In this document: positions 1-64,000 of the stretch, piece after piece
Numbering within the stretch: position 1 is the first letter of the stretch
How the letters are laid out: each line of letters begins with the position of its first letter
Assembly (NCBI GenBank): GCA_963722255.1
Contig: CAVRJO010000002.1
Location: 64,001 to 128,000, forward strand
Length of the DNA stretch: 64,000 nt
Direction of reading: 5' to 3'
Source of the DNA: Candidatus Babeliales bacterium
Lineage (GTDB): Bacteria > Babelota > Babeliae > Babelales > JANWKD01
Notes under the pieces: model-generated
The model's database searches: none
What the model was told of the DNA's origin: nothing
Seen by the model: only the letters and a program-made list of their open reading frames with translations
Position numbers and translations under genes: made by a program

Positions 1-3000
1 AGAACTTCATTATTAAAACCATCAAGTTGCATAACACTATTTGAGCCACGTGCTGCTTGCCCTGATGTGTCATTATTAGTATAGGTAAATGCTAAGTTTG
101 CCGAGGTGCCTAATTTATCAATGCTCCAGCCACGAACATCAGTACCATTATTAAGACCTGAAGTATCTGAAATAAGATTAATAGTTGCTTGATTTGTACG
201 ATTACCAGTTACTACATAATAATTAGCATCATTATTTGATGCTTGCGTAGCATTAAACGTTGGATTCGCATTTGGATTTAGATATACCGTTCCTTTATTA
301 CCGTAATAGTTAGGATTATAATTAAGTGTTGGTTCAGTTGGTTGTCCATTCAGTATTTCATAGACTGTATGCTCAACATCCGCACCAGTTCCAATTATTA
401 ATTCAGCCTTAGAATTAAATGCTGCAAAACTGACATTTGTTGGATTATTAATACTAATTTTTGATTCATCAACTACCCCACCAAAAAAGTTGAGCGTTGA
501 AGAACCATTTTGCTGAATATCGGTAACACAATTTGATAAAATAACGCCACTGGCACTCAAAACAGTAACGTTAGTATCACTTGGCAATCCACATTGAATA
601 CCAACTGCCGCTGCATCTACAGCGCAAGAATCAACCGCCATGAAAGCACCTGACATCACACTCAGTGCAGTACCTTGCGGTGTTCCTGTTGTACCTGTAC
701 AGTTAAAATTACAACCTTCCATAATAACAATACTATTTGCACCCGATCCAGTTACGTTTACAGAACTACTATTATTAAGAAGAAAATTACAGCCGACTAT
801 ATCAACATTACTACCACCATTACAAACAATGCCATTCGTTGTTGCTTCAATATCACTTCCTAAAACACGAACACTTGAACCACCATTCACTGTTATTGCG
901 GTATCAAATAAATCAAATAGAGTACTAAGGACTGCTACTTTTGTATTAGTACCCGTTATAACCAACCCTGTATTTGCAGGAACATTACCGCTTGTTGGTC
1001 CTTCAAAAAGTGAATTCTGAACCACCCCCTGAATATTATTGCCGAAAGAAATTAACGTAGTATTACCGTTTGCTTCTATCTTTTCAAAAAGAACCGTAAG
1101 CAATCCAGAGGAACCATTAGCAGTTATACATGTTTGAAATCCCGAGAAAGCAACTGAACTCATACTTACTGTACCAGAACTTGCTGATAACGCAATCCCC
1201 GTAGCCGTTGAACCTGGAAATGGTGTTACAAGCGTTAAATCATCAAATTCTACATTACCAGTTGTTATTTGAAATAAATTCGTTGATGAACTTAAAGGAA
1301 CAATGTTTGTTGCCGATAGTGAAGTTCCTATAATACTAATACCATCTGCAGTAATAGTAATTGGCCCGCCTGTATTATTTTCAAAGAAAAATCCAGCACC
1401 AACTAAAATAGCAACAGGATTAGCAAGACTTGCAACACCATTAGCAACACTTACTGCATGGCTTACCGTACGGAATGGTGCTGAAAATGAACCATCATTG
1501 CTATCACTTCCTGCAAGTGATACATAATAGGTTTCATTTACTGCAGGAGATCCTCCAACAGTCGCCCAGTGAGTAGCCGATGGTGATGTTGCTTGTAATA
1601 CTTGACCGGCTGTCGGTGCACTTGCTGGCAAATTAACGGTATAGCTTGCACCTACGGTTGCTGGTGCATCTAACCCAACATAATTACCACTACCCGTTCC
1701 ATCTTGAAAACGCACTTGCGATTGCAATGCCATATTTAGATTGCCCGTCATAGTATCACCAGCTTTGAGCACGTTTTGTGATGCAGAACCTGTTAAGGAT
1801 GCCGTAACAGTTCCAGCTGAAAAATTACCTAATCCATCTCGTAACACAATAGTGTTTGGCGTATCAGCACTTGTTGCTGTGGTAGCTGAATTTGCAACTT
1901 TGCCTGGCGTTGAAATAGTTGCTAATTTATTATCAGTAATTGCTGCACTTGCACTAATATCAGCATTAACAATGAGTGATGTTGTTAAATTTCCTGAGTT
2001 ATCATTATGAACAACTCCTGCCGGTGTTAAGCCGCCAACTTGCAAATTACCATCGGTTGTTAATACACCTGCCGATGAACGGTATAAATCCGTGTCGCCT
2101 GCCCATATTAATTTTGCAACGGTGTTCGTTGGTAGTGGCGCATTTGTTGCCATTGGAAACAACACTTCATTATTAAAACCATCAAGTTGCATAACACTAT
2201 TTGAGCCTCGTGCTGCTTGGCCTGAAGTGTCATTATTAGTATAGGTAAATGCTAAGTTTGCCGAGGTGCCTAATTTATCAATTGCCCATCCACGAATATC
2301 ATTACCGCTACCAACAGTTCCACTCGTATCGGATAATAAATTAATACTTGCATCTTTAGTACGATCACCGGTAATAACATAATAATTAGCTTTGTTACTT
2401 TGTGCTTGAACACCATTAAATGTTGAGTCTGCATTTGGATTTATATATACCGTTCCTTTATTACCATAATAATTTGATTCATAATTAAGAGAAGGCAATG
2501 TTGCTTGACCATTCAAAACTTGAATCAATAATTGATTCACATCACTATCATTACCAATAGTTAACGCATCATCAGCATTATTATCAAATGCCGCAAAACT
2601 CACATTAACAGGATTGGCAATACTTAATTTATTACCATCAAATACACCACCAACAAATCGCAAGGTAGAACTTCCTTGCTGTAGAATATCAGTTGTACAG
2701 CCATTAAAACTCGTAGAATTAGCTCGGACCACCGTAGAATTAGTGTCACCCAAAATACCAGATTGAATCCCTATGGCTGCATTTTCAATACTACAGGCAA
2801 CAGAAAGTACCGTAGCTCCTCCTGTCGAATACAACGCAGTACCCTGAGGATTGCCATCTGTGCCAGTACAATGAAACTGACAACCGTCAATAGTAACTTC
2901 GCTACTTGCACCGGATGCAACAATATTTGTTGAATTAGCATTATTAGTAAAAAAATTACAACCAATAACGCCAATACTACTGCCACCTTCGCAAACAATA

Positions 3001-4050
3001 CCCGTTGTTGTTGTTTCAATATCAGTCGATAAGACGCGCAACCCTGCACCACCGGTTACTAATATTGCAGCAATATCAAATAATTTAAATGCATTACCAA
3101 ACATAGCAACTTGGGCATTAGTGCCGGTTATCATTATACCGGTATTTGCTGCAGGAGCGACTACAAAGGGTCCTTGAAATTCTGAAGTATTTATCACTGC
3201 CTGTATATTGTTAATTGAAATATTTGTGCCATTTCCACCGCATTGAACATTTTCAAATAATATCGTAGGCCCCCCTGTAGCACTGCTTATTGCAAAACCT
3301 GTTTGAAATTGACCCACTGCTACTGATTCAAATCGTCCCGTACCTGTTGGTCCTGCTACAAGTGTAACAGCATTTGCTGTTGACCCGGGTGCAGGTGTTA
3401 CTAATGATAAATTTTTAATTTCTACATTTGCCGTTGCTATATGAAACAAATCAATTGCGGAACTAAATGGTAATACATTTGTTGCTGATATTGAACTCCC
3501 TACAATGCTTATGCCATCAGATGTAATAAGTAGTGGTCCACCGGTATTATTTTCAGCAAAAAAGCCAGCACCCACATTAATTACAACAGGATTTGCAAGG
3601 CTTGCAACACCATTTGCTACCGTTACAGCATGACTTATTGTAAGGAATGGCGATCCAAATGAACCGTCATTACTATCACTACCGCTTAGTGATACATAAT
3701 AAGCTTTTGCCGTTGTTGGTGAACCTCCAATAGTTGTCCATTCCGTGGCTGACGGCGATGTTGCTTGTAGCACTTGACCTGCGGTAGGTGCACTTGCCGG
3801 AAGATTAACCGTATAACTTGAGCCAACCGTTGCTGGTGCATTTAAGCCAACATAATTGCCGCTGCCGGTGCCATCTTGTAACTGCACTTGCGATTGTAAA
3901 GCCATAGCCAAATTGCCGGTCATAGTATCACCTGATTTCAGAACGTTCTGAGAAGCAGCACCGGTTAAATTTGCCGTTATAGTCGTTGCAGAAAAGTTAC
4001 CTAAACCATCACGTGCAACAATTGTATTTGGCGTATCAGCATCCGTTGCA
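1..4050. repeat. Large intragenic duplication, period about 2160-2170 bp (about 720 aa)
   Basis: 4-122 matches 2164-2282 with 3 mismatches; 1741 onward matches 3913 onward; the beta-helix cap recurs at about 1520 and 3690. Confidence 0.9.
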
Positions 4051-7000
4051 TCAGTCGCAATATTCACATCATTTGCATTATTAGTAACAACAACATGCAA
4101 ACCGGTAGAAATAGTTTTAAAATCTAAGGTTATTCCCGTTTTGCCTTGGAAAATTTGACCAACACCAGTGCCAACATTTGCTCCCGTTGTTTGATTGGGT
4201 AATGAAAATTCTACAAATTCCACAGGATTTGTATCGATAATCGCAGTTGATGTGGTACATATCCAACTTGAACCGGCATTTAGAGTTCCCTCAAGAATAA
4301 GGACATATGCTGATCCGGCTTCAGACCCTGTTGCAAAATCAGTTGGACGCGTCCAAGCACCGGCATGGGCTACCCATAATCCATTCTGAACTCCTGGTGG
4401 TAGCACGGTAACTTGAGCTATCAAAAGTACACGATCGCCATCAACAAGAGTCACACCATCAATGGTTTGCAATCCGCTTATAGGAACTTCGCTCGTACTT
4501 ACCACAATAGCCGGAGTTTTCGGATTAAGACCTAATGAGGCAACTGAGTCAACATACGCTTTAGTTGCAGCATCATTAGGATTTACTATCGTTCCATCAA
4601 TAGTAATCTTGTTTGTAGCAAAATTACCTGAACCATCACGCAAAACAAGGGTATTTGGCATATCATTATTTGTTGCTGCAGCAACTGCAACAGCGGCAGC
4701 AGCTATACTTGCCGCGCTTTGACCTCCAACAGTACTTACCACTGTTGCGCCTTGTGTTCCGGTGACGTCTCCGGCTAATGAACCGGTAAAATTTGTCGCA
4801 GTCGTCGCACTCGTTGCCGTTGTTGCATTACCGCTCAAATTACCGGTAACATTTCCCGTTACATTGCCGGTAACATTACCAGTTAGATTTGCCGTTATTG
4901 TTCCGGCACTAAAATTACCAGCTCCATCCCTTTTTACAATAGTACCTGCAGTATTGCTACTTGTTGCTGCATTTGCTGCCGTCGTTGCAGCAGCGACATT
5001 TGCTGCTGTTTGACCACCAACCATAGAGACAACCGTTGAACTTTGATTGCCCGTAACATCACCACTTAACGATCCACTAAAATTTACCGCTGTTGTTGCA
5101 TTTGTTGCTGTTGTCGCATTACCGCTCAAATTACCCGTAACGTTACCCGTTAGATTTGCCGTTATTGTTCCGGCACTAAAATTGCCTAATCCATCTCTTT
5201 TTACAATTGTATTTGGCGTATCACTACTTGTTGCTGCATTTGCTGCTACGGCACCGGAAGCAACATTTGCGGCGCTTTGACCGCCTACGCTCGCTACAAC
5301 CGTTGCTCCTTGTGTTCCGGTAACATCTCCCGCTAATGAGCCGGTAAAATTTGTAGTTGATACTGCTGTCGTTGCCGATGTAGCATTACCTGATAAGTTT
5401 GCCGTAATCGTTCCAGCTGCAAAATTTCCCAACGCATCACGTTCTACTATCGTGTTTGGCGTATCTAAACTAGTTGCTGCATTTGCGGCCACAACACCTG
5501 AAGCAACATTTGCAGCAGTTTGACCACCTACGCTCGCTACAACCGTAGCACCTTGCGTTCCGGTAACATCGCCCGCCAATGAACCGGTAAAATTGGTCGC
5601 TGAACCGGCCGTTGTTGCACTTGTCGCTGTTGTAGCATTACCACTCAAATTACCCGTAACATTTGCCGTTATTGTTCCGGCACTAAAATTACCTAATCCA
5701 TCTCTTTTTACAATTGTACCTGCAGTATCACTACTTGTCGCTGCATTTGCTGCCGTCGTTGCAGCAGCGACATTTGCTGCCGTTTGACCACCAACGGTGC
5801 TAACAACCGTCGAACTTTGATTGCCCGTAACATCACCCGATAACGATCCGGTAAAATTGGTCGCTGAACCGGCTGTCGTTGCGCTGGTTGCATTACCAGT
5901 TAAATTACCCGTAACGTTACCCGTTAGACTTGCCGTTATTGTTCCGGCACTAAAATTACCTAATCCATCTCGTTTTACAATTGTATTTGGCGTATCAGTA
6001 TTGGTCGCCGCATTTGCTGCTACGGCACCGGAAGCAACATTGGCAGCAGTTTGACCGCCTACACTCGTTACAACCGTTGCTCCTTGTGTTCCGGTAACAT
6101 CTCCCGCTAATGATCCCGTAAAATTTGTAGTTGATACTGCTGTTGTTGCTGATGTAGCATTACCCGATAAGTTTGCCGTTATCGTTGTTGCACTAAAGTT
6201 TCCTAACGCATCGCGTTTTACTATAGTGTTAGCAGTATCAAGATTGGTTGCGGCATTTGCGGCCACAACACCGGAAGCAACATTTGCAGCTGTTTGACCG
6301 CCTACGCTCGCTACAACCGTAGCACCTTGCGTTCCGGTAACATCGCCCGCTAACGAACCGGTAAAATTGGTCGCTGAACCAGCCGTTGTTGCACTTGTCG
6401 CTGTTGTAGCATTACCACTCAAATTACCCGTAACATTTGCCGTTATTGTTCCGGCACTAAAATTACCTAATCCATCTCTTTTTACAATTGTACCTGCAGT
6501 ATCATTACTTGTCGCTGCATTTGCTGCCGTCGTTGCAGCAGCGACATTTGCTGCTGTTTGACCACCAACAGTGCTAACAACCGTCGAACTTTGATTGCCC
6601 GTAACATCACCCGATAATGGTCCTGTAAAATTGGTCGTTGAACCGGCTGTCGTTGCGCTGGTTGCATTACCAGTTAAATTACCCGTAACGTTACCCGTTA
6701 GATTTGCCGTTATTGTTCCGGCACTAAAATTACCTAATCCATCTCTTTTTACAATTGTATTTGGCGTATCAGTATTGGTCGCCGCATTTGCTGCTACGGC
6801 ACCGGAAGCAACATTGGCTGCCGATTGACCACCAACGGTGGCCACAACTGTTGCTCCTTGTGTTCCGATAACATCACCTACTAAGGGGCCGGTAAAATTT
6901 ATAGCTGAGGTTACATTCCCATTTATTGTAGTAGCATTTATAGTATTTGCGTTTAAAATATTTACGCCACTTATATTATTACTACTATCCAATGTGACAT

Positions 7001-7541
7001 TAGATTGCTTAATATTATCAACACCATGGGGTAAATCTGTTGTTACAAGTGCATTATTGGTAACAAATGGAAGAGCTGTAGAAACATTGCCCCCTCCTCC
7101 CGGCGTTGCATAGACTAAATTGCCTGCACCATCACTCCCTAAAAAAGTACCTGCAGCTCCTACATTTGAAGGCCAGCTCACGGTATGAGCATTTTTTGTA
7201 ATGCCATTAAGTTCAATATTATTTACATTTAAAAGATTGTTTGGATCAATAAGTATTCCGGAATTTGCTAGTCGTTTTCCGGTTGTGTCAGCAAATATTG
7301 CTATTGCATTTGTAGTTGACGAAGAAGGCCCCGTAACATCGCCTGTTGATCCTAAAACCTGAGCTACAATATTTGCAATCTGAGCATTAGTTGAAAAATC
7401 AAAAGAGCCTACTACACCATTATTTTGGGCATCAGGACGCGGAGCACGTGAATCATTTTCAATTGCTGATGACTCAGCATAGGCGTTGAGAAAAAATAGT
7501 TTCACAAACAAAAGATACAATATTTTTTTGTATATCTTCAT
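1..7541 (-). CDS. Giant secreted phage-tail-fibre-like adhesin with repeated right-handed beta-helix domains (>2500 aa; runs off the window start)
   Basis: ATG at 7541 (GTG at 7544) after GAGGAG RBS; signal peptide MKIYKKILYLLFVKLFFLNAYA. Sampled segments read in this frame, including ...MQLDGFNNEV at position 1. Contains G/T/A/N-rich 'SGDVTG..STVV..VGGQTAANVA..TIVKRDG.GNFSAGTITANL' repeats, a tail-fibre motif 'SGLQTIDGVTLVDGDRVLL..QNGLWVAHAGAWTRPTDF' and two 'YYVSL.GSDSNDGSF..PF.T' beta-helix caps. Absent from the ORF track, probably because it has no stop in the window. Confidence 0.88.
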   Translation of the reverse strand, partial: MKIYKKILYLLFVKLFFLNAYAESSAIENDSRAPRPDAQNNGVVGSFDFSTNAQIANIVAQVLGSTGDVTGPSSSTTNAIAIFADTTGKRLANSGILIDPNNLLNVNNIELNGITKNAHTVSWPSNVGAAGTFLGSDGAGNLVYATPGGGGNVSTALPFVTNNALVTTDLPHGVDNIKQSNVTLDSSNNISGVNILNANTINATTINGNVTSAINFTGPLVGDVIGTQGATVVATVGGQSAANVASGAVAANAATNTDTPNTIVKRDGLGNFSAGTITANLTGNVTGNLTGNATSATTAGSTTNFTGPLSGDVTGNQSSTVVSTVGGQTAANVAAATTAANAATSNDTAGTIVKRDGLGNFSAGTITANVTGNLSGNATTATSATTAGSATNFTGSLAGDVTGTQGATVVASVGGQTAANVASGVVAANAATNLDTANTIVKRDALGNFSATTITANLSGNATSATTAVSTTNFTGSLAGDVTGTQGATVVTSVGGQTAANVASGAVAANAATNTDTPNTIVKRDGLGNFSAGTITASLTGNVTGNLTGNATSATTAGSATNFTGSLSGDVTGNQSSTVVSTVGGQTAANVAAATTAANAATSSDTAGTIVKRDGLGNFSAGTITANVTGNLSGNATTATSATTAGSATNFTGSLAGDVTGTQGATVVASVGGQTAANVASGVVAANAATSLDTPNTIVERDALGNFAAGTITANLSGNATSATTAVSTTNFTGSLAGDVTGTQGATVVASVGGQSAANVASGAVAANAATSSDTPNTIVKRDGLGNFSAGTITANLTGNVTGNLSGNATTATNATTAVNFSGSLSGDVTGNQSSTVVSMVGGQTAANVAAATTAANAATSSNTAGTIVKRDGAGNFSAGTITANLTGNVTGNVTGNVTGNLSGNATTATSATTATNFTGSLAGDVTGTQGATVVSTVGGQSAASIAAAAVAVAAATNNDMPNTLVLRDGSGNFATNKITIDGTIVNPNDAATKAYVDSVASLGLNPKTPAIVVSTSEVPISGLQTIDGVTLVDGDRVLLIAQVTVLPPGVQNGLWVAHAGAWTRPTDFATGSEAGSAYVLILEGTLNAGSSWICTTSTAIIDTNPVEFVEFSLPNQTTGANVGTGVGQIFQGKTGITLDFKTISTGLHVVVTNNANDVNIATDATDADTPNTIVARDGLGNFSATTITANLTGAASQNVLKSGDTMTGNLAMALQSQVQLQDGTGSGNYVGLNAPATVGSSYTVNLPASAPTAGQVLQATSPSATEWTTIGGSPTTAKAYYVSLSGSDSNDGSFGSPFLTISHAVTVANGVASLANPVVINVGAGFFAENNTGGPLLITSDGISIVGSSISATNVLPFSSAIDLFHIATANVEIKNLSLVTPAPGSTANAVTLVAGPTGTGRFESVAVGQFQTGFAISSATGGPTILFENVQCGGNGTNISINNIQAVINTSEFQGPFVVAPAANTGIMITGTNAQVAMFGNAFKLFDIAAILVTGGAGLRVLSTDIETTTTGIVCEGGSSIGVIGCNFFTNNANSTNIVASGASSEVTIDGCQFHCTGTDGNPQGTALYSTGGATVLSVACSIENAAIGIQSGILGDTNSTVVRANSTSFNGCTTDILQQGSSTLRFVGGVFDGNKLSIANPVNVSFAAFDNNADDALTIGNDSDVNQLLIQVLNGQATLPSLNYESNYYGNKGTVYINPNADSTFNGVQAQSNKANYYVITGDRTKDASINLLSDTSGTVGSGNDIRGWAIDKLGTSANLAFTYTNNDTSGQAARGSNSVMQLDGFNNEVLFPMATNAPLPTNTVAKLIWAGDTDLYRSSAGVLTTDGNLQVGGLTPAGVVHNDNSGNLTTSLIVNADISASAAITDNKLATISTPGKVANSATTATSADTPNTIVLRDGLGNFSAGTVTASLTGSASQNVLKAGDTMTGNLNMALQSQVRFQDGTGSGNYVGLDAPATVGASYTVNLPASAPTAGQVLQATSPSATHWATVGGSPAVNETYYVSLAGSDSNDGSFSAPFRTVSHAVSVANGVASLANPVAILVGAGFFFENNTGGPITITADGISIIGTSLSATNIVPLSSSTNLFQITTGNVEFDDLTLVTPFPGSTATGIALSASSGTVSMSSVAFSGFQTCITANGSSGLLTVLFEKIEANGNTTLISFGNNIQGVVQNSLFEGPTSGNVPANTGLVITGTNTKVAVLSTLFDLFDTAITVNGGSSVRVLGSDIEATTNGIVCNGGSNVDIVGCNFLLNNSSSVNVTGSGANSIVIMEGCNFNCTGTTGTPQGTALSVMSGAFMAVDSCAVDAAAVGIQCGLPSDTNVTVLSASGVILSNCVTDIQQNGSSTLNFFGGVVDESKISINNPTNVSFAAFNSKAELIIGTGADVEHTVYEILNGQPTEPTLNYNPNYYGNKGTVYLNPNANPTFNATQASNNDANYYVVTGNRTNQATINLISDTSGLNNGTDVRGWSIDKLGTSANLAFTYTNNDTSGQAARGSNSVMQLDGFNNEV
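4600..6900. repeat. Nine tandem 81-97-aa fibre repeats arranged as a 774-bp higher-order unit
   Basis: Anchor TGACC (GGQ on the - strand) at 4720, 5011, 5278, 5521, 5785, 6052, 6295, 6559, 6826; spacings 291,267,243,264,267,243,264,267. Confidence 0.95.
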
Positions 7542-7686
7542 CACCTATAACTCCTCGTAATAACTTTAATAATTTTGCAGTAATCTTAATCGTTTATACT
7601 AGGATTGTTATAAGAAAATCTATAGTTACAAAAAATAAATCAGAAAAAGCTTTTAAAGAAACAAAGAAAATCATTAATTATACATG

Positions 7687-8835
7687 TTAATACTCAACAT
7701 CATCTCTTCTATTTTGGTCAGAAGGCAAAAGCCATTGTGGGTTATTAGATAGGATAATTCCTGTACCAAAAAAAGTAACAAAAACGCTTGTCCCCATACC
7801 AGCCACAAAATAAAACTCAGTGGTGCAAAACTGACTTAATAAATATATTTCTCCAATAAACAGCGATAATCCCATATATATCCAGATTTTAAAGAAATAA
7901 TCTCTGAGTTCCTGTGTTGCATGAATCTTATCTGTAGCACTCTCTAATGACAAAGGGAATGCCCTGTCTAATGTTTTTTTAGCTTCATTCGTTAACATAT
8001 TGCTCTTTAGCTTCAACTTTGCTCGATCTAAAGCAATAAATTTTGATATCTGTTTTATTTTGTTATTCTCAAGATCCAAAAAAAAGTATTCTGGCAATAG
8101 ATCGACCATAGTTATTTTTTTTATTCTATTATTACCTACTTTCAAAATTCTTAGTTTGCTAAAAGAGGCAATTATTTTTTTTATATTAATTCTTTTTAAA
8201 AAGTTATTATTTAATTTGATCTTCACTATGTGTTCATTATAAAGCGACTCTGAGAGTGCTTTAACTCCTTTAAGTGTATCAAGTTCTTTGCGAGCTAAGT
8301 TAAGACACAATTGATCATCTTCATCATCACCAATTTTTTTTAAATACACTATTTTTTTTTCCGGCAAAAAATAATTATCATCAATTAAGCTTTGAATAGA
8401 GTTAAAATATGCTCCATTTTTAACAAACTCATGTTGATTACTTTTCGGAATTTTTTTTCGTACAAGCAATGTTAATAATCGTAAAAGAGGTCGTGGAGCC
8501 TCAATATAAAATGCGGCTTCAAAAACATCTTGGACATCGACTAAAGTATCATTACATCGAGAGTTATCTTCAATGCACTGGAATACTTTGTTTAAAACAG
8601 ACGCATGCAAAAAACTATTTTCTCCTTTGAAACTTACATCATATACTTTTTCTTCTTGACCTTGAGCATCAGATAACACATTACAAAATAAACCGCATTG
8701 CGAGGCGACAGATTTAGGTGTTGCAAATAAATTACCCACGTTATCCTGAATTATCACAGAGGATCGTGTAATTTCTTCCATAGAAATAATAAAGCTTGGA
8801 ACTGATAGCAACAGGATCAATAAACCATATTTCAT
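7687..8835 (-). CDS. Secreted protein with Skp1/BTB-like domain, leucine-rich repeats and C-terminal membrane helices
   Basis: Signal peptide; 'VIIQDNVGNLF..PKSVASQCGLFCNVL...VLNKVFQ...VFEAAFYIE' resembles Skp1; LRRs (IKLNNNFLKRI, LKVGNNRIKKI, LDLENNKIKQI); two hydrophobic C-terminal segments. Confidence 0.7.
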   Translation of the reverse strand: MKYGLLILLLSVPSFIISMEEITRSSVIIQDNVGNLFATPKSVASQCGLFCNVLSDAQGQEEKVYDVSFKGENSFLHASVLNKVFQCIEDNSRCNDTLVDVQDVFEAAFYIEAPRPLLRLLTLLVRKKIPKSNQHEFVKNGAYFNSIQSLIDDNYFLPEKKIVYLKKIGDDEDDQLCLNLARKELDTLKGVKALSESLYNEHIVKIKLNNNFLKRINIKKIIASFSKLRILKVGNNRIKKITMVDLLPEYFFLDLENNKIKQISKFIALDRAKLKLKSNMLTNEAKKTLDRAFPLSLESATDKIHATQELRDYFFKIWIYMGLSLFIGEIYLLSQFCTTEFYFVAGMGTSVFVTFFGTGIILSNNPQWLLPSDQNRRDDVEY

Positions 8836-8860
8836 AAAAATGACCTTTACAAAATAAAAA

Positions 8861-9646
8861 TCAAAATTTGAAATTCCCTTTATACGTTACATCAGAATAG
8901 TCGCAGTAATATTTTTTAACTATTAGATAGGTAGTTATAGACAAAAAACAAAAAGCTAATGCTCCGCGTCCAATTATTACGTTATCAACATATCCATCTA
9001 GCCCATGCGTTACATAAAGAAGAAACGCTCCAAATGCAAAAAATGTACGTACTTGCTTTATATCATCAAAAATATGTAATGTTTGATCCAACTTACCAAA
9101 ACGTTCCAACCAAGGACGACTAAAAGAGAGTTTGATGTTTTTTTTAGATTTATCAGTCAGCTCAAAATTTCCTTCAAAGTTGCACGAAGCACCTTCATCA
9201 ACAATAAAAGTTGTGATATCTCTAATCTGATTTTGCATCAACTCAAGATTAAATTTATTTGGTAATGTATCTATAATAACTTTTTCAACTCCACTAGCAT
9301 TAACCTTCAACTCCTGTAAATAGGGAAATAAATCAAGAAATTTTGTCAGATTAATTTTCTTCAAATTATTATTGCTCAAATCAATGCTATTAATTATGTA
9401 TTCACATTTTTTTTTAAGCAAAGATAATTCTTTTAAGCTGCTAATATCACAATCAACTAGATTCAAACAATTAAATCTTTGACCATGCTCGCGTTCAATG
9501 GTTGTAAGATGGCTATCTTCTGAAAAACTGGAAAAAAATGTCCCAATACTTTTAGATGCTTCTGTAAGCTTTTCTTTTTCCATGTTAAATAATATTGAGC
9601 TGCTCGATAAAAAGATGAATAAAGCCAAAGCCACGCTATTTTTCAT
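8861..9646 (-). CDS. Secreted LRR protein with C-terminal membrane helices (paralog of 7687-8835)
   Basis: Signal peptide; IDLSNNNLKKI, LELMQNQIRDI; two C-terminal hydrophobic segments. Confidence 0.75.
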   Translation of the reverse strand: MKNSVALALFIFLSSSSILFNMEKEKLTEASKSIGTFFSSFSEDSHLTTIEREHGQRFNCLNLVDCDISSLKELSLLKKKCEYIINSIDLSNNNLKKINLTKFLDLFPYLQELKVNASGVEKVIIDTLPNKFNLELMQNQIRDITTFIVDEGASCNFEGNFELTDKSKKNIKLSFSRPWLERFGKLDQTLHIFDDIKQVRTFFAFGAFLLYVTHGLDGYVDNVIIGRGALAFCFLSITTYLIVKKYYCDYSDVTYKGNFKF

Positions 9647-9707
9647 ACAGATGCTTTCATAGTTTTTATTGTATATTTATAGAAAGCAGTATTGCATATT
9701 ATTGCAC

Positions 9708-9737
9708 AAAAAAGAAGGCGCTCAATGCGCCTTCTTT
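9708..9737. terminator. Rho-independent terminator
   Basis: AAAGAAGGCGC-tcaat-GCGCCTTCTTT with A-tract, downstream of 9772-10014(-). Confidence 0.75.
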
Positions 9738-9771
9738 ATAATAAATATCTCAATAAGTGCGTGCAGAACTC

Positions 9772-10014
9772 TTATTTGCAAGATTCTGAAGAGCAACGAC
9801 AATGGCTCTTCATACACCACATGCAAAGCATTACAAGGCTTATAACACCCGCTATACCAAAAATATAGCCAAGCACTTGTGAATACTCATGAAGTTTTAA
9901 TACATCGAGCGCATTATACCCAACAGCCATTAATCCTTGATGAATAGCCGCTAATGAAGAAAGAAAAAGTGCAACCTTTGCAATCATTTTCATTACTGGT
10001 GAACAACAGTCCAT
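9772..10014 (-). CDS. Small membrane protein, DUF378-like
   Basis: Two hydrophobic helices, 'LAAIHQGLMAVGYN' and 'YIFGIAGV'; AAGGAG RBS. Confidence 0.65.
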   Translation of the reverse strand: MDCCSPVMKMIAKVALFLSSLAAIHQGLMAVGYNALDVLKLHEYSQVLGYIFGIAGVISLVMLCMWCMKSHCRCSSESCK

Positions 10015-10147
10015 AGAAACTCCTTTTTTTAGACATAAAAAACAATACTACCATTAAAAGTTTGCCATAAAAATTTTAAAGAGTGCAATACTTTATACAA
10101 GGTATTTATACAAACTCATATAAATTCTTCATAAGTTTTGTTTACTC

Positions 10148-13100
10148 TTATTTAAGTTCTTCTGCCCAATTTTGTAAATAGTTACTATATTTTTTGCATA
10201 TTTCTACTTTTTGAGCAATAGTTTTTATTAATGCTTCATGGACCAATGTTGATAAACGCTCTATTAAGTCTTGTGCGATAAATTCCAACGAAGAGCCTTG
10301 CGCAAATTCTGCACCCTCTTTAATTCTAGAAATGCCTTTATAGAGACTGTCTGCTTGTGTCAATTTAAAGTTAATAAGCTCGAATGTTGCTACTGTCGAT
10401 TCTTGCAATGACAAATTTGTTTGTGGTACGAATGACTCAAATAATGAAATATATAAGGTAAAACTTGCAACAAGAGCATTAAATTCTTGGACAACCTTTT
10501 GATAAAGTTGTGATAGTTCCTGAATATGCTCATTATCGTATGATTGTGCTTCTAAAGTAACAATCTTGCTCAAATATGAATCTTCTTGTGGACCAAAAAA
10601 TTTCGTTTGTAAGAGTTTTTTTATCGCATCACTAAATTCAATATAAGGCTTAAAGAAATTTGCATATCTACTTTCTTCAAGGGAAAGTAACAATTCACTT
10701 TGTTGAGTTTTTATAAAATCTTTAATGCGCTCAATATCTTCTAATTCTTCACGAGTATCTGCTTGCACTACCTGAGGAACTAGTTGTGCTACGCTCGTGC
10801 ATTCTGCCTGTATAATATCTTCATTTTGAACAGTGGTACCTGATGCAAGTATAGATTCATCAACCTCAGAACGAGCTTTTTGGCTTGCTTCAAAAATGTC
10901 TTGCTGGAAATTGGCATTTTCTTTTGATTTTTCATTGCTAATTTTATGGGCAAACCATTCAATCAGATTACCTAAAGTATACACAGCCTTTCCCGGAATT
11001 TGCCGGACTGCCACTAGAGCACCTGGTGACCAGAGCAAAGTCTCTAAATATAAAGCGACATCTTTTGTATAGGGTAGAGTATCAAACCTCAAAAACGAAA
11101 TTAAATAACTAAAATAATTAGTTTTTGCAATAGTATCTCCATATTCTTTTAAAATCTCTACAATTGGCGAGTTAGCTTTTTGCGATTCCAACAAAACGCT
11201 ACCCCATTCTTGTAAAGAATGCGCATTCTTTAATAAATAGTCAGATGAACATTGTAGATATTCTTGCATATAGTTTTTAAGTTCGCTCTGCGTAATGCTT
11301 GTAAAGAAAGAAGGAGGTAGCTCAACTTTTCTCCCTGCAAATAATGAATGTAACATAGACTTTTTTGGCGTTGTCCTTGTACACGCATCCTCTGTCTTTT
11401 TTAACGCTCGTGTATAAATCTGTATACTTTCTTCGATAAACACTAATAAATCTCTATACAATTTTTTAAGATTATATAGTTCAAATGTTGCTTTAATCTC
11501 TTTAAGCTGTTCGATAACCTCCTCTAGTTCTTTCTTATCAACACGCTCAGTTATTCCAACCTTGTTTAATATCGTACTTATATAATCCGTTAAAATACGC
11601 CCTTGATCTTGTGGTAATTTACCTTCTAAATGCAATCTACTGCCCAAAGCAGTAGTACCAAACGGTTTTGGCGCTATCTGTGCAAGCTGCTTAATACGTT
11701 CATCAATACTATGCTCAAGGTATATATTTTTATTTTTTTGTTCTTTTACAAAAAATGCAAGCAATGCTAACTGTTCTTTTTGCTTTTTATGATTCTCTAT
11801 AGTTCTAATTCGTGCAAACTCTTCTTGCAATAAAAAATCTTTTTCCGTATCAGAAGTTGCAACTTTTAATCTCAACCACAGAAAATATGGTTTTGATTGC
11901 ACGGTAGGATCTTCTATCAATCTCTTTTGTGCAAGAACTCTTCTAATAGATTGAACGAGATCGGAGCTCATCAGTGAATAATGTCTCATAAGATCAATGA
12001 TAGAAAGAATGGCGTAAAACTGTTTTTCAGGCGTTTGATATTTTTTAGCAAAATTAGAAAGCAGCAGATATGCTTTCAACGCAGATATTTTATCTTGTCT
12101 AATTTTTTTATACAAATGTAATTCACGATCAATACTATTATTTATAAGGGGCTTTGTTTGCACAAACTCCCTTATACCATCGATTCTTTGATTAATGGCT
12201 CTCTTTAGATTCTCTACAGCATTATAATCCAAATTCATTGTAGTTAATTCTTTATCATACACAAAATCAGAAAGTCCGAACCTTTCGGTGTATATAAAAT
12301 CGGCTAATTGTTCAAGCGCAAGCAACTGGATTGAATAATCAAAAAAACTAAGTTTGTTGCCGATTATAGTCGAAAAACCACCGCGCTCAATAGCATCAAA
12401 TTCAGCAACAAGAAGATTGAAAATTGCTTTTGTCGAGTCAAGTTTAATTATTGTATCTTTAACTGCTTTTTCATATTCAGAGAGCCCACGCATACCTGTG
12501 TATTTGAATAGCTTTTTATAGTGAGCAATCATTTCCTGCTTTTTTTTCAGAGACTGGCTTGACTCTTTTTCTTCAGATGGTTGTTCATAGTGTAGTTGAT
12601 CTAATGCATGTAAAACATCATTGCCAAGCTTCACTGTATTAGATACAATCTGCGTTGACGCTTTATTAATCAAAAACACCAGTTTTGTATATACATCTTG
12701 AACAAACGGTTCAAAAACTGATCCTGAAGCTGCTAGCGCACTTTGCTGAAAATCTTGCAATGCCTTTTGCAACGCTTTAATCTGTGCTTTTTTAAAATTC
12801 ATAAAATCAAAAGCAGCAATAAGCGCATCAGACAATGATAAAGATTCATCAGGAACAAAAATATCAAAAAAAGATGCATACAGAGTAAAACTAATTAAGA
12901 GCGTTGCAAGTTCATTACAAAATTCATCTAAAAGATTCTTAATATTTCTCACATTTTCAGCGCTTCTATTCTGTCTTTCTAACTCCTTTAATCTTTGTAC
13001 ATATGATTGAGGCTGATCTCCAAAAAACAGTGTGAATGAATTTTTAAGAGCATCACCAAATGAAAGGAAAGAAGAAAAGAATGATGCAAACTTTTTTTGT

Positions 13101-13870
13101 TCTGAAGGAGTTTCAAACTTTTTCTCTTGATCAATAATATACCTTTTTAATCGTTCTATGACTTCTTGCTTTAAAGACGGAGTGATAACCGGCAAATTAC
13201 GCAAAAATTCTTTTTTTTCTAGTGAGCTTGGCAATTCGGTCTTTTGTTCTGTTTTTTCAAAGCTTTCAGCTTCTTGTTCAACGGCTTTTTCCAATGATTT
13301 TTCATCTGCTACTTTACTAACAAGCCATAGGGTGACCGCTGCTGCTCCTTTAAAAGCTTTACCTGAAAAATACTTTGCTTGAAACAGGTACCCAGGAAGA
13401 CTTAATGCATTCTCCAAAATCTTAGCTATAACTGCAGAACAAGGAAAAAGATCAAAACGCAAAAATAAAGTGGCTCCTTTAATCAAACGAGTTTTTAAAA
13501 GCTCATCAGTATATTCTGATAAATGCTGTAAGATCCGACTATCAAATCGTCGTGCATCTAATAAAATATCAGCCCACTCATCAATTTTCTCTGCCCGCTT
13601 AATAATATACGTTGGTGAATGCGTAATGGATGAAACTATAAAATGAATTGTATCTTCAAAAGGCAATTTTTTTATTTCTAATTGCTCTGCTTGATCAAGT
13701 TTCTTACCACTCATAAGATCAAGTAACGCAGATTGCCCTTCAGAAGATATATGAATCTTTGATTCTGGAGTTCCATTCGTATTGCAAAAAAGAGTTGTAT
13801 TCAAAAGGCTTAATGCTAAACATGATATCGAACAAACCGTAAAAATCTTGTTCGCAAGGATCTTGTTCAT
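10148..13870 (-). CDS. Large helical hypothetical protein (1240 aa) with a duplicated ~330-aa domain
   Basis: Long ORF, GAGGGG RBS, signal-peptide-like N-terminus; FLRFD, SFTLY.S.F..FVP and NFK..Q motifs each occur twice. Confidence 0.85.
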   Translation of the reverse strand: MNKILANKIFTVCSISCLALSLLNTTLFCNTNGTPESKIHISSEGQSALLDLMSGKKLDQAEQLEIKKLPFEDTIHFIVSSITHSPTYIIKRAEKIDEWADILLDARRFDSRILQHLSEYTDELLKTRLIKGATLFLRFDLFPCSAVIAKILENALSLPGYLFQAKYFSGKAFKGAAAVTLWLVSKVADEKSLEKAVEQEAESFEKTEQKTELPSSLEKKEFLRNLPVITPSLKQEVIERLKRYIIDQEKKFETPSEQKKFASFFSSFLSFGDALKNSFTLFFGDQPQSYVQRLKELERQNRSAENVRNIKNLLDEFCNELATLLISFTLYASFFDIFVPDESLSLSDALIAAFDFMNFKKAQIKALQKALQDFQQSALAASGSVFEPFVQDVYTKLVFLINKASTQIVSNTVKLGNDVLHALDQLHYEQPSEEKESSQSLKKKQEMIAHYKKLFKYTGMRGLSEYEKAVKDTIIKLDSTKAIFNLLVAEFDAIERGGFSTIIGNKLSFFDYSIQLLALEQLADFIYTERFGLSDFVYDKELTTMNLDYNAVENLKRAINQRIDGIREFVQTKPLINNSIDRELHLYKKIRQDKISALKAYLLLSNFAKKYQTPEKQFYAILSIIDLMRHYSLMSSDLVQSIRRVLAQKRLIEDPTVQSKPYFLWLRLKVATSDTEKDFLLQEEFARIRTIENHKKQKEQLALLAFFVKEQKNKNIYLEHSIDERIKQLAQIAPKPFGTTALGSRLHLEGKLPQDQGRILTDYISTILNKVGITERVDKKELEEVIEQLKEIKATFELYNLKKLYRDLLVFIEESIQIYTRALKKTEDACTRTTPKKSMLHSLFAGRKVELPPSFFTSITQSELKNYMQEYLQCSSDYLLKNAHSLQEWGSVLLESQKANSPIVEILKEYGDTIAKTNYFSYLISFLRFDTLPYTKDVALYLETLLWSPGALVAVRQIPGKAVYTLGNLIEWFAHKISNEKSKENANFQQDIFEASQKARSEVDESILASGTTVQNEDIIQAECTSVAQLVPQVVQADTREELEDIERIKDFIKTQQSELLLSLEESRYANFFKPYIEFSDAIKKLLQTKFFGPQEDSYLSKIVTLEAQSYDNEHIQELSQLYQKVVQEFNALVASFTLYISLFESFVPQTNLSLQESTVATFELINFKLTQADSLYKGISRIKEGAEFAQGSSLEFIAQDLIERLSTLVHEALIKTIAQKVEICKKYSNYLQNWAEELK

Positions 13871-14088
13871 AGTAAGCCCCTCAATTTCTATGAAAACTAT
13901 GTATCATCTTTTATAGCATAAACTAAAGGAACCGAGCCATGCAATATATTTGCAATTTGCATTTTCAAAAAAGAATCTTCTACTAATTCTCAACCATAAA
14001 TTGAATAAAATTTATTTTTACAGCACACTAACAGTAGATACCTATAACATATTGTGTACTAGACTAATATCTTAATGAAAGAAGTACA

Positions 14089-15201
14089 ATGACTATTAAA
14101 GCTGGTCTTGTTGGCCTTCCTAATGTGGGAAAATCAACACTTTTCAATGCATTAACTAAATCATCTGTTCCAGCAGAAAATTATCCTTTTTGCACCATTG
14201 ATCCACATATGGCAATTACAGAGGTTCCCGATGAAAGACTCGGACAGTTAAAAAAGCTTTTTAATAGTCAAAAAATTATTCCAGCAACCGTTTCTTTTGT
14301 TGATATTGCAGGTCTTGTTAAGGGGGCTGCTTCCGGTGAAGGGCTTGGCAATCAGTTTTTGAGCCATATTAGAGAAGTTGATCTTATTATACATGTTGTT
14401 CGTTGTTTTGAAGATGAAAATATAATTCATACCAGCGCTGATCTTGATCCGTTACAGGATTTTGAAATAATAAATGCTGAATTGATGCTCAAAGATATTG
14501 AATCAGTCACAAAACGAATAGAAAAAGTACATCATCTTTTAAAATCTGCAAAAAGTAAACCTGCAGAGTTCAAAGCGCTTTCTTTAGAGCTAGAACTCTT
14601 AACAGCACTCAATAATGCCCTAGATGCGGGCGATTCTCAAAAAGTACGAACTCTTATTGAGCAGGCAGCCATTCAAACAATTCCTTTATTAAGCTCTAAG
14701 AACTTTCTGATAGTTGCCAATATTCCTGAAACTGAAGTGGAAAATAATGGCTATGAAAAAAATGAAAAATTTCGTGCTTTAACCGCTAAATTTGGCAAAG
14801 AAAGAGTTATTGCCATTTCTGCTCGCCTTGAATATGAACTTTCTCAGCTGAGCAAAGAAGATGCTGAACAGATGATGGGACTCATGGGTCTTGAAAAAAG
14901 TGGCCTTGAAACCATTATTCAAAAAACGTATCACAATCTTGGCCTTATAACCTTTTTTACCTGTGGTCCTAAAGAAATACATGCTTGGCCAATTCCCAAA
15001 GGCAAAACAATTCGTCAAGCTGCAGGGGAAATACATTCCGATTTAGAACGTGGTTTTATATGCGCTGATATTTTTAACTATAAAGATCTTTTTGAGCTTG
15101 GCAGTGAAGCGAAAGTACGCACCAGCGGAAAAATGAGGACTGAAGGGCAAGATTATATTGTTCAAGATGGTGATATTATTAATGTTAAGTTTAACGTGTA
15201 A
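14089..15201 (+). CDS. ychF: Redox-regulated ATPase YchF
   Basis: GLVGLPNVGKST, NYPFCTIDP, DIAGLVKGA, AAGEIHSD, YIVQDGD. Confidence 0.97.
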   Translation: MTIKAGLVGLPNVGKSTLFNALTKSSVPAENYPFCTIDPHMAITEVPDERLGQLKKLFNSQKIIPATVSFVDIAGLVKGAASGEGLGNQFLSHIREVDLIIHVVRCFEDENIIHTSADLDPLQDFEIINAELMLKDIESVTKRIEKVHHLLKSAKSKPAEFKALSLELELLTALNNALDAGDSQKVRTLIEQAAIQTIPLLSSKNFLIVANIPETEVENNGYEKNEKFRALTAKFGKERVIAISARLEYELSQLSKEDAEQMMGLMGLEKSGLETIIQKTYHNLGLITFFTCGPKEIHAWPIPKGKTIRQAAGEIHSDLERGFICADIFNYKDLFELGSEAKVRTSGKMRTEGQDYIVQDGDIINVKFNV

Positions 15202-15802
15202 CAAGACTTAAAATACCATTACATCAGTCATTTTTTTTATTCTTATACACTATCAAATTTATTACATAATGTTTTAGTTAGGGGTTTTTTCATGAAAAAA
15301 TTATTTTTATTACTAGTAATTTTATTAAATTACAAAACTGTTTGTATTGATCCATATGATTATAAGAAGCATCAAGACAAAATAAAAGATTGCGAAAAGT
15401 TTATTTATCGAATGAGATTGCAAGCTCCTCAACTTTATCATTTAGCAAAAGAATGTAAGATAGAACATAATGTGAACTCCTGTAATGAAATACAAACCAC
15501 TAAAAAAACATTAAAAGAAGGAGTTAGAATTCACGGTCAAGTGCAATCCTTTCTTGTGTATGATATTATTTTTTTGCATGAGGCTTATAGTTTTAATAGA
15601 CAAGAATTGTATGAGCAAGATTTAGATCTATTAGAAAGATATAAACAATTGTTACCGGAAGAGTTGTATTCATTACTCTCTGATTTTGAAAAAGAGTCTG
15701 CATTGACACGCAATGAATGTGTTTTTAAACACAACACTCAAGCTTGCAAAAAATCATTCGATAGGAGCACGATTCAAAAAGAAGTTATGGAAAAATTAAC
15801 AG

Positions 15803-16435
15803 AGTTATAACGCCCCCGTAGACCGGGGGGCTTGACGGCTGTTAGCAGTCCCAAGGACTGCCAGATTTAACTTTGACTATATTTTAAAATTGACCTTCTT
15901 CATCAAAACCTTGGCTATCCAGCTGTTCTTGATTTTTCACGTAGGCTTTAACATTCTCCAATTCATGACCTACTGTTGAAACCGCATATCCCCTTGCCCA
16001 AAACTTCTCGCCATTAAAATTTTTTTGCCGACCGCCAAATTGTCGCGCAACTGCAATCGCACTTTTACCTTTTATATATCCAACTATCTCTGCTATTGAA
16101 TATTTCGGCGGAATACTTATCAGCATATGCACATGATCTTGTACCATGTGGCCTTCCAAAATCTTACTTTCCCTTTGTCCTGCCAATTCATGAAATACTG
16201 GTCCTAAGAATTTACGAATTTCTCCATAAAGTTTCTTTTTTCTATATTTTGGAACAAATACAATATGGTATTTGCAGTTAAATTTAGAATGGCTTAAACT
16301 TTTAAATGATGTTTCCATATATATTTTTTTTCGAGCCGTCACGCCCTAAAAAAATATATCATTGGAAACATTTTTTTTACACTTGAATCTAAAGGCCTAG
16401 CCTTGAAAGTCTCACTAGTCAAACTAGTGGTTTAC
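15803..16435 (-). mobile_element. IS200/IS605-family element, tnpA only, 633 bp
   Basis: Left end GTAAACC with hairpin CACTAGT-caa-ACTAGTG (16413-16429); right-end GC hairpin 15812-15831 ending TAACT; no target duplication, as expected for this family. Confidence 0.85.
15884..16318 (-). CDS. tnpA: IS200 Y1 (HUH) transposase
   Basis: CKYHIVFVPKYR, DHVHML (HUH), FWARGY and catalytic Tyr in YVKNQ. Confidence 0.95.
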   Translation of the reverse strand: METSFKSLSHSKFNCKYHIVFVPKYRKKKLYGEIRKFLGPVFHELAGQRESKILEGHMVQDHVHMLISIPPKYSIAEIVGYIKGKSAIAVARQFGGRQKNFNGEKFWARGYAVSTVGHELENVKAYVKNQEQLDSQGFDEEGQF

Positions 16436-16746
16436 CTATCTTTCAATTAAAGAAAAATGATCCTATTCTGTATAGCATAATCCTAGATTATTTTATTGAG
16501 TCATTGAGCTCAAAAATTGTTAACACTAAAACAAGATTTATGAATAGTCGCGAAGATTATATTAAATTGATTGAAAATTTAGATATTGAAGATGATGCTG
16601 AAAAAGCAAAATTTAAAAAATTTGCCGATAAACTAAAAAAAACGCGGAGCGATAGATTTGAATTTACTCTAAGTCACCGGGAAATTCGTCAAAAACTTAA
16701 AGAAGCAGAAACAACCAAAAATCCACAGGAATAATTCTAAATAAAC

Positions 16747-16772
16747 AAGGCGTGGTCTAAATGCCACGCCTT
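16747..16772. terminator. Terminator between convergent genes
   Basis: AAGGCGTGG-N8-CCACGCCTT. Confidence 0.65.
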
Positions 16773-16779
16773 CAAATTT

Positions 16780-17367
16780 TTAATATTTAATAATTTTTTC
16801 AGCACACATTTCAGCTGCCAAAGAAAGATACGACCAAATTTTGCTGTAATATTGTTCTTTATCAATTAATATCTCAGCAGAATTACCAATTTTTTCAGCG
16901 ATCATTTTTGGAATATTGTTTAAGTCATCTTTAGTAGTAAGCCCAGCAATATCAAGTACAAATTGGTCTACAGAATGTTCGCGTTCTATAAGGGCATAAC
17001 AATAATCTATAACGAATCGTGTATCAATAAACTTTCGATCTAATCCATAATAAATAACTTTCCATTGTTCAATAGTTTCAAGTTCTATTATTTTTTTTAT
17101 TAAACAATCTTTATTTTTCACAATTAAATTTTCGTCATCATATAAACGAAAGTCAGATTCTTTAATAAAATACCCTTTAAAATACTGATGTAATTTCTCT
17201 TTAAAACAATTAAAATGTGACCAAAAGGTTTGATTAGTTCCCATTTTATTAATTATGTCTTCATTCAAAGAAACATTAATCATGACAGGATCAGTTGTAT
17301 TTTCAATTATTTTTTGATTACAAAAACAACAACGGAATCCAAATTTTTCATCAAATTGTCCATCCAT
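16780..17367 (-). CDS. Putative immunity protein (Cys/His N-domain plus DUF2247-like C-domain)
   Basis: Start overlaps the toxin 3' end; CCFC...HFNC motif; 'WKVIYYGLDRKFID..VIDYC' resembles DUF2247. Confidence 0.6.
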   Translation of the reverse strand: MDGQFDEKFGFRCCFCNQKIIENTTDPVMINVSLNEDIINKMGTNQTFWSHFNCFKEKLHQYFKGYFIKESDFRLYDDENLIVKNKDCLIKKIIELETIEQWKVIYYGLDRKFIDTRFVIDYCYALIEREHSVDQFVLDIAGLTTKDDLNNIPKMIAEKIGNSAEILIDKEQYYSKIWSYLSLAAEMCAEKIIKY

Positions 17368-20300
17368 AATTTTCACCTAAGTTTTTAATTTTTTTCAAAG
17401 CAAGGTCTTTCATCGCACTGACAACTTCTTTGGCTTTTTCATTGATTATCATAATAGCATATTTTTCATTAAATTTCTTAATATATACATCTGCACCATC
17501 CCTTTGTACTCTTCTAAAATCAGGGTTTTGAACAAGCTCTTTTATAATATCTGGAGTAAAACCTCTTTCAATTAATCTTTGTAACCCATGTTCAGTAACA
17601 TTAATAATTTTTTTAATTTCATTAGCTTGATGTTCATAAAGCCCCTTAGCTTCTTCACTTTGGAGCTCGTTTTTTAATTTTTCAAATTTTTCTGGACAGC
17701 TTGGCGGACATTCTGCAATGTTATTTTGCACTGTTTCTTTGGCTGCCAGTCCTTTCTCAGCAATAACTTCAGCAACTGCGGCTTGAGAAAGGATTGCAGT
17801 TGAAACTCCAGGATTAACAACAAGAGGCTCAGAAACAGTTGTTGGCAATGCAGATTCTTTTGCAACTGCCCTAATCGCTTGTTCTGCTGTATTTTCTACA
17901 GCTGCAGGCAGCCTGCTTTCAGCAGCACCTTCAACAAGCGCAGCAAAATTGAAAGAAGTCGATGGTCTAGGATTGTCACATACCTCAACAGTTATTACTT
18001 GAGGCCTATAAGGAATATTTCTAAGTGTTCTGTGATATTTGGCAAAATTAAATGTTTTAAATGCCCCTGCAATTGAAAGATAATCCACAAAACCATCGAT
18101 GGCGATTTGAGCAAACAATTTTTGACGTTGATCTATTGATAGATTATTAAAATGATGGTGAATTCTTGTTAATTCTGTAATTGGCGTTTCACCGGATATC
18201 AATTCATGAGTGGTTTGAACTAATATTTTAACTGCGTTATCAATTTTTCTATATTTTTCAAGAAAAGGTAGATCAGATGATGCTAATGTGCCTATCTCGT
18301 CACATTTTTTGACAATTACTTGAACAGATCGAATCATAGTTGATGCTTGTCTCTTGGGAAATTCACATAATGCACCAAAAATAGCATCAAATCGCCTTTG
18401 TGAATACCCTAATGGATTGGAAACCGTATCAACAATTTCATTGCCAACTGCTTTTGCTAATGATATGGGATTTAGAAACTCAAATAAGTCTTTTATCTCT
18501 CGAGCAAGATCTGTATAGTTTCTTCTATTTAAATCATAAGCAGTTTTAAAAAGCTCTTGTTGCATTTCGCGAACATGAGGCGCAACTTCAATGCCAAGAT
18601 TAGAGGCATTTTCAATAGCTTTAGAAAGGGTTTTATGGAATTCCTCTTGTTCAGCACTTCCTTTAAAATCATTATATTCATTGGGATTAATACCGATCTG
18701 ATTAAGAAAATCATTGGTGCGGTTAGTTTTAATCAAATCCAACGAATCAAGAGAAGGCTCTGCTAGATTAATTGTAGGATCGTAGGCTTCCGGTTCAATA
18801 ACAGTTTCCGTATCAGCAAAAGTTAGATTATTAGTTTTGAACACATTTGGCTTTGAAGCAAATTCATTATCAGGACCTTTTAGGTTTTTTTCTTCCTTTT
18901 CATGTGCCCTTTTATGTTGTTCGCCTCTATTGCCTAATGATTTATTAAATGATTTATTAACAGATGTTTTCTTTTTGTCCTTGTATTTATCTTTATTTAC
19001 TTGCAGCATATTAGTAAATAAATTAACTACGGGATTAAGATATAAATATTTTAGCCTTTCAAATGCTGCTTTATCGCTATTAAGTTCATAACCAATGTGT
19101 TTAAATCGTTCCTGAATTTCTCGTTTTTTCTTTATTTTAGCGATTCTTGCTTTTTTAAGTTGCTTACGCTCTGATTTTAGTTTTTTTGCTTTTTTTTCTT
19201 CTTCTTCTTCATATGCTCTTTTATATCGTTCACTGATACTGTCTAACGATTTATTAACCTGTGCCTTCTTTTTGTCCTTGTATTTATCCTTGAGCAGTTG
19301 TAATCGATTTGTAAATATGTCAAAAAAAGTAATATTGTTATCAATATCAGCTTTTTTTTCCTTTTTGATATTTTTGTAATCATCAGAATAAAGTAACGCT
19401 TGATCTTCTTGAGAAATATATTCATGTTCTAAACTTCTACGCAGAGCAAGTTGTTCAGGATTTAAATCATCACGAATTCTTAATTGGTGCAAAATGGTTT
19501 GCTCATACTCGCTTTTAATGTGATTAAATCGTTCTTCTGTTTGATTAAAATCATTTCTGCCATAACTACTATCATTGACCGCATCATTTAATGCTTCTCT
19601 ATAATGCTCAGGAATTCTATCATCATTTAAAAAATCACCAATATTTTTACACACATTTGATACCCTAGCCGCTTCTTTAATTCTCTTTTCCTCTTCATAA
19701 TTGGGCCAATCCATATTGTCTAATCCCATATGCGATTCTGGCGTATCATCATTATCTCGAGCAGGAGCTAGCTTTCTGACATTCATCTGTTTTGATTGAT
19801 AAGATCTTTGCGTGCTAGTTGGAACTTGTTTTGGCACATTAGTTGAGGGCGAAGAACATATAGTTTCAAATTCACTTTCGTCAATTTCTATAGATTGCGT
19901 TGCCCTTGGAGATGATTCATTCCTTGAATTTGGCAATGAGGAATATTGCATTGTTTGATTGCCACCTGTATAAGGGCGAAGATTTTCGTAGATAGCAGCA
20001 CGAGATACATTACTCGGTACAGCCTTAATAACATTTGATTTTGGAGAATCATTATTGCTAGAATAGGTGCTAGGGCCGCTTAATGAGCCGCTATCACTTT
20101 TTTGTTCATTTATTTGTTTCTTTTCTAACGGTACAGGATTTTTTACAGGAGCAGGAACAGTCTTATTCTTATGATAAGCATCTCTTGCTCGTTTCCCCTG
20201 TCCCGCCTTTCTTTTATTATACTCTATTGCACTTTCTAAAGTTGCTACATCATAGCCAACTGTTCCTCCTGGCCCCGGAGGAAGATTTAAAGGATCTATA

Positions 20301-20746
20301 GAACTTTGCCCTTGCTGTATTGCATTTTTGCAAATATTTTCATGCTTATTGCGAGCGATCAAATTTTTTATAGCCTCATCATGCGATTGAGCATTGGTAG
20401 TTTTCTGAAATAATGAAGGTAAACGATTATCTTCTCTTACAGTTTTTTCATGTGTTTGCGACTCTTGAGAATCATCTTCGGAATATATTTCTAATTGATC
20501 GACAGATTCTAAACCGAGACTCGTCTCTATTATTTGATTTTCAGTCAAAATGGGTCTTACTGTTATTTCAAAATTATCCTTAGAAACCTCATTTACTGTA
20601 ACATCATAAGGAACTCTTGTTTGAGAAGTAAAAAGCTTTTGAAAAAAGCTCTTGTCATCTTTTGGCGTCTCTTCCATTCCAAAGCAAAAAAAATGATAAG
20701 AAATAACAGTTGCTATACAAAAATAGTTATTGAAAAATCGAGGCAT
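17351..20746 (-). CDS. Secreted polymorphic-toxin-like protein with C-terminal RNase-like (DUF4258/BECR-type) domain
   Basis: ATG at 20746 with GGAG RBS; signal peptide; C-terminal 'TEHGLQRLIERGFT...QRDGADVYIK...IIN...EVVSA'; overlapping small downstream gene. Confidence 0.7.
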   Translation of the reverse strand: MPRFFNNYFCIATVISYHFFCFGMEETPKDDKSFFQKLFTSQTRVPYDVTVNEVSKDNFEITVRPILTENQIIETSLGLESVDQLEIYSEDDSQESQTHEKTVREDNRLPSLFQKTTNAQSHDEAIKNLIARNKHENICKNAIQQGQSSIDPLNLPPGPGGTVGYDVATLESAIEYNKRKAGQGKRARDAYHKNKTVPAPVKNPVPLEKKQINEQKSDSGSLSGPSTYSSNNDSPKSNVIKAVPSNVSRAAIYENLRPYTGGNQTMQYSSLPNSRNESSPRATQSIEIDESEFETICSSPSTNVPKQVPTSTQRSYQSKQMNVRKLAPARDNDDTPESHMGLDNMDWPNYEEEKRIKEAARVSNVCKNIGDFLNDDRIPEHYREALNDAVNDSSYGRNDFNQTEERFNHIKSEYEQTILHQLRIRDDLNPEQLALRRSLEHEYISQEDQALLYSDDYKNIKKEKKADIDNNITFFDIFTNRLQLLKDKYKDKKKAQVNKSLDSISERYKRAYEEEEEKKAKKLKSERKQLKKARIAKIKKKREIQERFKHIGYELNSDKAAFERLKYLYLNPVVNLFTNMLQVNKDKYKDKKKTSVNKSFNKSLGNRGEQHKRAHEKEEKNLKGPDNEFASKPNVFKTNNLTFADTETVIEPEAYDPTINLAEPSLDSLDLIKTNRTNDFLNQIGINPNEYNDFKGSAEQEEFHKTLSKAIENASNLGIEVAPHVREMQQELFKTAYDLNRRNYTDLAREIKDLFEFLNPISLAKAVGNEIVDTVSNPLGYSQRRFDAIFGALCEFPKRQASTMIRSVQVIVKKCDEIGTLASSDLPFLEKYRKIDNAVKILVQTTHELISGETPITELTRIHHHFNNLSIDQRQKLFAQIAIDGFVDYLSIAGAFKTFNFAKYHRTLRNIPYRPQVITVEVCDNPRPSTSFNFAALVEGAAESRLPAAVENTAEQAIRAVAKESALPTTVSEPLVVNPGVSTAILSQAAVAEVIAEKGLAAKETVQNNIAECPPSCPEKFEKLKNELQSEEAKGLYEHQANEIKKIINVTEHGLQRLIERGFTPDIIKELVQNPDFRRVQRDGADVYIKKFNEKYAIMIINEKAKEVVSAMKDLALKKIKNLGENYGWTI

Positions 20747-20905
20747 GCAAAAACTCCATTTATAAAACACTAAGAGAAACTTTAATGCTTCATTTATTGT
20801 AAATAAAGCATTATATAATGAACCCCAGAAACTTGACACGATAAAATTAAAAATGTGTTAGTTTTTAATGAACATGAAAGTGAACATTATTATCGGGGAA
20901 TTTTT

Positions 20906-21181
20906 ATGGCAAGAAGATATAAAAAACATAGTAGTTCATTCAAAGCAAAAGTAGCTATAGATGCTATTAGAGAACAAAAAACTTTAAACGAACTAAGTCA
21001 GGAACATAGCATTGCTCCTGCACAAATCTCTATCTGGAAAAGACATGCTGAAGAAAATATGAGCAACCTTTTTGAGGGGAAACAAGAAAAGGACCAACAA
21101 GAGGAAATTGATAGGCTTTATCGAGTAATTGGTCAAATAACGGCAGAGCGTGATTTTTTAGAACGCTCGCTCAATCGATAG
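20906..21181 (+). CDS. IS3 transposase OrfA (HTH)
   Basis: HSSSFKAKVAIDA...QISIWK...IGQITAERDFL. Confidence 0.9.
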   Translation: MARRYKKHSSSFKAKVAIDAIREQKTLNELSQEHSIAPAQISIWKRHAEENMSNLFEGKQEKDQQEEIDRLYRVIGQITAERDFLERSLNR

Positions 21182-22083
21182 ATTTAAAGCAGCGTAAGGA
21201 AATGGTTGAGTGTGTAAATGAAGCAATAGACTTTAAAAGAAAATGTGAACTTTTAGATGTATCGAGAGGATCGATGTATTACAAGCCTAAACCTCAAAAA
21301 AATAATGATGCAATTATTATGAATGAGCTACGTGAAATTTATCAAGAAACGCCTTCCTATGGCTATCGGCGCATGACAGTAGCTTTAAGAGAAAATGGTT
21401 TTTTGGTTAATCATAAAAAAGTCTTTATGTTGCTTAAGATAGCGGGCATCCAGGCCATTTACCCTCGCAAAAAAACAACCATACGAAATCAGGGGCACAA
21501 AGTATTTCCTTATTTATTGCGTGGGTTGCTTATTAATCGACCAAATCAGGTTTGGCAAGTAGATATAACCTATATAAAAATACGGGGTGGTTTTGTATAT
21601 TTGGTTTGCTTAATTGATGTTTTTAGTCGAAAAATCATGGGATGGAAATTGTCAATTTCTCTTGATACAGCGTTATGCATAGAGGCGTTCAATAGTGCTT
21701 TGCAACATGGTATTCCAGAAATTGTTAATAGCGACCAAGGATGTCAATTTACCAGTGCTCTGTGGGTTGAATTAGTGCAACAATATGGAATTCAAATAAG
21801 TATGGATGGTAAAGGAAGATGGGCAGATAATGTTTATATTGAGAGGCTTTGGCGTACGATAAAATATGAGATGATACATTTGCATAGCTTTGATACAGTT
21901 CAACAGGTAAGAGATGCGCTTGCAAGTTACATTGTTTTTTATAATACACGACGTTATCATTCAAAGCTTAATTATCACGCACCAGACGCTATTTTCGCAA
22001 AAAAAATTATTCCATCTAAAAAAGAATTATTCGAAAGTTTTATAGCTTCACAAATTTATAAACTTGGAGCCGCTATGATTTAA
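21154..22083 (+). CDS. IS3 transposase OrfB (DDE), joined to OrfA by -1 frameshift
   Basis: WQVDITYI, NSDQGCQF, DNVYIERLWRTIKYE; the -1 frame opens exactly at slippery T-TTT-TTA (21154-21160). Confidence 0.9.
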   Translation, partial: FFRTLAQSIDLKQRKEMVECVNEAIDFKRKCELLDVSRGSMYYKPKPQKNNDAIIMNELREIYQETPSYGYRRMTVALRENGFLVNHKKVFMLLKIAGIQAIYPRKKTTIRNQGHKVFPYLLRGLLINRPNQVWQVDITYIKIRGGFVYLVCLIDVFSRKIMGWKLSISLDTALCIEAFNSALQHGIPEIVNSDQGCQFTSALWVELVQQYGIQISMDGKGRWADNVYIERLWRTIKYEMIHLHSFDTVQQVRDALASYIVFYNTRRYHSKLNYHAPDAIFAKKIIPSKKELFESFIASQIYKLGAAMI

Positions 22084-22239
22084 ATTTTTTTTTAATTTCG
22101 TGTCTTGACAAAGGGGTTCACTATATTAAGTATTTATGATTTTTTGTCAAATGAAACAATAAGAAGAAATGTTATGTTTTTTTTTGAAAAAATAGAATTG
22201 TTAGAATATATATTCATCTGCAAAAATTGAGCTTAAAAG

Positions 22240-22279
22240 AATAGTAGAGATTGAACAAAATTGTTTAATCTCTACTATT
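22240..22279. terminator. Long hairpin, probable terminator
   Basis: AATAGTAGAGATTGAACAA-aa-TTGTTTAATCTCTACTATT. Confidence 0.55.
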
Positions 22280-22327
22280 AAAGAAATGTTAATAGTTTTT
22301 GAAAATTCTAATTAAAAAAATTTTAAA

Positions 22328-22606
22328 TTATCTATCTTGATTCCTCAAAATACGAATTCGATTAACTTTTTGTATGGAAGGATACTTACCATGTATCTTG
22401 TAATATTCCTGAGCAAATAAAAGATCTTCGATCAAACTTTTAATATAACAAGTTGACACTTCCTGCGATCTTACAAATAAAACTTTTTTTCGTTTTTTAA
22501 ACGAATTCTTAAGTTTTTTATGCTCTTGATCCCATGAGCCCAAAGTATGTGATGCAGATTGCAATGCGTTAAAAATCAGTAAAGAGATAAGAGCTATTTT
22601 TTTCAT
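22328..22606 (-). CDS. Small secreted basic hypothetical protein
   Basis: MKKIALISLLIFNALQS signal peptide. Confidence 0.55.
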   Translation of the reverse strand: MKKIALISLLIFNALQSASHTLGSWDQEHKKLKNSFKKRKKVLFVRSQEVSTCYIKSLIEDLLFAQEYYKIHGKYPSIQKVNRIRILRNQDR

Positions 22607-22656
22607 ATAAAAATCTCGTTTCAAAACTATTCAAAAGACAACTTGTTTTAGTGTAA

Positions 22657-23301
22657 TTAAGATATAAGAGAAAGCAAATCTTTCAAATAACGAGTATCAT
22701 CACAGGTTTTAATAGCATAATTCACAGAATCCTGATACAGCTTGTGAAGTTTTTCAGGCAATCCCTCTAAAGAAGCAAGAGATTCATTGAGTATTGAATA
22801 ACTAAGCTCTTGGCCTTCTTGACATTTTTTCTTAGCATTTTCAACTATTTCTGAAACGGTATCAAGATCTTCTTGGGTTGCAAAAGTCGAAGTATCAAAT
22901 TTTAAATATCCTGCAAGCAATGGTTCCTTAACTTTTGCTAATTCATGCATAATCTCATTGATTTTAATCCTTATAATTTTTTTAATCGCATTGCTTTGAG
23001 CAGATATTTTAAATTCTGCCTCTTGTCTTCGTTTTTCATTTTCCAATTTCCTTAGTGCACGTCTTTCTTCTCTTTCAGCATCTAAAATAGTATCCAAATA
23101 TTCATCATACGGTACCGCATGGCCATTTATTGCCCAAATATCCTGTATTTTTCCATCAATAATATCTGTTCGGTGCGCAAAACGCATATCATTAACAGAC
23201 TCCTCAAGGACCGTTACCGATAATGATTTTTCAATAAAACGAGATTTGCAAATAGAAATTAAAAGAAGCGATACACATACTAATTTTATAACTTTCTTCA
23301 C
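22657..23301 (-). CDS. Secreted hypothetical protein
   Basis: GTG start after GAGGTG; hydrophobic N-terminus; coiled-coil middle. Confidence 0.7.
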   Translation of the reverse strand: MKKVIKLVCVSLLLISICKSRFIEKSLSVTVLEESVNDMRFAHRTDIIDGKIQDIWAINGHAVPYDEYLDTILDAEREERRALRKLENEKRRQEAEFKISAQSNAIKKIIRIKINEIMHELAKVKEPLLAGYLKFDTSTFATQEDLDTVSEIVENAKKKCQEGQELSYSILNESLASLEGLPEKLHKLYQDSVNYAIKTCDDTRYLKDLLSLIS

Positions 23302-23475
23302 AGTACACCTCAATTGTTGTCCCAAACTTTAACCTTACAGGTAAGACTATACTGTATCATACTAATTTTTAAACAAAAAAATGATTTATCCAAAAAACTA
23401 TGATATTCTATAGTTAGTAATTTACTATACATACTATATCTACTATGGTTTTCATATTGTATCAGGGTAAGACAA

Positions 23476-23946
23476 ATGAAAAGAAAAAAAGGATATTTTT
23501 CCATTTCAGCTGTTGCCAAGATGTTTTCAGTTCATCAACAGACAATTCGTTTATATGAAAAAGAGGGACTCATTGTTCCTAAACGGTCTGAAGGCAATAC
23601 ACGTCTTTTTTCAGATGAGGATGTTGATAAACTAGAAGAAATTATCTATTTAACACATCAATTAGGAATCAATCTGGCTGGCGTCGAAATGATTTTAAAA
23701 TTACAAAAGAAAATAAAAAAACTTCAAGGTGAAATGAATAAAGTATTTGATGAAGCACATGATGATCTGAGCAAAGAAGTTGCCGAATGCAAAGAAGAAG
23801 CTCAAATAAGTGCAAGAAAATTAATTACCTTGAAACATGAAAAGCTCAAAGAGATTGAAGTCAATCATAAAAATTCACAAAATGTTGCAAATAATCCCGG
23901 GGACGTAATAGATTTGGTGCAATGGGAAGTCGATTATGATGAATAA
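23476..23946 (+). CDS. MerR-family regulator, HspR-like
   Basis: FSISAVAKMFSVHQQTIRLYEKEGL..PKRSEGNTRLFS...LGINLAGV; precedes htpX. Confidence 0.85.
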   Translation: MKRKKGYFSISAVAKMFSVHQQTIRLYEKEGLIVPKRSEGNTRLFSDEDVDKLEEIIYLTHQLGINLAGVEMILKLQKKIKKLQGEMNKVFDEAHDDLSKEVAECKEEAQISARKLITLKHEKLKEIEVNHKNSQNVANNPGDVIDLVQWEVDYDE

Positions 23947-23966
23947 CGCGATAAAAGGGAAATTAT

Positions 23967-24833
23967 ATGATACCAAATAAAATCAAGGCGGTTATACTCC
24001 TTGGTGCTTTAAGTGGATTATTGCTTGCTATGGGAAGTTTCATTGGTGGCATTAAAGGGTTACAAATCGCCTTCATTATGGCATTGGTTATGAATTTTGT
24101 TAGTTATTTTTTTTCAGAATCAATTGTTTTAAATTTGTATAGAGCACAACCACTAGATAAAGAGCAATTTGGCTGGATTTACGAAACCGTAGAAGAACTG
24201 TGCCAAACTATGAACATACCGATGCCTCGCTTATGGCTCGTCTCTATGCCAATTGCTAATGCATTTGCTACGGGAAGAAATCCTCAGCATGCCTCGGTTG
24301 TTGTTACGGCCGGAATTTTGGATCTGCTTGATAAAGATGAGTTACGCGGTGTCTTGGCTCATGAACTTTCTCATGTTAAAAATCGTGATATTCTAGTAAC
24401 TACCATGGCAGCAACGCTTGCCACGGCAATCGGCTATGTTGCAAATATGCTACAATACAGTGCCATGTTTGGACAATCGAGCTCAAGTGATTCACAAAAA
24501 CGAACAAATCCGCTCATTGCACTTATTATTGCTATGATTATGCCTTTAGCAGCTTCCCTTTTACAACTTGCTCTTTCGCGATCTCGTGAATATCTTGCTG
24601 ATGAGTCCGGTGCACACTATTGCCATGAGCCTCTTGCTCTAGCCAGCGCACTTGCAAAAATTAGTAATAATAAACAATATACTCCTGCAAATAATGCCGT
24701 TGAAGCGACAACTTCTCCGTTATTTATAATTAATCCGTTAACAAGCTCAGCTTGGGCACAACTTTTCTCAACACATCCACCTGTTGAAAAAAGAATAGAA
24801 AAACTACAAGCTATGGCTCAAAAAATGCCTTAA
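23967..24833 (+). CDS. htpX: Zinc metalloprotease HtpX (M48)
   Basis: NAFATGRNP, AHELSH, SRSREYLAD, FSTHPP. Confidence 0.95.
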   Translation: MIPNKIKAVILLGALSGLLLAMGSFIGGIKGLQIAFIMALVMNFVSYFFSESIVLNLYRAQPLDKEQFGWIYETVEELCQTMNIPMPRLWLVSMPIANAFATGRNPQHASVVVTAGILDLLDKDELRGVLAHELSHVKNRDILVTTMAATLATAIGYVANMLQYSAMFGQSSSSDSQKRTNPLIALIIAMIMPLAASLLQLALSRSREYLADESGAHYCHEPLALASALAKISNNKQYTPANNAVEATTSPLFIINPLTSSAWAQLFSTHPPVEKRIEKLQAMAQKMP

Positions 24834-24848
24834 AGAAAGTTACTGCAT

Positions 24849-25325
24849 ATGTCACATGAAAAGTTTAACATAAATCATAATGACCAAGGTCAAATTCTTT
24901 TAACGTATGAACTTTTGTTTTTACTCCAATGGATTATGGAACATGAATCCGATGCTCTCAAAAAAATAATAGTACGAGCATTAAAAAATGGGTTTAATGA
25001 CCCTGAATTTCGGAGTAATGAAGTTATTGAAATGCATATTTCAGATCCGGCAATAAATGAAAGCATCGTAGATTTTTTAGGCCTTCTTGATAGTTTACTC
25101 TTAGAAGCAACGACAGAATTAGATATGCAAAAAAACGCAGAACTTACCCTAATACCAGCGCTTAAACACATTGATTCTACCATATGCGATGAAGAGGTCG
25201 TGCAAAGCAGCCTGAAAAAAACAAATGCTCAACTACATGCTAATTCAAAACAAAGTGCTCAGGAAATTTTATTAAAAGAACTATTGCGTCGTTGGAAACC
25301 GGATAAAAAGATTTTATCCAATTAA
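24849..25325 (+). CDS. Hypothetical protein
   Basis: 158-aa ORF closely following htpX. Confidence 0.75.
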   Translation: MSHEKFNINHNDQGQILLTYELLFLLQWIMEHESDALKKIIVRALKNGFNDPEFRSNEVIEMHISDPAINESIVDFLGLLDSLLLEATTELDMQKNAELTLIPALKHIDSTICDEEVVQSSLKKTNAQLHANSKQSAQEILLKELLRRWKPDKKILSN

Positions 25326-25352
25326 CAATATCTATTTATTACTAGAAACTTA

Positions 25353-25381
25353 TAGAGAGAAGTAGTAAAGGCTTCTCTCTA
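25353..25381. terminator. Terminator between convergent genes
   Basis: TAGAGAGAAGT-N7-GCTTCTCTCTA. Confidence 0.6.
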
Positions 25382-25405
25382 ATAATAGAAATATAATCTA
25401 AACAA

Positions 25406-26014
25406 TCAAAAACCAAAAAATCCGATCTTTTCCAGTGCCTTGCGCAACTCAACCATTGGAAGGCCCAAAATGGTGGTATAAGAACCATCTATAGATTTGA
25501 AAAATTGAGCACCAAAACCTTCTAATGCAAAAGCTCCTGAGCATGTTAATGCAGGAGAATTAGCAAGATATGCATCAAATGTATTTTCTGGAACAGAAAA
25601 AACACAGCGAGCTTCCACAAATTCAATAATTTGTTCTTGTGTTTGCCATTTTTCAAAGCGATACACTTTTTTCTCAAGACAAAAAGCTGTGCCAACACGT
25701 GCTCCTGAGCTGACCGAACGAAGCATTGCATAAGCATGCTCTCGAGACTCAGGCTTGCCAAGAATTTCACCTTGCAATGATTCTGTTAAGGTGTCTGCAG
25801 TCACTACAAAAAGCTCTTTACCATTGCTGCCTACCGGCATGATAATCTGCTCCATTTTATGCTTTGCTATTGATGAAACGAGGTGCGGTAATGGCAACGT
25901 CCAATCACATGCTTTTTCATCAGCATATTGATCAAGCTGCACGAAAGGGATTTCTGCTTCTGAAAGAAGATTGCGCCGAGAACGAGATTGGGATGCTAAA
26001 AGTAAAATGTTCAT
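25406..26014 (-). CDS. maf: Maf-family nucleotide pyrophosphatase (copy 1)
   Basis: LLASQSRSRRNLL, TADT, ILGKP, IDGSYTTILGLP. Confidence 0.9.
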   Translation of the reverse strand: MNILLLASQSRSRRNLLSEAEIPFVQLDQYADEKACDWTLPLPHLVSSIAKHKMEQIIMPVGSNGKELFVVTADTLTESLQGEILGKPESREHAYAMLRSVSSGARVGTAFCLEKKVYRFEKWQTQEQIIEFVEARCVFSVPENTFDAYLANSPALTCSGAFALEGFGAQFFKSIDGSYTTILGLPMVELRKALEKIGFFGF

Positions 26015-26185
26015 TTATAAATCATTCTTAAAAAATATAAAATCCTAAAAATTTATCTTTGTATAGCATTAGTATACAATTTAAAATGATTTAAAACTAT
26101 TACAACTAATAAGGTCTTTAATCCACACAAAAAAATAGTCCTAAAAGTTCATTTTTAAATTATAAGCTTTTTAGGACTATTTTAG

Positions 26186-26368
26186 TTATTTCTTTGGTGC
26201 CACTGGAACTTTAGCACCTTCTTTACGTGCTTCAGAAAGACCTATAGCTACCGCTTGCTCTTTACTGGTAACCTTTTTACCTGATTTACCGCTTTCAAGC
26301 TCACCTTTTTTATATTTATGCATAGCTTCTTTTACTGATTCTTGTGATTTTTTACCATATTTTGCCAT
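26186..26368 (-). CDS. Small basic protein, DUF6496-like
   Basis: MHKYKKGELESGKSGKKVTSKEQAVAIGLSEARK; AGGAGG RBS; downstream hairpin at 26132-26183. Confidence 0.85.
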   Translation of the reverse strand: MAKYGKKSQESVKEAMHKYKKGELESGKSGKKVTSKEQAVAIGLSEARKEGAKVPVAPKK

Positions 26369-26496
26369 GATTAACCTCCTTTTTTAATAAATAATGGCTA
26401 TTTTACTTCTTTACTTCTATTTTATAGTTTATCAAAACCAATAGACCAATTTCAAGAAAAAAAGCTGTTCATTAAGGCTTTTTTAAGGAATAATTT

Positions 26497-26730
26497 CTAA
26501 TAACAATCAAAGGGATTTCCATACTTATTTGGCATACCAAAGATAAAATTTCGCACACAATGCATGGTTCCAAATAAAATATAATAGGATGCATAATTTG
26601 AAACTTCTGGCTTTTTGATAACGCCAATTAATGATGGCCAATGTTCCGTATCAATAACAACAATATCACCCGTCCCTTGCTCAACCATAAAATTATTAGG
26701 ATTTGGATCAATACGATTATCAAAAACATT
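26497..26730 (-). pseudogene. 3' remnant of a kinase-like protein
   Basis: Frame extends upstream to NVFDNRIDPNPNNFMVEQGTGDIVVIDTEH (DxxxxN...ID) and then hits a stop; no N-lobe. Confidence 0.45.
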
Positions 26731-26935
26731 TTATGAGAAGGGATACCAAAATTAATAGAAATGAGGACAGTCGTGGAGCAGTTAAAATCTAAAGAGAATT
26801 ACCCAAAAAGTAACAAGTCTAAGGCTGGGGCCATGACAAGGAAGTTAGGCGAATAAAGCATTATAACAAAGAGGGAAGCAAAGGACTTATTCATAAAATT
26901 TGGGTAAAAAAAGTCCAAGGAAAATACCGGGTTAT

Positions 26936-27573
26936 TTATTTTTTCAAATGTGAAAGATAATAAGCAGCCATCGCAGCAGCTGATAAGTGCCAAGCAGCAT
27001 GTGGCCAAGTTTTACCTTTATATTGCCCTAGGTACACATCTAAAAGATTAATTGCTCCTACCGCTACAGGAAGGGCCAGAAGATGTGGATTTTCTTTAAG
27101 AACTTGGTATTCTCTTGCAAGCTTCAAAAGAGCAAATGCAACCCCAATTCGATCAACATACAAGAGCCATTGTTTTGGACAACTATGATAAGCAAATGAA
27201 GCTAAACCAGCACATATAATTTCAGGTGATTGATATTTTAAACCAACAAATATTAAACCCCATATTAGAAATAGCACACCAGAATTCTGATATATAGGGA
27301 GTCACATTGTACCAATCTTCCCGTTGAGTTGCAGGCTCAGCTAAACGATTAAAAAAGCCTGTATTGTCCTCATCTTTTGGACTAGACCAATAACCCTCTC
27401 CACGACTAAATGGTGCTTTAAATCCTTTGCCTCGATCGCAGATATCCTATGAATTTATTGTAGTTTTTTTGAAGAAAATTCTTATTATTTGTTGGAACTT
27501 CTTCTGGCTTCATTTCTAAAGCAAAGCTTGAGATGAGTACGAATGATAATGATAGTAATAATAACTTAGACAT
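26936..27573 (-). pseudogene. Alkaline-ceramidase/CREST-superfamily membrane hydrolase with two frameshifts
   Basis: ATG at 27573 with GGAGG RBS; three consecutive frames give signal peptide / YNVTPYISEFWCAISN / GLASFAYH, YVDR, HAAWH. Confidence 0.75.
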
Positions 27574-27794
27574 TAAATACCTCCTTTTTAATAAATTTAT
27601 ACTTTAATACAATAATATCAATTTGCATTAAAAATGCAATATAGCTCACACATTTGTCTTGAGCGGCAATTCAAAAAAAGCTCCTGCAGATAATAATGAA
27701 ACAAATAGGATAAAATTATATATTTTATTCATAACAACCTCCATATTAATACCTATAAATATTTTATACTATTTGTAATAAAAGCCAAGAATTA

Positions 27795-29093
27795 CTAGCT
27801 ATTTTTTTGTGCTTCAAAAGTATCAAAATGAGCATTAAGGATCTTTTTCATTTCTTCGGTTAATTGCTTGAATTCAACCATTTGTTCTCTAGAAAAAAGA
27901 ATTGGAATCCCTGCCTGCTTACAATACGGTAGAAGCAATGCAACAAGTGAAACATCATTTTCCTCGATAAGTTCACCCAAAACATCGCATTCTGCGATAT
28001 TTTCCAGAATTCGCGCACCTCTATCAAGCAGAGATTTCACAATGATGCAGTTCCTACTATCCATAAGTGCGCGATATAGGGCACTGTCCATTTCACCCTC
28101 AACATTTGTGGATGCACCTTTTTCTAATAACCAATTTACTAGAGATACAAAACCATATGATGCTGCATAACAAAGCGGTGTTTTATCCGATTCATCCAGC
28201 CCATTGAGTTGCTCTGGAAATTTTTTATAATAGATTTTTACAAGTTTTTTGTTCTGAGTGCGTACTGCACAATGCAATGCTTCATAACAGGTCATCCCGC
28301 GATCAAGCAATAAGCGAGCAATCGCTACTTGACCGCATAACGTTGCTTCATATAAAGCTTCAAATTCACCTAACTCACCAAGCCAAGAATGATCTTCATC
28401 ATGTTTAAGCAAAATTTTGATATGTTCTAATGCTCCGGCTCGTATTGCATTCACAAATCCTTGCTCTAAATCATGAAATGAAATATCTTTTCGATCTATA
28501 ATGCTTTTTAAATAATTTATATCTCCACCTGCACAAAGAGATGGTATCATTGTTGAATCAAAAGCACTCTCAATCACTTCAGCATATTTTAAAGCTCTTT
28601 CACCTGGGATTGCTAAAATAAATTTCAATAACTGATCATGATCATCTTGTTCCATGCGATCTTCAGGAACATAAAGAAGTTCATAACAATCAAGATGCCC
28701 TTGTTTAGCTGCAACCAAAATGGGAGTTTCATTCCATTTATTTCTTGGACGCCTATGGACTCCTAACTCCAATAAATAGGCCACAATATTTTCATTACCT
28801 AAATAAGCAGCAGTATGCAAAAGCGTATCACCATTATGATTTTTTTGTTGTGCTATATGAACAGCGGCTGCGGTAGGCAATGATTGTAAAACTCTTAATG
28901 TTTTCTTTACATTCCGATTTCCCTGTTGATACCCGTAAATTTTTTTTGCAGCTATTTCAGTTAACTTGGGCACATTAAAATGATTTGTTATTTCTAGTGC
29001 ATAAGTTTTTTTAGAAACATGCTCCTCTTCTTCCATTGCTGTAAGCAACGATGATATACCCAAAAAGATTACAAGAAAAATAGTAGATAGCAT
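27795..29093 (-). CDS. Secreted ankyrin-repeat protein
   Basis: Signal peptide; GDTLLHTAA, ETPILVAA, KTPLCYAASYG...LLEKGA. Confidence 0.9.
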   Translation of the reverse strand: MLSTIFLVIFLGISSLLTAMEEEEHVSKKTYALEITNHFNVPKLTEIAAKKIYGYQQGNRNVKKTLRVLQSLPTAAAVHIAQQKNHNGDTLLHTAAYLGNENIVAYLLELGVHRRPRNKWNETPILVAAKQGHLDCYELLYVPEDRMEQDDHDQLLKFILAIPGERALKYAEVIESAFDSTMIPSLCAGGDINYLKSIIDRKDISFHDLEQGFVNAIRAGALEHIKILLKHDEDHSWLGELGEFEALYEATLCGQVAIARLLLDRGMTCYEALHCAVRTQNKKLVKIYYKKFPEQLNGLDESDKTPLCYAASYGFVSLVNWLLEKGASTNVEGEMDSALYRALMDSRNCIIVKSLLDRGARILENIAECDVLGELIEENDVSLVALLLPYCKQAGIPILFSREQMVEFKQLTEEMKKILNAHFDTFEAQKNS

Positions 29094-29120
29094 AACAGAA
29101 TAACTCCGCTGAAAAAATGA

Positions 29121-29735
29121 TTATGAAAAAAATCCCATCGCTTCTAATGCTTCACGCAATTCAAAAATGGGAAGCCCTAATGAAGCACCATACGAACCAT
29201 TAAGTGATACAAGAAATTGAGCGCCATAAGTCTCTACCGTAAGAGCACCTGCAATTGATAAAAATTCCGGATAGTTTTCACAATAAATCTCAATCCAGTG
29301 ATCAGCGATATCGAGCTTATAGGTAGCACTGGCAAATTTTAAAACTCTTTGCAGAACTGTCCATTTTCCTTGCAAATACTGTTTTTTATCTAAGCAGAAT
29401 GCGGTTCCAACAGAACCGGGATTATCTCGCAAAGATTTAATATAGGCAATACCAGATGCTTTATCTTTTGGTTTGCCATATATGTTACCTGAACCATCCT
29501 GCACCATCGTATCAACTGTCACTACAAAAGCATAAGCTCCTTGCACAGCTTCAGGCATTACAACATGATTCATTTTATGCACTGCAATTGATTCTAAAAG
29601 CTGGGGGAAAGGCAAGCCATAATCACATTGTGTTTCATCAGCATCTTGCTCAATAATTTTAAAGGGAATTTGTGCTTCTGAAAGCAATCGACGACGTTGA
29701 ACAGATTTTGTGCCTACAAGAAGTATATGAGACAT
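29121..29735 (-). CDS. maf: Maf-family protein (copy 2)
   Basis: SVQRRRLL, TVDT, YGKP, LNGSYGASLGLP; paralog of 25406-26014. Confidence 0.85.
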   Translation of the reverse strand: MSHILLVGTKSVQRRRLLSEAQIPFKIIEQDADETQCDYGLPFPQLLESIAVHKMNHVVMPEAVQGAYAFVVTVDTMVQDGSGNIYGKPKDKASGIAYIKSLRDNPGSVGTAFCLDKKQYLQGKWTVLQRVLKFASATYKLDIADHWIEIYCENYPEFLSIAGALTVETYGAQFLVSLNGSYGASLGLPIFELREALEAMGFFS

Positions 29736-29874
29736 GCAAATTCCTTTAACCAAAAAAAAAGTCACCTATATTTAATAAGTGACTTTAACGTAACTTTTGC
29801 TAGAACCTAACTTCATCGAGCAAGTTTTCGCTTTTTTCTATAAGCTTAATTTATTATTTCAAATCATCTTAAAT

Positions 29875-29908
29875 GGCCGTGCCAGGCGTAGCTCGTAAGA
29901 GCGAAGAC
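29875..29908 (-). repeat. REP-like GC-rich element abutting the tRNA 3' end
   Basis: GTCTTCGCTC-TTAC-GAGCTACGCCTGGCACGGCC immediately after CCA. Confidence 0.45.
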
Positions 29909-29983
29909 TGGCTGGGGCGGAAGGATTCGAACCTCCGAATGCCAGGACCAAAACCTGGTGCCTTACCGCTTGGCGACGCCCCA
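29909..29983 (-). tRNA. tRNA-Gln (anticodon TTG)
   Basis: TGGGGCGTCGCCAAGCGGTAAGGC-ACCAGGTT-TTG-GTCCTGG-CATTCGGAGGTTCGAATCCTTCCGCCCCAGCCA. Confidence 0.97.
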
Positions 29984-30009
29984 ACATACTTTACTAATTT
30001 TTTTTACTA

Positions 30010-30300
30010 CTACTCTTCAGATTCTTCACTTGACGAGAAACCCATCTTTTCTGCCTTATTATATTCTCCAATTATTGCTTCCTCAATCATCTTTCGGGTT
30101 TCAGCATTCAGAGGATGTACTATATCCCTAAATGAACCATCTTTGCGTCGGCGTGAGGGCATAGATACAAATAAGCCTTTCTCACCTTCGATAACTTTAA
30201 GGTCACGAACAATAAAAACATCATCGAAAATTATTGTTGCGTACGCTTTAAGTCTGCCATTTTCCTTAGCCGGATAAACTTTTACCTCTGTTATTTTCAT
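30010..30300 (-). CDS. spoVG: Septation regulator SpoVG
   Basis: MKITEVKV...LKAYATIIFDD.F...GLFVSMPS...DIVHPLN. Confidence 0.95.
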   Translation of the reverse strand: MKITEVKVYPAKENGRLKAYATIIFDDVFIVRDLKVIEGEKGLFVSMPSRRRKDGSFRDIVHPLNAETRKMIEEAIIGEYNKAEKMGFSSSEESEE

Positions 30301-30399
30301 CTGAGTGCCCTTAGCATAATCTTTACTATCTCATTTCAGAGGCTTGATACATAATATCAAACAACTCAAAAACTAATTTACCGATTGCTTCCTATTTTG

Positions 30400-31308
30400 T
30401 CAAACTATTTCTGACTTTTTTAATTGCGCTACACGAAGTTTTGCTGAACGCGAAGAAGGGTTTAAACGTACTTCTTCTTGACTTGCTTGTATAACATTCG
30501 GTGTGATAATTTCAAGTATCGGTTGTTCAACAATATGTTGTTTAAAAAAGTTTTTTACAATACGATCTTCAAGTGAATGAAAACTTATACACGCTAATCT
30601 TCCCTCGGGATTTAAAATTCGTAAACTTGCAATCAAAAATGAGTGTATATTTTCAATTTCTTTATTAACATACATTCTTAATGCCTGAAATACTTGGGTT
30701 GCCGGATGAATTTTTTTTGCACCGCGTGGTACGATTCGCTCAACTATTTGCGCTAATTGTCTCGTTGTTACAATACTATTTTTTGTTCTTTCTTGCACAA
30801 TGGCGCGCGCAATTTTCCTTGCGCGCGATTCTTGCCCTAAATCTCTAAAAATCTCAAACAGCTTATTCTCAGTTGCTTTATTAACTACTTCTGCTGCTGT
30901 TACTTTTTGATGCGCAGGAGACATTCGCATATCAAGCGGGGTATCATTATTAAATGAAAAACCGGATCGTTCTAATAATTGATATTGCGACGTACCAAAA
31001 TCCGCCAAAATTCCATCAACAGGACCAAGGCCTTCTTTTTTCAACCGCCTATCAACTTGAGAAAAGTTTCCCCATAAAAGTATCAGTCTTCCCGGAAATT
31101 CATCTTGTAGAGGGTATCCATTTTTTTCAAGCGCTACACTATCCCAATCAAGTGCAATAACAGTGCAATGCGCCTCACGCTCTAGAAGAGCTCTCGTATG
31201 CCCACCTCCACCAAAAGTAACATCAAGATATACTTTTCCAGGCTGAGGATTTAAATAGGTTAAAACTTCTTCTACCAATACAGGTTTATGATATACCACA
31301 AGCATCAT
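30400..31308 (-). CDS. rsmH: 16S rRNA m4C1402 methyltransferase
   Basis: HKPVL, DVTFGGGGH, PLDMRM, ISFHSLEDR, RSAKLR. Confidence 0.96.
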   Translation of the reverse strand: MMLVVYHKPVLVEEVLTYLNPQPGKVYLDVTFGGGGHTRALLEREAHCTVIALDWDSVALEKNGYPLQDEFPGRLILLWGNFSQVDRRLKKEGLGPVDGILADFGTSQYQLLERSGFSFNNDTPLDMRMSPAHQKVTAAEVVNKATENKLFEIFRDLGQESRARKIARAIVQERTKNSIVTTRQLAQIVERIVPRGAKKIHPATQVFQALRMYVNKEIENIHSFLIASLRILNPEGRLACISFHSLEDRIVKNFFKQHIVEQPILEIITPNVIQASQEEVRLNPSSRSAKLRVAQLKKSEIV

Positions 31309-32698
31309 TTGATTTGGTCAATGTAGTTACTAAATTATCAAGTCCCATCACCCGAGATCCTTTGACCAAAATAAGAGAATCGTTCGGTAGTCTTGTTTCT
31401 AGTAGTTTAGCGGCTTCTTGCCAATTTGCAACATGATCAATAGCCAAACTTACCGGAATTGTCTTTTTTGTCCATTCTACTAACGATCCTACCAAGATAA
31501 CACGACCTAGAGAAGGAACCTTACGCAAAAATCTTCCCAATTGGCGATGCCAGAAGGGGCTGTTAATACCTAGTTCACCCATATCACCCAATATAGCGAT
31601 CTTTTGAGCAGATGTTTCAATTTTTTGTAGCGCAAGAAGAGCAGCTTTCATACTTTCAGGACTCGCATTATAACAATCATTAATCATTATGCCATTACCA
31701 TTTTTTAATGGACGATGCTCAAAACGGCCTGCAACAACCACGGGCATTTGTATTGCTGTGATTATTGCTTGTGCAGGCACTTTAAGCATATAAGCAAGCG
31801 CTACGGCTGCAAGTGTATTGTAAACAGCACCATTATGATTTGTTTTTAGCGAGATTTTATATTTTTGACCGTATAACTTTAAAATAAATGAAACACAATC
31901 ACTTCCTTGCTTGATCTTACGAGCTTGAATTTGATTGGTTGTTTTTGATCCAAATTTTACAACGGGATGAGAATATGAAACATGTGCAAGCAATGGTTGG
32001 TCGCCATTAATAATACCAATATTGTCTTCCTTAAAAAGAGAAAATATATCTCGCTTCTCAGTAGCAATATCAGAAATAGAACCAATACCTTCCATATGGG
32101 CATGGCCAATACATGTTATAAGACCTATGGTTGGTTGAGCTATTGCAACCAGTTCTTTCATTTCGCCACGTTTATTAATACCAAGCTCAAAGATTGCCAT
32201 TTCATGGTCTTCTCGCATACTAAGGATACTTAGAGCCAAGCCCAAAACCGTATTATGGTTTCCAGCAGAAGCTGCAAATCGTTTGCCACAACTATCTAAA
32301 ATATTACATAGCATTTCTTTAGTTGTAGTTTTTCCTACTGAACCTGTTATACAAACAACAGGGTATTTAAATTGAGAACGCCATGCTGTTGCAAGTTGAA
32401 TCAATGCAGTATGAGTATCAGGTACAGTAACAATCAACATCGTTGATAGAATTTTATCAGAAATTGTTCCCAAACAACGTTTTTTATTTTCGGTTATTAT
32501 AAGACCGGAAGCACCTTTTTTTACTACTTCATCTATAAATTCGTGTCCATCATGTTGAGCACCCTCAAGTGCAATAAAAATATCACCCTTTTCTATTTTT
32601 CTTGAATCAATACAAAAATTCATATCTTCAGGAAAATTATTTTGCACAATAGCCACTTCCTGCAGTGCGTTTCTAAAAAAATGCTCATCCAAACGCAT
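31286..32698 (-). CDS. murF: UDP-MurNAc-tripeptide D-Ala-D-Ala ligase
   Basis: DSRKI, ITGSVGKTTTKEM, NDCYNASPESM, LGDMGELG, LVKGSR. Confidence 0.95.
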   Translation of the reverse strand: MRLDEHFFRNALQEVAIVQNNFPEDMNFCIDSRKIEKGDIFIALEGAQHDGHEFIDEVVKKGASGLIITENKKRCLGTISDKILSTMLIVTVPDTHTALIQLATAWRSQFKYPVVCITGSVGKTTTKEMLCNILDSCGKRFAASAGNHNTVLGLALSILSMREDHEMAIFELGINKRGEMKELVAIAQPTIGLITCIGHAHMEGIGSISDIATEKRDIFSLFKEDNIGIINGDQPLLAHVSYSHPVVKFGSKTTNQIQARKIKQGSDCVSFILKLYGQKYKISLKTNHNGAVYNTLAAVALAYMLKVPAQAIITAIQMPVVVAGRFEHRPLKNGNGIMINDCYNASPESMKAALLALQKIETSAQKIAILGDMGELGINSPFWHRQLGRFLRKVPSLGRVILVGSLVEWTKKTIPVSLAIDHVANWQEAAKLLETRLPNDSLILVKGSRVMGLDNLVTTLTKSNDACGIS

Positions 32699-32842
32699 TG
32701 ATATTTCTCCGCCTTTTAATGTTAAACAATGTATATATTTTTTTATGACCTATTTGGACTTAATGAAAAAAAAATGTCTGTTTTTTGAACATTTGTCAAG
32801 GAATAAAAAAAAATTTCTTGTCATAGTTATAAAAAATCTTTT

Positions 32843-35158
32843 TTAACGTATCACTTTTCGTGTTTTTCCGCCCGGTTCTTGCATAATGATGCCTTGTGAT
32901 TCTAGTTTGTCAATAATGCGAGCCGATCGATTATAACCAATTCTAAATTTACGCTGCAATAATGATATCGAAACTTCATCAACAGATTGTACAAAACGTA
33001 AGACCTCATGATATAACTGATCATCAACTTCTTCATCCTGTACTTGAGATATAAAGTCTTGAGCAGGATCAATGTAAACAACTTGTTGTTGTGAACGAAT
33101 GTGGCTCACGAGCTTTTCAATTTCTTTATCAGAAACATATGCCCCATGAGCACGTTTTAATGATGATGATGAATCTAAAAAGAGCATGTCACCTTTGCCC
33201 AATAACTTATCAGCACCATTACAATCAAGAATCGTTCGAGAATCAATTTTAGAAGTAACGCGAAAAGAAATACGGCTTGGAAAATTAACTTTTATAAGAC
33301 CTGTTATAACATCCACAGAAGGTCTTTGTGTTGCAACAACCATGTGAATGCCCGCTGCTCGAGCCATTTGCGTTATACGAGCAATCAGATCTTCAGTTTC
33401 CTTAGGTGCAGTCATCATTAAATCAGATAGTTCATCAATCATCACGACAATAAAGGGCATTTCAGGTCTATCCGGTTCCTGCTTTAATAGCTCATGATAA
33501 TCAAAAATATTTCGCACATTTGCTTCTTCCATTAATGCATACCGTTTTTCCATCGTCTTAACAACCCACTTGAGCACAAGTGCTGCTTTGCGAGGATCGG
33601 TAACGATTGGAACTAAAAGATGTGGAATATCCGCATATGATGCAAATTCCAAACGCTTGGGGTCTATTAATATTAACTTTAACGTTTCGGGAGTATGCTT
33701 GCATAATAAACTTACAAGCATCGCATTTAATGCAACAGATTTTCCTGAACCAGTTGATCCAGCTACAAGTAAATGCGGCATAGTTGCTAAATCTACAATA
33801 ACAGTAGATCCTATACTATCTTGCCCGAGAACAAGAGGAAGATGCCCTTCTGAATTTTTAAATTCTGATGATTGCAACACTTGCCCAAGCAATACAGTTC
33901 TACGTTGTTTATTAGAAACTTCAAAACCCACAACTGATCGGCCCGGAATTGGAGCGATAATTCGAATGCTTAATGCTTGTAATGCAAGCGCTAAATCATC
34001 TTCTAAAGCAATGATTTTACTAATTTTAGAATCTATTTCAGGTTGATATTCAAAAAGCGTTATCACGGGCCCAACCTTAATTGAAGTTACTTGTCCTCTA
34101 ATACCAAATCGTTCTAACTTTTCCTCAAGGATGGTAGCCAATATTTTATGGTTATCTTTTATTTCTTGGTTATTTTCAGAATCGGTTCTAAACCATGAAA
34201 CTAAAGGAATCTGATAAAATTTTAGACTCTTTTTTTTTGATTCTTGAATAACTGGAGATGGTCGATTTTCTGAGTGATCCACTGAACTCGCACTAAACGC
34301 TATTTCTTCCTCTGATTTTTCATGATCTACGGCTAAATCATGATTATGAAGTTTCTGAACTTCATGCACAAGATAGGTTTGCCAAAATTTTTCATGACAA
34401 ATATCTTTACTCTCTTCTGTTTCAGCTTCTAGATCTTCAATAATCAGTTCTTGTGCAGTGTGCGTTAATGAAGTGTCATCAAAATACGCAAAACTCTTTT
34501 TAACACACCACAGTATGGGAAACGTACCCCATACTATAACACTTTTAATGAACTGGTACAGCATTGTTGCACCATAGGAAATAAAACCATTCATTATAAG
34601 AAATTGTAACAATGCAATGCCTGCTGTTACAAAAAAAAGGCGCGTAATGATACACAATGAGCTTAAACAAACAACTATTATAAAAACAGTACATAGTAAA
34701 GGATCAAGAAATTGTTGTACCAAGTTTGCAGTATATTTTCCAATAATGCCACCCGGAATTTGAGAAGCAAAAAAATCAAATTGCAAAATATAACTACCTG
34801 CCATACCAGTTACTAGTAAAAAAAACCATGCTATATACTGATCGCAATTATTTTTTATTGGCTGTTGCAGATACCGACAAGACAAACAAAAAATGAGAAA
34901 ACCAAGACAAAGAAAAGATCCAATACCACCAAACAAAAAAATCAGTAGTGACGCAGTATAGGCTCCCCATGCGCCAAACCAATTGTGATACTGTATCGGC
35001 AATAATGTTTTATGCAAAAAAGATACATCATGCGATGAATACGAAAGCAGGCAAAAGAGTAAAAAGAGTGTCAGACTACAAAAGAAAATAAACACACTAT
35101 TTTTTTTTAATCCATACTTTTTTTTTGTTACATTCCTCATAGGTATAAAGTTCACCAT
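32843..35158 (-). CDS. ftsK: DNA translocase FtsK
   Basis: N-terminal TM domain; PHLLVAGSTGSGKS, ATQRPSVDVITG, gamma domain LQRKFRIGYNRSARII. Start uncertain. Confidence 0.95.
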   Translation of the reverse strand: MVNFIPMRNVTKKKYGLKKNSVFIFFCSLTLFLLFCLLSYSSHDVSFLHKTLLPIQYHNWFGAWGAYTASLLIFLFGGIGSFLCLGFLIFCLSCRYLQQPIKNNCDQYIAWFFLLVTGMAGSYILQFDFFASQIPGGIIGKYTANLVQQFLDPLLCTVFIIVVCLSSLCIITRLFFVTAGIALLQFLIMNGFISYGATMLYQFIKSVIVWGTFPILWCVKKSFAYFDDTSLTHTAQELIIEDLEAETEESKDICHEKFWQTYLVHEVQKLHNHDLAVDHEKSEEEIAFSASSVDHSENRPSPVIQESKKKSLKFYQIPLVSWFRTDSENNQEIKDNHKILATILEEKLERFGIRGQVTSIKVGPVITLFEYQPEIDSKISKIIALEDDLALALQALSIRIIAPIPGRSVVGFEVSNKQRRTVLLGQVLQSSEFKNSEGHLPLVLGQDSIGSTVIVDLATMPHLLVAGSTGSGKSVALNAMLVSLLCKHTPETLKLILIDPKRLEFASYADIPHLLVPIVTDPRKAALVLKWVVKTMEKRYALMEEANVRNIFDYHELLKQEPDRPEMPFIVVMIDELSDLMMTAPKETEDLIARITQMARAAGIHMVVATQRPSVDVITGLIKVNFPSRISFRVTSKIDSRTILDCNGADKLLGKGDMLFLDSSSSLKRAHGAYVSDKEIEKLVSHIRSQQQVVYIDPAQDFISQVQDEEVDDQLYHEVLRFVQSVDEVSISLLQRKFRIGYNRSARIIDKLESQGIIMQEPGGKTRKVIR

Positions 35159-35168
35159 CTCTATTCTT

Positions 35169-35957
35169 TCATACAAGCAAAAAACTACCCATCGCTACCA
35201 GTACTAAATACACTGAAAATATCCATTCTCTCTGCTCATGCAACATGCGTTCTACTAACTTCAAAGTACATAACCCACAAACTATTGCTATGATCATAAC
35301 CAATATCACCTTCAGTTGCAATAATTCAACAATTTTATTTTCATGATACAATGAATACGTTCCTTTTAAAAAAGCTGCACATGATATCGGCCACTCAATT
35401 AGAAATGATAGTTGGAAAGATCTTCTCATACTTAACCCCATCCAACGAGCACAGACAAACGTTGAACCCAAACGAGAAATACCTGGTATTAATGCAATTG
35501 ATTGTACAATTCCCAATAACATTGCATTATAACAGTTCCATTCTGCAAAAGGAGGTTTTTTATTGCAATAGTATAAAGAAAAAAGAAGCCCACTTGTTAT
35601 TAAAAATCCGATCCATACCGGTAAAAAGAAAATCTTTTTATAGAACAAAAAATATACCAATACCGTTATGCCATCTGTTATAATACCACGCAAAAAAATC
35701 TTTTTTATAAGAGGAAGTGTACGTGGAAAATTTTGAATAAAAAAACACCAATCATTAAAAAAAAACAGCGCAATAACTAAAGCTATGGGACCATGTAAAA
35801 AAAGATCGATAGCTTCATTGCAAAAATCGGGTAGATCTAATTTTTCAAATATTCTGTGCAACAACTCAAGATGACCGGAGCTGCTAATAGGAAAAGTTTC
35901 AAGAACAATAGAAAAAAATATATACAACATTCCATATAATGACATCATTAGCCTCAT
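35169..35957 (-). CDS. uppP: Undecaprenyl-diphosphate phosphatase (BacA)
   Basis: FPISSSGH, ALIPGISRLGST; multi-TM. Confidence 0.88.
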   Translation of the reverse strand: MRLMMSLYGMLYIFFSIVLETFPISSSGHLELLHRIFEKLDLPDFCNEAIDLFLHGPIALVIALFFFNDWCFFIQNFPRTLPLIKKIFLRGIITDGITVLVYFLFYKKIFFLPVWIGFLITSGLLFSLYYCNKKPPFAEWNCYNAMLLGIVQSIALIPGISRLGSTFVCARWMGLSMRRSFQLSFLIEWPISCAAFLKGTYSLYHENKIVELLQLKVILVMIIAIVCGLCTLKLVERMLHEQREWIFSVYLVLVAMGSFLLV

Positions 35958-36243
35958 CTATTACGTACAAGCTCACTTGTTTAAACAGTATATAGATCTG
36001 CTTCATTAAGTCGATCTATTCTGCAATCAGTTGACGAATGTATGGAAATAAAGTAGCGTTTGATCAAAACAAAAGAGTTATCATTGCCATATCAAAAAAG
36101 ACTACACGTTATAAACGTAGCGAAAGGAGAGGATATAACATAAAAGCAAAGCCAATTGGTGTAGCTCGTACACCCAAATATTATTCGTATTTTTTTAAAT
36201 TTTTTTCAATTCATAGCAATGAATTGTAAAAAGGAGTTAATTT

Positions 36244-37836
36244 ATGAATCACCCGCTTAAAAGATTTTTATGCATTGCATTATTTGCTTCCGTAGCAGTG
36301 ATGTATGCGTCTGATGAAGATTGTTCATCAGCAAAGACTTTTGGGCACACCTTTTTTAGTCAACGTCCTCAATGGTCAAATTTAGCACGAAGATTAGTTG
36401 GTGTAACCGAATTTCTTGTACCCTGTGATATAGATTGCCTAAATGGATTTCTAGCATTTACACCAGAATATACTCGTTCATTTGATCGTGACGAAATTGG
36501 AAAATTCCTCTTCTACAACGGCACTAATAAAATGACGTTTGGTGCTGCTGGAGCAACCGGTGTCGATGTTTTTGCACGAAACTTTTTCCTCAATGATGAT
36601 TTTAATGGCATCTTGACAGCGCTTCCTCGCGTTGAAAATGCCCTATTGGATATTCAATTTAGATTAAACTTAGATGAATGGATTTGTGGACTCTATTTTG
36701 ATATTCATGCACCTATAAACTGGACTCGTTGGAGTGTAAATTTTTCTGAAAATATTGTCTCTATAGGCACAGATATTGCAGCATTTGCTTTAGGAAATAC
36801 CACGGCATTTCCTTCGCCTGTTACGAGTATTTTAGCAGCATATAATGGTCAACAATTAGACACCATAGACTTCCCTGATCTTAAGCAAGTATTGCAGTTT
36901 GGTAGAGTCGATACGTCCGATGCTATGGATAGTCCAACTCCTGAAGCAAGCGGACAACAAACAAAAACACGCTTAGCTGATGTTGAAACCGCGCTTGGAT
37001 ATAACTTCCTTTGTGATGAATCGTATCACTTAGGTGCCGATTTTCGTGTAGTATTTCCTGCAAGCAATCGACCTAATGCTATGTTCTTATTTGAACCCGT
37101 AGCTGGTAATGGAAAACATTATGAAATTGGTGCCGGTGTTTCAGCACATTATGAATTTTGGAACAACTGCTGCGATTCATCTTTCACCGTATGGGCGGAA
37201 ACGAATTTATATACCGTATTAAAAGGTCGTCAACGTCGTATCTTTGATCTTAAGAATGCCGATGGTACACAAAATATTGGAAGTAGTCGTCTTTTAATTA
37301 AAAGATTTTCAGGCGCACCAGCCGCCCCTTTATTGCAAGAGATTCTTTATGGACCAAATGTGCTAGCCTTAAGTTGCAAAGTAAGAAATGCCTTGCATGC
37401 TGAAGCTGCAGTTCTTTTTGATTATTATCGTTGTGGTTTCACACTGGATACCGGTTATAATTTGTGGACTCGGACAGCAGATAAAATTAGCGACATCGAA
37501 ACTATTTTACCAAACACCTTCGGACTTGCCGGTCAAACATTAGGAACCGGTGGAGCTACAGCAAATAATACCGGCAGCACAGCAAAGATTAATGGTACAG
37601 GCGGAACAGCCGATCCAACAAATGTTTATATAAGCAATGATTCACTCTTTATTGACTCTGCGGCTCATCCACGAGCAATTTCACACAAATTTTTTGCACA
37701 TGCAAGTTATGCGTGGGAAAATTGTGACTATACACCATTTTTAGGAATCGGTGGTGAAGCTGAATTTTCGGGCAATAAAAACTTTGCCCTTGACCAGTGG
37801 GGAATTTGGATTAAAGGAGGCTTTGCTTTCTCATAA
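36244..37836 (+). CDS. Cys-rich putative outer-membrane beta-barrel protein (paralog A)
   Basis: AAGGAG RBS, signal peptide, alternating beta-strand pattern, FLFEPVAGNGKH motif, C-terminal WGIWIKGGFAFS. Confidence 0.7.
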   Translation: MNHPLKRFLCIALFASVAVMYASDEDCSSAKTFGHTFFSQRPQWSNLARRLVGVTEFLVPCDIDCLNGFLAFTPEYTRSFDRDEIGKFLFYNGTNKMTFGAAGATGVDVFARNFFLNDDFNGILTALPRVENALLDIQFRLNLDEWICGLYFDIHAPINWTRWSVNFSENIVSIGTDIAAFALGNTTAFPSPVTSILAAYNGQQLDTIDFPDLKQVLQFGRVDTSDAMDSPTPEASGQQTKTRLADVETALGYNFLCDESYHLGADFRVVFPASNRPNAMFLFEPVAGNGKHYEIGAGVSAHYEFWNNCCDSSFTVWAETNLYTVLKGRQRRIFDLKNADGTQNIGSSRLLIKRFSGAPAAPLLQEILYGPNVLALSCKVRNALHAEAAVLFDYYRCGFTLDTGYNLWTRTADKISDIETILPNTFGLAGQTLGTGGATANNTGSTAKINGTGGTADPTNVYISNDSLFIDSAAHPRAISHKFFAHASYAWENCDYTPFLGIGGEAEFSGNKNFALDQWGIWIKGGFAFS

Positions 37837-37868
37837 AAAACAAAAAAAACAAACATATACTTAGTACT

Positions 37869-37894
37869 AAAGGCTCATGATATCATGAGCCTTT
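37869..37894. terminator. Bidirectional terminator (perfect 26-bp palindrome)
   Basis: AAAGGCTCATGATATCATGAGCCTTT between convergent genes. Confidence 0.75.
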
Positions 37895-37918
37895 TTACAT
37901 AGATCCAATAAGGATTTA

Positions 37919-38875
37919 TTATTTTTTGATATTTTTAGAAGCTTTTATAAAATAAAAGTTCAATGCCTGCAGTAGAACTTTTGCTTGAGCATATACAAGG
38001 AGCTCAGGTTTATAAGAAGAATCAGATTTACCAATAATAAATTTTACAGATTTTGTTTCCATAGTCGGATATAAGAAATAGAATGCAGTAACAATTTCCT
38101 GAGCTAAATCTATTTGATTTTGTGATAATGCTTTAGACCCCGGAACATAACGCCATAGTGAACTCTTTGATTGAAAGCTTAGTTCCTCTAACATATTTAT
38201 AAATACTCTAATTCCACTTACAAGAGTTGGGCTTTTAACATCCCCACCAAGAGTTTTTTTTATATTTTTATCATCAATAATAAATTTAAGAATTTCAATT
38301 GGACTCAGTTTATTTTTTGTACTTTTTAATTTTTTAAATTGATTAAAGAAACTATTTGGATCAAAGCTAACTCCTGTTAAACTTTTATACTGAGTAAGAA
38401 CGTCACTAACTGACCTATTTTTCCATTCTTCTGGATAATTATCTTTAGAAATTTGTGGAAGTTTTTTAAAATATTCGCTATATAGAGCAAATATTTTATT
38501 TATTGCTTTATCTATTTGAGCTAGATCTTCAGTTTTGTATAAGTTTTTTGAATAATTTGGCATCATATTTAATGTGTCAATGATGGTTTTCTGAGCTGCT
38601 CTATATGATTTTTGCAGTAAAGGCTGTTTTTTCAAAAAGCCACTCACAAACCAGCTATCAACACATGAGGTTAGATCTAGCCAAGGCTTCATCTCTTTAT
38701 CAGTAAGACTTCTATCTAATCTAAATGCTTCTTTAAAAGCCTCATTCCCTTTACTTAGGATAAAACTATCAAGGTCTTTGCCATCCATATTATTAATCGC
38801 ATCCATAGTTTTTTCATCACAGACACCATGTAATGAATAGAACAAACAACTTATTATCAATAATCTTTTCTTCAT
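37919..38875 (-). CDS. Secreted helical orphan protein (family member 1)
   Basis: Signal peptide ...LHG-VCD; closest to 42145-43143. Confidence 0.8.
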   Translation of the reverse strand: MKKRLLIISCLFYSLHGVCDEKTMDAINNMDGKDLDSFILSKGNEAFKEAFRLDRSLTDKEMKPWLDLTSCVDSWFVSGFLKKQPLLQKSYRAAQKTIIDTLNMMPNYSKNLYKTEDLAQIDKAINKIFALYSEYFKKLPQISKDNYPEEWKNRSVSDVLTQYKSLTGVSFDPNSFFNQFKKLKSTKNKLSPIEILKFIIDDKNIKKTLGGDVKSPTLVSGIRVFINMLEELSFQSKSSLWRYVPGSKALSQNQIDLAQEIVTAFYFLYPTMETKSVKFIIGKSDSSYKPELLVYAQAKVLLQALNFYFIKASKNIKK

Positions 38876-38882
38876 TTTTACC

Positions 38883-39782
38883 TCATTTTTCTAATAAATA
38901 TTGTATGATGGTATATAAACAATTTGATTCAGCATTAATAACAAGCCAAAATTTACTCTTAGATTGTGGAAGCTTAAGATCCATAATTGAAGTAATTGTA
39001 TCAGGATAAGTCCCAATTATTGCTGCTAAAATTTCTTCACTCATGTCTATTTTATTTTGCAATGCACCAGTACCAATACCCAAAAACTTCTTCTTAATAT
39101 CTTCCTTAAATCGATAAATCAAACGCTCAAGCGTATCAGCAAACTGAACAATTTTTTGCTGTGTTATTTTTTCATCTCTATTTTGACCAATAAAACTTTG
39201 ATTTTTCAAAAAATTAATAATTCTATCCTGTGGTAATGAACTAGTTGATGGAAGCTTGTTATAAGAAATATACTGTTTTTTAGTTGCAGCAAAATTCTTA
39301 AAAAACAGATCATAATCTTTCAAAATTTCATTTGCTCTAGAAGGAACCCCTTTTTTCCATTCCTCAGGTTCATTAATATTCTCAATTGCCTTAAGTAAAG
39401 AATCTCTGTGTAATGCTAATAAATTTTCCTTATATCCTAACAAAACACGATTATTCTTTATAATACCTTTATCAACAATATTTTTAATTGCACCACTAAT
39501 TACTGTTAAATTTTTTAAAAGAATTTTGTTATTTTGTTCACTTGATGGCACAGATAAATTGTTATTCACACATGCAATAAAATCAAAAAATGATTCCAAT
39601 TTTTCTTTGAAATTCTGAGACTCTATTGGATGTTTGAAAATCTCAAAATGCTTATTTATTATCGATGTATATAACTCATAAGGGTTTAGTCTATTAATTA
39701 CAGCAACGTCCTTAAACGTACATTCTCCATGAAGAGCAAATGTTCCCAACAAACTACAACATTTTATTATTTTTTTTATCAT
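38883..39782 (-). CDS. Secreted helical orphan protein (member 2)
   Basis: Signal peptide ...LHG-ECT; EPEEWK motif. Confidence 0.8.
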   Translation of the reverse strand: MIKKIIKCCSLLGTFALHGECTFKDVAVINRLNPYELYTSIINKHFEIFKHPIESQNFKEKLESFFDFIACVNNNLSVPSSEQNNKILLKNLTVISGAIKNIVDKGIIKNNRVLLGYKENLLALHRDSLLKAIENINEPEEWKKGVPSRANEILKDYDLFFKNFAATKKQYISYNKLPSTSSLPQDRIINFLKNQSFIGQNRDEKITQQKIVQFADTLERLIYRFKEDIKKKFLGIGTGALQNKIDMSEEILAAIIGTYPDTITSIMDLKLPQSKSKFWLVINAESNCLYTIIQYLLEK

Positions 39783-39878
39783 TTCTTCCCCTGCTATGGC
39801 TTATATTTTTCAAATAGTTTGTACAATTTCCTTTTTTACTACCAATAATTTTGTGAAATCTCTCTTTACACTTAACAA

Positions 39879-40898
39879 TTACTGGCCACCTTTTTTTATT
39901 TTCTCATATACAATAAGAAACGCCTCTGTTTCACTGAAAATAATTACATCAACAGGATCAGCATCATATATTTTCTTGTAGAAATCAGTTGGAATTTTCT
40001 TATATAGATCAGTTATAAGGATAGCTTCTAGTATATTACGAGCATCTAAACTTAATTTTTCAAGATTTTCTATTCTTTGCCTTATGGCTTTTTTATTGAA
40101 TGTAAAAACACTCGATAGTTTTTTTTCAAGATTATCAATTTCCCGAGCAGCATTAATTAGAAAGTCATAATAGTATTTAAATATACCATATGCAACATTA
40201 AACCGTTCTTGTTCCGTAAAGCTCCTCAATTGATTAACTGATGCTTTTTGAAGCATTGAAAAATTAGCGACATCTGAATAATTTTCCGGACTCAAGATAC
40301 CGTTGCTATTAACAACTATATTATTTTGATCTATAAATCTCCTATATAACATAAAGCGAAGCTCATACCCACCCTCTTTATAAAATTTATCAAAATTGAA
40401 GTTACGATTTTTTTTAATACTCTCTTTAACATCTTTAGCAAAATCTAAAATCATTATATTTGCATAAGCTTGTTTATTGTAATCCTGTAAACGGGTTATT
40501 TTTTTTTGAATATGAGGTGCCTGTGCGAGTCTTCCATGAAGTTCTTTAATATTATTCTTAATAATGTCATTAAACTCATTCATGAAATTAATATAATCAT
40601 CTATATCAATATTAACTATATCTTCTTCATTTTTTTTGAGATGCTCATGAGCACAATCCAACAACAATTCAAAATTATTAAAAGCATGCGTATCAATTTT
40701 GTCTTTATTATTAATTACATTATCGGTATAAACCTTATTAATTTCTGAAAAAAATAATGTAGGAATACTTTTACTTTTAATTGAATTATTTATTTTTGTT
40801 TGAAACTCTTTTGTACATTTCGATTCAATAAATTTAAATCCATTAATTAAAAAAATAACACCTAGCAATAATAAACAATTTTTTATATACTTTTTCAT
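39879..40898 (-). CDS. Secreted helical orphan protein (member 3)
   Basis: Signal peptide, SKCT; closest to 43190-44281. Confidence 0.8.
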   Translation of the reverse strand: MKKYIKNCLLLLGVIFLINGFKFIESKCTKEFQTKINNSIKSKSIPTLFFSEINKVYTDNVINNKDKIDTHAFNNFELLLDCAHEHLKKNEEDIVNIDIDDYINFMNEFNDIIKNNIKELHGRLAQAPHIQKKITRLQDYNKQAYANIMILDFAKDVKESIKKNRNFNFDKFYKEGGYELRFMLYRRFIDQNNIVVNSNGILSPENYSDVANFSMLQKASVNQLRSFTEQERFNVAYGIFKYYYDFLINAAREIDNLEKKLSSVFTFNKKAIRQRIENLEKLSLDARNILEAILITDLYKKIPTDFYKKIYDADPVDVIIFSETEAFLIVYEKIKKGGQ

Positions 40899-40918
40899 AG
40901 CAATAAATCCTTTAACAA

Positions 40919-41935
40919 TTAGTTTTGACTTTGCAAATCTACAATATTTTTGCTTAAAGCATTAAGCATTTCTAGTAAAGCAAAAAATTCACCAATCAGA
41001 ATATTCTTTACCGGATTTTTCTCCACGTACAATTTTGCATGATCCAAATCAGAAATTATCTGATATTGCTTATTTAATGCACGTATAATCTCTGTACCAT
41101 CTTTTATCATCTTCTTCTCAGCCCCACTAAGAAACCATTGCTTATTCATGACAGCATTAAATATTTGAAGTCGATTAACAAATTTTGTAGCAGCTCTTCG
41201 CTCAATATCAAATTCATTTTCTTCTGAAGGAATCATTTCCAATAGTTTTAAAAAATTTACTATCTCTATATCCTGAGGAATAGGTTTGGTAAAAATAGTT
41301 GTTTTTGCCTCATTATAAACTTCAAAAAATTTTACTAAATTATTGGATAACTTTTTGTTTTCTGCTTTTTGTTCATTATTAGGCCATTCTTTTGGAATTG
41401 ATAGTGGATCAAGAAAAAAACGAATGTGATCATATATTTTCGTTTTATATGCAGTTAATTGAGAAAGGATTCCTTGTTTTTTGGCAATCTTAGAATTTTT
41501 TGCATACTCTGCTCTGAAAAGAACCAAATTAAGCTTAAAATAATTAAATATACTTTCATTTAATGCAATGTAATCTAAATAATCCTTCGAAATTTTTTTT
41601 CTAGCAACCTGTTCTCGAATATTATTATGAGCGCAACTAATTAATGAATCATATTTACTTTGTAAATCTTGAAACTCTTTCTTAAAGTCACTTACAAAAT
41701 TTTCATCTTTCCCTTTAAGATTTGTACTTTTTTCAAATTCAATTAACTGATTTCCAAGATATGGGTTTGCAATATATGTTTTTGTTGCTGCGTCTATAAT
41801 CAAAGCAAAGAGATTGGCGGGGTTTTCCTCAATTTTTTTCTCAATCATGGAGAATTCAGTATTATTACACTTTTGACCCCCACTTAGAAATTGAAAATAT
41901 AAACATAGAACTACAATAACGCTGTTCTTCACCAT
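40919..41935 (-). CDS. Secreted helical orphan protein (member 4)
   Basis: MVKNSVIVVLCLYFQFLSG signal; QKCN, LISCAH, IPKEWP. Confidence 0.8.
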   Translation of the reverse strand: MVKNSVIVVLCLYFQFLSGGQKCNNTEFSMIEKKIEENPANLFALIIDAATKTYIANPYLGNQLIEFEKSTNLKGKDENFVSDFKKEFQDLQSKYDSLISCAHNNIREQVARKKISKDYLDYIALNESIFNYFKLNLVLFRAEYAKNSKIAKKQGILSQLTAYKTKIYDHIRFFLDPLSIPKEWPNNEQKAENKKLSNNLVKFFEVYNEAKTTIFTKPIPQDIEIVNFLKLLEMIPSEENEFDIERRAATKFVNRLQIFNAVMNKQWFLSGAEKKMIKDGTEIIRALNKQYQIISDLDHAKLYVEKNPVKNILIGEFFALLEMLNALSKNIVDLQSQN

Positions 41936-42144
41936 TTCCCCTTTTTCCCACCGCATACTCTTCATGGCTTATCCTCTGTATGAATAAATCTTGCTATCAT
42001 TATTACTAATAATAACAAATAATTGTTTTGAAAATCAATATTTATTCAAATTATAAATAAATAATTCCTTCCATGAAATAATCATTCAAAATTCAAGTTA
42101 TTGGCTTCTTAAGCCATCAAACACCTAAAAAATGATTTTTTTAT

Positions 42145-43143
42145 TTATAAACTTTCTGCTTTTCTCAAATAAGCTCGTAAGGTAATCAACAAAATTTGCG
42201 CAGAAGTCCATAATAAAAAAGGAGGCTTTATAGCTTGGGATGTTGTCAATTTAATTATACTCCTGCTTGTATAGGTGTCACTAGCAGGATACAATGAGTA
42301 CAAATCGTTAACTATTGTTTGTGCGACCAAGATCTGATCCTTAGAGAGGGGCTTTTTTGAAAAAAATCCTTTAGATTGATTTAGTAACTCCTCCAATAAG
42401 TTAATCACCAAAGTCGCTTTTTGTTGTTGCATTTCATAGGTTTCATCTCCATCTAAAATAGAAGATGCGGTAAGAGCAATAACTATATTTCTCTCTTTAG
42501 ATTTATCAGTATTAGTTTTAAGTATATTAAGATAGGTATTAAAAAACTCATTCAGAGAAAAATCTATATTTTTGGACTCTCTTTTATAGGCTTCAAGAGC
42601 TTCTTGTGCTGATTTATGTGGGAATCTTTTTACAAGAGGCAGTAAATATTTGTTATAATTATCCAAATAAACAGCTGTTACTGATTTTATGTTATGACCT
42701 ACTAAATTTATAAATAGTCCTTTTTTTAATGGTTTTGTATTAATAATTTCAGAAAAATTTCCTATCATATCTATATTAGAAACCTCTAAAAGTTTATTAA
42801 CAGCCCCTTCATACTCTGAGGCTTTTTTAACATTGAATTTAGACAATTGAATCCAGCTTTTAAAACTTAATAAAAAATATTCCCATGGCATTAGATCATC
42901 TTCCTTTAAGACTGGGATTATTGGATCATCACTCAAAAGATTTTTTAAGCTAGTTGAAGCATCTTTAGTACCGCCAAAAACTTTAAATCCAATATTTTGA
43001 ACATAATCATAGAGCTGCTGATCATTCTTATTTTTTATTACCTGAATATAATTTTCATTATTTTCTTGGAGTGCAAATTGCATGTTAAAAATACCAACGA
43101 AAATATAAAAAACTATTAGATAATTTAGAACTTTCATAAACAA
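42145..43143 (-). CDS. Secreted helical orphan protein (member 5)
   Basis: Signal peptide; INLLEELLNQSK...LYP...KP..L shared with member 1. Confidence 0.8.
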   Translation of the reverse strand: MFMKVLNYLIVFYIFVGIFNMQFALQENNENYIQVIKNKNDQQLYDYVQNIGFKVFGGTKDASTSLKNLLSDDPIIPVLKEDDLMPWEYFLLSFKSWIQLSKFNVKKASEYEGAVNKLLEVSNIDMIGNFSEIINTKPLKKGLFINLVGHNIKSVTAVYLDNYNKYLLPLVKRFPHKSAQEALEAYKRESKNIDFSLNEFFNTYLNILKTNTDKSKERNIVIALTASSILDGDETYEMQQQKATLVINLLEELLNQSKGFFSKKPLSKDQILVAQTIVNDLYSLYPASDTYTSRSIIKLTTSQAIKPPFLLWTSAQILLITLRAYLRKAESL

Positions 43144-43189
43144 TCCTTTTATTTTGTATTAATCAACTTATATTTTATTATGATAAAAA

Positions 43190-44281
43190 TTATTCATACC
43201 CTTTATTTGTATACGCATTAACTAAACTCAAAAAATAGTTCCGCACTCGATTATAGATTCGGCCTAACGCTTTCGTTTCAGCTAAAATAAGCCTATAAAC
43301 AGGAGTTGCTTCTTCTAACTTTTTTGCAAAAGCTATAGGCGGTCGTTCATACAAATTAGTAATAAAGATCGCTTCAAGCATCTGATTTGCATAACTAATA
43401 AATCTGTTCAACTCATCTATTTTTGCTTGTATCTTTTTTTTATTAAATCTGAAAAATCTTTTAAAAGAAGTAGGTTCGGAAAGCCTTTTTTGTAAGGCTG
43501 CACGATACAAAGCTGCCTTCTCTTTAAATTCATAAAGATACATAAATGTATCAAGCGCCTGCTGAGAAATAGTTTGTGAACTTTGGGCAAACTCCTTTTC
43601 ACTCTGAAGTTTCTCAAACTGATTTCGAGCAAAAGTAGCTACTTTTTCATAACTTCTTGGATCCAATTTTGAGTCTTTATCAATTATTAGATCAGGAAAA
43701 ATTGACTGATATGTATCAAAAAATTCTTGATACTGCTTATCTTTGTAAAATCTTTCAAAATTAAAACTAAGAGCGCTGTTATCTGGTTTTTGCGTATAAA
43801 TAAGTATATCTATTAAAGCTTGTTTACGAAATTCTTTGAGTTTTTCACTATAATCGGAAAATATAATAAAATCATTTGAGATATGATCAAGGCCAAACTT
43901 TCTTCGTTTAGTATCATAAAGATCTTCGATGAACTTCTTTAAAAACTTAACTGCTTTTACACTTGTCTCGGTAAAATCATCACTCTTTATATGCACAAGA
44001 GCATTTTTGTTTTCTTCTATCAATGCATGACTGCAATCAAATAAGTTAATAAGTTTATAGTAATCACTATAATTAATCACATTATTCGTAATTGCTTTAT
44101 CCGTATACACTTTTTCTAGTTCATCTACAAAAAGTTGTGCAACTGAATTATGTGCAAAAGATTCTTCAAGCCTTTTTTGCATATCCGGTGTACAAACAGC
44201 ATACATAGAATTATCACCAAATGCGTACAAGAGCATAACGATGAATAATATAATGCTTTTAATAGAATAACTCTTCATCAA
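43190..44281 (-). CDS. Secreted helical orphan protein (member 6)
   Basis: Signal peptide, AVCT; KVYTD, FNFERFYK and LEAIFITNLY shared with member 3. Confidence 0.8.
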   Translation of the reverse strand: MMKSYSIKSIILFIVMLLYAFGDNSMYAVCTPDMQKRLEESFAHNSVAQLFVDELEKVYTDKAITNNVINYSDYYKLINLFDCSHALIEENKNALVHIKSDDFTETSVKAVKFLKKFIEDLYDTKRRKFGLDHISNDFIIFSDYSEKLKEFRKQALIDILIYTQKPDNSALSFNFERFYKDKQYQEFFDTYQSIFPDLIIDKDSKLDPRSYEKVATFARNQFEKLQSEKEFAQSSQTISQQALDTFMYLYEFKEKAALYRAALQKRLSEPTSFKRFFRFNKKKIQAKIDELNRFISYANQMLEAIFITNLYERPPIAFAKKLEEATPVYRLILAETKALGRIYNRVRNYFLSLVNAYTNKGYE

Positions 44282-44510
44282 TCTACCTTTTATCTTAAAT
44301 TATATTGGTTGTACCTATTTTTTAGTCACATCCCTGCATGCATTATTACTGATTATAGCAAAAAGATATGTATAATCTCAATAATAACTCAGATTGACAA
44401 TATTTTTAATACAACTCTACACCATTCTCCCATTGCATCAGATAAAAAAAAATATAGACTAAGCTCTAAACAAAAGGGCGTATCTATAATCTTTTAAAAA
44501 AGGGTATTCA

Positions 44511-46028
44511 ATGAAGCACAGAGTTCCAAAACTGTATTATTTAGTCTTTCTTACAACACTATTTTCATCATCGCTAATTGCTGATAATGAAGGCGATGAC
44601 CACCGAGATACCTTTGGCATCAGTTTTTTTCATGCTCGCTCGATTGGATCAAATAAAGCTCGCGAAAGCGCCGGTTTGGCAAATCTTATTACTTGGGGTT
44701 ATGATGAATGTTCTCATGGACTATTCTGGGCAACAGGAGAATATTCGAGCTCATTCAATCAACATGGACTAGGCCAGTATCTCTTTTTTAATGGTAGCAA
44801 TACCATGCTAACAGGAACAGCAGCGGGACCAGGTGTCGATATATTTAGTGAAAACTTCTTATTAAATGATAATTTTTCAAGTGCAATAACCGCACGTCCC
44901 AATGTTACCTATGGACTTATTGATCTCAATCTATTCTATTCATTGGACTTTTTATGCAACGGTCTCTATTTTCTTGCTCATGTTCCCTATGTACAAACAT
45001 CATGGTCGGTTGACTTTAAAGAAACAATCAGCTTTACAGGAACTATAATTTCAGCAAATGATCTTGGGAACCCAACAGATACTCCGGCACCTTTTACTTC
45101 ATTGATTGCTGCTTGGAATGGTCAGGCAACCTTTTTTGATGTTAAAGAACCATTACGTTTTGGGCGTGTTTGTGGCAAACGCAAAAAAGCTCGTCTTGCT
45201 GATGTTGAACTTGCCTTAGGCTACATCATTCTTAACGATGAATGTAACTATTTTAGTATTAATGTACGCGGTATCATACCCACCGGTAATACACCAAAAG
45301 GTAAATTTCTGTTTGAACCTATTGTAGGTAATGGTCACTACGGAGAAGTGGGTGCAGGAATTTTAGGAAACTTCTTTATCTGGGAAGGTTGTTCTGATGA
45401 TTATTTAACCATTTTTGTTAATGCAAACATTTATACTATGCTCAGTTCACGCCAACAACGTACCTTTGACCTCACCGCCAATGGACCCGGCAGCCGTTAT
45501 CTTCTTTTCAAAAGATTTGTTAATAATCTGTATGCGGGTGAAATTGTACGTGGGCCAAATATATTAACCCTTCCTATTCATACCAAAAATGCTGTTCACG
45601 GTGATTGCGTTCTTATGGTTGAATACACTCGGTGCGGTTTTATTGCTGATGGTGGCTATAATCTTTGGGGAAGAACTCGTGATCATATCGAACTTGCCGG
45701 TAAAATTCCTGCTAATACCTATGGTGTCGCCGGTTTGAGTGGAACAGGAGTAAATGCTAATTTAACGGCAAGCCAAACCTTACTTAATGGAACAAATGCA
45801 AACCTAATCGATGCAACTCCAATATTTATATCAAATGCTAACATTAATATAAAATCTGCTGCACACCCCGGAAGCTTTTCCCATGGTTTCTTTGTTCATC
45901 TTCAATATATATGGGATAAAAGATATGCTAAACCCTTTGTAGGATTTGGTTCAGAGGTAGAGTTTTCAGGGACCAATAAATCTCTCTTATTATGGCATAT
46001 TTGGGCTAAAACAGGTATCTCTTTTTAG
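44511..46028 (+). CDS. Putative outer-membrane beta-barrel protein (paralog B)
   Basis: Colinear with 36244-37836 (TFG..FF, F.NG.N.M, GVD.F..NF.LND.F, RLADVE.ALGY, FLFEP..GNG, SAAHP); C-terminal F. Confidence 0.72.
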   Translation: MKHRVPKLYYLVFLTTLFSSSLIADNEGDDHRDTFGISFFHARSIGSNKARESAGLANLITWGYDECSHGLFWATGEYSSSFNQHGLGQYLFFNGSNTMLTGTAAGPGVDIFSENFLLNDNFSSAITARPNVTYGLIDLNLFYSLDFLCNGLYFLAHVPYVQTSWSVDFKETISFTGTIISANDLGNPTDTPAPFTSLIAAWNGQATFFDVKEPLRFGRVCGKRKKARLADVELALGYIILNDECNYFSINVRGIIPTGNTPKGKFLFEPIVGNGHYGEVGAGILGNFFIWEGCSDDYLTIFVNANIYTMLSSRQQRTFDLTANGPGSRYLLFKRFVNNLYAGEIVRGPNILTLPIHTKNAVHGDCVLMVEYTRCGFIADGGYNLWGRTRDHIELAGKIPANTYGVAGLSGTGVNANLTASQTLLNGTNANLIDATPIFISNANINIKSAAHPGSFSHGFFVHLQYIWDKRYAKPFVGFGSEVEFSGTNKSLLLWHIWAKTGISF

Positions 46029-46049
46029 TATTTTAAGGTATTTTCACGT

Positions 46050-46081
46050 AAAAAAGGCTTTTTTTTAAAGCCTTTTTTTTT
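46050..46081. terminator. Rho-independent terminator
   Basis: AAAAAAGGCTTT...AAAGCCTTTTTTTT. Confidence 0.7.
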
Positions 46082-46222
46082 GCTCATTTTATTTTCTATT
46101 TACAATTATTTTTAAAAAATATTGCATTTTATTTTCAGTTTGTGAGATACTGGTAATAACTATAAAGGCCTTTATAAGAGAATGAATATTTTAATAACAA
46201 CCTTACTACTTAAGGAGACCTT

Positions 46223-46519
46223 ATGAAAAAGGTATTATTAGCTACACTTTTAACTATCGTTGGTTTAGCAGTTGTTTCTGATGCATTTGCATGGAGAAAC
46301 GGACGCTGTGGTCAAAGAAGCTGCGCACCTCGTTGCGAAACTTCTTGCAGAAAAGAATGCAACCCTGTTGTTAACATTACTCGTACAGAAGAAAAACCAT
46401 GTGGTCAAGCACCTTGCTGCTTAACAGCTGTTCAAGTTCCTGCGAACTTGGTTAAACACGTTGAGTACACCTGGGAATGTCCAACTGGTTGTACGGTTCA
46501 AACCGGCGACCAATACTAA
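46223..46519 (+). CDS. Small secreted cysteine-rich protein (10 Cys in about 75 mature residues)
   Basis: TAAGGAG RBS, signal peptide ending AFA, CxxxC spacing, strong terminator downstream. Confidence 0.85.
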   Translation: MKKVLLATLLTIVGLAVVSDAFAWRNGRCGQRSCAPRCETSCRKECNPVVNITRTEEKPCGQAPCCLTAVQVPANLVKHVEYTWECPTGCTVQTGDQY

Positions 46520-46545
46520 GTTTTAAGTTAGACTTAGAATCAATT

Positions 46546-46589
46546 AAAAAAAGGGAGATAGCTCTTTAGAGGATTATCTCCCTTTTTTT
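46546..46589 (+). terminator. Rho-independent terminator
   Basis: AAAAAAAGGGAGATAG...TTATCTCCCTTTTTTT. Confidence 0.8.
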
Positions 46590-46704
46590 GTATGCGTGTA
46601 TTTGTATGCGCCTTGGCGCATTAGCCTAGCCTATCTTTGATTATAAAAAGCTTTTTTAAATTATTGCAGTATTAAAAAGTTTTTAATTACAAATATGCTA
46701 AAAC

Positions 46705-46845
46705 ATGTCATTGCGAGGAGCTTTGCGACGCGGCAATAACATTCGTTGGTATATTGCACTTTTCTAGATTAATTTTTGCCATCAAATCCGTTTTATAGAG
46801 GTATATTTTATTCACCGAAATTGTGAGCTTCTACAGCAATGACAT
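46705..46845. repeat. RPE/REP-like palindromic element
   Basis: Terminal inverted repeat ATGTCATTGC / GCAATGACAT with GTCATTGCGAGGAGC-TTT-GCGACGCGGCAAT left arm. Confidence 0.6.
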
Positions 46846-47095
46846 CCCCAAATTTATCATTCTTTCAAAAACATGATTTGTACTTAATTTTAACGTAACT
46901 ATGTAATAAGTTCTATCTGTTCTCCTATATCCTTACCCTACCGGTAATTTTAATTCAATTTGAAACTTTATTCCTACTATAGAAATCAAGAATACCCAGC
47001 CACCACACCCCTTTTGCACTATATTTTCAAACTGATATAATTAGTCATATATAAATTTGTAACTAATTTTATTTGTTTTTAAAAGAAATGCATAT

Positions 47096-47884
47096 ATGGT
47101 AACTCTCAAGAAATTCTATTTTATTTTTTTTATGGGGATATTCCTTCCTACTCTTATCATAACTGCCTTTAAAGGCTTACACATAACCACGACAGCATCA
47201 AACAGTACCATTCAACCCAGTCAATCTAGCTCACAAAAAAATCAATGGACTCTATGGCTACAAGATCAAGAAAAACAGATTTGGGATGAAATGACAACAA
47301 CGACAAAACTGACACAAGAGCGCTGCAGTTCATTAAAAAATGAATGGTATCAAGAATATTTACAAGGCGAAAATGAGTTGCTTACTACTGAAAGCAAACC
47401 CTCTGCTATTTCTAAAAAAACTCATGATACTATTAATGCAATAATGGCCGATTTTGGTATTTCAACAAAAGACCTCCCCTTACTTGCGTGGAAAGATAAT
47501 TCAGCAGCAGGAACAACTGATAGCAAACTCTTGGTTAATGAAAGAACCTTTAATAAATTATCTCATCAGGCACAAAAATTTGTTATTGCACATGAAATAC
47601 AGCATTATTTGCATAAAGATACTTCAACACGTTATGTTATTGAACGTTTTTACAAACCGGCAAAAGAGTTACCACAAGATCATCCAATTAATAAATTATA
47701 TAGATTTCAAGAAATTCGCGCCGATGTTCAGGCAGCACTCAAAGGACAAGAATATCAACAAGGCTATATCTCTTTTATTGAAACTATAACAAAAAAAGGT
47801 GAAAACAAAGGCATTACCCATCCTAAAAATTCAGTTCGCCTTTCAATGGGTAAAAAACTTATTAACAATCTTCCCATAGCATAA
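47096..47884 (+). CDS. Exported M48-like zinc metallopeptidase
   Basis: N-terminal hydrophobic segment; IAHEIQH, QEIRAD, THP. Confidence 0.75.
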   Translation: MVTLKKFYFIFFMGIFLPTLIITAFKGLHITTTASNSTIQPSQSSSQKNQWTLWLQDQEKQIWDEMTTTTKLTQERCSSLKNEWYQEYLQGENELLTTESKPSAISKKTHDTINAIMADFGISTKDLPLLAWKDNSAAGTTDSKLLVNERTFNKLSHQAQKFVIAHEIQHYLHKDTSTRYVIERFYKPAKELPQDHPINKLYRFQEIRADVQAALKGQEYQQGYISFIETITKKGENKGITHPKNSVRLSMGKKLINNLPIA

Positions 47885-47889
47885 GAAGA

Positions 47890-48141
47890 TTATCGAGTGC
47901 GATTTTTTTGAATCGCCTCAACAGCTTCTGCTACCGTTTTGATATGACTTGCTACATCATCGCTAATTTCAACACCAAAAACATCTTCAATTTTCATAAT
48001 AATTTGCATCATATCTAATGAATCAGCTCCAAGCGTATCAAAGCTGCTATTTGGAGCAATCGTTGAAGGTTCAATCTTCAAAATTTCAGCAATTATTCCT
48101 TTAACCATTGAAGTCGTTTCTTGTAGATCATACTGTGTCAT
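47890..48141 (-). CDS. acpP: Acyl carrier protein
   Basis: LGADSLD phosphopantetheine site; AAGGAG RBS before ATG 48141. Confidence 0.95.
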   Translation of the reverse strand: MTQYDLQETTSMVKGIIAEILKIEPSTIAPNSSFDTLGADSLDMMQIIMKIEDVFGVEISDDVASHIKTVAEAVEAIQKNRTR

Positions 48142-48173
48142 ATGTGTAAATGCTCCTTGCAATAAACCTAATA

Positions 48174-49112
48174 TTAGTTTGTTTTAAAATGTGTAATTGC
48201 GGCTTTTATCTCTTCAATATCAGAAAGTTTATTGACAGAATACAGTAACTTTTCAGGATATTTCTGCGCAATAATCTTTGATAAAGTGGTACCCGGACCA
48301 ATTTCAATAACTAAATCCCATTCAGAACATCGCTCTAAAATCTTATCCCAAAGTATAGGAGATTTTAATTGCCCTACTATGCTATTTTTAATCTGATCAT
48401 GAGCAGTAATCGGCTCTGCTTGTGCAGTTGCAATTAAGGGAATAGCTGTCGAGGTAAAATCGATTTTTTCTAAATATTTTACCAACTGATCAACAACAGA
48501 ATCCATTAAGGTACTATGCAAACCTTTTTCTGCAGGAAGATCATGAACAGTCCCACCACAACTTAAAATAAGTTCTTTACAGTGACGTATAGATTCGGGA
48601 AATCCGCTAATAACCATATGCGTAGCAGTATCATAAGCAGCAATAGATATTTCGGCATGATTAATGCGCAAGGTAGTCCACAGTGACTCAACAGTTTCAC
48701 GGGAAAGACCTTCAACTGCTATAAGCGAAACATTAAGATTTGCTAAAAGTTCTTGATAAAATTGCGCATATTTATGCAAAAAATAAAGGCCATCAGGTAA
48801 ACTTAGGCCACCGGCAACACTTACCGCACTTAACTCGCCAATGCCATATCCAGCAACTTCTGTAGGTTGAATACCTTCCTGCTTTAGCAACGCAGCCGTT
48901 GAAACACTAATTAAGAAAATTGCTACGTATGCATTTTCAATTTTAGCTAATTCTATATCTGACGAAGCAAAACAAAGTTTTACAAAATTTATATTTAAAC
49001 AGTTGAATGCTTCCTCGAAATATTCCTGAACTAACCTTGAATGATCATATAACTCTTTACCCATACCAACGAACTGGCTCCCATAATCGGGGAAAAGCAT
49101 ACCTATCTTCAT
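48174..49112 (-). CDS. fabD: FabD-like (malonyl-CoA:ACP transacylase fold) protein lacking the catalytic Ser
   Basis: FPDYGSQFVGMGKEL, GYGIGE (canonical GHSLGE), GLHS, EIGPG. Confidence 0.8.
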   Translation of the reverse strand: MKIGMLFPDYGSQFVGMGKELYDHSRLVQEYFEEAFNCLNINFVKLCFASSDIELAKIENAYVAIFLISVSTAALLKQEGIQPTEVAGYGIGELSAVSVAGGLSLPDGLYFLHKYAQFYQELLANLNVSLIAVEGLSRETVESLWTTLRINHAEISIAAYDTATHMVISGFPESIRHCKELILSCGGTVHDLPAEKGLHSTLMDSVVDQLVKYLEKIDFTSTAIPLIATAQAEPITAHDQIKNSIVGQLKSPILWDKILERCSEWDLVIEIGPGTTLSKIIAQKYPEKLLYSVNKLSDIEEIKAAITHFKTN

Positions 49113-49119
49113 TCTATCC

Positions 49120-50547
49120 TTACCTTTTTTTTGAAATAAATCGAGCCATTTCGTTTAAAAACCGCTCAATTCGGAACAGTGTTTCCTTTTTGCCCAAAAG
49201 TTCCATCAATTCAAAGATGCCCGGACTTGCCGTTGTTGCTGTTAATGCTAATCGAAGCGGCTGAGCAAGAGCAACAAGTTGAATTCCATATTCCTTACAA
49301 ACTGTTTTGGTACAGTTTTTTATAAATTCAAGGGAATAGTCTTCACTATTTTTTATACGATCAGCTAACTCTTGTAGATGCGTAAGAATATGTTCATGAA
49401 TCCATTGTTCTTTATCAGATTCTGCTATCTCATTCTTTGCATCATGTAATGCATACAATTTTTCACGTAGATCGATGAGCGTTAATGAACGCTCTTTATA
49501 CAAAGCAACAAACCCTAATAATTGTTCATGACTCCATTGAGAAAAATGAGCACAAAAGTTGTGGTCAATATCTTTCTGCATATGATCAATAAGCTCTTGA
49601 TTTGGCATTTGTCGAATATAAAGACCATTTAACCAATCTAATTTTTTGTGATCAAATATAGATCCTTTTTTATTAACCGCTTCTAACGTAAAATGCGTAA
49701 TTAACTCATCAATGCTAAAAACTTCCTGATCACCATGTGACCATCCAAGTCGAACTAAATAATTACACAAAGCATGTGCTAAATACCCATTTTTTTTATA
49801 ATCAAGGACTGAAGTAGCACCATCACGTTTACTGAGCTTTGATCCCGAAGGACCCAGGATTAAAGGAAGATGTGCAAAAAAAGGAGTTGGAAATCCCAAT
49901 GCTTGATATAAGATAATTTGCTTTGGTGTATTTTGTAGATGCTCTTCACCACGAATTACGTGGGTAATCTTCATAGCAGTATCATCAGCAACAACGACGA
50001 AATTATAAACTGGCGTTCCATCCGAACGCGCAATAATAAAATCATCAAACTGATCCAAGGGAAAAGAAATAGACCCATAAATTAAATCAGTAAACTCTAT
50101 TCTTTGTTGATCTTCCGGAAGCTTTATACGAACCACAAAAGGCTGATCAGTTTCTACGGGTTCTTTCATTCTACACAACGAAGCATATCTAAAATAATCC
50201 ATAGATTCAACATCGGTCGATATGGGGCAATAACAGCGATATGCTTTGCCTTGATCCAAGAGTTGTTTAATTAATTTTTTATGAAGTTCAATTGCATGAC
50301 TTTGAATGACTAAAGGTTCATCACTGGTTATTGAAACCCATTCAAGAGCTCCCAAAATTGAATCGAAAAATTCCGGCGTTGAACGTTCAAGATCAGTATC
50401 TTCAATTCGAACAAGAAATGTCCCTTGAAAATGTCGTGCAAAAAGCCAATTGAATAAGGCAGTTCTTAATCCACCAATATGAAGGTTACCCGTCGGTGAT
50501 GGTGCAAAACGAACTCGAACGGTTTGCTCAGATAAAGATGTACCCAT
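49120..50547 (-). CDS. gltX: Glutamate--tRNA ligase
   Basis: RFAPSPTG.LHIGG, LVRIEDTD, KLSKR. Confidence 0.97.
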   Translation of the reverse strand: MGTSLSEQTVRVRFAPSPTGNLHIGGLRTALFNWLFARHFQGTFLVRIEDTDLERSTPEFFDSILGALEWVSITSDEPLVIQSHAIELHKKLIKQLLDQGKAYRCYCPISTDVESMDYFRYASLCRMKEPVETDQPFVVRIKLPEDQQRIEFTDLIYGSISFPLDQFDDFIIARSDGTPVYNFVVVADDTAMKITHVIRGEEHLQNTPKQIILYQALGFPTPFFAHLPLILGPSGSKLSKRDGATSVLDYKKNGYLAHALCNYLVRLGWSHGDQEVFSIDELITHFTLEAVNKKGSIFDHKKLDWLNGLYIRQMPNQELIDHMQKDIDHNFCAHFSQWSHEQLLGFVALYKERSLTLIDLREKLYALHDAKNEIAESDKEQWIHEHILTHLQELADRIKNSEDYSLEFIKNCTKTVCKEYGIQLVALAQPLRLALTATTASPGIFELMELLGKKETLFRIERFLNEMARFISKKR

Positions 50548-50576
50548 AGCGTATAAATTTCCTTAGATTAGAAATG

Positions 50577-51239
50577 TTATTGGATTTTTTCATCCGCCAA
50601 GAGAGCCCACGGTGATGCAGAAGTCGCTTGTGCTGTTGAAAACTCTTTTTTAAGCTCTTGCCAACTGTGTATCGCTTTAACAGTATCACCTTGACTCATA
50701 AAATAATCACCCAAATAATAGAGCGCTTCATCGCGTTGTACATTATTTTTATCATGCGCTAGCTTTTCTAGTTCTTTCAACCCTTCTGATTGAATTGCTG
50801 CATCGTCAAAATCCAATTTAATAAGAGCTAACTTTACTGCATAAAGATAATAAAGAGGCGAACTAGTGCCCATCTGCTTTAAAGCATCTGCTAAAAGCTT
50901 ACAACCTTCTTGCATATTTCCTTGAGCAAGAGCAGCTTGGGACTCAAGCACTAAAAAGTAAGGACCAAAGGAACTTGATTTAGATGAACGATAGCCGGTT
51001 TTTGCAGCTAACTCAGCATTGGGCCACAATTCAGCATTTTTTTGACCATGATGGAATTCTTCCAGGGTTTGTGAAAATGCAAATTGCGCACGTTCTTGTT
51101 GTTCATGTGCATATACAGAATAAAAATAGTAAGCTCCACCACCAAAAATACAAAAGAGTGGAATTCCCATGAGGAGCAACCCATTCTTTTTCATAAAATT
51201 TTTTACGCGATCGCTCAATATATAACTTTGATTAATCAT
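50577..51239 (-). CDS. Membrane-anchored TPR protein (YfgM-like)
   Basis: Single TM helix then TPR-like helices (EALYYLGDYF...KAIHSWQEL). Start uncertain. Confidence 0.65.
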   Translation of the reverse strand: MINQSYILSDRVKNFMKKNGLLLMGIPLFCIFGGGAYYFYSVYAHEQQERAQFAFSQTLEEFHHGQKNAELWPNAELAAKTGYRSSKSSSFGPYFLVLESQAALAQGNMQEGCKLLADALKQMGTSSPLYYLYAVKLALIKLDFDDAAIQSEGLKELEKLAHDKNNVQRDEALYYLGDYFMSQGDTVKAIHSWQELKKEFSTAQATSASPWALLADEKIQ

Positions 51240-51323
51240 ACTAACAACTCCGAAGATAACTGAATAATTAATAAACAAACAAACAGTACCATAGCTCTAT
51301 AAAACACACAAGTAGGGATACTG

Positions 51324-52373
51324 TTAGGATACAACCATTTCATGCGATGATAGCGTTAATGTTTGCTTTATGACTTGTTCACGATCTAACAACTTAATTA
51401 AATTATCATTAAATTTTTCTACAACGCCGTGTGTTACAACACGATGCGCAAATGTTATAGCGTTTTCAAAAGCGTCACTATTTGAACAACCATGAGCAAC
51501 AACAAGAGGATGATGCACCCCAAGGAGCAATGCTCCTCCTACATTTTTATAGTCAATAGCATTGTATACTTTTTTAAAAAACGGTTTTGCCAAAAGACCA
51601 ACACAGCGACCCCATACTGAACTAGAAAAAGATGTTTTCATAAATCCAGTTAATGCATGCGTTGCTCCTTGAACCGATTTCAAGACAACATTGCCAACAA
51701 ATCCATCACAAACAATGACATCTGCATAATCATTAAAGATTTCACGAGCTTCAACATTACCAATAAAATTAATCGATGAATGCTCTAAAAGCGTATAGGC
51801 TACTTTTGTAGCATAAGATCCTTTGCCTCGTTCATGTCCATTTGAAAGCAATCCAACACGCGGCTGGGCAATTCCGCTCATAAAGCTAACAAATGCATGA
51901 CCCATACAAGCAAACTGCTGTAAAAAGTCAGGCTTACAATCAACATTTGCACCAATATCAAGCAAAAAGACTGATCCCTTTTGTGTTGGCAAAAAAGTCC
52001 CCAATGCTGGTCTTGCAACACCTTTAAGCCGCTCGAAAACTAAAATACTTCCAACAACTGCAGACCCAGAATTGCCTGCGGTAACAACGGCTTGAGCTTG
52101 TTGATTTTTAACAGCATGCAAAGCACGCATTAATGAAGAATTTTTTTTAAGAACACTACGCGTTGGCTCTTCAGCCATTCCTATTGATTCTGGACAATCA
52201 ACAATATCCAAGGGCAATGATCGCCAATTCTGATCGATTTTTTTTAATAAATCGACCAAAACAGCCTTTTGACCAAACAGGGTAATTTTAATACCTTTTT
52301 TGGCTGCATTATATGCTCCTTGGACTGTAATTGCTGGTGCAAAATCACCGCCCATAGCATCTACTGCTATCAT
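51324..52373 (-). CDS. plsX: Phosphate acyltransferase PlsX
   Basis: IAVDAMGGDFAP, LLDIGANVD, VCDGFVGNVVLK, GGALLLG. Confidence 0.96.
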   Translation of the reverse strand: MIAVDAMGGDFAPAITVQGAYNAAKKGIKITLFGQKAVLVDLLKKIDQNWRSLPLDIVDCPESIGMAEEPTRSVLKKNSSLMRALHAVKNQQAQAVVTAGNSGSAVVGSILVFERLKGVARPALGTFLPTQKGSVFLLDIGANVDCKPDFLQQFACMGHAFVSFMSGIAQPRVGLLSNGHERGKGSYATKVAYTLLEHSSINFIGNVEAREIFNDYADVIVCDGFVGNVVLKSVQGATHALTGFMKTSFSSSVWGRCVGLLAKPFFKKVYNAIDYKNVGGALLLGVHHPLVVAHGCSNSDAFENAITFAHRVVTHGVVEKFNDNLIKLLDREQVIKQTLTLSSHEMVVS

Positions 52374-52639
52374 TATTTTTCTTCTGGTTCTTGTGTCTGG
52401 GTAGATTCAGTTTTTTTTGCTTTTTTTGCTTGATTCAATTCTGCTCGTTTAACCAACCGTTCAACTTTAGTTGTTACAACTTTTACACCCTTATAATGAC
52501 CACATTCTTTACAAAGTTGGTGTGGTGCAATCGCAGATTTGCATTGTGGACATGTTGCAATTTGTTTTGGCTTCAAACCTTTATTTGCAAATCTTTTATC
52601 TCTTCTGGCCTTAGACCGTTTTCGTTTTGGTACTGGCAT
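52373..52639 (-). CDS. rpmF: 50S ribosomal protein L32 (Zn-ribbon type)
   Basis: MPVPKRKRSKARRDKR, CPQC...CKECG.Y.G. Confidence 0.95.
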   Translation of the reverse strand: MPVPKRKRSKARRDKRFANKGLKPKQIATCPQCKSAIAPHQLCKECGHYKGVKVVTTKVERLVKRAELNQAKKAKKTESTQTQEPEEK

Positions 52640-52828
52640 GGCAATCTCCAATGTGCTTAAATTATGGTAAACATGCTATTAAATGTATATTCATAGTAGC
52701 AAAAACCATAAAAAAAACAATTTTTTGCAATCTTTTTGAACTATAAGGGTTCAACTTCTCCTTAGATTGCCTTAATGCCCCAAAATCAACACCAAGAGCC
52801 AGTGTGATAAATTATTATCAAACTCGTA

Positions 52829-53593
52829 TTACATAGGTATTCCAAAGTGGCAGGTAACACCTTTAAGATTCTCATCATATTCACATTCAAGAGATTTAGG
52901 TTTCAAAAGCTGAATAGCAGCATCATCATGTTTTACTTGTGCATAATCTAATGCTGTTTTGCCTTGATTATTTTTTAAATTTACATCAGCACCATAGGTA
53001 AGAAGTAAGGTAATAACACCAAGATTTTTATTATTGCTATTTCTCATTACTGCATACATAAGCGGCGTCATGCCGGCCTTATCTTTGAGATTAGGATCCG
53101 CGCCAAAATCAAGCAGCTTATGAGCAGCATTAGTTAACCCTGAGCGAGCGGCTAAATGTAAAGCGGTTAATCCATCTTTATTTACACCATTTGGATTTGC
53201 ACCCTTTTTAAGGAGATATTCCATAACATGAAGATATCCCCCCAGCAATGCGGCCATTAAGGGCGTTGCATTAAATGGAACCTTAGAAAATTTCACCGTT
53301 CTTGCTTCATTAAGTGCCCCAATAGGAATATCAACGCGCTTACCGGCATAAAGATCAAGAAAAAATCTATCTCGTGGATCAATTACCTCTTTAAGCTGCT
53401 TCTTTTTTTGCATTCTTTTTGCTTGGCTAAATAAACTTTGCGCTCGGCTACTTAATGTTTTTACAATACTTTGAGAGGCTCTCCAACTTGCAAGAAACTG
53501 CTTATCTTCCTCTTCCTTGTTTTTTTTAACAGCTTCTTGACAGAAACTGATACTCATTAAGCCTATGACTATGGCAATGACTCTTTTTTTCAT
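52829..53593 (-). CDS. Secreted ankyrin-repeat protein
   Basis: Signal peptide; TPLMAA, GLTALHLAA, GMTPLMYA, GKTALDYA. Confidence 0.9.
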   Translation of the reverse strand: MKKRVIAIVIGLMSISFCQEAVKKNKEEEDKQFLASWRASQSIVKTLSSRAQSLFSQAKRMQKKKQLKEVIDPRDRFFLDLYAGKRVDIPIGALNEARTVKFSKVPFNATPLMAALLGGYLHVMEYLLKKGANPNGVNKDGLTALHLAARSGLTNAAHKLLDFGADPNLKDKAGMTPLMYAVMRNSNNKNLGVITLLLTYGADVNLKNNQGKTALDYAQVKHDDAAIQLLKPKSLECEYDENLKGVTCHFGIPM

Positions 53594-53672
53594 TATGACC
53601 CCTTTTAAATTCGAGTTCCCTAACAAAATGATACTTAAATAAGAAAAAAATAATCAAGAAAAGGTAGAAAAA

Positions 53673-54779
53673 TTATATACAGCGCCAAAGCCCACTATGA
53701 TCTTGCTCAATTTTACCATCAACTTGAAAGTCAAATAAAGTGCCATTCAATTCAGCAAAGGACATCCCTGTTTTAAGCATAAGTTCTTCTGTAGAAATTG
53801 GAGTAGCACATAAAATGAGAAAAGGATCTTGCACCGCAGGTTGCACAATCTCTTTTTGACTCTGATTGGCACCATTCATATTCTTACGACTGGCTATTCG
53901 CTCAGCAATAGCTTCATCAAACTCTTCAAGGATATCATACGCATTGGTTATAAGCTTTGCTCCTTGTTGAATTAAAAGATGACCACCCTTTTGTAATGGG
54001 TCATCAATTCTACCAGGAACAACAAAAACATCTTTACCCTGCTCCAGAGCAAAACGCGCAGTAATAGAAGCACCACTCTTTTCAGCTGCCTGAACAACCA
54101 AACATCCCTTACTTAATCCTGCAATAATACGATTTCGAGCAGGAAAATTTCCCGGCAGCGGCTCCATCTGAAGACTAAAAGAACTTATCAAAGCACCGCC
54201 TGATGCACAAATAGCATCAAATAATTTATTATTTTCAGAAGGATATCGACGTAAAAGACCTGAACCAAGAATTGCATAGGTGGTTCCGCCCGATTCAAGA
54301 GCTGCTTTATGAGCGAATGTATCAGCCCCTAGAGCTCCGCCGCTCACAATAACCCACCCTTGTTCAATCAAAGGAGGAATAATCATCTGAATAGCAGTAT
54401 TTGCATAGGTCAATGCTTTTCGAGAACCCACAACTGCAAGAGATTTTGTTTCCTTCAAAGTCCCTTGTATATAAAGAACTGCAGGAGGCAAATAGATTTG
54501 GCGTAAAAGATCGGGATACTCAGATTCAAAAATGGTTACTATGCGCACTGAATTTTTTTGCGCAAGCTGCAGCTCACGCTCAAGAGATTTAGTATCTGAA
54601 AGGCCAGACACAAGCTTTGTAGCTTGTGCTGGCGATAATCCACACGTAGTAATAAAATCTGATTCGCTAAATTCATACACCGTTGGCAACTGCTCTAAAC
54701 TCATCGTTTGAACAATACGATGTATAGTTCCAGGACCAATGCCGTTCAATAACGAAAGATGTATTAAACAGTTAGTCAT
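53673..54779 (-). CDS. dprA: DNA-processing protein DprA
   Basis: AVVGSR, VSGGALGAD, FPARNRIIAGLS, SGASITA. Confidence 0.95.
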   Translation of the reverse strand: MTNCLIHLSLLNGIGPGTIHRIVQTMSLEQLPTVYEFSESDFITTCGLSPAQATKLVSGLSDTKSLERELQLAQKNSVRIVTIFESEYPDLLRQIYLPPAVLYIQGTLKETKSLAVVGSRKALTYANTAIQMIIPPLIEQGWVIVSGGALGADTFAHKAALESGGTTYAILGSGLLRRYPSENNKLFDAICASGGALISSFSLQMEPLPGNFPARNRIIAGLSKGCLVVQAAEKSGASITARFALEQGKDVFVVPGRIDDPLQKGGHLLIQQGAKLITNAYDILEEFDEAIAERIASRKNMNGANQSQKEIVQPAVQDPFLILCATPISTEELMLKTGMSFAELNGTLFDFQVDGKIEQDHSGLWRCI

Positions 54780-57410
54780 TTATAGAAGTATCTCATCATC
54801 AGGGTTACTTTCAAATGCCGACTCTTCTTTATCACTAAATTCCAATGAATAGTCATCAATAAGAGCTTCTTCAAATCGAATAGCATCATCAGCATAAGCA
54901 TATCCACCAAAGCCCTTAGCAGGCTTTTTGGATTCAGAAGATTCATTTTCTTGCCCAGCATCATGATTATGATTCTCTTCTTCAAAAGAAATTACTGATG
55001 AAACTCTTTGCTCCTCATCCAGCTTAATGAGACGAACACCTTTTGCTTGTCGACCCATAGTACGAATTTCTGAAGGCGATAGACGAATCATCTTGCCGGT
55101 AGTATCAATCAATAATACATTAGAGTTTTCACCAACAACCGCAAGGCCTATAACATGCCCATTTCGCTCAGTAGTTGGAATAGTACGAACACCATATCCT
55201 CCACGATGAGCAACGCGGAAATCTTCAGCTTTTACACGCTTACCATAACCACGAGCAGTTGCAAAAAGAATATCGCGATCATCTGAAATAACTTCCATTC
55301 CGACAACACGATCACCATCTTTGAGACGAATGCCCATCACGCCTGATGCTTGGCGACCCATTTGGCGAACTTCCGTTTCTTTAAATCGTATGCCTTGGCC
55401 ATTAGCAGTAGCAAGAACGATTGAATCATTGCCTGAACTTAATTGGCAAAAGACAAGCTCATCATTTTCTCGCAACGTAATAGCACGTATACCCGAGCTT
55501 CTAATTTTTGAAAATTCCATTGCATCGGTACGCTTAATAATTCCATCGCGTGTAACCATTACCAATGATTTATTTTCTAAATCTCGTGTTGGTAATAATT
55601 TTACGACATGTTCATCTGGGGTTAATGGCAATAAATTAACAATAGCACGACCTTTTGCAATACGAGAGCCTTCAGGTATTTCAAATACTTTAAGACTGTA
55701 TACACGACCCAAGTTGGTGAAGAAGAGAAGTTCATCATGTGTTTTAGCAACAAAAACATCTCGCATTAAATCACCGGATTCATCAAGGGCTGCCATGCCC
55801 ATCTTGCCTCTTCCACCACGATGCTGCACACCATAAACTTCCAATGGCACACGCTTAATGTATCCCTTGGTTGTTAAGGTTACCACCACATCTTCTTCAG
55901 GAATCAAATCAGCCTCAGTAAGAATATCAAGCGGACCTTCAATCTTGGTACGACGCTTATCGGCATACTGAGTTTTAATTTCTTCAAGTTCGCGTTTAAC
56001 TTCTGCTTGTAACACTGATTTATCGGTAATAACGGATTTATAATAGGCAATGATCTTCTTCAATTCATCCATTTCATGATAAATTTTTTCTTGCTCAAGC
56101 CCCGTCAAACGTTGTAAACGCATTTCTAAGATTGCTTTTCCTTGTTCCGGCGTTAACAAGAAGCGCTTATTTAAAGCAGCTATTGCATGTTCAGCAGAAC
56201 GAGAACTTTTAATAAGAGCAATAACATCATCAATACTTTGCAATGCAATAATAAAACCGGCTAAAATATGCTCGCGCATTTCGGCTTTTTTCAAATCATA
56301 TACCGTACGCTTATGTATGACCTCATGGCGATGCATAACAAATTCATGAATCAATTGACGAAGCGTAAATATCATTGGCTTGTTATCAAGCAATGCAAGC
56401 ATTAAAATCGAAACGGTCGTTTGCAATGACGTAAACTTATACAGCTGATTTAAAATAACTTGTGGCATTTCACCACGTTTAATTTCTATAACTAAGCGCA
56501 TACCTTTCTTATCAGATTCATCTCTAATATTGGTAACACCTTCTATTATTTTATTTTTTACGAGATCAGCTATTTTGATAGTCAATTCAGCCTTATTTGC
56601 TTGATAAGGAAGTTCAGTAACAACAAGCGCACTACCCTTTTTTGTTTCTTCAACTTCAACAACACCGCGTAAAACAAGATTACCACGACCTGTTTTATAA
56701 GCGCGAACAATTCCCGCTCTACCACAAATAATACCGCCTGTTGGAAAATCTGGTGCAGGTATTAATTCAAAAAGCGCGTCATCAGTTATAGTTTCATCAG
56801 CTAAATATGCCAAACATGCATCAATAATTTCACTCAAATTATGCGGAGGCACTGAGGTTGCCATACCTACTGCAATACCGGCTGTTCCGTTAATCAATAA
56901 GTTAGGAAGTCGGCTTGGTAAAATGACGGGCTCAACGGTAGATTCATCAAAGTTTGGAACAAATTCAACCGTTTCTTTTTCAAGATCAGCAAGAATTTCT
57001 GAAGCAATTTTTGCCATACGAACTTCAGTATAACGCATCGCTGCAGCATTATCTCCATCAACTGACCCCCAGTTTCCTTGACCATCAAGCAATGGATAAC
57101 GCTTGGAGAACTCTTGAACAAGACCAACCATACTATTATATACGGCTTGATCGCCATGTGGATGGTATTTACCAAGAACTTCACCGACGATACGTACCGA
57201 TTTATGGTATGGCTTATTATGAAAGAATCCAAGCTGAGACATGGTATACAAAATTCTTCGATGCACCGGTTTAAGACCATCGCGTACATCAGGAATTGCA
57301 CGACTGACGATAACCGACATCGCATAATCTAAAAACGAGGCTTTTAATTCATCCTCAATTAAGATTGGCTTAACGTTATTTTTGGATAGTTTTTGGCTAT
57401 CTGTTGCCAT
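54780..57410 (-). CDS. gyrA: DNA gyrase subunit A
   Basis: [22 protein letters not shown], GyrA-box QHRGGRG, acidic tail. Confidence 0.97.
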
Positions 57411-57743
57411 AGCAAGACCCTTTATAAAACCAATTTTTTCTTAAATAGACCTTAAATTTATGAATAAAAATAGTATAGAAAAAATACCTAAATTAGACAA
57501 GTTTAATCAAGTATCATACAATTATATTCACAACAACGGCATAACGCGCTCATTTAAGCAATTAATCATGATATAATAATTACAGCTTTGGTCTTTAATA
57601 TGTTTTCTCAAAAAAGCTTTTCTGCACAAAACCTGAAAAGCTCATTGAACTAAAAAAAGCCGTTGCTTAAATTTGAAAAAGATTAGACTTCTAGTATACT
57701 AAAGCTATTAGATAGAGATACATATTATTACAAGGATCTTACC

Positions 57744-57878
57744 ATGTCAGTTACCTATAAACCAAGCCGCATCAAAAGAGCAAGAAAACACGGATTTCGC
57801 AAAAGAATGGCAACAAAAGATGGTAGAAAAATCATCAACCGTCGCCGTGCTAAGGGTAGAAAACGTTTGACCGTTTAA
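57744..57878 (+). CDS. rpmH: 50S ribosomal protein L34
   Basis: [44 protein letters not shown] (44 aa; not in the ORF track). Confidence 0.96.
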
Positions 57879-57899
57879 TCTATTCCCTGTTACGTATTC

Positions 57900-58226
57900 A
57901 TGAAATCATTAAGCAGTTTTAAAAAATCGGAAATTCAAACCCTTTTTAAAACTGCTCGCACTAAAATTTCAATTCCCGGCATTACCATTAAAGTTGCCCC
58001 CAAACAAGGCGAAATTGGACGAATACTCATTGTTACGCCCAAAAAAATGGGGAATGCTCCTCAGCGTAATCTTATGCGCCGCCGTTTAAAATCTATTTTT
58101 TATGAGCAAAAACTATATGAGTGCCCTTTTGATCTTCTTGTTTTTGTCACCCATCCCGCGCTTGCTCTTCCTTTTATCACCTTGCAAGAATTAGTGGTAA
58201 AGGCAGTTCATGAAAATCATCAATAA
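57900..58226 (+). CDS. rnpA: Ribonuclease P protein component
   Basis: KKMGNAPQRNLMRRRLK; follows rpmH. Confidence 0.9.
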   Translation: MKSLSSFKKSEIQTLFKTARTKISIPGITIKVAPKQGEIGRILIVTPKKMGNAPQRNLMRRRLKSIFYEQKLYECPFDLLVFVTHPALALPFITLQELVVKAVHENHQ

Positions 58227-58419
58227 TTTTTTTATGCTTTTGCTCTATGCCTTTCGTCCATTGAATCATCTCATACTTGGTCCATCTTGCTGTAAGTTTG
58301 CTGTTTCATGTACCGAATATGCCATCGAGCAGCTACATGAAAAACCTCTTTTTTCTGCTCTCTGGGCGATATGCAAACGAATTTTTTCCTGCAATCCTTT
58401 TAGTTCTGTTAATTTTTAA
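58210..58419 (+). CDS. yidD: Membrane protein insertion efficiency factor
   Basis: CKFAVSCTEYA...RIFSCNPF; rpmH-rnpA-yidD synteny. Confidence 0.88.
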   Translation: MKIINNFFMLLLYAFRPLNHLILGPSCCKFAVSCTEYAIEQLHEKPLFSALWAICKRIFSCNPFSSVNF

Positions 58420-58592
58420 AAAATAATAATCTTTGTGAATTCAACCCTTGGGCAAACTCATGCCCATGATATTGAAAGTCGATAGTTCTTCAAATTGTCT
58501 TACAGCTTGTGAGACTCTCTTCAAAGAAAACTTGAAAGCGACCCTATCTTTAAAAAAATGCTTTACTCTTTCGTTCTTGAAACTGATCAACT

Positions 58593-58619
58593 AATTCTGC
58601 CGGCAGTGCCGGCAGAATT
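58593..58619. repeat. Perfect 13-bp-arm palindrome related to the palindrome inside the YhcG-family gene
   Basis: AATTCTGCCGGCA-G-TGCCGGCAGAATT; compare 59071-59097 AAAACTGCCGACA-C-TGTTGGCAGAAAT. Confidence 0.85.
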
Positions 58620-58783
58620 GGCTATTTACATAACCAAAAATAAAAAAAAACGTATATTGGAATATCCTCACAATTAAATGACTATTCTGTTTCAAAGTTG
58701 CTCGTTTTTAATCTACAATTTAAGAAAAGCTAAACATCTAAAATAATAATTTAAAGAAATAGATTCATTAAACAAGGCGGCAT

Positions 58784-59803
58784 ATGAAAATAGAAAAAAC
58801 TCAAAGCTATGCAGAGTTTCTAAAAGAGATTAACAATCGCATTCATGAAGCACAAAGCACGGCGCTTAAAGCGGTTAATAAACAGCTTATCACCCTCTAC
58901 TGGGATATCGGTAAATGCATTGTAGAAAAACAAAAAACCGAAAAATGGGGCGATTCTGTCTTAGAGCGGCTTGCAATTGACTTGCAAAATGCATTTCCAG
59001 GAATGAAAGGGTTCTCAGCAAGAAATTTATGGAGAATGCGCGATTTGTACCTCTCATACTGCGATAACGAAAAACTGCCGACACTGTTGGCAGAAATTAG
59101 TTGGAGTCATAATAGGGCAATTTTAGAGAAATGTAATGACATTCTTGAACGCGAATTCTATGTACGCATGTCTCGTAAATATAGTTGGAGCTATAGAGCT
59201 CTTTTAAACAATATTGAAAATCAAGCATATGAGAAAACATTGCTTGGCCAAACAAATTTTGATGAAACGCTCCCTGCAGATATGCGCAATAAAACAGCTC
59301 TTGTAGTTAAAGATGAATACACCTTTGACTTTTTGGAACTCGGTGATGATTTTAGTGAACGGCAACTGGAGAATGGATTGATTGCTCAAGTTGATGATTT
59401 TCTAAAGGAGATGGGGGGAATTTTTACTTATATTGGCAGACAATATCGCCTTGAAATAGATGATAAAGAATATTTCATAGATATTTTATTGTATCATCGC
59501 TCGTTAAAATGTTTGGTAGCAATTGAACTTAAAATTGGTGAGTTTATTCCTGAGTATGTGGGTAAAATGCAATTTTATCTTTCTGCCTTGGATGATCGCG
59601 AAAAAATGGCAGGAGAAAACCCTTCCATCGGAATTATTTTGTGTAAAACTAAAAGTAAAATGACGGTAGAATATGCGCTAAAAGATTCTCACAAACCTAT
59701 TGGCGTTGCTGCGTATACTGTTGTCAAAAAACTTCCAAAAGAGTTGCGCGATTTACTACCCAATGCTGAACAGATTGCAAAACTTCTTGGTTATATAGAA
59801 TAA
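58784..59803 (+). CDS. YhcG/DUF1016-family PD-(D/E)XK nuclease
   Basis: LYWDIG, GFSARNLWRMR, ISWSH, YFIDILLYHRSLKCLVAIELK, GKMQFYL, PSIGIILC. Confidence 0.93.
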   Translation: MKIEKTQSYAEFLKEINNRIHEAQSTALKAVNKQLITLYWDIGKCIVEKQKTEKWGDSVLERLAIDLQNAFPGMKGFSARNLWRMRDLYLSYCDNEKLPTLLAEISWSHNRAILEKCNDILEREFYVRMSRKYSWSYRALLNNIENQAYEKTLLGQTNFDETLPADMRNKTALVVKDEYTFDFLELGDDFSERQLENGLIAQVDDFLKEMGGIFTYIGRQYRLEIDDKEYFIDILLYHRSLKCLVAIELKIGEFIPEYVGKMQFYLSALDDREKMAGENPSIGIILCKTKSKMTVEYALKDSHKPIGVAAYTVVKKLPKELRDLLPNAEQIAKLLGYIE

Positions 59804-59821
59804 AAAGCATACATCAGAACA

Positions 59822-59848
59822 AAGGGCAGGGAATAATTCCCTGCCCTT
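59822..59848. terminator. Bidirectional terminator
   Basis: AAGGGCAGGGAAT-A-ATTCCCTGCCCTT. Confidence 0.75.
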
Positions 59849-59853
59849 GAGCT

Positions 59854-61317
59854 TTACAATAACTCACTTGCCAATTTACTCAATTCACTGCGCTCACTAT
59901 TTTCCAAGAATACAGTTCCAAAAAGATCTTGTCCTCTAAATTTACTGCTTGCAACCACAAGACCATTACTACTAAAATCCAAAAGCGGTGTATCAATTTG
60001 AAATGGATCACCTGCAATAATAATCTTACTTCCTTGGCCGACACGGCTAACAAGCGTTTTAACTTCATGTGGTGACAAATTTTGCACTTCATCAAGTAGA
60101 ATATATTGAAAGGGAATTGAGCGACCGCGCATATAGGTGATTGCTTCAATGCTAACCTTACCCTCTTTACTCAATTGATCTAAAGGAGGCAATGCACGTT
60201 TAATATGATGATTTTCTTTATCCTTTTGTCCATTATTATGTTTTTTCTTCTTTTTATCGCGTTGTTGGCGCCAATCTTTTCCACCTGAATAAGCAGGTCT
60301 TTCATGCTGCCTATCATGTCGCTCATAATGGCGTCCATATTCTTGATCATGACCATTTTTATTTGCTTCATAAGCAATAAATTCCATATTATCATACATA
60401 GGCTGCATCCAACTATGGAGCTTCTCTTCAATAGTACCCGGCAAATAACCAATATCGGGACCCAACGGAATTACAGGTCGTGAAATCAATAACTTACGAT
60501 ATATATCCTGAACAAGTACTTGATGTAACCCAGCAAGCAATGCTAAAAAAGTTTTACCCGTTCCTGCAGGCCCTATTAAACTTACCAGCGAAACTTCGGG
60601 ATCAAATAAAAGATCAAGCGCCATTGCTTGTTGCGGGTTACGTGCTTCAAGAGGCCACCGCAGCTCCGGACGGTGCACCGGGCGTAATGCTTTATTTTTA
60701 AAACGGAACATTCTGTAGTTCTGTGGGTTATTACGGCTTGAAAGCAGTACAAATTGATTTGGTGCTAATGCTCTATCTTTCATAAGAGCATTCAAAACAT
60801 CCGGCACCTCTTTTTTAAACTGTACCGCAGGCACCTCCTCATGAATCCATCCTTTATAAATCGTATCTTTTGCTAAAAACTCTTTTATATAATCTTCAGC
60901 TTCAATGCCTAATGCATCTGCTTTTACACGTGCATTTAAATCTTTAGAAATAAAATGTACCGATTTTCCTTTGTGCTTAAGAGCAATTGCCGTCATTAAA
61001 ATAGCATTATCAGCCACATTGAGTGTTAAAGGAACTTTTGTTTTTATTTCAGGTAAAAAAAGCACCTGTAACGTACCGCCATTATCAAGTTTCACGCCTT
61101 CTTGCAAAGAACCACGAGTACGAAGTGCATCAAGCGAACGAATGGCCATACGCGTCATTGCTCCTCGCTCACTCGCTTCAGATTTAAATCGATCAAGTTC
61201 TTCCAAAACCGTTATGGGGATTGCCACTGTGCTACGGCCAAAATTAAAAAGTGATTGCGGGTCGTACACCAAAACATTTGTATCTAAAAGGTATATTTTC
61301 TCAGCTGGCATAATCAT
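59854..61317 (-). CDS. PhoH-family protein with N-terminal PIN domain (PhoH2/YlaK-like)
   Basis: LLDTNVL, LEELD, SKD.NARVKA, GPAGTGKT, YMRGRS, DEVQN, GDP.QID. Confidence 0.92.
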   Translation of the reverse strand: MIMPAEKIYLLDTNVLVYDPQSLFNFGRSTVAIPITVLEELDRFKSEASERGAMTRMAIRSLDALRTRGSLQEGVKLDNGGTLQVLFLPEIKTKVPLTLNVADNAILMTAIALKHKGKSVHFISKDLNARVKADALGIEAEDYIKEFLAKDTIYKGWIHEEVPAVQFKKEVPDVLNALMKDRALAPNQFVLLSSRNNPQNYRMFRFKNKALRPVHRPELRWPLEARNPQQAMALDLLFDPEVSLVSLIGPAGTGKTFLALLAGLHQVLVQDIYRKLLISRPVIPLGPDIGYLPGTIEEKLHSWMQPMYDNMEFIAYEANKNGHDQEYGRHYERHDRQHERPAYSGGKDWRQQRDKKKKKHNNGQKDKENHHIKRALPPLDQLSKEGKVSIEAITYMRGRSIPFQYILLDEVQNLSPHEVKTLVSRVGQGSKIIIAGDPFQIDTPLLDFSSNGLVVASSKFRGQDLFGTVFLENSERSELSKLASELL

Positions 61318-61399
61318 TCCTTATGTAGCATGGTTAGAAGATCTTCACCTACTCTACTTGGTAAGGTAGCATGAGAATGAGAGAGAATAAAATAGTTAA

Positions 61400-61440
61400 A
61401 ATAAAAAGACCCCCGTTGTAGAACGAGGGGTCTTTTTATT
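61400..61440. terminator. Rho-independent terminator
   Basis: AATAAAAAGACCCC...GGGGTCTTTTTATT. Confidence 0.75.
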
Positions 61441-61460
61441 TATTTTTATATAAAAAAATT

Positions 61461-63059
61461 TTATTTAAATTGATTTATAATCGTGTAAAGCATTTGGCCT
61501 AGAAAATAACCAATGAACCCTTTTGGCTCAACTTTTAAGCCATAGTCCTTACATGCACGCTTAACTGCTTTAATCATATTCTCAACATTATTTTTGTCAG
61601 CAATTTCTAAATTTTGTGGAACTACTACATCAAGATCACAGATCGAATCAAACATGTTTTTGATTTCTTGCAACAAGTTACTAAGTATTTGTTTATCTTT
61701 AAAATTTAATCCTTGAAATTGATCTTTTATGTCTTCAAGCACATGATACAATTCATTTGTATCATAAGCTTTTTTAAGATCTTTTTTAATACGTACGAGT
61801 TCTTTCGATTCCTCAGCATACTTTTGTGGTTCAAAAGATACATTCACAACCAACTGCTTCATAATTTGGAGATTTTTTTCAAATGGTCTATACGCTTCTA
61901 AAATTCCGGAATAAACTTTTTTCAAGCCTTCTACAAAAATATCATTGACTTGGCTCTCAAATTCCTTTATTACATATTCTTTTCTCTCACCAAGCTTTTC
62001 AGGAGCTTCAGCTTCTTTTTCAATTTTTTCTTCAGTCTTTTTTACTTGATTTTCAGCTGTTATTTCATTGAATTCTTCAAACTTCAATAAATCGTTTACA
62101 ACCCTAGCCTCTTTTTCAAGTTCTTTAACTTCCGGAGCAGCTTTACCTAATCTTTGAGTTGCTTCTTCAAGATCTTTTTTTAATCTTGCTATTTCTTGTT
62201 TAGTATCGATAAGATCTATTTGCAACTCATCAACTTTATTTCGTTGCTCCTTTAAAAGTTCTTCAGAATCTTTACGGAAATTTTCATTATCTTTTTCCAA
62301 CTCTCTTGCTGTGTTATCCAGTGCATTATTCCTTTCTAGCACTTTTTTTAGAAGGGCAGCTTGTTCCTTAGAACCTGCTCGCACCTTAGTTAATTGATTT
62401 TCATATTCATCAATTTCTTCTTTTAAACTTTCAATTTTTTCTAAATTTTTTTGCTTTTTTCTCATATCTTCAGCTATTTTTGCTTCAATTGCTTCAACTG
62501 ATCTTCTTCTTGCAGCTTCTGCTCTTGCTTGACGTTCAAAACGAGCTGCTTTTGCTTTGGCAAAAGGTGTATTTGATGATCTTAACTCCGCTTGCACTCC
62601 TGCCATAATACGTGCCAACTTAGATTTTCGTTCTTCAGATGTTTCATATGCTTCTTCACTAAGCAATTTATTTAATTTGGGCAAAATTCTTCGCAATTCA
62701 CCAAGATTCTTTATCAAAGATTCTTCTAAAGCTATTTGCCTAGTAGTAAACTCAGTAAAAGCCTGTTCTTCGTATAAACGGCTCACCTCTCTAAGCAAAT
62801 CGCTTTTTAATTTATTTCCCTCAATAATATTAAATTGTACTACAGTCTCTATTGGCTCATTTTCTTCACGTGCAACTTCAACAAGTGGATCATACCATTT
62901 AGTAATTATCTCTTCCCATGTTTTTTGAGGAAATTGTTCTGATGAAGGATAATATTGTTTAACAAGCTCAACAAACTTTTCTCGACCTCTTTCTTCCATC
63001 CCATAAGCCATCCCAGTACTCAACACCAGAAAAAGACTTAATACTTTCCAATAGTTCAT
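61461..63059 (-). CDS. Secreted coiled-coil hypothetical protein
   Basis: MNYWKVLSLFLVLSTGMAYG signal peptide; long E/K-rich heptads. Confidence 0.8.
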   Translation of the reverse strand: MNYWKVLSLFLVLSTGMAYGMEERGREKFVELVKQYYPSSEQFPQKTWEEIITKWYDPLVEVAREENEPIETVVQFNIIEGNKLKSDLLREVSRLYEEQAFTEFTTRQIALEESLIKNLGELRRILPKLNKLLSEEAYETSEERKSKLARIMAGVQAELRSSNTPFAKAKAARFERQARAEAARRRSVEAIEAKIAEDMRKKQKNLEKIESLKEEIDEYENQLTKVRAGSKEQAALLKKVLERNNALDNTARELEKDNENFRKDSEELLKEQRNKVDELQIDLIDTKQEIARLKKDLEEATQRLGKAAPEVKELEKEARVVNDLLKFEEFNEITAENQVKKTEEKIEKEAEAPEKLGERKEYVIKEFESQVNDIFVEGLKKVYSGILEAYRPFEKNLQIMKQLVVNVSFEPQKYAEESKELVRIKKDLKKAYDTNELYHVLEDIKDQFQGLNFKDKQILSNLLQEIKNMFDSICDLDVVVPQNLEIADKNNVENMIKAVKRACKDYGLKVEPKGFIGYFLGQMLYTIINQFK

Positions 63060-63252
63060 AACTACCCTTTCTTTGTTTTTAATAATAGTACTACCCACTT
63101 AGATCTAAAAAAATAACCACAAGAATGTCAACATTTACTATAAATGACTTGGTGCATCACAAAACTTATGGCATAGAAAAAAATATTGTTTCATGATAGA
63201 GTAAACTCAAATCTCTTCGTGAATAGTTAGTATCTATAGAAAGGAAAAAACC

Positions 63253-64000
63253 ATGGAAAATTCACATGAAAAGTTACAAATCCTGCGCCATTCAGCAGCC
63301 CATTTAGCAGCACAAGCAGTGCTTGAACTTTTTCCTGATACTATTTTGACTATCGGTCCGGCAACACCAGAAGGTTTTTTCTATGATATGCTTCCTACAC
63401 ATAACTTTAAAGAAGAAGATTTACCACGCATTGAACAGCGTATGCATGAGCTTGCTAAAAAAAATTTTCCGATTACCCATACTGAAATACCAAAAAGCGA
63501 AGCTCGGAAAATATTTGCCAATAATCGCTTTAAACTAGAACTTATTGATAGCATCCCTGGTGACACTGTTGGCTTATCGCAACAAGGTGATTTTTATGAT
63601 CTTTGTCGCGGTGGCCACGTTGCTTCAACCGGTGAAATTAAACATTTTAAACTGCTTGCAATTTCTGGATCCTATTGGCGTGCTGATCGAGATGGCCAAC
63701 CCTTACAGCGCATAAGCGGAACAGCTTTTTTAACAACGCAAGATCTAGCTGATTATGAAAAACAAAAAGAAGAAGCGGCTTTATATGATCACCGTAGATT
63801 AGGCAAACAACTTGATCTTTTTTCATTCCATGAAGAAGGCGTTGGATTTCCCTTTTTTCATCCTAAGGGCAGAAGAATTATCAATATTCTTGTCAGCTAC
63901 CTTCGTTCAGTACTTGCGCGTGCGCATTATGAAGAGATTTCAACACCAATACTACTGAGCGACACGTTATGGCGTCAATCGGGGCATTATGCACACTATA
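63253..64000 (+). CDS. thrS: Threonine--tRNA ligase (5' part, runs off the window)
   Basis: MENSHEKLQILRHSAAHL, IGPATPEGFFYD, DLCRGGH, SGSYWR, DHRRLGKQLDLF, LWRQSGH; AAGGA RBS. Confidence 0.96.
   Translation, partial: MENSHEKLQILRHSAAHLAAQAVLELFPDTILTIGPATPEGFFYDMLPTHNFKEEDLPRIEQRMHELAKKNFPITHTEIPKSEARKIFANNRFKLELIDSIPGDTVGLSQQGDFYDLCRGGHVASTGEIKHFKLLAISGSYWRADRDGQPLQRISGTAFLTTQDLADYEKQKEEAALYDHRRLGKQLDLFSFHEEGVGFPFFHPKGRRIINILVSYLRSVLARAHYEEISTPILLSDTLWRQSGHYAHY

Follow-up and report, generated by a model that had tools for sequence, protein, structure and literature searches.

The closest described systems belong to the same phylum. Of 126 ankyrin proteins in Babela massiliensis, 79 are predicted to carry a signal peptide, and no secretion system but type II was detected (PMC4378268). 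In Chromulinavorax destructans, 44% of the CDS carry a signal peptide, with ankyrin proteins and orphans over-represented among them (PMC6561590). The ankyrin and other eukaryote-like proteins of these two Dependentiae share their leader architecture with the proteins described here. A term search of the main texts of these two papers and of Yeoh 2016 gave no mention of a conserved residue behind the leader.

We analysed a window of 64,000 nucleotides and the 1.62-Mb genome to which it belongs. The source is an amoeba-parasite-type bacterium (Babeliales/Dependentiae). The original prediction, made on the window, was that unrelated effector-like proteins share an N-terminus in which a hydrophobic leader is directly followed by Met-Glu, and that this end serves export or host adaptation. 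The observation is real and much larger than first stated. Much of the Dependentiae proteome carries signal peptides, and only a type II-like secretion system is detected in this genome and in the main texts of the literature cited. This N-terminus bears on the sorting of host-directed from envelope proteins and on the survival of effectors in the host.

Leader-then-Met N-termini in the window

The sequence check found all five leader-then-Met-Glu N-termini in place (Table 1). The ankyrin-repeat protein 27795-29093 matched Ank_2 in Pfam with E = 1.1e-27. ORF 7687-8835, first read as Skp1, gave only sub-threshold LRR matches in Pfam, and its sole relative in a search of 5.8 billion proteins was one paralogue from the same genome. 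There was no Pfam match for ORF 8861-9646 (first read as LRR), neither a Pfam nor a PDB sequence match for ORF 17351-20746 (first read as a toxin), and only sub-threshold Pfam matches for the coiled-coil-like ORF 61461-63059. For ORF 17351-20746, the GTG at 20839 that starts the longest reading frame is probably not the true start.

Table 1 Leaders and predicted mature N-termini of proteins in the window
Feature	Leader and following residues	Position	Strand	Further details
Leader of ORF 7687-8835	18 aa, MKYGLLILLLSVPSFIIS then ME	8782..8835	-	Met-Glu codons 8781-8776
Leader of ORF 8861-9646	21 aa, MKNSVALALFIFLSSSSILFN then ME	9584..9646	-	Met-Glu 9583-9578
Leader of ORF 17351-20746	23 aa, MPRFFNNYFCIATVISYHFFCFG then ME	20678..20746	-	1131-aa ORF, ATG 20746; Met-Glu 20677-20672
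Leader of ankyrin-repeat protein 27795-29093	19 aa, MLSTIFLVIFLGISSLLTA then ME	29037..29093	-	Met-Glu 29036-29031
Leader of coiled-coil-like ORF 61461-63059	20 aa, MNYWKVLSLFLVLSTGMAYG then ME	63000..63059	-	ATG 63059; Met-Glu 62999-62994
Borderline leader of ORF 42145-43143	...IFN then MQ	43084..43143	-	Six-gene family
'Ceramidase'	...SFA then LEMK	27418..27573	-	51-aa ORF; Leu at +1
Ankyrin protein, counter-example	MKKRVIAIVIGLMSISFC then QEAV	52829..53593	-	No Met
OMP-like protein, counter-example	...VMYA then SDED	36244..37836	+	No Met
OMP-like protein, counter-example	...SLIA then DNEG	44511-46028		No Met
Fibre-like ORF, counter-example	...NAYA then ESSA	3-7544		No Met

The envelope-type proteins and one ankyrin protein had been said to lack the Met. 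This held for the fibre-like ORF 3-7544, the OMP-like proteins at 36244 and 44511, the Cys-rich protein at 15292 and the ankyrin protein at 53593, but the six-gene family contains a borderline case: ORF 42145-43143 passed our strict filter (see below), yet it has Asn at -1 and starts with TTG. The leader of the 'ceramidase' was found as described; its ORF, however, ends in a stop after only 51 aa. This gene is probably broken because the next ORF (26936-27277) lies in a different frame.

Size of the motif in the genome

A strict filter for a Sec-type leader followed by Met and a hydrophilic start selected 199 of 1,582 ORFs in the whole genome, or roughly one in eight. Since the filter misses real cases, the true count is probably higher. 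When each of the 20 residues was put through the same filter, Met was the commonest at +1 and reached 5.6 times the frequency-normalised mean. The residue at +2 of these 199 carriers was Glu in 101, Asn in 31, Gln in 16, Asp in 10, Lys in 10, Thr in 5 and Ser in 4. Glu thus takes 50% of these positions versus 4.7% of the second residues of ordinary starts, and it is enriched 2.5-fold from +2 to +13. ORFs with a residue other than Met at +1 had no comparable bias at +2 under the same filter, which is home-made and admits cytoplasmic proteins on the no-Met side.

The dipeptide ME occurs 162 times at residues 17-36, where 30.3 occurrences are expected from later positions (p ~5e-63); the absence of such an enrichment had been named as grounds for rejecting the original prediction. 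Among 601 leader-bearing ORFs, 119 have Met as the uncharged residue that immediately precedes the first charged one, compared with a Met frequency of 2.2% (p ~1e-73), and 88 of these 119 have ME.

Leader and predicted cleavage site

In these 119 carriers the Met adjoins the cleavage site predicted by the (-3,-1) rule, another point on which the original prediction could have failed. Although -1 was not conditioned on, it is a small residue (A/S/G/C/T) in 112 of the 119 (A 45, S 25, G 19, C 14, T 9), against a background of 26%. Position -3 is mostly L (34), S (18), I (16), A (14) or V (10). The leaders are 16-33 residues long (mode 19-23), and 108 of 119 have K/R within the first eight residues, as an n-region would. 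The hydrophobic core is demanded by the filter and is circular as a criterion. The genome has two Peptidase_S26 genes. The leaders are most likely ordinary Sec signal peptides, which signal peptidase I would cut directly before the Met.

Two other types of leader were considered and rejected. Lipoprotein signal peptides, cut by signal peptidase II, have the lipobox Cys at +1, which in the carriers is Met by definition. By eye, no lipobox context was seen in the listed carrier sequences (Cys is at -1 in 14 of 119), and the lipoprotein-like leaders of an FKBP and a Pal-like OmpA protein are not followed by Met. Type IV prepilins and pseudopilins have a short charged leader, a cleavage site of G then F/M, a hydrophobic segment after the cut and Glu at +5. 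In the carriers, the hydrophobic segment precedes the Met and the next eight residues are hydrophilic.

Evidence against the internal Met as a translation start

Translation starting at the second Met was a further ground that the original prediction had named for its own rejection. Shine-Dalgarno-like motifs of four or more nucleotides stand before 1% of the 199 internal ATGs versus 38% of the leader starts; in the comparison sets, 498 confident starts had them in 33% and 6,114 deep in-frame ATGs in 5%. The alternative start codons TTG (19% vs 16%, n = 160) and GTG (20% vs 12%, n = 61) are not in excess at +1. The Met at the junction is not a start codon.

Proteins that carry the motif

Carriers comprise ankyrin, WD40, J-domain, C2H2 and Skp1/POZ proteins and many orphans. 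BamA, the POTRA protein, the 798-aa secretin, Skp, SurA, HtrA and an M15 peptidase are without it. Among leader-bearing ANK, WD40, J-domain, C2H2, Sel1/TPR, UCH and DOT1 proteins, 36 of 51 carry the motif. In housekeeping proteins of the envelope and in secreted enzymes the figure is 4 of 28 (Fisher p = 1.5e-6), which bears out the predicted class bias. The link to effector-like proteins holds but is not absolute: a UCH deubiquitinase, an ADP-ribosylglycohydrolase, a NADAR protein and about 6 of 33 ankyrin ORFs have no Met, and some proteins that are not effector-like, such as a thioredoxin, have it.

Unrelated protein families and lineage-specific orphans both bear the motif. It lies on a flexible N-terminal stretch before the first domain, e.g., 13-20 residues ahead of a J-domain. 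All six N-terminally aligned inter-genus homologue pairs (24-40% identity) retain it, and in 74 homologue pairs at ≤60% identity the +1 residue is identical in 54%, versus ~33% in the flanks. Homologues of carriers lack any leader in 20 of 133 cases. The spread over unrelated families, the inter-genus retention and the Glu excess at +2 look like signs of selection. On these sequence patterns, the N-terminus is probably a selected, class-specific tag on host-directed proteins in part of the order Babeliales.

Distribution in the order and secretion machinery

Of 81 Babeliales genomes, 11 have a strong and 7 an intermediate motif, and the other 63 are at background. A secretin was present in all 31 genomes of the order searched for it, and this genome has two secretins and two T2SS/T4P-type ATPases. 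Searches with one marker family per system, namely FHIPEP, CagE_TrbE_VirB (VirB4) and VipB, gave no match in this 93%-complete genome, and we rejected the assignment of the carriers to type III, IV or VI effectors for want of these cognate markers. When the sequences of 12 relatives were examined, signal-peptide-bearing ankyrin proteins were also found in the low-motif genomes G010 and G020; motif-less relatives with the same machinery (two secretins and a second POTRA protein) likewise have leader-bearing ankyrin proteins. No bacterial component that tracks the motif was found when LepB and the second POTRA protein, which is widespread in the order, were compared among relatives. The absence of the motif from relatives with the same machinery, together with the lack of a tracking component, indirectly fits a role on the host side.

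Possible roles of the tag

We tentatively favour control of effector fate in the host by an initiator-like, NatB-type N-terminus, a reading that we place somewhat short of an even chance and ahead of a second-step export signal. Host-directed proteins would be made with an ordinary Sec signal peptide, and signal peptidase I would cleave straight before the conserved Met. The mature end would then be Met-Glu (more rarely Met-Asn, Met-Gln or Met-Asp); next would come a hydrophilic stretch rich in Glu and then the folded domain. Most products of signal peptidase would show a residue that the eukaryotic cytosol reads as the end of a fragment, while the effectors, if delivered there, would show an initiator-like Met with an acidic or amide residue, i.e., the NatB substrate class and no Arg/N-degron. 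Such an N-terminus may be tolerated in the host and possibly acetylated, and the effector may last longer. NatB acts on an N-terminal Met with Asp, Asn, Glu or Gln behind it, and the rules of Arg/N-degrons are likewise described (PMC11735805). The likeness to the NatB consensus, part of the original prediction, extends to the whole +2 spectrum of E, N, Q and D. However, NatB is tethered to the ribosome and works co-translationally (PMC11735805), so it may never encounter effectors that arrive after translation, and a literal NatB step is disfavoured.

Two further points weigh against the host-fate reading. A small N-terminal residue (Ala, Ser, Thr) is likewise a normal and stable end for a eukaryotic protein; hence, stability alone does not account for the preference for Met. 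The host-type proteins without Met and the carriers that are not effector-like, such as the thioredoxin, count against it as well.

It is possible, though we consider it less likely, that the freed Met-[E/N/Q/D] with its acidic tail is read in the periplasm and directs crossing of the outer membrane. The route might be the type II-like secretin system, vesicles or another one, and untagged proteins would stay in the envelope. The motif would then perhaps be a linear, transferable address label that separates hundreds of host-directed effectors from periplasmic and outer-membrane proteins. The two-class pattern, the paired secretins and ATPases and the position of the tag on a flexible stretch all agree with this, and residues right behind signal peptides sort proteins in other systems. 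Since no FHIPEP, VirB4 or VipB match was found, effectors exported by Sec need some second step; gspD is reported in two copies in every TM6 genome (main text of Yeoh 2016). Against it stand the 63 genomes at background, given a secretin in all 31 genomes searched for it, the leader-bearing ankyrin proteins of G010 and G020, the secreted-looking enzymes without the tag and the lack of a machinery component that tracks the motif. Moreover, the prevailing view is that type II systems recognise folded substrates and use no linear motif. A separate proposal, a dedicated second signal peptidase I paralogue that needs Met at P1' and processes this class only, is very unlikely. All seven motif-bearing genomes first examined have 2-3 Peptidase_S26 matches while three of six low-motif genomes have one, and -1 is more relaxed in carriers than in the housekeeping proteins, where by eye it is almost always Ala. 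Yet the duplicates in a tree of 20 LepB sequences pair as sisters within their lineages and form no shared motif clade, and the low-motif genomes G005 and G018 also have two copies each. Genome G014 (99% complete) combines one match with a strong motif (32 pattern matches vs 1 control), which largely refutes the second paralogue as a requirement.

The Met might instead have no function. Leaders may have been added upstream of an old start codon, with the initiator Met simply retained; many carriers are young, lineage-specific orphans, AT-rich upstream DNA should easily encode hydrophobic stretches, and the leaderless homologues mentioned above agree with this. We consider this improbable. Carriers have 50% Glu and 5% Lys at +2, but ordinary starts have 25% Lys, 12% Asn and 4.7% Glu as second residue; the Met is kept between genera, is conserved beyond its flanks in the 74 homologue pairs and stands exactly at +1 of the (-3,-1) site in 112 of 119 carriers, and whole families of the order are without the motif despite leader-bearing effectors. 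There is also little to recommend a second start at the internal ATG that would give rise to a cytoplasmic isoform without leader next to the exported form, which we regard as hardly credible. The junction codon is always ATG and initiation independent of Shine-Dalgarno motifs exists (58% of confident genes have no such motif), but the near absence of these motifs and the lack of a TTG/GTG excess oppose it, cytoplasmic ankyrin or WD40 isoforms have no obvious use, and the FHIPEP, VirB4 and VipB searches detected no secretion system for cytoplasmic substrates.

The tag seems to be a label, so far undescribed, for the address or fate of effectors. Its two residues make the effector set cheap to predict (199 ORFs by the strict filter) and are a handle that can be mutated, and tagged and untagged lineages within one order provide a natural comparison. 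If the host reads the tag, this would be N-terminal mimicry by effectors delivered after translation. If the bacterium reads it, it would bear on how type II-like systems select their substrates, a long-standing question, and as an export label it would represent a simple sequence signal, the first of its kind, for the step in which Sec-dependent effectors cross the outer membrane.

Comparison with known systems

Eukaryotic NatB-type N-termini have the same two-residue spectrum as 158 of the 199 carriers. There, translation initiates at the Met and NatB works at the ribosome, whereas the Babeliales Met is internal and its predicted exposure by a bacterial peptidase would occur outside host translation.

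In lipoproteins, too, residues behind the processed N-terminus set the final compartment. Asp at +2 is the Lol-avoidance signal of E. coli, and in Bacteroidota an acidic stretch, the lipoprotein export signal, sends proteins to the surface and vesicles. These signals follow a lipidated Cys produced by signal peptidase II, in contrast to the Met at +1 here.

In the PEXEL (Plasmodium) and RxLR (oomycete) systems, a short motif just behind the signal peptide similarly marks parasite proteins bound for the host cell, and processing yields a new, acetylated N-terminus. These parasites are eukaryotes with another motif and a dedicated protease, which the Babeliales tag does not imply.

In the 'ASAFAP' system, Phe at +1 of the junction has a key role. 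This motif belongs to the bipartite plastid-targeting peptides of diatoms and other algae with complex plastids (PMC4329603). As may be the case for the tag, a conserved junction residue after the signal peptide marks cargo for a further membrane step; the system differs in being eukaryotic, in using the ER/plastid route and in having an aromatic residue followed by a transit peptide, and there is no homology between the two.

Cited N-termini in the window

Our analysis shows that, directly after the predicted cleavage site, Met-[E/N/Q/D] (the "motif" or "tag") is selected, clade-restricted, and class-specific. The five N-termini on which the original prediction was based are present exactly as given, all on the minus strand, each consisting of a short leader built around a hydrophobic core and Met-Glu immediately after it. 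The envelope-type proteins named as lacking the feature indeed have no Met-Glu at the junction, as seen by sequence inspection.

The labels "Skp1", "LRR", and "toxin" for three of these proteins (7687-8835, 8861-9646, and 17351-20746, respectively) could not be confirmed. The "ceramidase" leader ...SFA↓LEMK (the arrow marks the junction) exists, but it is carried by an ORF of only 51 aa ending in a stop codon. As the next ORF is out of frame, the gene looks broken. A 134-aa ORF on the plus strand (29873-30277) overlaps a tRNA gene and is probably spurious. In most members of a six-gene tandem family, the leader is followed by Cys within a few residues, and these proteins look like lipoproteins or Cys-anchored envelope proteins. 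Insertion sequences are numerous; in the window, an IS3-like pair adjoins the large "toxin" ORF. IS200-like Y1 transposases recur at least three more times. Identical Pfam scores are shared among three 345-aa DDE transposase ORFs and likewise among three 250-aa IS4/5-type ORFs.

Coordinates of features in the window and at loci (L numbers) of the present genome (G000) and its relatives
Feature	Location	Strand	Remarks
Insertion sequences	window 15884-16342	-	
Insertion sequences	window 20855-22083	+	
Insertion sequences	G000 L014, L041, L075, L033, L063, L082, L038, L040, L081		
"Ceramidase" fragments	window 26936-27573	-	51-aa leader ORF; membrane-like 113-aa ORF downstream, different frame
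134-aa ORF	window 29873-30277	+	
tRNA gene	window 29912-29983	-	Rfam, 60 bits
Six-gene family	window 37919-44281	-	Junctions ...HGVC↓DEK, ...HGEC↓TFK, ...ESKC↓TKE, ...MYAVC↓TPD
Secretin pair	G000 C1:854187-861474 (L045, L085)		798 and 941 aa, closely spaced
C2H2 zinc-finger proteins, leader-Met	G000 L067:13664-14818, L072:5578-6276, L039:19422-19883		
Small J-domain proteins, leader-Met	G000 L018:17184-17966, L041:17475-18215, L014:17689-18300, L042:2345-2950		J-domain starts 13-20 residues past Met
Eukaryote-like genes without Met junction	G000 L022:10569-11279, L045:11529-13382, L049:6390-7202, L003:13832-15403		DOT1-like histone methyltransferase domain, UCH deubiquitinase with leader, Ku domain protein, NCA2-like domain
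Protein with leader shared between genera	G000 L025:1233-1913		Relative: 134-aa ORF of the G004 sample (L145-L149)
LepB loci	L198, L200-L210		

Frequency and shape of the motif in the genome

The genome holding the window consists of two contigs (1.62 Mb, 34% G+C), from which we drew a set of 1,582 ORFs (minimum length 80 aa, no overlaps). Of these, 601 have an uncharged, hydrophobic stretch at the N-terminus. In 119 of these 601, Met stands directly ahead of the first charged residue (Met background 2.2%, p ~1e-73), and in 88 the dipeptide at that place is ME. With no leader filter applied, residues 17-36 contain ME 162 times; the rate at positions 57-116 would predict 30.3.

The signal-peptide filters were home-made and stand in for a dedicated predictor. 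The strict filter demands Met at index 14-40, A, S, G, C, T, or N at -1, no acidic residue in the preceding 12, a hydrophobic 8-residue window before, and a hydrophilic one of eight after. It was passed by 199 ORFs, referred to as carriers, with E (101), N (31), Q (16), D (10), and K (10) at +2, A (72), G (42), and S (41) at -1, and L (63), S (33), and I (29) at -3. When each residue was tried at +1, Met came out on top, at 5.6-fold the frequency-normalised mean, and the bias to E/N/Q/D at +2 was present only where +1 was Met. The filter errs both ways. It misses about seven ankyrin proteins with a motif visible by eye, and it passes the 941-aa secretin (PT↓MNNT, unconserved in 19 orthologues) and a Pal-like OmpA lipoprotein, which are false cases, as the sigma-54 activator and PALP matches probably are.

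Junction statistics were drawn from 119 proteins picked without regard to -1. Leader length peaks at 19-23, K or R occurs among the first eight residues in 108 proteins, and Glu is 2.5-fold enriched in the roughly 12 residues following Met. The residue at -1 is A, S, G, C, or T in 112 of the 119 (background 26%), so that a predicted cleavage-type site adjoins the Met as proposed. Judged by its sequence, the leader is probably a real signal peptide with Met at +1 of the predicted junction.

We also considered whether the Met is, or once was, a start codon. A Shine-Dalgarno-like stretch of four or more nucleotides lies upstream of the leader start in 38% of the 199 ORFs, and upstream of 33% of 498 confident long-gene starts. 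For the internal ATGs the share is only 1%, which is lower than the 5% at 6,114 deep in-frame ATGs. Ribosome-binding signals hence sit at the leader starts, and a second translation start at the internal ATG fails on this evidence. A retained old start codon fails as well because Glu at +2 reaches 50% compared to 4.7% at ordinary starts. Among filter-passing ORFs, there was no meaningful excess of TTG at Leu +1 (19% vs 16%) or of GTG at Val +1 (20% vs 12%, n = 61).

Proteins carrying the motif

A Pfam scan of all 199 carriers gave ankyrin (16 carriers), WD40/beta-propeller (12, two with Skp1_POZ), J-domain (4), C2H2 zinc finger (3), and Sel1 (1) proteins. Enzymes are few (GNAT, methyltransferase, thioredoxin, kinase-like, and RNase III-like), and about two thirds of the carriers have no family. 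A six-frame search of the genome with Ank_2 yielded 33 ORFs, 17 of them flagged by the filter; by eye, about seven others have leader and Met, about six a leader without Met, and two to three no leader.

For comparison, Pfam was run on the 244 longest (all but 67) of 311 no-Met leader-like ORFs, a set kept apart from the 105 no-Met ORFs that have additional hydrophobic segments. Ordinary junctions (e.g., ...IMA↓EQ, ...VDA↓QP, ...VKA↓DD) are found in the envelope housekeeping proteins of this set, among them BamA, a second POTRA protein, the 798-aa secretin, HtrA, MlaD, Skp, rotamases of the SurA and PpiD type, an M15 peptidase, an FKBP lipoprotein, and a solute-binding protein. The same applies to the secreted-looking enzymes ADP-ribosylglycohydrolase, NADAR, PAF-acetylhydrolase, FMN reductase, and UCH. 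The expected enrichment among effector-like domains was borne out, with 36/51 against 4/28 for housekeeping proteins and enzymes (Fisher p = 1.5e-6). As cytoplasmic proteins (DNA polymerase I, UvrD, glutamine synthetase, transposases) contaminate the no-Met set, we give no overall tagged fraction of secreted proteins.

The eukaryote-type C2H2 zinc fingers on three leader-Met proteins are unusual for bacteria and suggest effectors that target nucleic acids of the host or its nucleus. A search of a large protein database with one secreted J-protein returned generic DnaJ matches and no close homologues.

Spread in Babeliales and conservation

The same filter was applied to 100 kb from each of 12 relatives. 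Three genomes of the same family gave 16 (G001), 13 (G003), and 22 (G004) carriers, and genomes of three other families gave 11 (G020), 11 (G022), and 9 (G028), with D or Q more often at +2 in G020 and G022. The six further genomes gave 0-3 each. As a genome-wide proxy, we used a DNA pattern for "MK ... A/G-M-E", which matched 52 times in the present genome (50 in a second count); two scrambled controls matched 5 times each. Across 81 genomes of this single order, which are non-independent, the reversed-pattern control gave 0-7 matches per genome; 11 genomes have 30-72 matches, 7 have 15-29, and 63 have at most 14. The 11 comprise four of the five genomes of the present family, every one of the five in a second family, and single genomes from two more. 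The fifth genome of the present family is 64% complete and has 8 matches. Since low-count genomes of 1.5-1.9 Mb exist, genome size does not explain the count.

Carriers evolve fast. The sole relative of the window's 382-aa protein in a search of 5.8 billion proteins is a paralogue in the same genome, and most carriers sampled from the sister species have no BLAST match in the present genome. As neither the 382-aa protein nor the J-protein has usable orthologues, alignment-based conservation rests on 6 clean and 74 noisy pairs. Met is retained in all six inter-genus pairs that align from the N-terminus (24-40% identity), and in the 74 noisier pairs, identity at +1 is 54% compared to about 33% in the flanks. 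The L025 protein and its relative from G004 are identical over the first 20 leader residues, starting with MEVSMKT, and both have the junction ...VKA↓MET despite differing in genus and length. Hence, the leader is better conserved than most effector bodies.

Export machinery

The present genome encodes two secretins and two T2SS/T4P-type ATPases; FHIPEP, VirB4-type, and VipB proteins were sought in this 93% complete genome without a match. The same secretin pair occurs in 30 of 30 relatives searched, and the N-terminus of the larger secretin is unconserved. This set agrees with the descriptions of Babela, for which type II is given as the only secretion system detected (PMC4378268), and of seven TM6 genomes with two gspD copies each (PMC4776705). 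In Dependentiae genome papers, ankyrin and orphan proteins are described as often having signal peptides; term searches of these papers brought up no mention of a conserved post-leader residue.

No component tracking the motif was found when signal peptidase I (LepB) and the second POTRA protein were considered. LepB is duplicated in all seven motif-bearing genomes examined first. In a tree of 20 sequences, however, the duplicates form lineage-specific sister pairs, and G014 has a single copy yet a strong motif. We therefore rejected a dedicated second signal peptidase as a requirement. At least five lineages of the order have each duplicated LepB on their own, some of them in tandem, and the protein splits deeply into forms of ~290 aa and of ~400 aa with an N-terminal extension. 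The second Omp85/POTRA protein is present in 66 of 81 genomes at E <= 1e-10, including the low-motif G016, G009, G010, and G005, and was ruled out as a motif-linked exporter as it does not co-occur with the motif.

Possible roles of the tag

The role of the tag is inferred, and two readings of it were weighed. Tentatively, the processed N-terminus may matter inside the host, where the mature effector would present an initiator-like, non-degron N-terminus. This possibility would account for the lineage pattern with no change to the bacterial machinery; the argument is indirect and draws on non-independent genomes of one order. The +2 spectrum of the carriers equals the NatB substrate set, residues that leave Met in position and do not act as Arg/N-degrons as long as Met caps them (PMC11735805). 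As NatB is described as co-translational (PMC11735805), a literal acetylation step is doubtful, and "initiator-like, non-degron N-terminus" is the safer claim. A periplasmic sorting tag for the outer-membrane step would account for the two protein classes, but it has to be squared with the many relatives that share the machinery and lack the tag. We rate it somewhat below the host-side reading.

Signals of comparable function occur elsewhere, such as the residues after Cys that sort lipoproteins, and PEXEL/RxLR. In the same functional sense, the Met tag resembles the "ASAFAP" junction motif of complex-plastid proteins (PMC4329603).

Follow-up and report, generated by a model that had tools for sequence, protein, structure and literature searches.

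Gene content of the locus and its flanking barrels

The window, a 64,000-nt stretch of DNA from a 1.6-Mb Babeliales/Dependentiae (TM6) MAG (G000), carries two plus-strand genes for outer-membrane proteins (OMP-A and OMP-B) around six AT-rich genes on the minus strand (g1 to g6), with the array and OMP-B diverging from an intergenic spacer (Table 1). The ORFs fall exactly as the first-pass annotation had placed them, and the spacer, put there at ~230 bp, is within 1 bp of that figure. Along with uppP/bacA, also among the array neighbors, the OMPs and a small Cys-rich protein make up envelope-gene surroundings. Only 7 bp separate the g1 start codon from g2 on the array strand. The listed starts of g5 and g6 are TTG, with an ATG two codons on (43137) and immediately after (44278), respectively, and the true start of g4 may be an internal Met at residue 11. 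Of all promoter-like sites on the minus strand here, the top-scoring one (44381-44352; 11/12, with TG) lies in the spacer, in a scan that overall was no richer than shuffles (62 sites found versus 54.3 expected).

Table 1. Features of the array locus (positions in the window)
Feature	Coordinates	Strand	Description
OMP-A	36244..37836	+	530 aa, signal peptide, 11 Cys; 12-stranded-type outer-membrane beta-barrel, long loops
g1	37919..38875	-	318 aa, probably exported, all-alpha, PRONE-like predicted fold; Cys19/Cys71 pair
g2	38883..39782	-	299 aa, family member
g3	39879..40898	-	339 aa, divergent subfamily B
g4	40919..41965	-	348 aa, family member
g5	42145..43143	-	332 aa, family member without both conserved Cys
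g6	43190..44281	-	363 aa, subfamily B, first gene of array
Divergent spacer g6/OMP-B	44282..44510	.	229 bp
OMP-B	44511..46028	+	505 aa, OMP-A paralogue, 7 Cys, C-terminus ...GISF
Cys-rich small protein	46223..46519	+	98 aa, signal peptide, 10 Cys

The array genes are indeed AT-richer than their flanks, as had been noticed: GC in 500-nt windows was 0.228-0.304 within the array versus 0.378-0.400 within the OMPs. When the 747 ORFs of the genome that reach 250 aa are ranked by GC (mean 0.349, sd 0.027), five array genes fall in the bottom 8 and all six in the bottom 27, g3 being the lowest of all (0.259; rank 1 of 747). Codon positions 1 and 2 account for most of this deficit (GC2 0.215-0.301), and the AT-richness thus reflects amino-acid composition; GC3 is slightly low too (0.188-0.234 versus a genome-ORF mean of 0.250).

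OMP-A and OMP-B are paralogues, with 41% identity over their full length (BLASTP, E 1e-126), and their annotation as outer-membrane beta-barrels agrees with the AF2 model of OMP-A (pLDDT 88.6, pTM 0.85), which is a barrel of the 12-stranded type. VIA-align superposed this model on the COG4313 channel 4rl8 (Z 23.9, rmsd 2.7, 258/267 residues) and on FapF (5o65; Z 22.8), the core aligning over 258 residues at rmsd 2.7-2.8 in these comparisons. FapF was the best Foldseek match (E 1.5e-11), but the likeness of the barrel to COG4313 and KdgM-type channels is just as good. Unlike these two solved proteins, COG4313 and FapF, OMP-A is about twice as long and has large loops and 11 Cys. It is one of a multi-copy family in which nearly every homologue with an organism name comes from Dependentiae/Babeliales (six of seven, among 119 homologues), and no fap-type operon lies nearby. 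Pfam and NCBIfam searches at E<=1 assigned no family to either OMP, which leaves both without sequence membership in a described family. The OMP family reaches 3-13 matches per genome, frequently in tandem runs. OMP-A is the best-conserved and slowest-evolving gene of the neighborhood, sharing 79% identity with its orthologue in the sister species (G001), versus 45-71% for the other flanking genes (OMP-B, 67%). The 98-aa Cys-rich protein lies directly 3' of OMP-B in all five examined genomes of this bacterial family, with identities to its copies of 69% (G001), 46% (G003), 44% (G004), and 30% (G002). By gene arrangement, this flank, a Cys-containing barrel beside a 10-Cys exported protein, may be likened to the chlamydial Cys-rich outer-membrane complex, which comprises MOMP with OmcA/OmcB.

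Unity, divergence and export signals of the array family

The first-pass annotation described the six array products as related, orphan, and secreted. Pairwise BLASTP joined only g1-g5 (E 4e-13), g1-g2 (E 1e-9), and g3-g6 (29% identity, E 7e-36), but profiles support one family overall. Specifically, hhalign joined g4 to the g1/g2/g5 profile at 95.3% and to G001a at 89.8%, and HMMs built without the clade of the query recovered g1 (E 5e-24), g2 (9e-40), and g4 (5e-29) while missing g5. The tie of g3 and g6 to the family is transitive only: both scored E>10 against an HMM built without their clade, a model that nevertheless recovered their clade-mates P0159 (E 2e-7) and P0158 (E 9e-6). In addition, the g3/g6 subfamily aligned with a sister-species copy (hhalign E 2.4e-4), g6 clades with P0148 (SH-aLRT 100), and both Cys of g3 align with the family Cys columns. 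The six genes therefore make up a single, very divergent, signal-bearing family, as had been proposed. The label of orphan stands insofar as no Pfam, NCBIfam, PHROGs or PADLOC family was assigned, but the array proteins do have relatives. The family profile search yielded 84 cluster representatives, with matches in 30 of 261 Dependentiae genomes and full-length members in 14. Copy number is eight in this genome, five in G001, and one or two elsewhere. Divergence is fast: between G000 and G001, flanking orthologues are 45-79% identical, whereas array genes reach at most 37%, over half their length (e.g., g2 versus the copy G001b, 37% over 157 aa). Each array gene is closer to relatives in other organisms than to those within the array, which indicates that the paralogues are old. 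The best-conserved positions are largely taken by aromatic or aliphatic residues of the core, and no catalytic motif stands out; likewise, no conserved polar motif was prominent in the family alignment.

N-terminal hydrophobic segments are visible in all six array proteins, in keeping with their description as secreted. Inspection revealed Sec-type signal features (positively charged n-region and hydrophobic h-region) in 6/6 sequences, and a crude hydropathy screen, which is not a trained predictor, placed an 11-residue maximum of 1.7-3.4 near the N-terminus. No later 19-residue window exceeded 1.41 in these proteins, indicating no further membrane segment. Such an N-terminal segment occurs in 88 of 96 family sequences, including all six array genes, and we consider export of the array proteins probable. 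A pair of Cys residues covaries across the same 96 sequences (both in 57, neither in 30, one only in 9; both columns are empty in g5). Judged from sequence, a Sec signal and a conserved disulfide pair would suit a periplasmic or surface protein equally well as an effector. The genome encodes two secretins and two T2SS-E-type ATPases. One family member, in G014, has a signal followed by a DnaJ domain whose HPD motif is intact (PF00226, E 1.8e-7, 31.6 bits versus a cut-off of 27.8 bits) and which is fused to the family domain. A J domain requires Hsp70 and ATP, neither of which is, to our knowledge, known in the bacterial periplasm.

A PRONE-like predicted fold

The AF2 model of g1, the one array protein modelled (pLDDT 91.3, pTM 0.88; five models spanning 89.5-91.3), has the same overall all-alpha fold as PRONE, the catalytic domain of plant RopGEFs (PF03759). 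By family relationship the other array proteins would share this predicted fold, g3 and g6 being tied to the family transitively. The model superposed on PRONE8 of Arabidopsis RopGEF8 (2ntx_B; Z 18.3, rmsd 3.9, 259/287 residues) and on 2wbl (Z 16.6) and 2nty (Z 16.1), the next fold being at Z 7.8. Across the three PRONE entries, 251-259 residues aligned at rmsd 3.9-4.7, i.e., nearly the whole domain. A wide search of 48,161 chains again ranked PRONE8 on top (2ntx_A, Z 16.2), the best score of any other solved fold being Z 8.8, and the best six Foldseek matches were all PRONE (TM 0.40-0.54), followed by a match at E 0.06 and TM 0.18. This resemblance has no counterpart in sequence. Identity between g1 and PRONE is 7-8%, none of 66 family members matched PF03759 at E<=1, the PF03759 model found nothing in the whole genome at E<=10, and the family profile did not find PRONE among PDB sequences. 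The common fold could thus be very old or convergent. The array domain is similar in size to PRONE (~300 versus ~360 residues). It differs in being bacterial and stand-alone, in following a Sec signal and, in most copies, in having a Cys pair near its N-terminus. DSSP assigns no beta-hairpin in the g1 model, whereas PRONE has a beta-hairpin arm and also a WW loop. In the published descriptions, PRONE is plant-specific (PMC7565977, PMC5499878) and catalyzes nucleotide exchange on Rac-like ROPs (PMC5499878). Our literature search found no bacterial PRONE-like protein. We know of no other activity for this fold than exchange on ROPs. A common fold does not show a common function, and GEF activity of the array proteins is suggested solely by the predicted fold.

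Synteny history and interpretation of the array

The array had been interpreted as diversified cargo with dedicated outer-membrane partners, i.e., cargo or surface partners of the flanking barrels in a secretion or display system. Its adjacency to and divergent transcription from OMP genes in G000 and G001 fit this idea, as do the presence of FapF, a polypeptide secretion channel, among the closest solved folds of the barrel and a family gene in G220 that four ORFs separate from an OMP 5 kb away. However, synteny across the phylum did not reveal a conserved partnership. OMP adjacency occurs in only 2 of the 14 genomes with full-length members, and the family gene in the genomes other than these and G220 is 24-107 kb from an OMP or on a different contig, two of these contigs (3.7 and 8 kb) being too short to exclude linkage; this comes close to the lack of any OMP linkage among homologs that the first-pass annotation itself took as refuting the idea. 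Moreover, in G002, from the same bacterial family, the two OMPs lie in tandem ~170-185 bp apart with no insert, and the OMP-A orthologues of G003 and G004 have an unrelated neighbor gene. The supposed cargo is the fastest-evolving component of the locus and OMP-A the slowest, and the barrel resembles other channel types as well as FapF. Given the multiplicity and frequent tandem runs of the OMP family, chance proximity to the array family is to be expected. Array-OMP linkage is genus-specific, and we regard a dedicated OMP-cargo system as very unlikely. Within this bacterial family, members also adjoin rpmE-prfA in 4/4 genomes having the array family, probably the older site; the OMP gap holds six copies in G000 and three in G001, with two more beside rpmE-prfA. 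Overall, we hold this account of architecture and evolutionary history with high confidence. A tandem diversified family adjoining surface proteins could also suggest an antigenic-variation locus, where cassettes would be gained or lost through recombination of the direct OMP repeats or of the array genes. Loci of this kind (vls, pilS, and msp2/p44) have DNA common to expression site and cassettes, and silent truncated cassettes. In contrast, the longest exact match is 12 nt between OMP-A and OMP-B, which gave no blastn alignment, and at most 14 nt among array genes. Cassette recombination and antigenic variation are therefore unsupported. Repeats in the locus are 18-33 nt long and 70-89% identical, which is what AT-rich DNA would be expected to contain, and none is meaningful. 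All six ORFs are full-length, each with its own start and signal, and the age of the paralogues, with their closest relatives in other organisms, further argues against this scenario, which is extremely improbable.

Two other explanations retain the exported family but change its task. The array proteins could serve the bacterium's own envelope, as disulfide-stabilized helical proteins of the periplasm or surface that build or remodel a Cys-rich outer membrane. The Sec signal and covarying Cys pair, the neighborhood (uppP/bacA, two Cys-containing barrels, and the 10-Cys exported protein), and a copy number of one or two in most family-bearing genomes, as for a housekeeping function, all speak for such a role. 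It is nonetheless unlikely, since the family is patchy across the Dependentiae, evolves far faster than the adjoining envelope genes, shows no synteny with envelope genes outside this genus, and lacks both Cys in 30 of 96 members; besides, the J-domain fusion makes little sense in the periplasm. Alternatively, the proteins could be exported host-directed effectors that use the PRONE-like fold as a mere scaffold for another role, e.g., binding a host protein or lipid. This accommodates all the evidence on export, expansion, and fast evolution, the J-domain fusion, the 7-8% identity to PRONE with no profile match, and the lack of a prominent polar motif, but PRONE is by a wide margin the only solved fold resembled, and its known activity is ROP exchange; we judge a scaffold-only function rather improbable.

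We tentatively favor the array as an expanded family of exported effectors, with host Rho/Rac GTPases as possible targets, that lies between two housekeeping genes for channels. Besides the predicted fold and the export features, the rapid divergence and copy-number expansion of the family speak for this reading, and so does the J-domain fusion in G014, as a link to the host. OMP-A and OMP-B would most likely have arisen as a tandem pair, whose gap was colonized, only in this genus, by copies of the fast-evolving family. Each product would consist of a Sec-type signal and an all-alpha PRONE-fold domain, probably stapled by the N-terminal Cys pair in most copies. After Sec export, the proteins could exit via the encoded type-II/secretin machinery or outer-membrane vesicles to reach a protist host. 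The chances that they are host-directed effectors are about even, and action on Rho-family GTPases is doubtful; if it occurs, they would most likely bind Rho/Rac-type small GTPases and promote nucleotide exchange or otherwise hijack them, with paralogue diversification providing different target or host specificities. If so, this protist-parasitic Babeliales bacterium would possess host-manipulating PRONE-fold effectors rather than barrel cargo. The proposed logic, an exported protein switching on host small GTPases, would be that of SopE/SopE2, Map/IpgB (WxxxE), RalF, and DrrA/SidM, and in the array fold the bacterium would have a GEF domain of eukaryotic type, like the Sec7 domain of Legionella RalF. 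Those effectors are exported via type III or IV systems and have no Sec signals, and we know of no PRONE fold among bacterial GEF-mimicking effectors. As to a closer relative, the description of Chromulinavorax destructans, a cultured member of the Dependentiae, reports signal peptides on 44% of CDS, outer-membrane vesicles, and lineage-specific expansions, and views secreted ORFans as effectors (PMC6561590). The array family may resemble these secreted ORFans and ankyrins, which bear signals, have no annotated function and are proposed to act on the host, although the repertoire as described there mentions neither the array family nor a PRONE-like fold (PMC6561590). According to the same description, nearly half of the proteins in this phylum carry signals (PMC6561590).

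A divergent gene family between two barrel genes

OMP-A and OMP-B, two paralogous outer-membrane barrel genes, bracket an array of six minus-strand genes, numbered g1 to g6 from the OMP-A side. The ORF map of the region was identical to the layout described in the first-pass annotation, with gaps of 7, 96, 20, 179, and 46 bp between consecutive array genes. The GC profile confirmed the lower GC content attributed to the array, which ranges from 0.228 to 0.304 versus 0.378 to 0.400 in the OMP genes and 0.30 to 0.39 in the flanks (500-nt windows). The window covers C2:64001-128000 of this genome (G000; 1.62 Mb in two contigs, GC 0.34, 93% complete). When the 747 genomic ORFs of 250 aa or longer are ordered by GC (mean, 0.349; standard deviation, 0.027), five of the six array genes rank within the 8 lowest and all six within the 27 lowest. 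The drop concentrates at codon positions 1 and 2 (GC2, 0.215 to 0.301), with GC3 also slightly low, and thus reflects a composition rich in Lys, Asn, Ile, Phe, and Tyr. Upstream of the locus lie mraW, a Mur ligase gene, ftsK, and bacA/uppP, and downstream an M48-like gene, acpP, fabD, gltX, and plsX, with genes for ankyrin-repeat proteins and an IS3-type transposase at greater distance. These core-gene flanks therefore identify the locus as chromosomal, with no obvious mobile island.

Coordinates of the features discussed (window positions unless prefixed by genome, contig, or locus)
Feature	Position	Strand	Description
OMP-A	36244-37836	+	530 aa
Array g1-g6	within 37919-44281	-	six ORFs, 299-363 aa
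Divergent spacer	between array and OMP-B		229 bp
OMP-B	44511-46028	+	505 aa
Small Cys-rich gene	46223-46519	+	98 aa, signal peptide, 10 Cys
Second copy of Cys-rich gene	G000:C2:255083-255202		weak
M48-like gene	47096-47884	+	262 aa
IS3-type insertion sequence	20855-22083	+	108-aa ORF, then 293-aa transposase (HTH_21 + rve)
Giant ORF	3-7544	-	>2,514 aa, runs off window start
Short ORFs within giant ORF	5047, 5821, 6595	opposite to giant ORF	774-nt steps
Large ORF	10148-13870	-	1,240 aa
Large ORF	17351-20839	-	1,162 aa
rpmE-prfA copy, G000	C1:144943-145899 (L053:4943-5899)		array family
rpmE-prfA copy, G000	C1:146814-147893		array family
Extended member, G014	L050:6371-7726		N-terminally extended, 451-453 aa
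Extended member, G121	L055:6525-7886		N-terminally extended, 451-453 aa
Convergent gene, G003	L011:5715-6683		322-365 aa, position equivalent to g1
Convergent gene, G004	L013:5638-6735		322-365 aa, position equivalent to g1
Convergent gene, metagenome contig	L059:8375-9472		322-365 aa, position equivalent to g1

The six genes had been proposed to form one diversified family of secreted proteins, and profile comparisons and leave-clade-out HMMs upheld its unity, although the members are very divergent. BLASTP among them paired g1 with g5 (28% identity; E = 4e-13) and g2 (22%; E = 1e-9), and g3 with g6 (29%; E = 7e-36), whereas g4 had no significant partner among the other array genes. Three genes at the same site in the sister species G001 bridge these subgroups. 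The hhalign profile of g1, g2, g5, and their relatives matched g4 at 95.3% and G001a, one of the G001 copies, at 97.5%; g4 matched G001a at 89.8%, and the g3/g6 profile matched G001a at only 43.6% (E = 2.4e-4). Alignment of ten sequences revealed a common plan consisting of a signal-like N terminus, a first Cys right behind it, a second Cys about 50 residues on, a P-x-x-W motif, and a helix conserved at the C terminus. Both Cys residues occur in nine of the ten sequences, g5 lacking the two. Across 96 family sequences, 57 carry both, 30 neither, and 9 one only, a covariation that fits a disulfide, although related sequences are not independent in this respect. In g1, the pair corresponds to Cys19 and Cys71, and the positions conserved across the family are W65, Y91, P148, W151, Y163, E230, Y269, P270, and D288.

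Searching with the ten-sequence profile recovered 84 cluster representatives among 1.84 billion at E ≤ 0.001 (57 at E ≤ 1e-10), nearly all of 260 to 420 aa. Because later profiles include g1 to g6 themselves, membership was also assessed with HMMs from which individual clades were left out. These recovered g2 (E = 9e-40), g4 (E = 5e-29), and g1 (E = 5e-24); g5 was missed by the HMM built without its own clade and is linked to the family via g1. The corresponding HMM also missed g3 and g6 but found their clade-mates P0159 (E = 2e-7) and P0158 (E = 9e-6), so that g3 and g6 probably belong to the family transitively, a placement with moderate support. The family is detectable with profiles only: single-sequence searches with g1 returned g1 alone from a collection of 5.8 billion proteins and nothing outside G000 in the genomes of 40 relatives. 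Weak matches of phrog_24268 to g3 (PHROGs, E = 5e-4) and of Cas1 models to g6 (PADLOC, E = 2e-4 and 1e-3, over 45 to 81 residues) were judged compositional.

A PRONE-like predicted fold and its possible meaning

From 66 family sequences and no templates, AlphaFold2 predicted g1 with confidence (pLDDT 91.3, pTM 0.88; pLDDT of the five models, 89.5 to 91.3); the model is all-alpha, with about 14 helices. The six best Foldseek matches in the PDB were PRONE structures (2ntx, 2wbl, and 2nty; E = 1.2e-3 to 1.2e-2, TM 0.40 to 0.54), and the best match outside this group had an E value of 0.06 and a TM of 0.18. VIA-align searches against 48,161 representative chains retrieved PRONE8 (2ntx_A) with a Z of 16.2 (rmsd 4.2 over 253 residues), followed by a chain at 8.8. 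A second look gave Z values of 18.3 for 2ntx_B (rmsd 3.9 over 259 of 287 residues), 16.6 for 2wbl_B, and 16.1 for 2nty_B, with the next chain at 7.8. Since the alignment spans residues 9 to 318 of the model and 3 to 354 of the chain, both entire domains are matched. For helical models, chance arrangement can yield a Z of about 13 to 14 according to the VIA-align guidance; the match of g1 exceeds this level, with no rival fold near. In plant RopGEFs, which act on the Rac-like ROP GTPases as exchange factors, PRONE forms the catalytic domain, and two articles call it plant-specific (PMC5499878, PMC7565977).

Sequence searches did not recover this resemblance. PF03759, the PRONE model, matched none of 66 family members and nothing in the whole G000 genome at E ≤ 10, and the family profile retrieved from PDB sequences only low-complexity helical and designed proteins, not PRONE. 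There was no usable match to g1 in the ESM Atlas, and the BFVD viral structures yielded nothing better than E = 0.11. Longer, fused relatives were not found at E ≤ 0.001, a result of little weight, and a literature search listed no PRONE-like protein from bacteria.

In all six array proteins, the N terminus consists of a few basic residues and a hydrophobic segment, with no later segment that looks membrane spanning, and 88 of 96 family sequences passed a crude N-terminal hydropathy screen. G000 encodes two secretins (open frames of 801 and 945 aa) and two T2SS-E/PilB-type ATPases, so that a route beyond the periplasm exists in principle. For Chromulinavorax destructans, a cultured member of the Dependentiae, the published report describes signal peptides on 44% of the coding sequences, proposes secreted ORFans and ankyrin proteins as effectors, and records outer-membrane vesicles early in infection (PMC6561590). 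The family member of G014 (identical to P0163) carries, between the signal and the family domain, a DnaJ domain that scores above the Pfam cut-off and retains its HPD motif intact; in its G121 orthologue (72% identical), the HPD motif is lost and the extension is degenerate. J domains require Hsp70 and ATP, which are taken to be unavailable in the periplasm. The fusion is the only sequence-level hint that the family may act in a host compartment.

Dependentiae occur widely as parasites of protists and are almost uncultured; their dealings with the host are poorly understood, and most of their exported proteins lack a recognizable family. The array may represent an expanded family of exported, host-directed effectors, possibly acting on Rho/Rac-type GTPases of the host; everything that we say about activity derives from the predicted fold. 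The confident likeness in fold of this expanded family to the RopGEF domain offers a concrete biochemical hypothesis that is cheap to test, namely nucleotide exchange on host Rac-like GTPases, and a positive outcome would define a new structural class of bacterial GEF effectors and the first PRONE relative outside plants. The main rivals are an effector function other than GEF, which the export signals and the J-domain fusion would fit as well but against which the fold match speaks, and a function within the cysteine-rich envelope of the bacterium itself, for which the paired Cys columns of the family speak and against which that same fusion does. The most far-reaching version of the exchange-factor reading strikes us as improbable, if worth stating: that this is the first PRONE-fold family outside plants, that protist-parasitic bacteria export diversified PRONE-type exchange factors and thereby capture host Rho/Rac signaling, and that the fold shares a common origin with the plant RopGEF domain. 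Such shared origin would imply an ancient transfer from an intracellular bacterium to an early archaeplastid-like host, or the reverse, and would render the unexplained origin of PRONE testable.

The flanking barrels

OMP-A and OMP-B share 41% identity from end to end (E = 1e-126), in keeping with the paralogy assigned to them earlier, and neither matched Pfam or NCBIfam at E ≤ 1. Their predicted barrel nature was likewise borne out by the AlphaFold2 model of OMP-A (35 homologues; pLDDT 88.6, pTM 0.85), which is nearly all beta. Foldseek ranked FapF first in the PDB (E = 1.5e-11), ahead of the COG4313 channel, CymA, and FadL, and VIA-align placed the COG4313 channel 4rl8 (Z 23.9, rmsd 2.7 over 258 of 267 residues) and FapF 5o65 (Z 22.8) above 12-stranded autotransporter barrels (Z 17 to 19) and KdgM/NanC porins (Z 17 to 18). 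These matches indicate a core of the 12-stranded outer-membrane type, with about 240 extra loop residues. Both proteins have an N-terminal signal, OMP-B ends in ...GISF, and they contain 11 (OMP-A) and 7 (OMP-B) Cys residues.

OMP-A has 119 homologues at E ≤ 0.001. Seven carry an organism label, of which six are Candidatus Dependentiae/Babeliales MAGs and one is labeled Legionellaceae; all are annotated as hypothetical. Of the named species genomes, the two nearest are both MAGs of a "Candidatus Babeliales bacterium." The family is multicopy, with 4 matches in G000 and 3 to 13 in each of another fourteen Babeliales genomes, where tandem runs of 4 to 5 are frequent. OMP-A is the best-conserved gene of the neighborhood (79% identical in G001, compared with 71% for the Mur ligase, 69% for GltX, and 45% for BacA). 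Fold, copy number, and conservation suggest that OMP-A and OMP-B are housekeeping channels, probably major porin-like proteins, and that their family is probably the main channel-forming family among the outer-membrane proteins of the phylum. A search of the literature on Dependentiae outer membrane proteins found nothing on it. Co-folding of OMP-A (residues 30 to 530) with g1 (residues 19 to 318) scored 0.00 (mark, 0.32), which speaks neither for nor against binding.

The locus also points to a conserved, partner-like small protein beside the OMP family. In each of the five examined genomes of this bacterial family (G000 to G004), a 98-aa Cys-rich gene directly follows OMP-B, even where OMP-A and OMP-B are split apart. 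This gene and OMP-B may constitute a conserved pair of barrel and small Cys-rich protein, reminiscent of the chlamydial cross-linked outer-membrane complex. A 262-aa gene with a weak, partial M48 peptidase match (E = 1.9e-6, ~40 residues) is kept downstream of this pair in G000, G001, and G002.

Age, distribution, and site history

In a quick maximum-likelihood tree of 96 family sequences, g1 to g6 do not form one clade; each is nearer to sequences of other, mostly metagenomic, organisms, and the array paralogues are therefore old. Groupings with an SH-aLRT of 100 joined g2 with P0128 and P0152, g6 with P0148, and g5 with P0138, and placed g3 and g6 inside a clade of eight. Flanking orthologues of G000 and G001 are 45 to 79% identical, whereas the best array pair reaches 37% along 157 residues and nothing corresponding to g5 or g6 could be detected at the G001 site, a pattern of fast sequence evolution and turnover. 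OMP-A and OMP-B share at most 12 nt of identical DNA, with no blastn alignment, the array genes at most 14 nt, and repeats at the locus measure 18 to 33 nt at 70 to 89% identity. There is no substrate for homologous recombination at the locus, and the cassette exchange and antigenic variation envisaged in the first-pass annotation found no support.

The 66-sequence profile matched 30 of 261 Dependentiae genomes at E ≤ 1e-4, 14 of them with full-length matches (E < 1e-30); the other 16 matched only weakly and in part, and these hits may lie outside the family. Full-length copies number seven in G000, five in G001, two in G123, and one each in G003, G004, G124, G059, G236, G014, G121, G119, G058, G220, and G147; G000 likely holds an eighth, very divergent one. 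We mapped the OMP-family genes of these 14 genomes and predicted the ORFs neighboring the array-family genes. Only in G000 and G001 does a family gene adjoin an OMP gene. The distance is 5 kb, with four ORFs intervening, in G220, 24 to 31 kb in G123, G014, and G121, 47 kb in G059, and 84 to 107 kb in G003 and G004. Family gene and OMP lie on different contigs in G124, G236, G119, G058, and G147, the contigs of G119 and G147 being merely 3.7 and 8 kb long, so that linkage is still possible there. Adjacency in 2 of 14 genomes thus lends no support to the functional coupling to the flanking barrels that had been suggested for the array proteins. As the locus shows, a striking gene neighborhood in such genomes can be no functional operon but an accident of recent, genus-level origin.

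Family members adjoin rpmE-prfA in G000, G001, G003, and G004, which we infer to be the older site within this bacterial family. One of the two G000 copies there has diverged beyond the reach of the family HMM at E ≤ 1e-3, but in the tree it joins the G001 copy from that site (SH-aLRT 90). In G000, G001, and G004, the family genes of the rpmE-prfA site come with a small signal-peptide ORF of 75 to 115 aa. In genus g13, the family gene is flanked by an mnmA-like gene and a 550-aa gene.

At the OMP locus, G002, which belongs to another genus of the same family, has the order ftsK-bacA-OMP-A-OMP-B-Cys-rich-M48-like, with the OMP genes 170 to 185 bp apart and no insert; the same gap holds three family genes in G001 and six in G000. 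In G003, G004, and the metagenome contig L059, OMP-A retains bacA-ftsK and is followed by an unrelated 322- to 365-aa signal-peptide gene, and in this type of arrangement OMP-B and the Cys-rich gene lie 160 to 175 kb from OMP-A. A metagenome scan for OMP-A yielded three loci, of which the informative one, L059, shows the arrangement of the G003/G004 genus without the array family; scanning genome contigs returned G003 and G004 again and nothing more. The 322- to 365-aa genes are mutual orthologues (hhalign 100%) and were rejected as distant array-family members (hhalign ≤0.3% against all family groups compared). The simplest history would be a tandem OMP duplicate whose junction later served as a site of insertion or rearrangement, with the array family settling there in this genus only; the array may thus have come to lie between two housekeeping channel genes through a recent event at the level of the genus.

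A promoter and terminator scan of the region found no excess over shuffled sequence (62 promoter-like sites versus 54.3; 5 terminators versus 4.8), and Rfam returned one tRNA and nothing else in the window. A look-up of public sequencing runs listed none for the locus and no source of RNA. About 14 kb separate the array from an IS3-type insertion sequence. The two large ORFs, 1,240 and 1,162 aa long, matched no Pfam family at E ≤ 1e-5. The regular spacing of short opposite-strand ORFs within the giant ORF at the window start points to a repeat of about 258 aa inside it.
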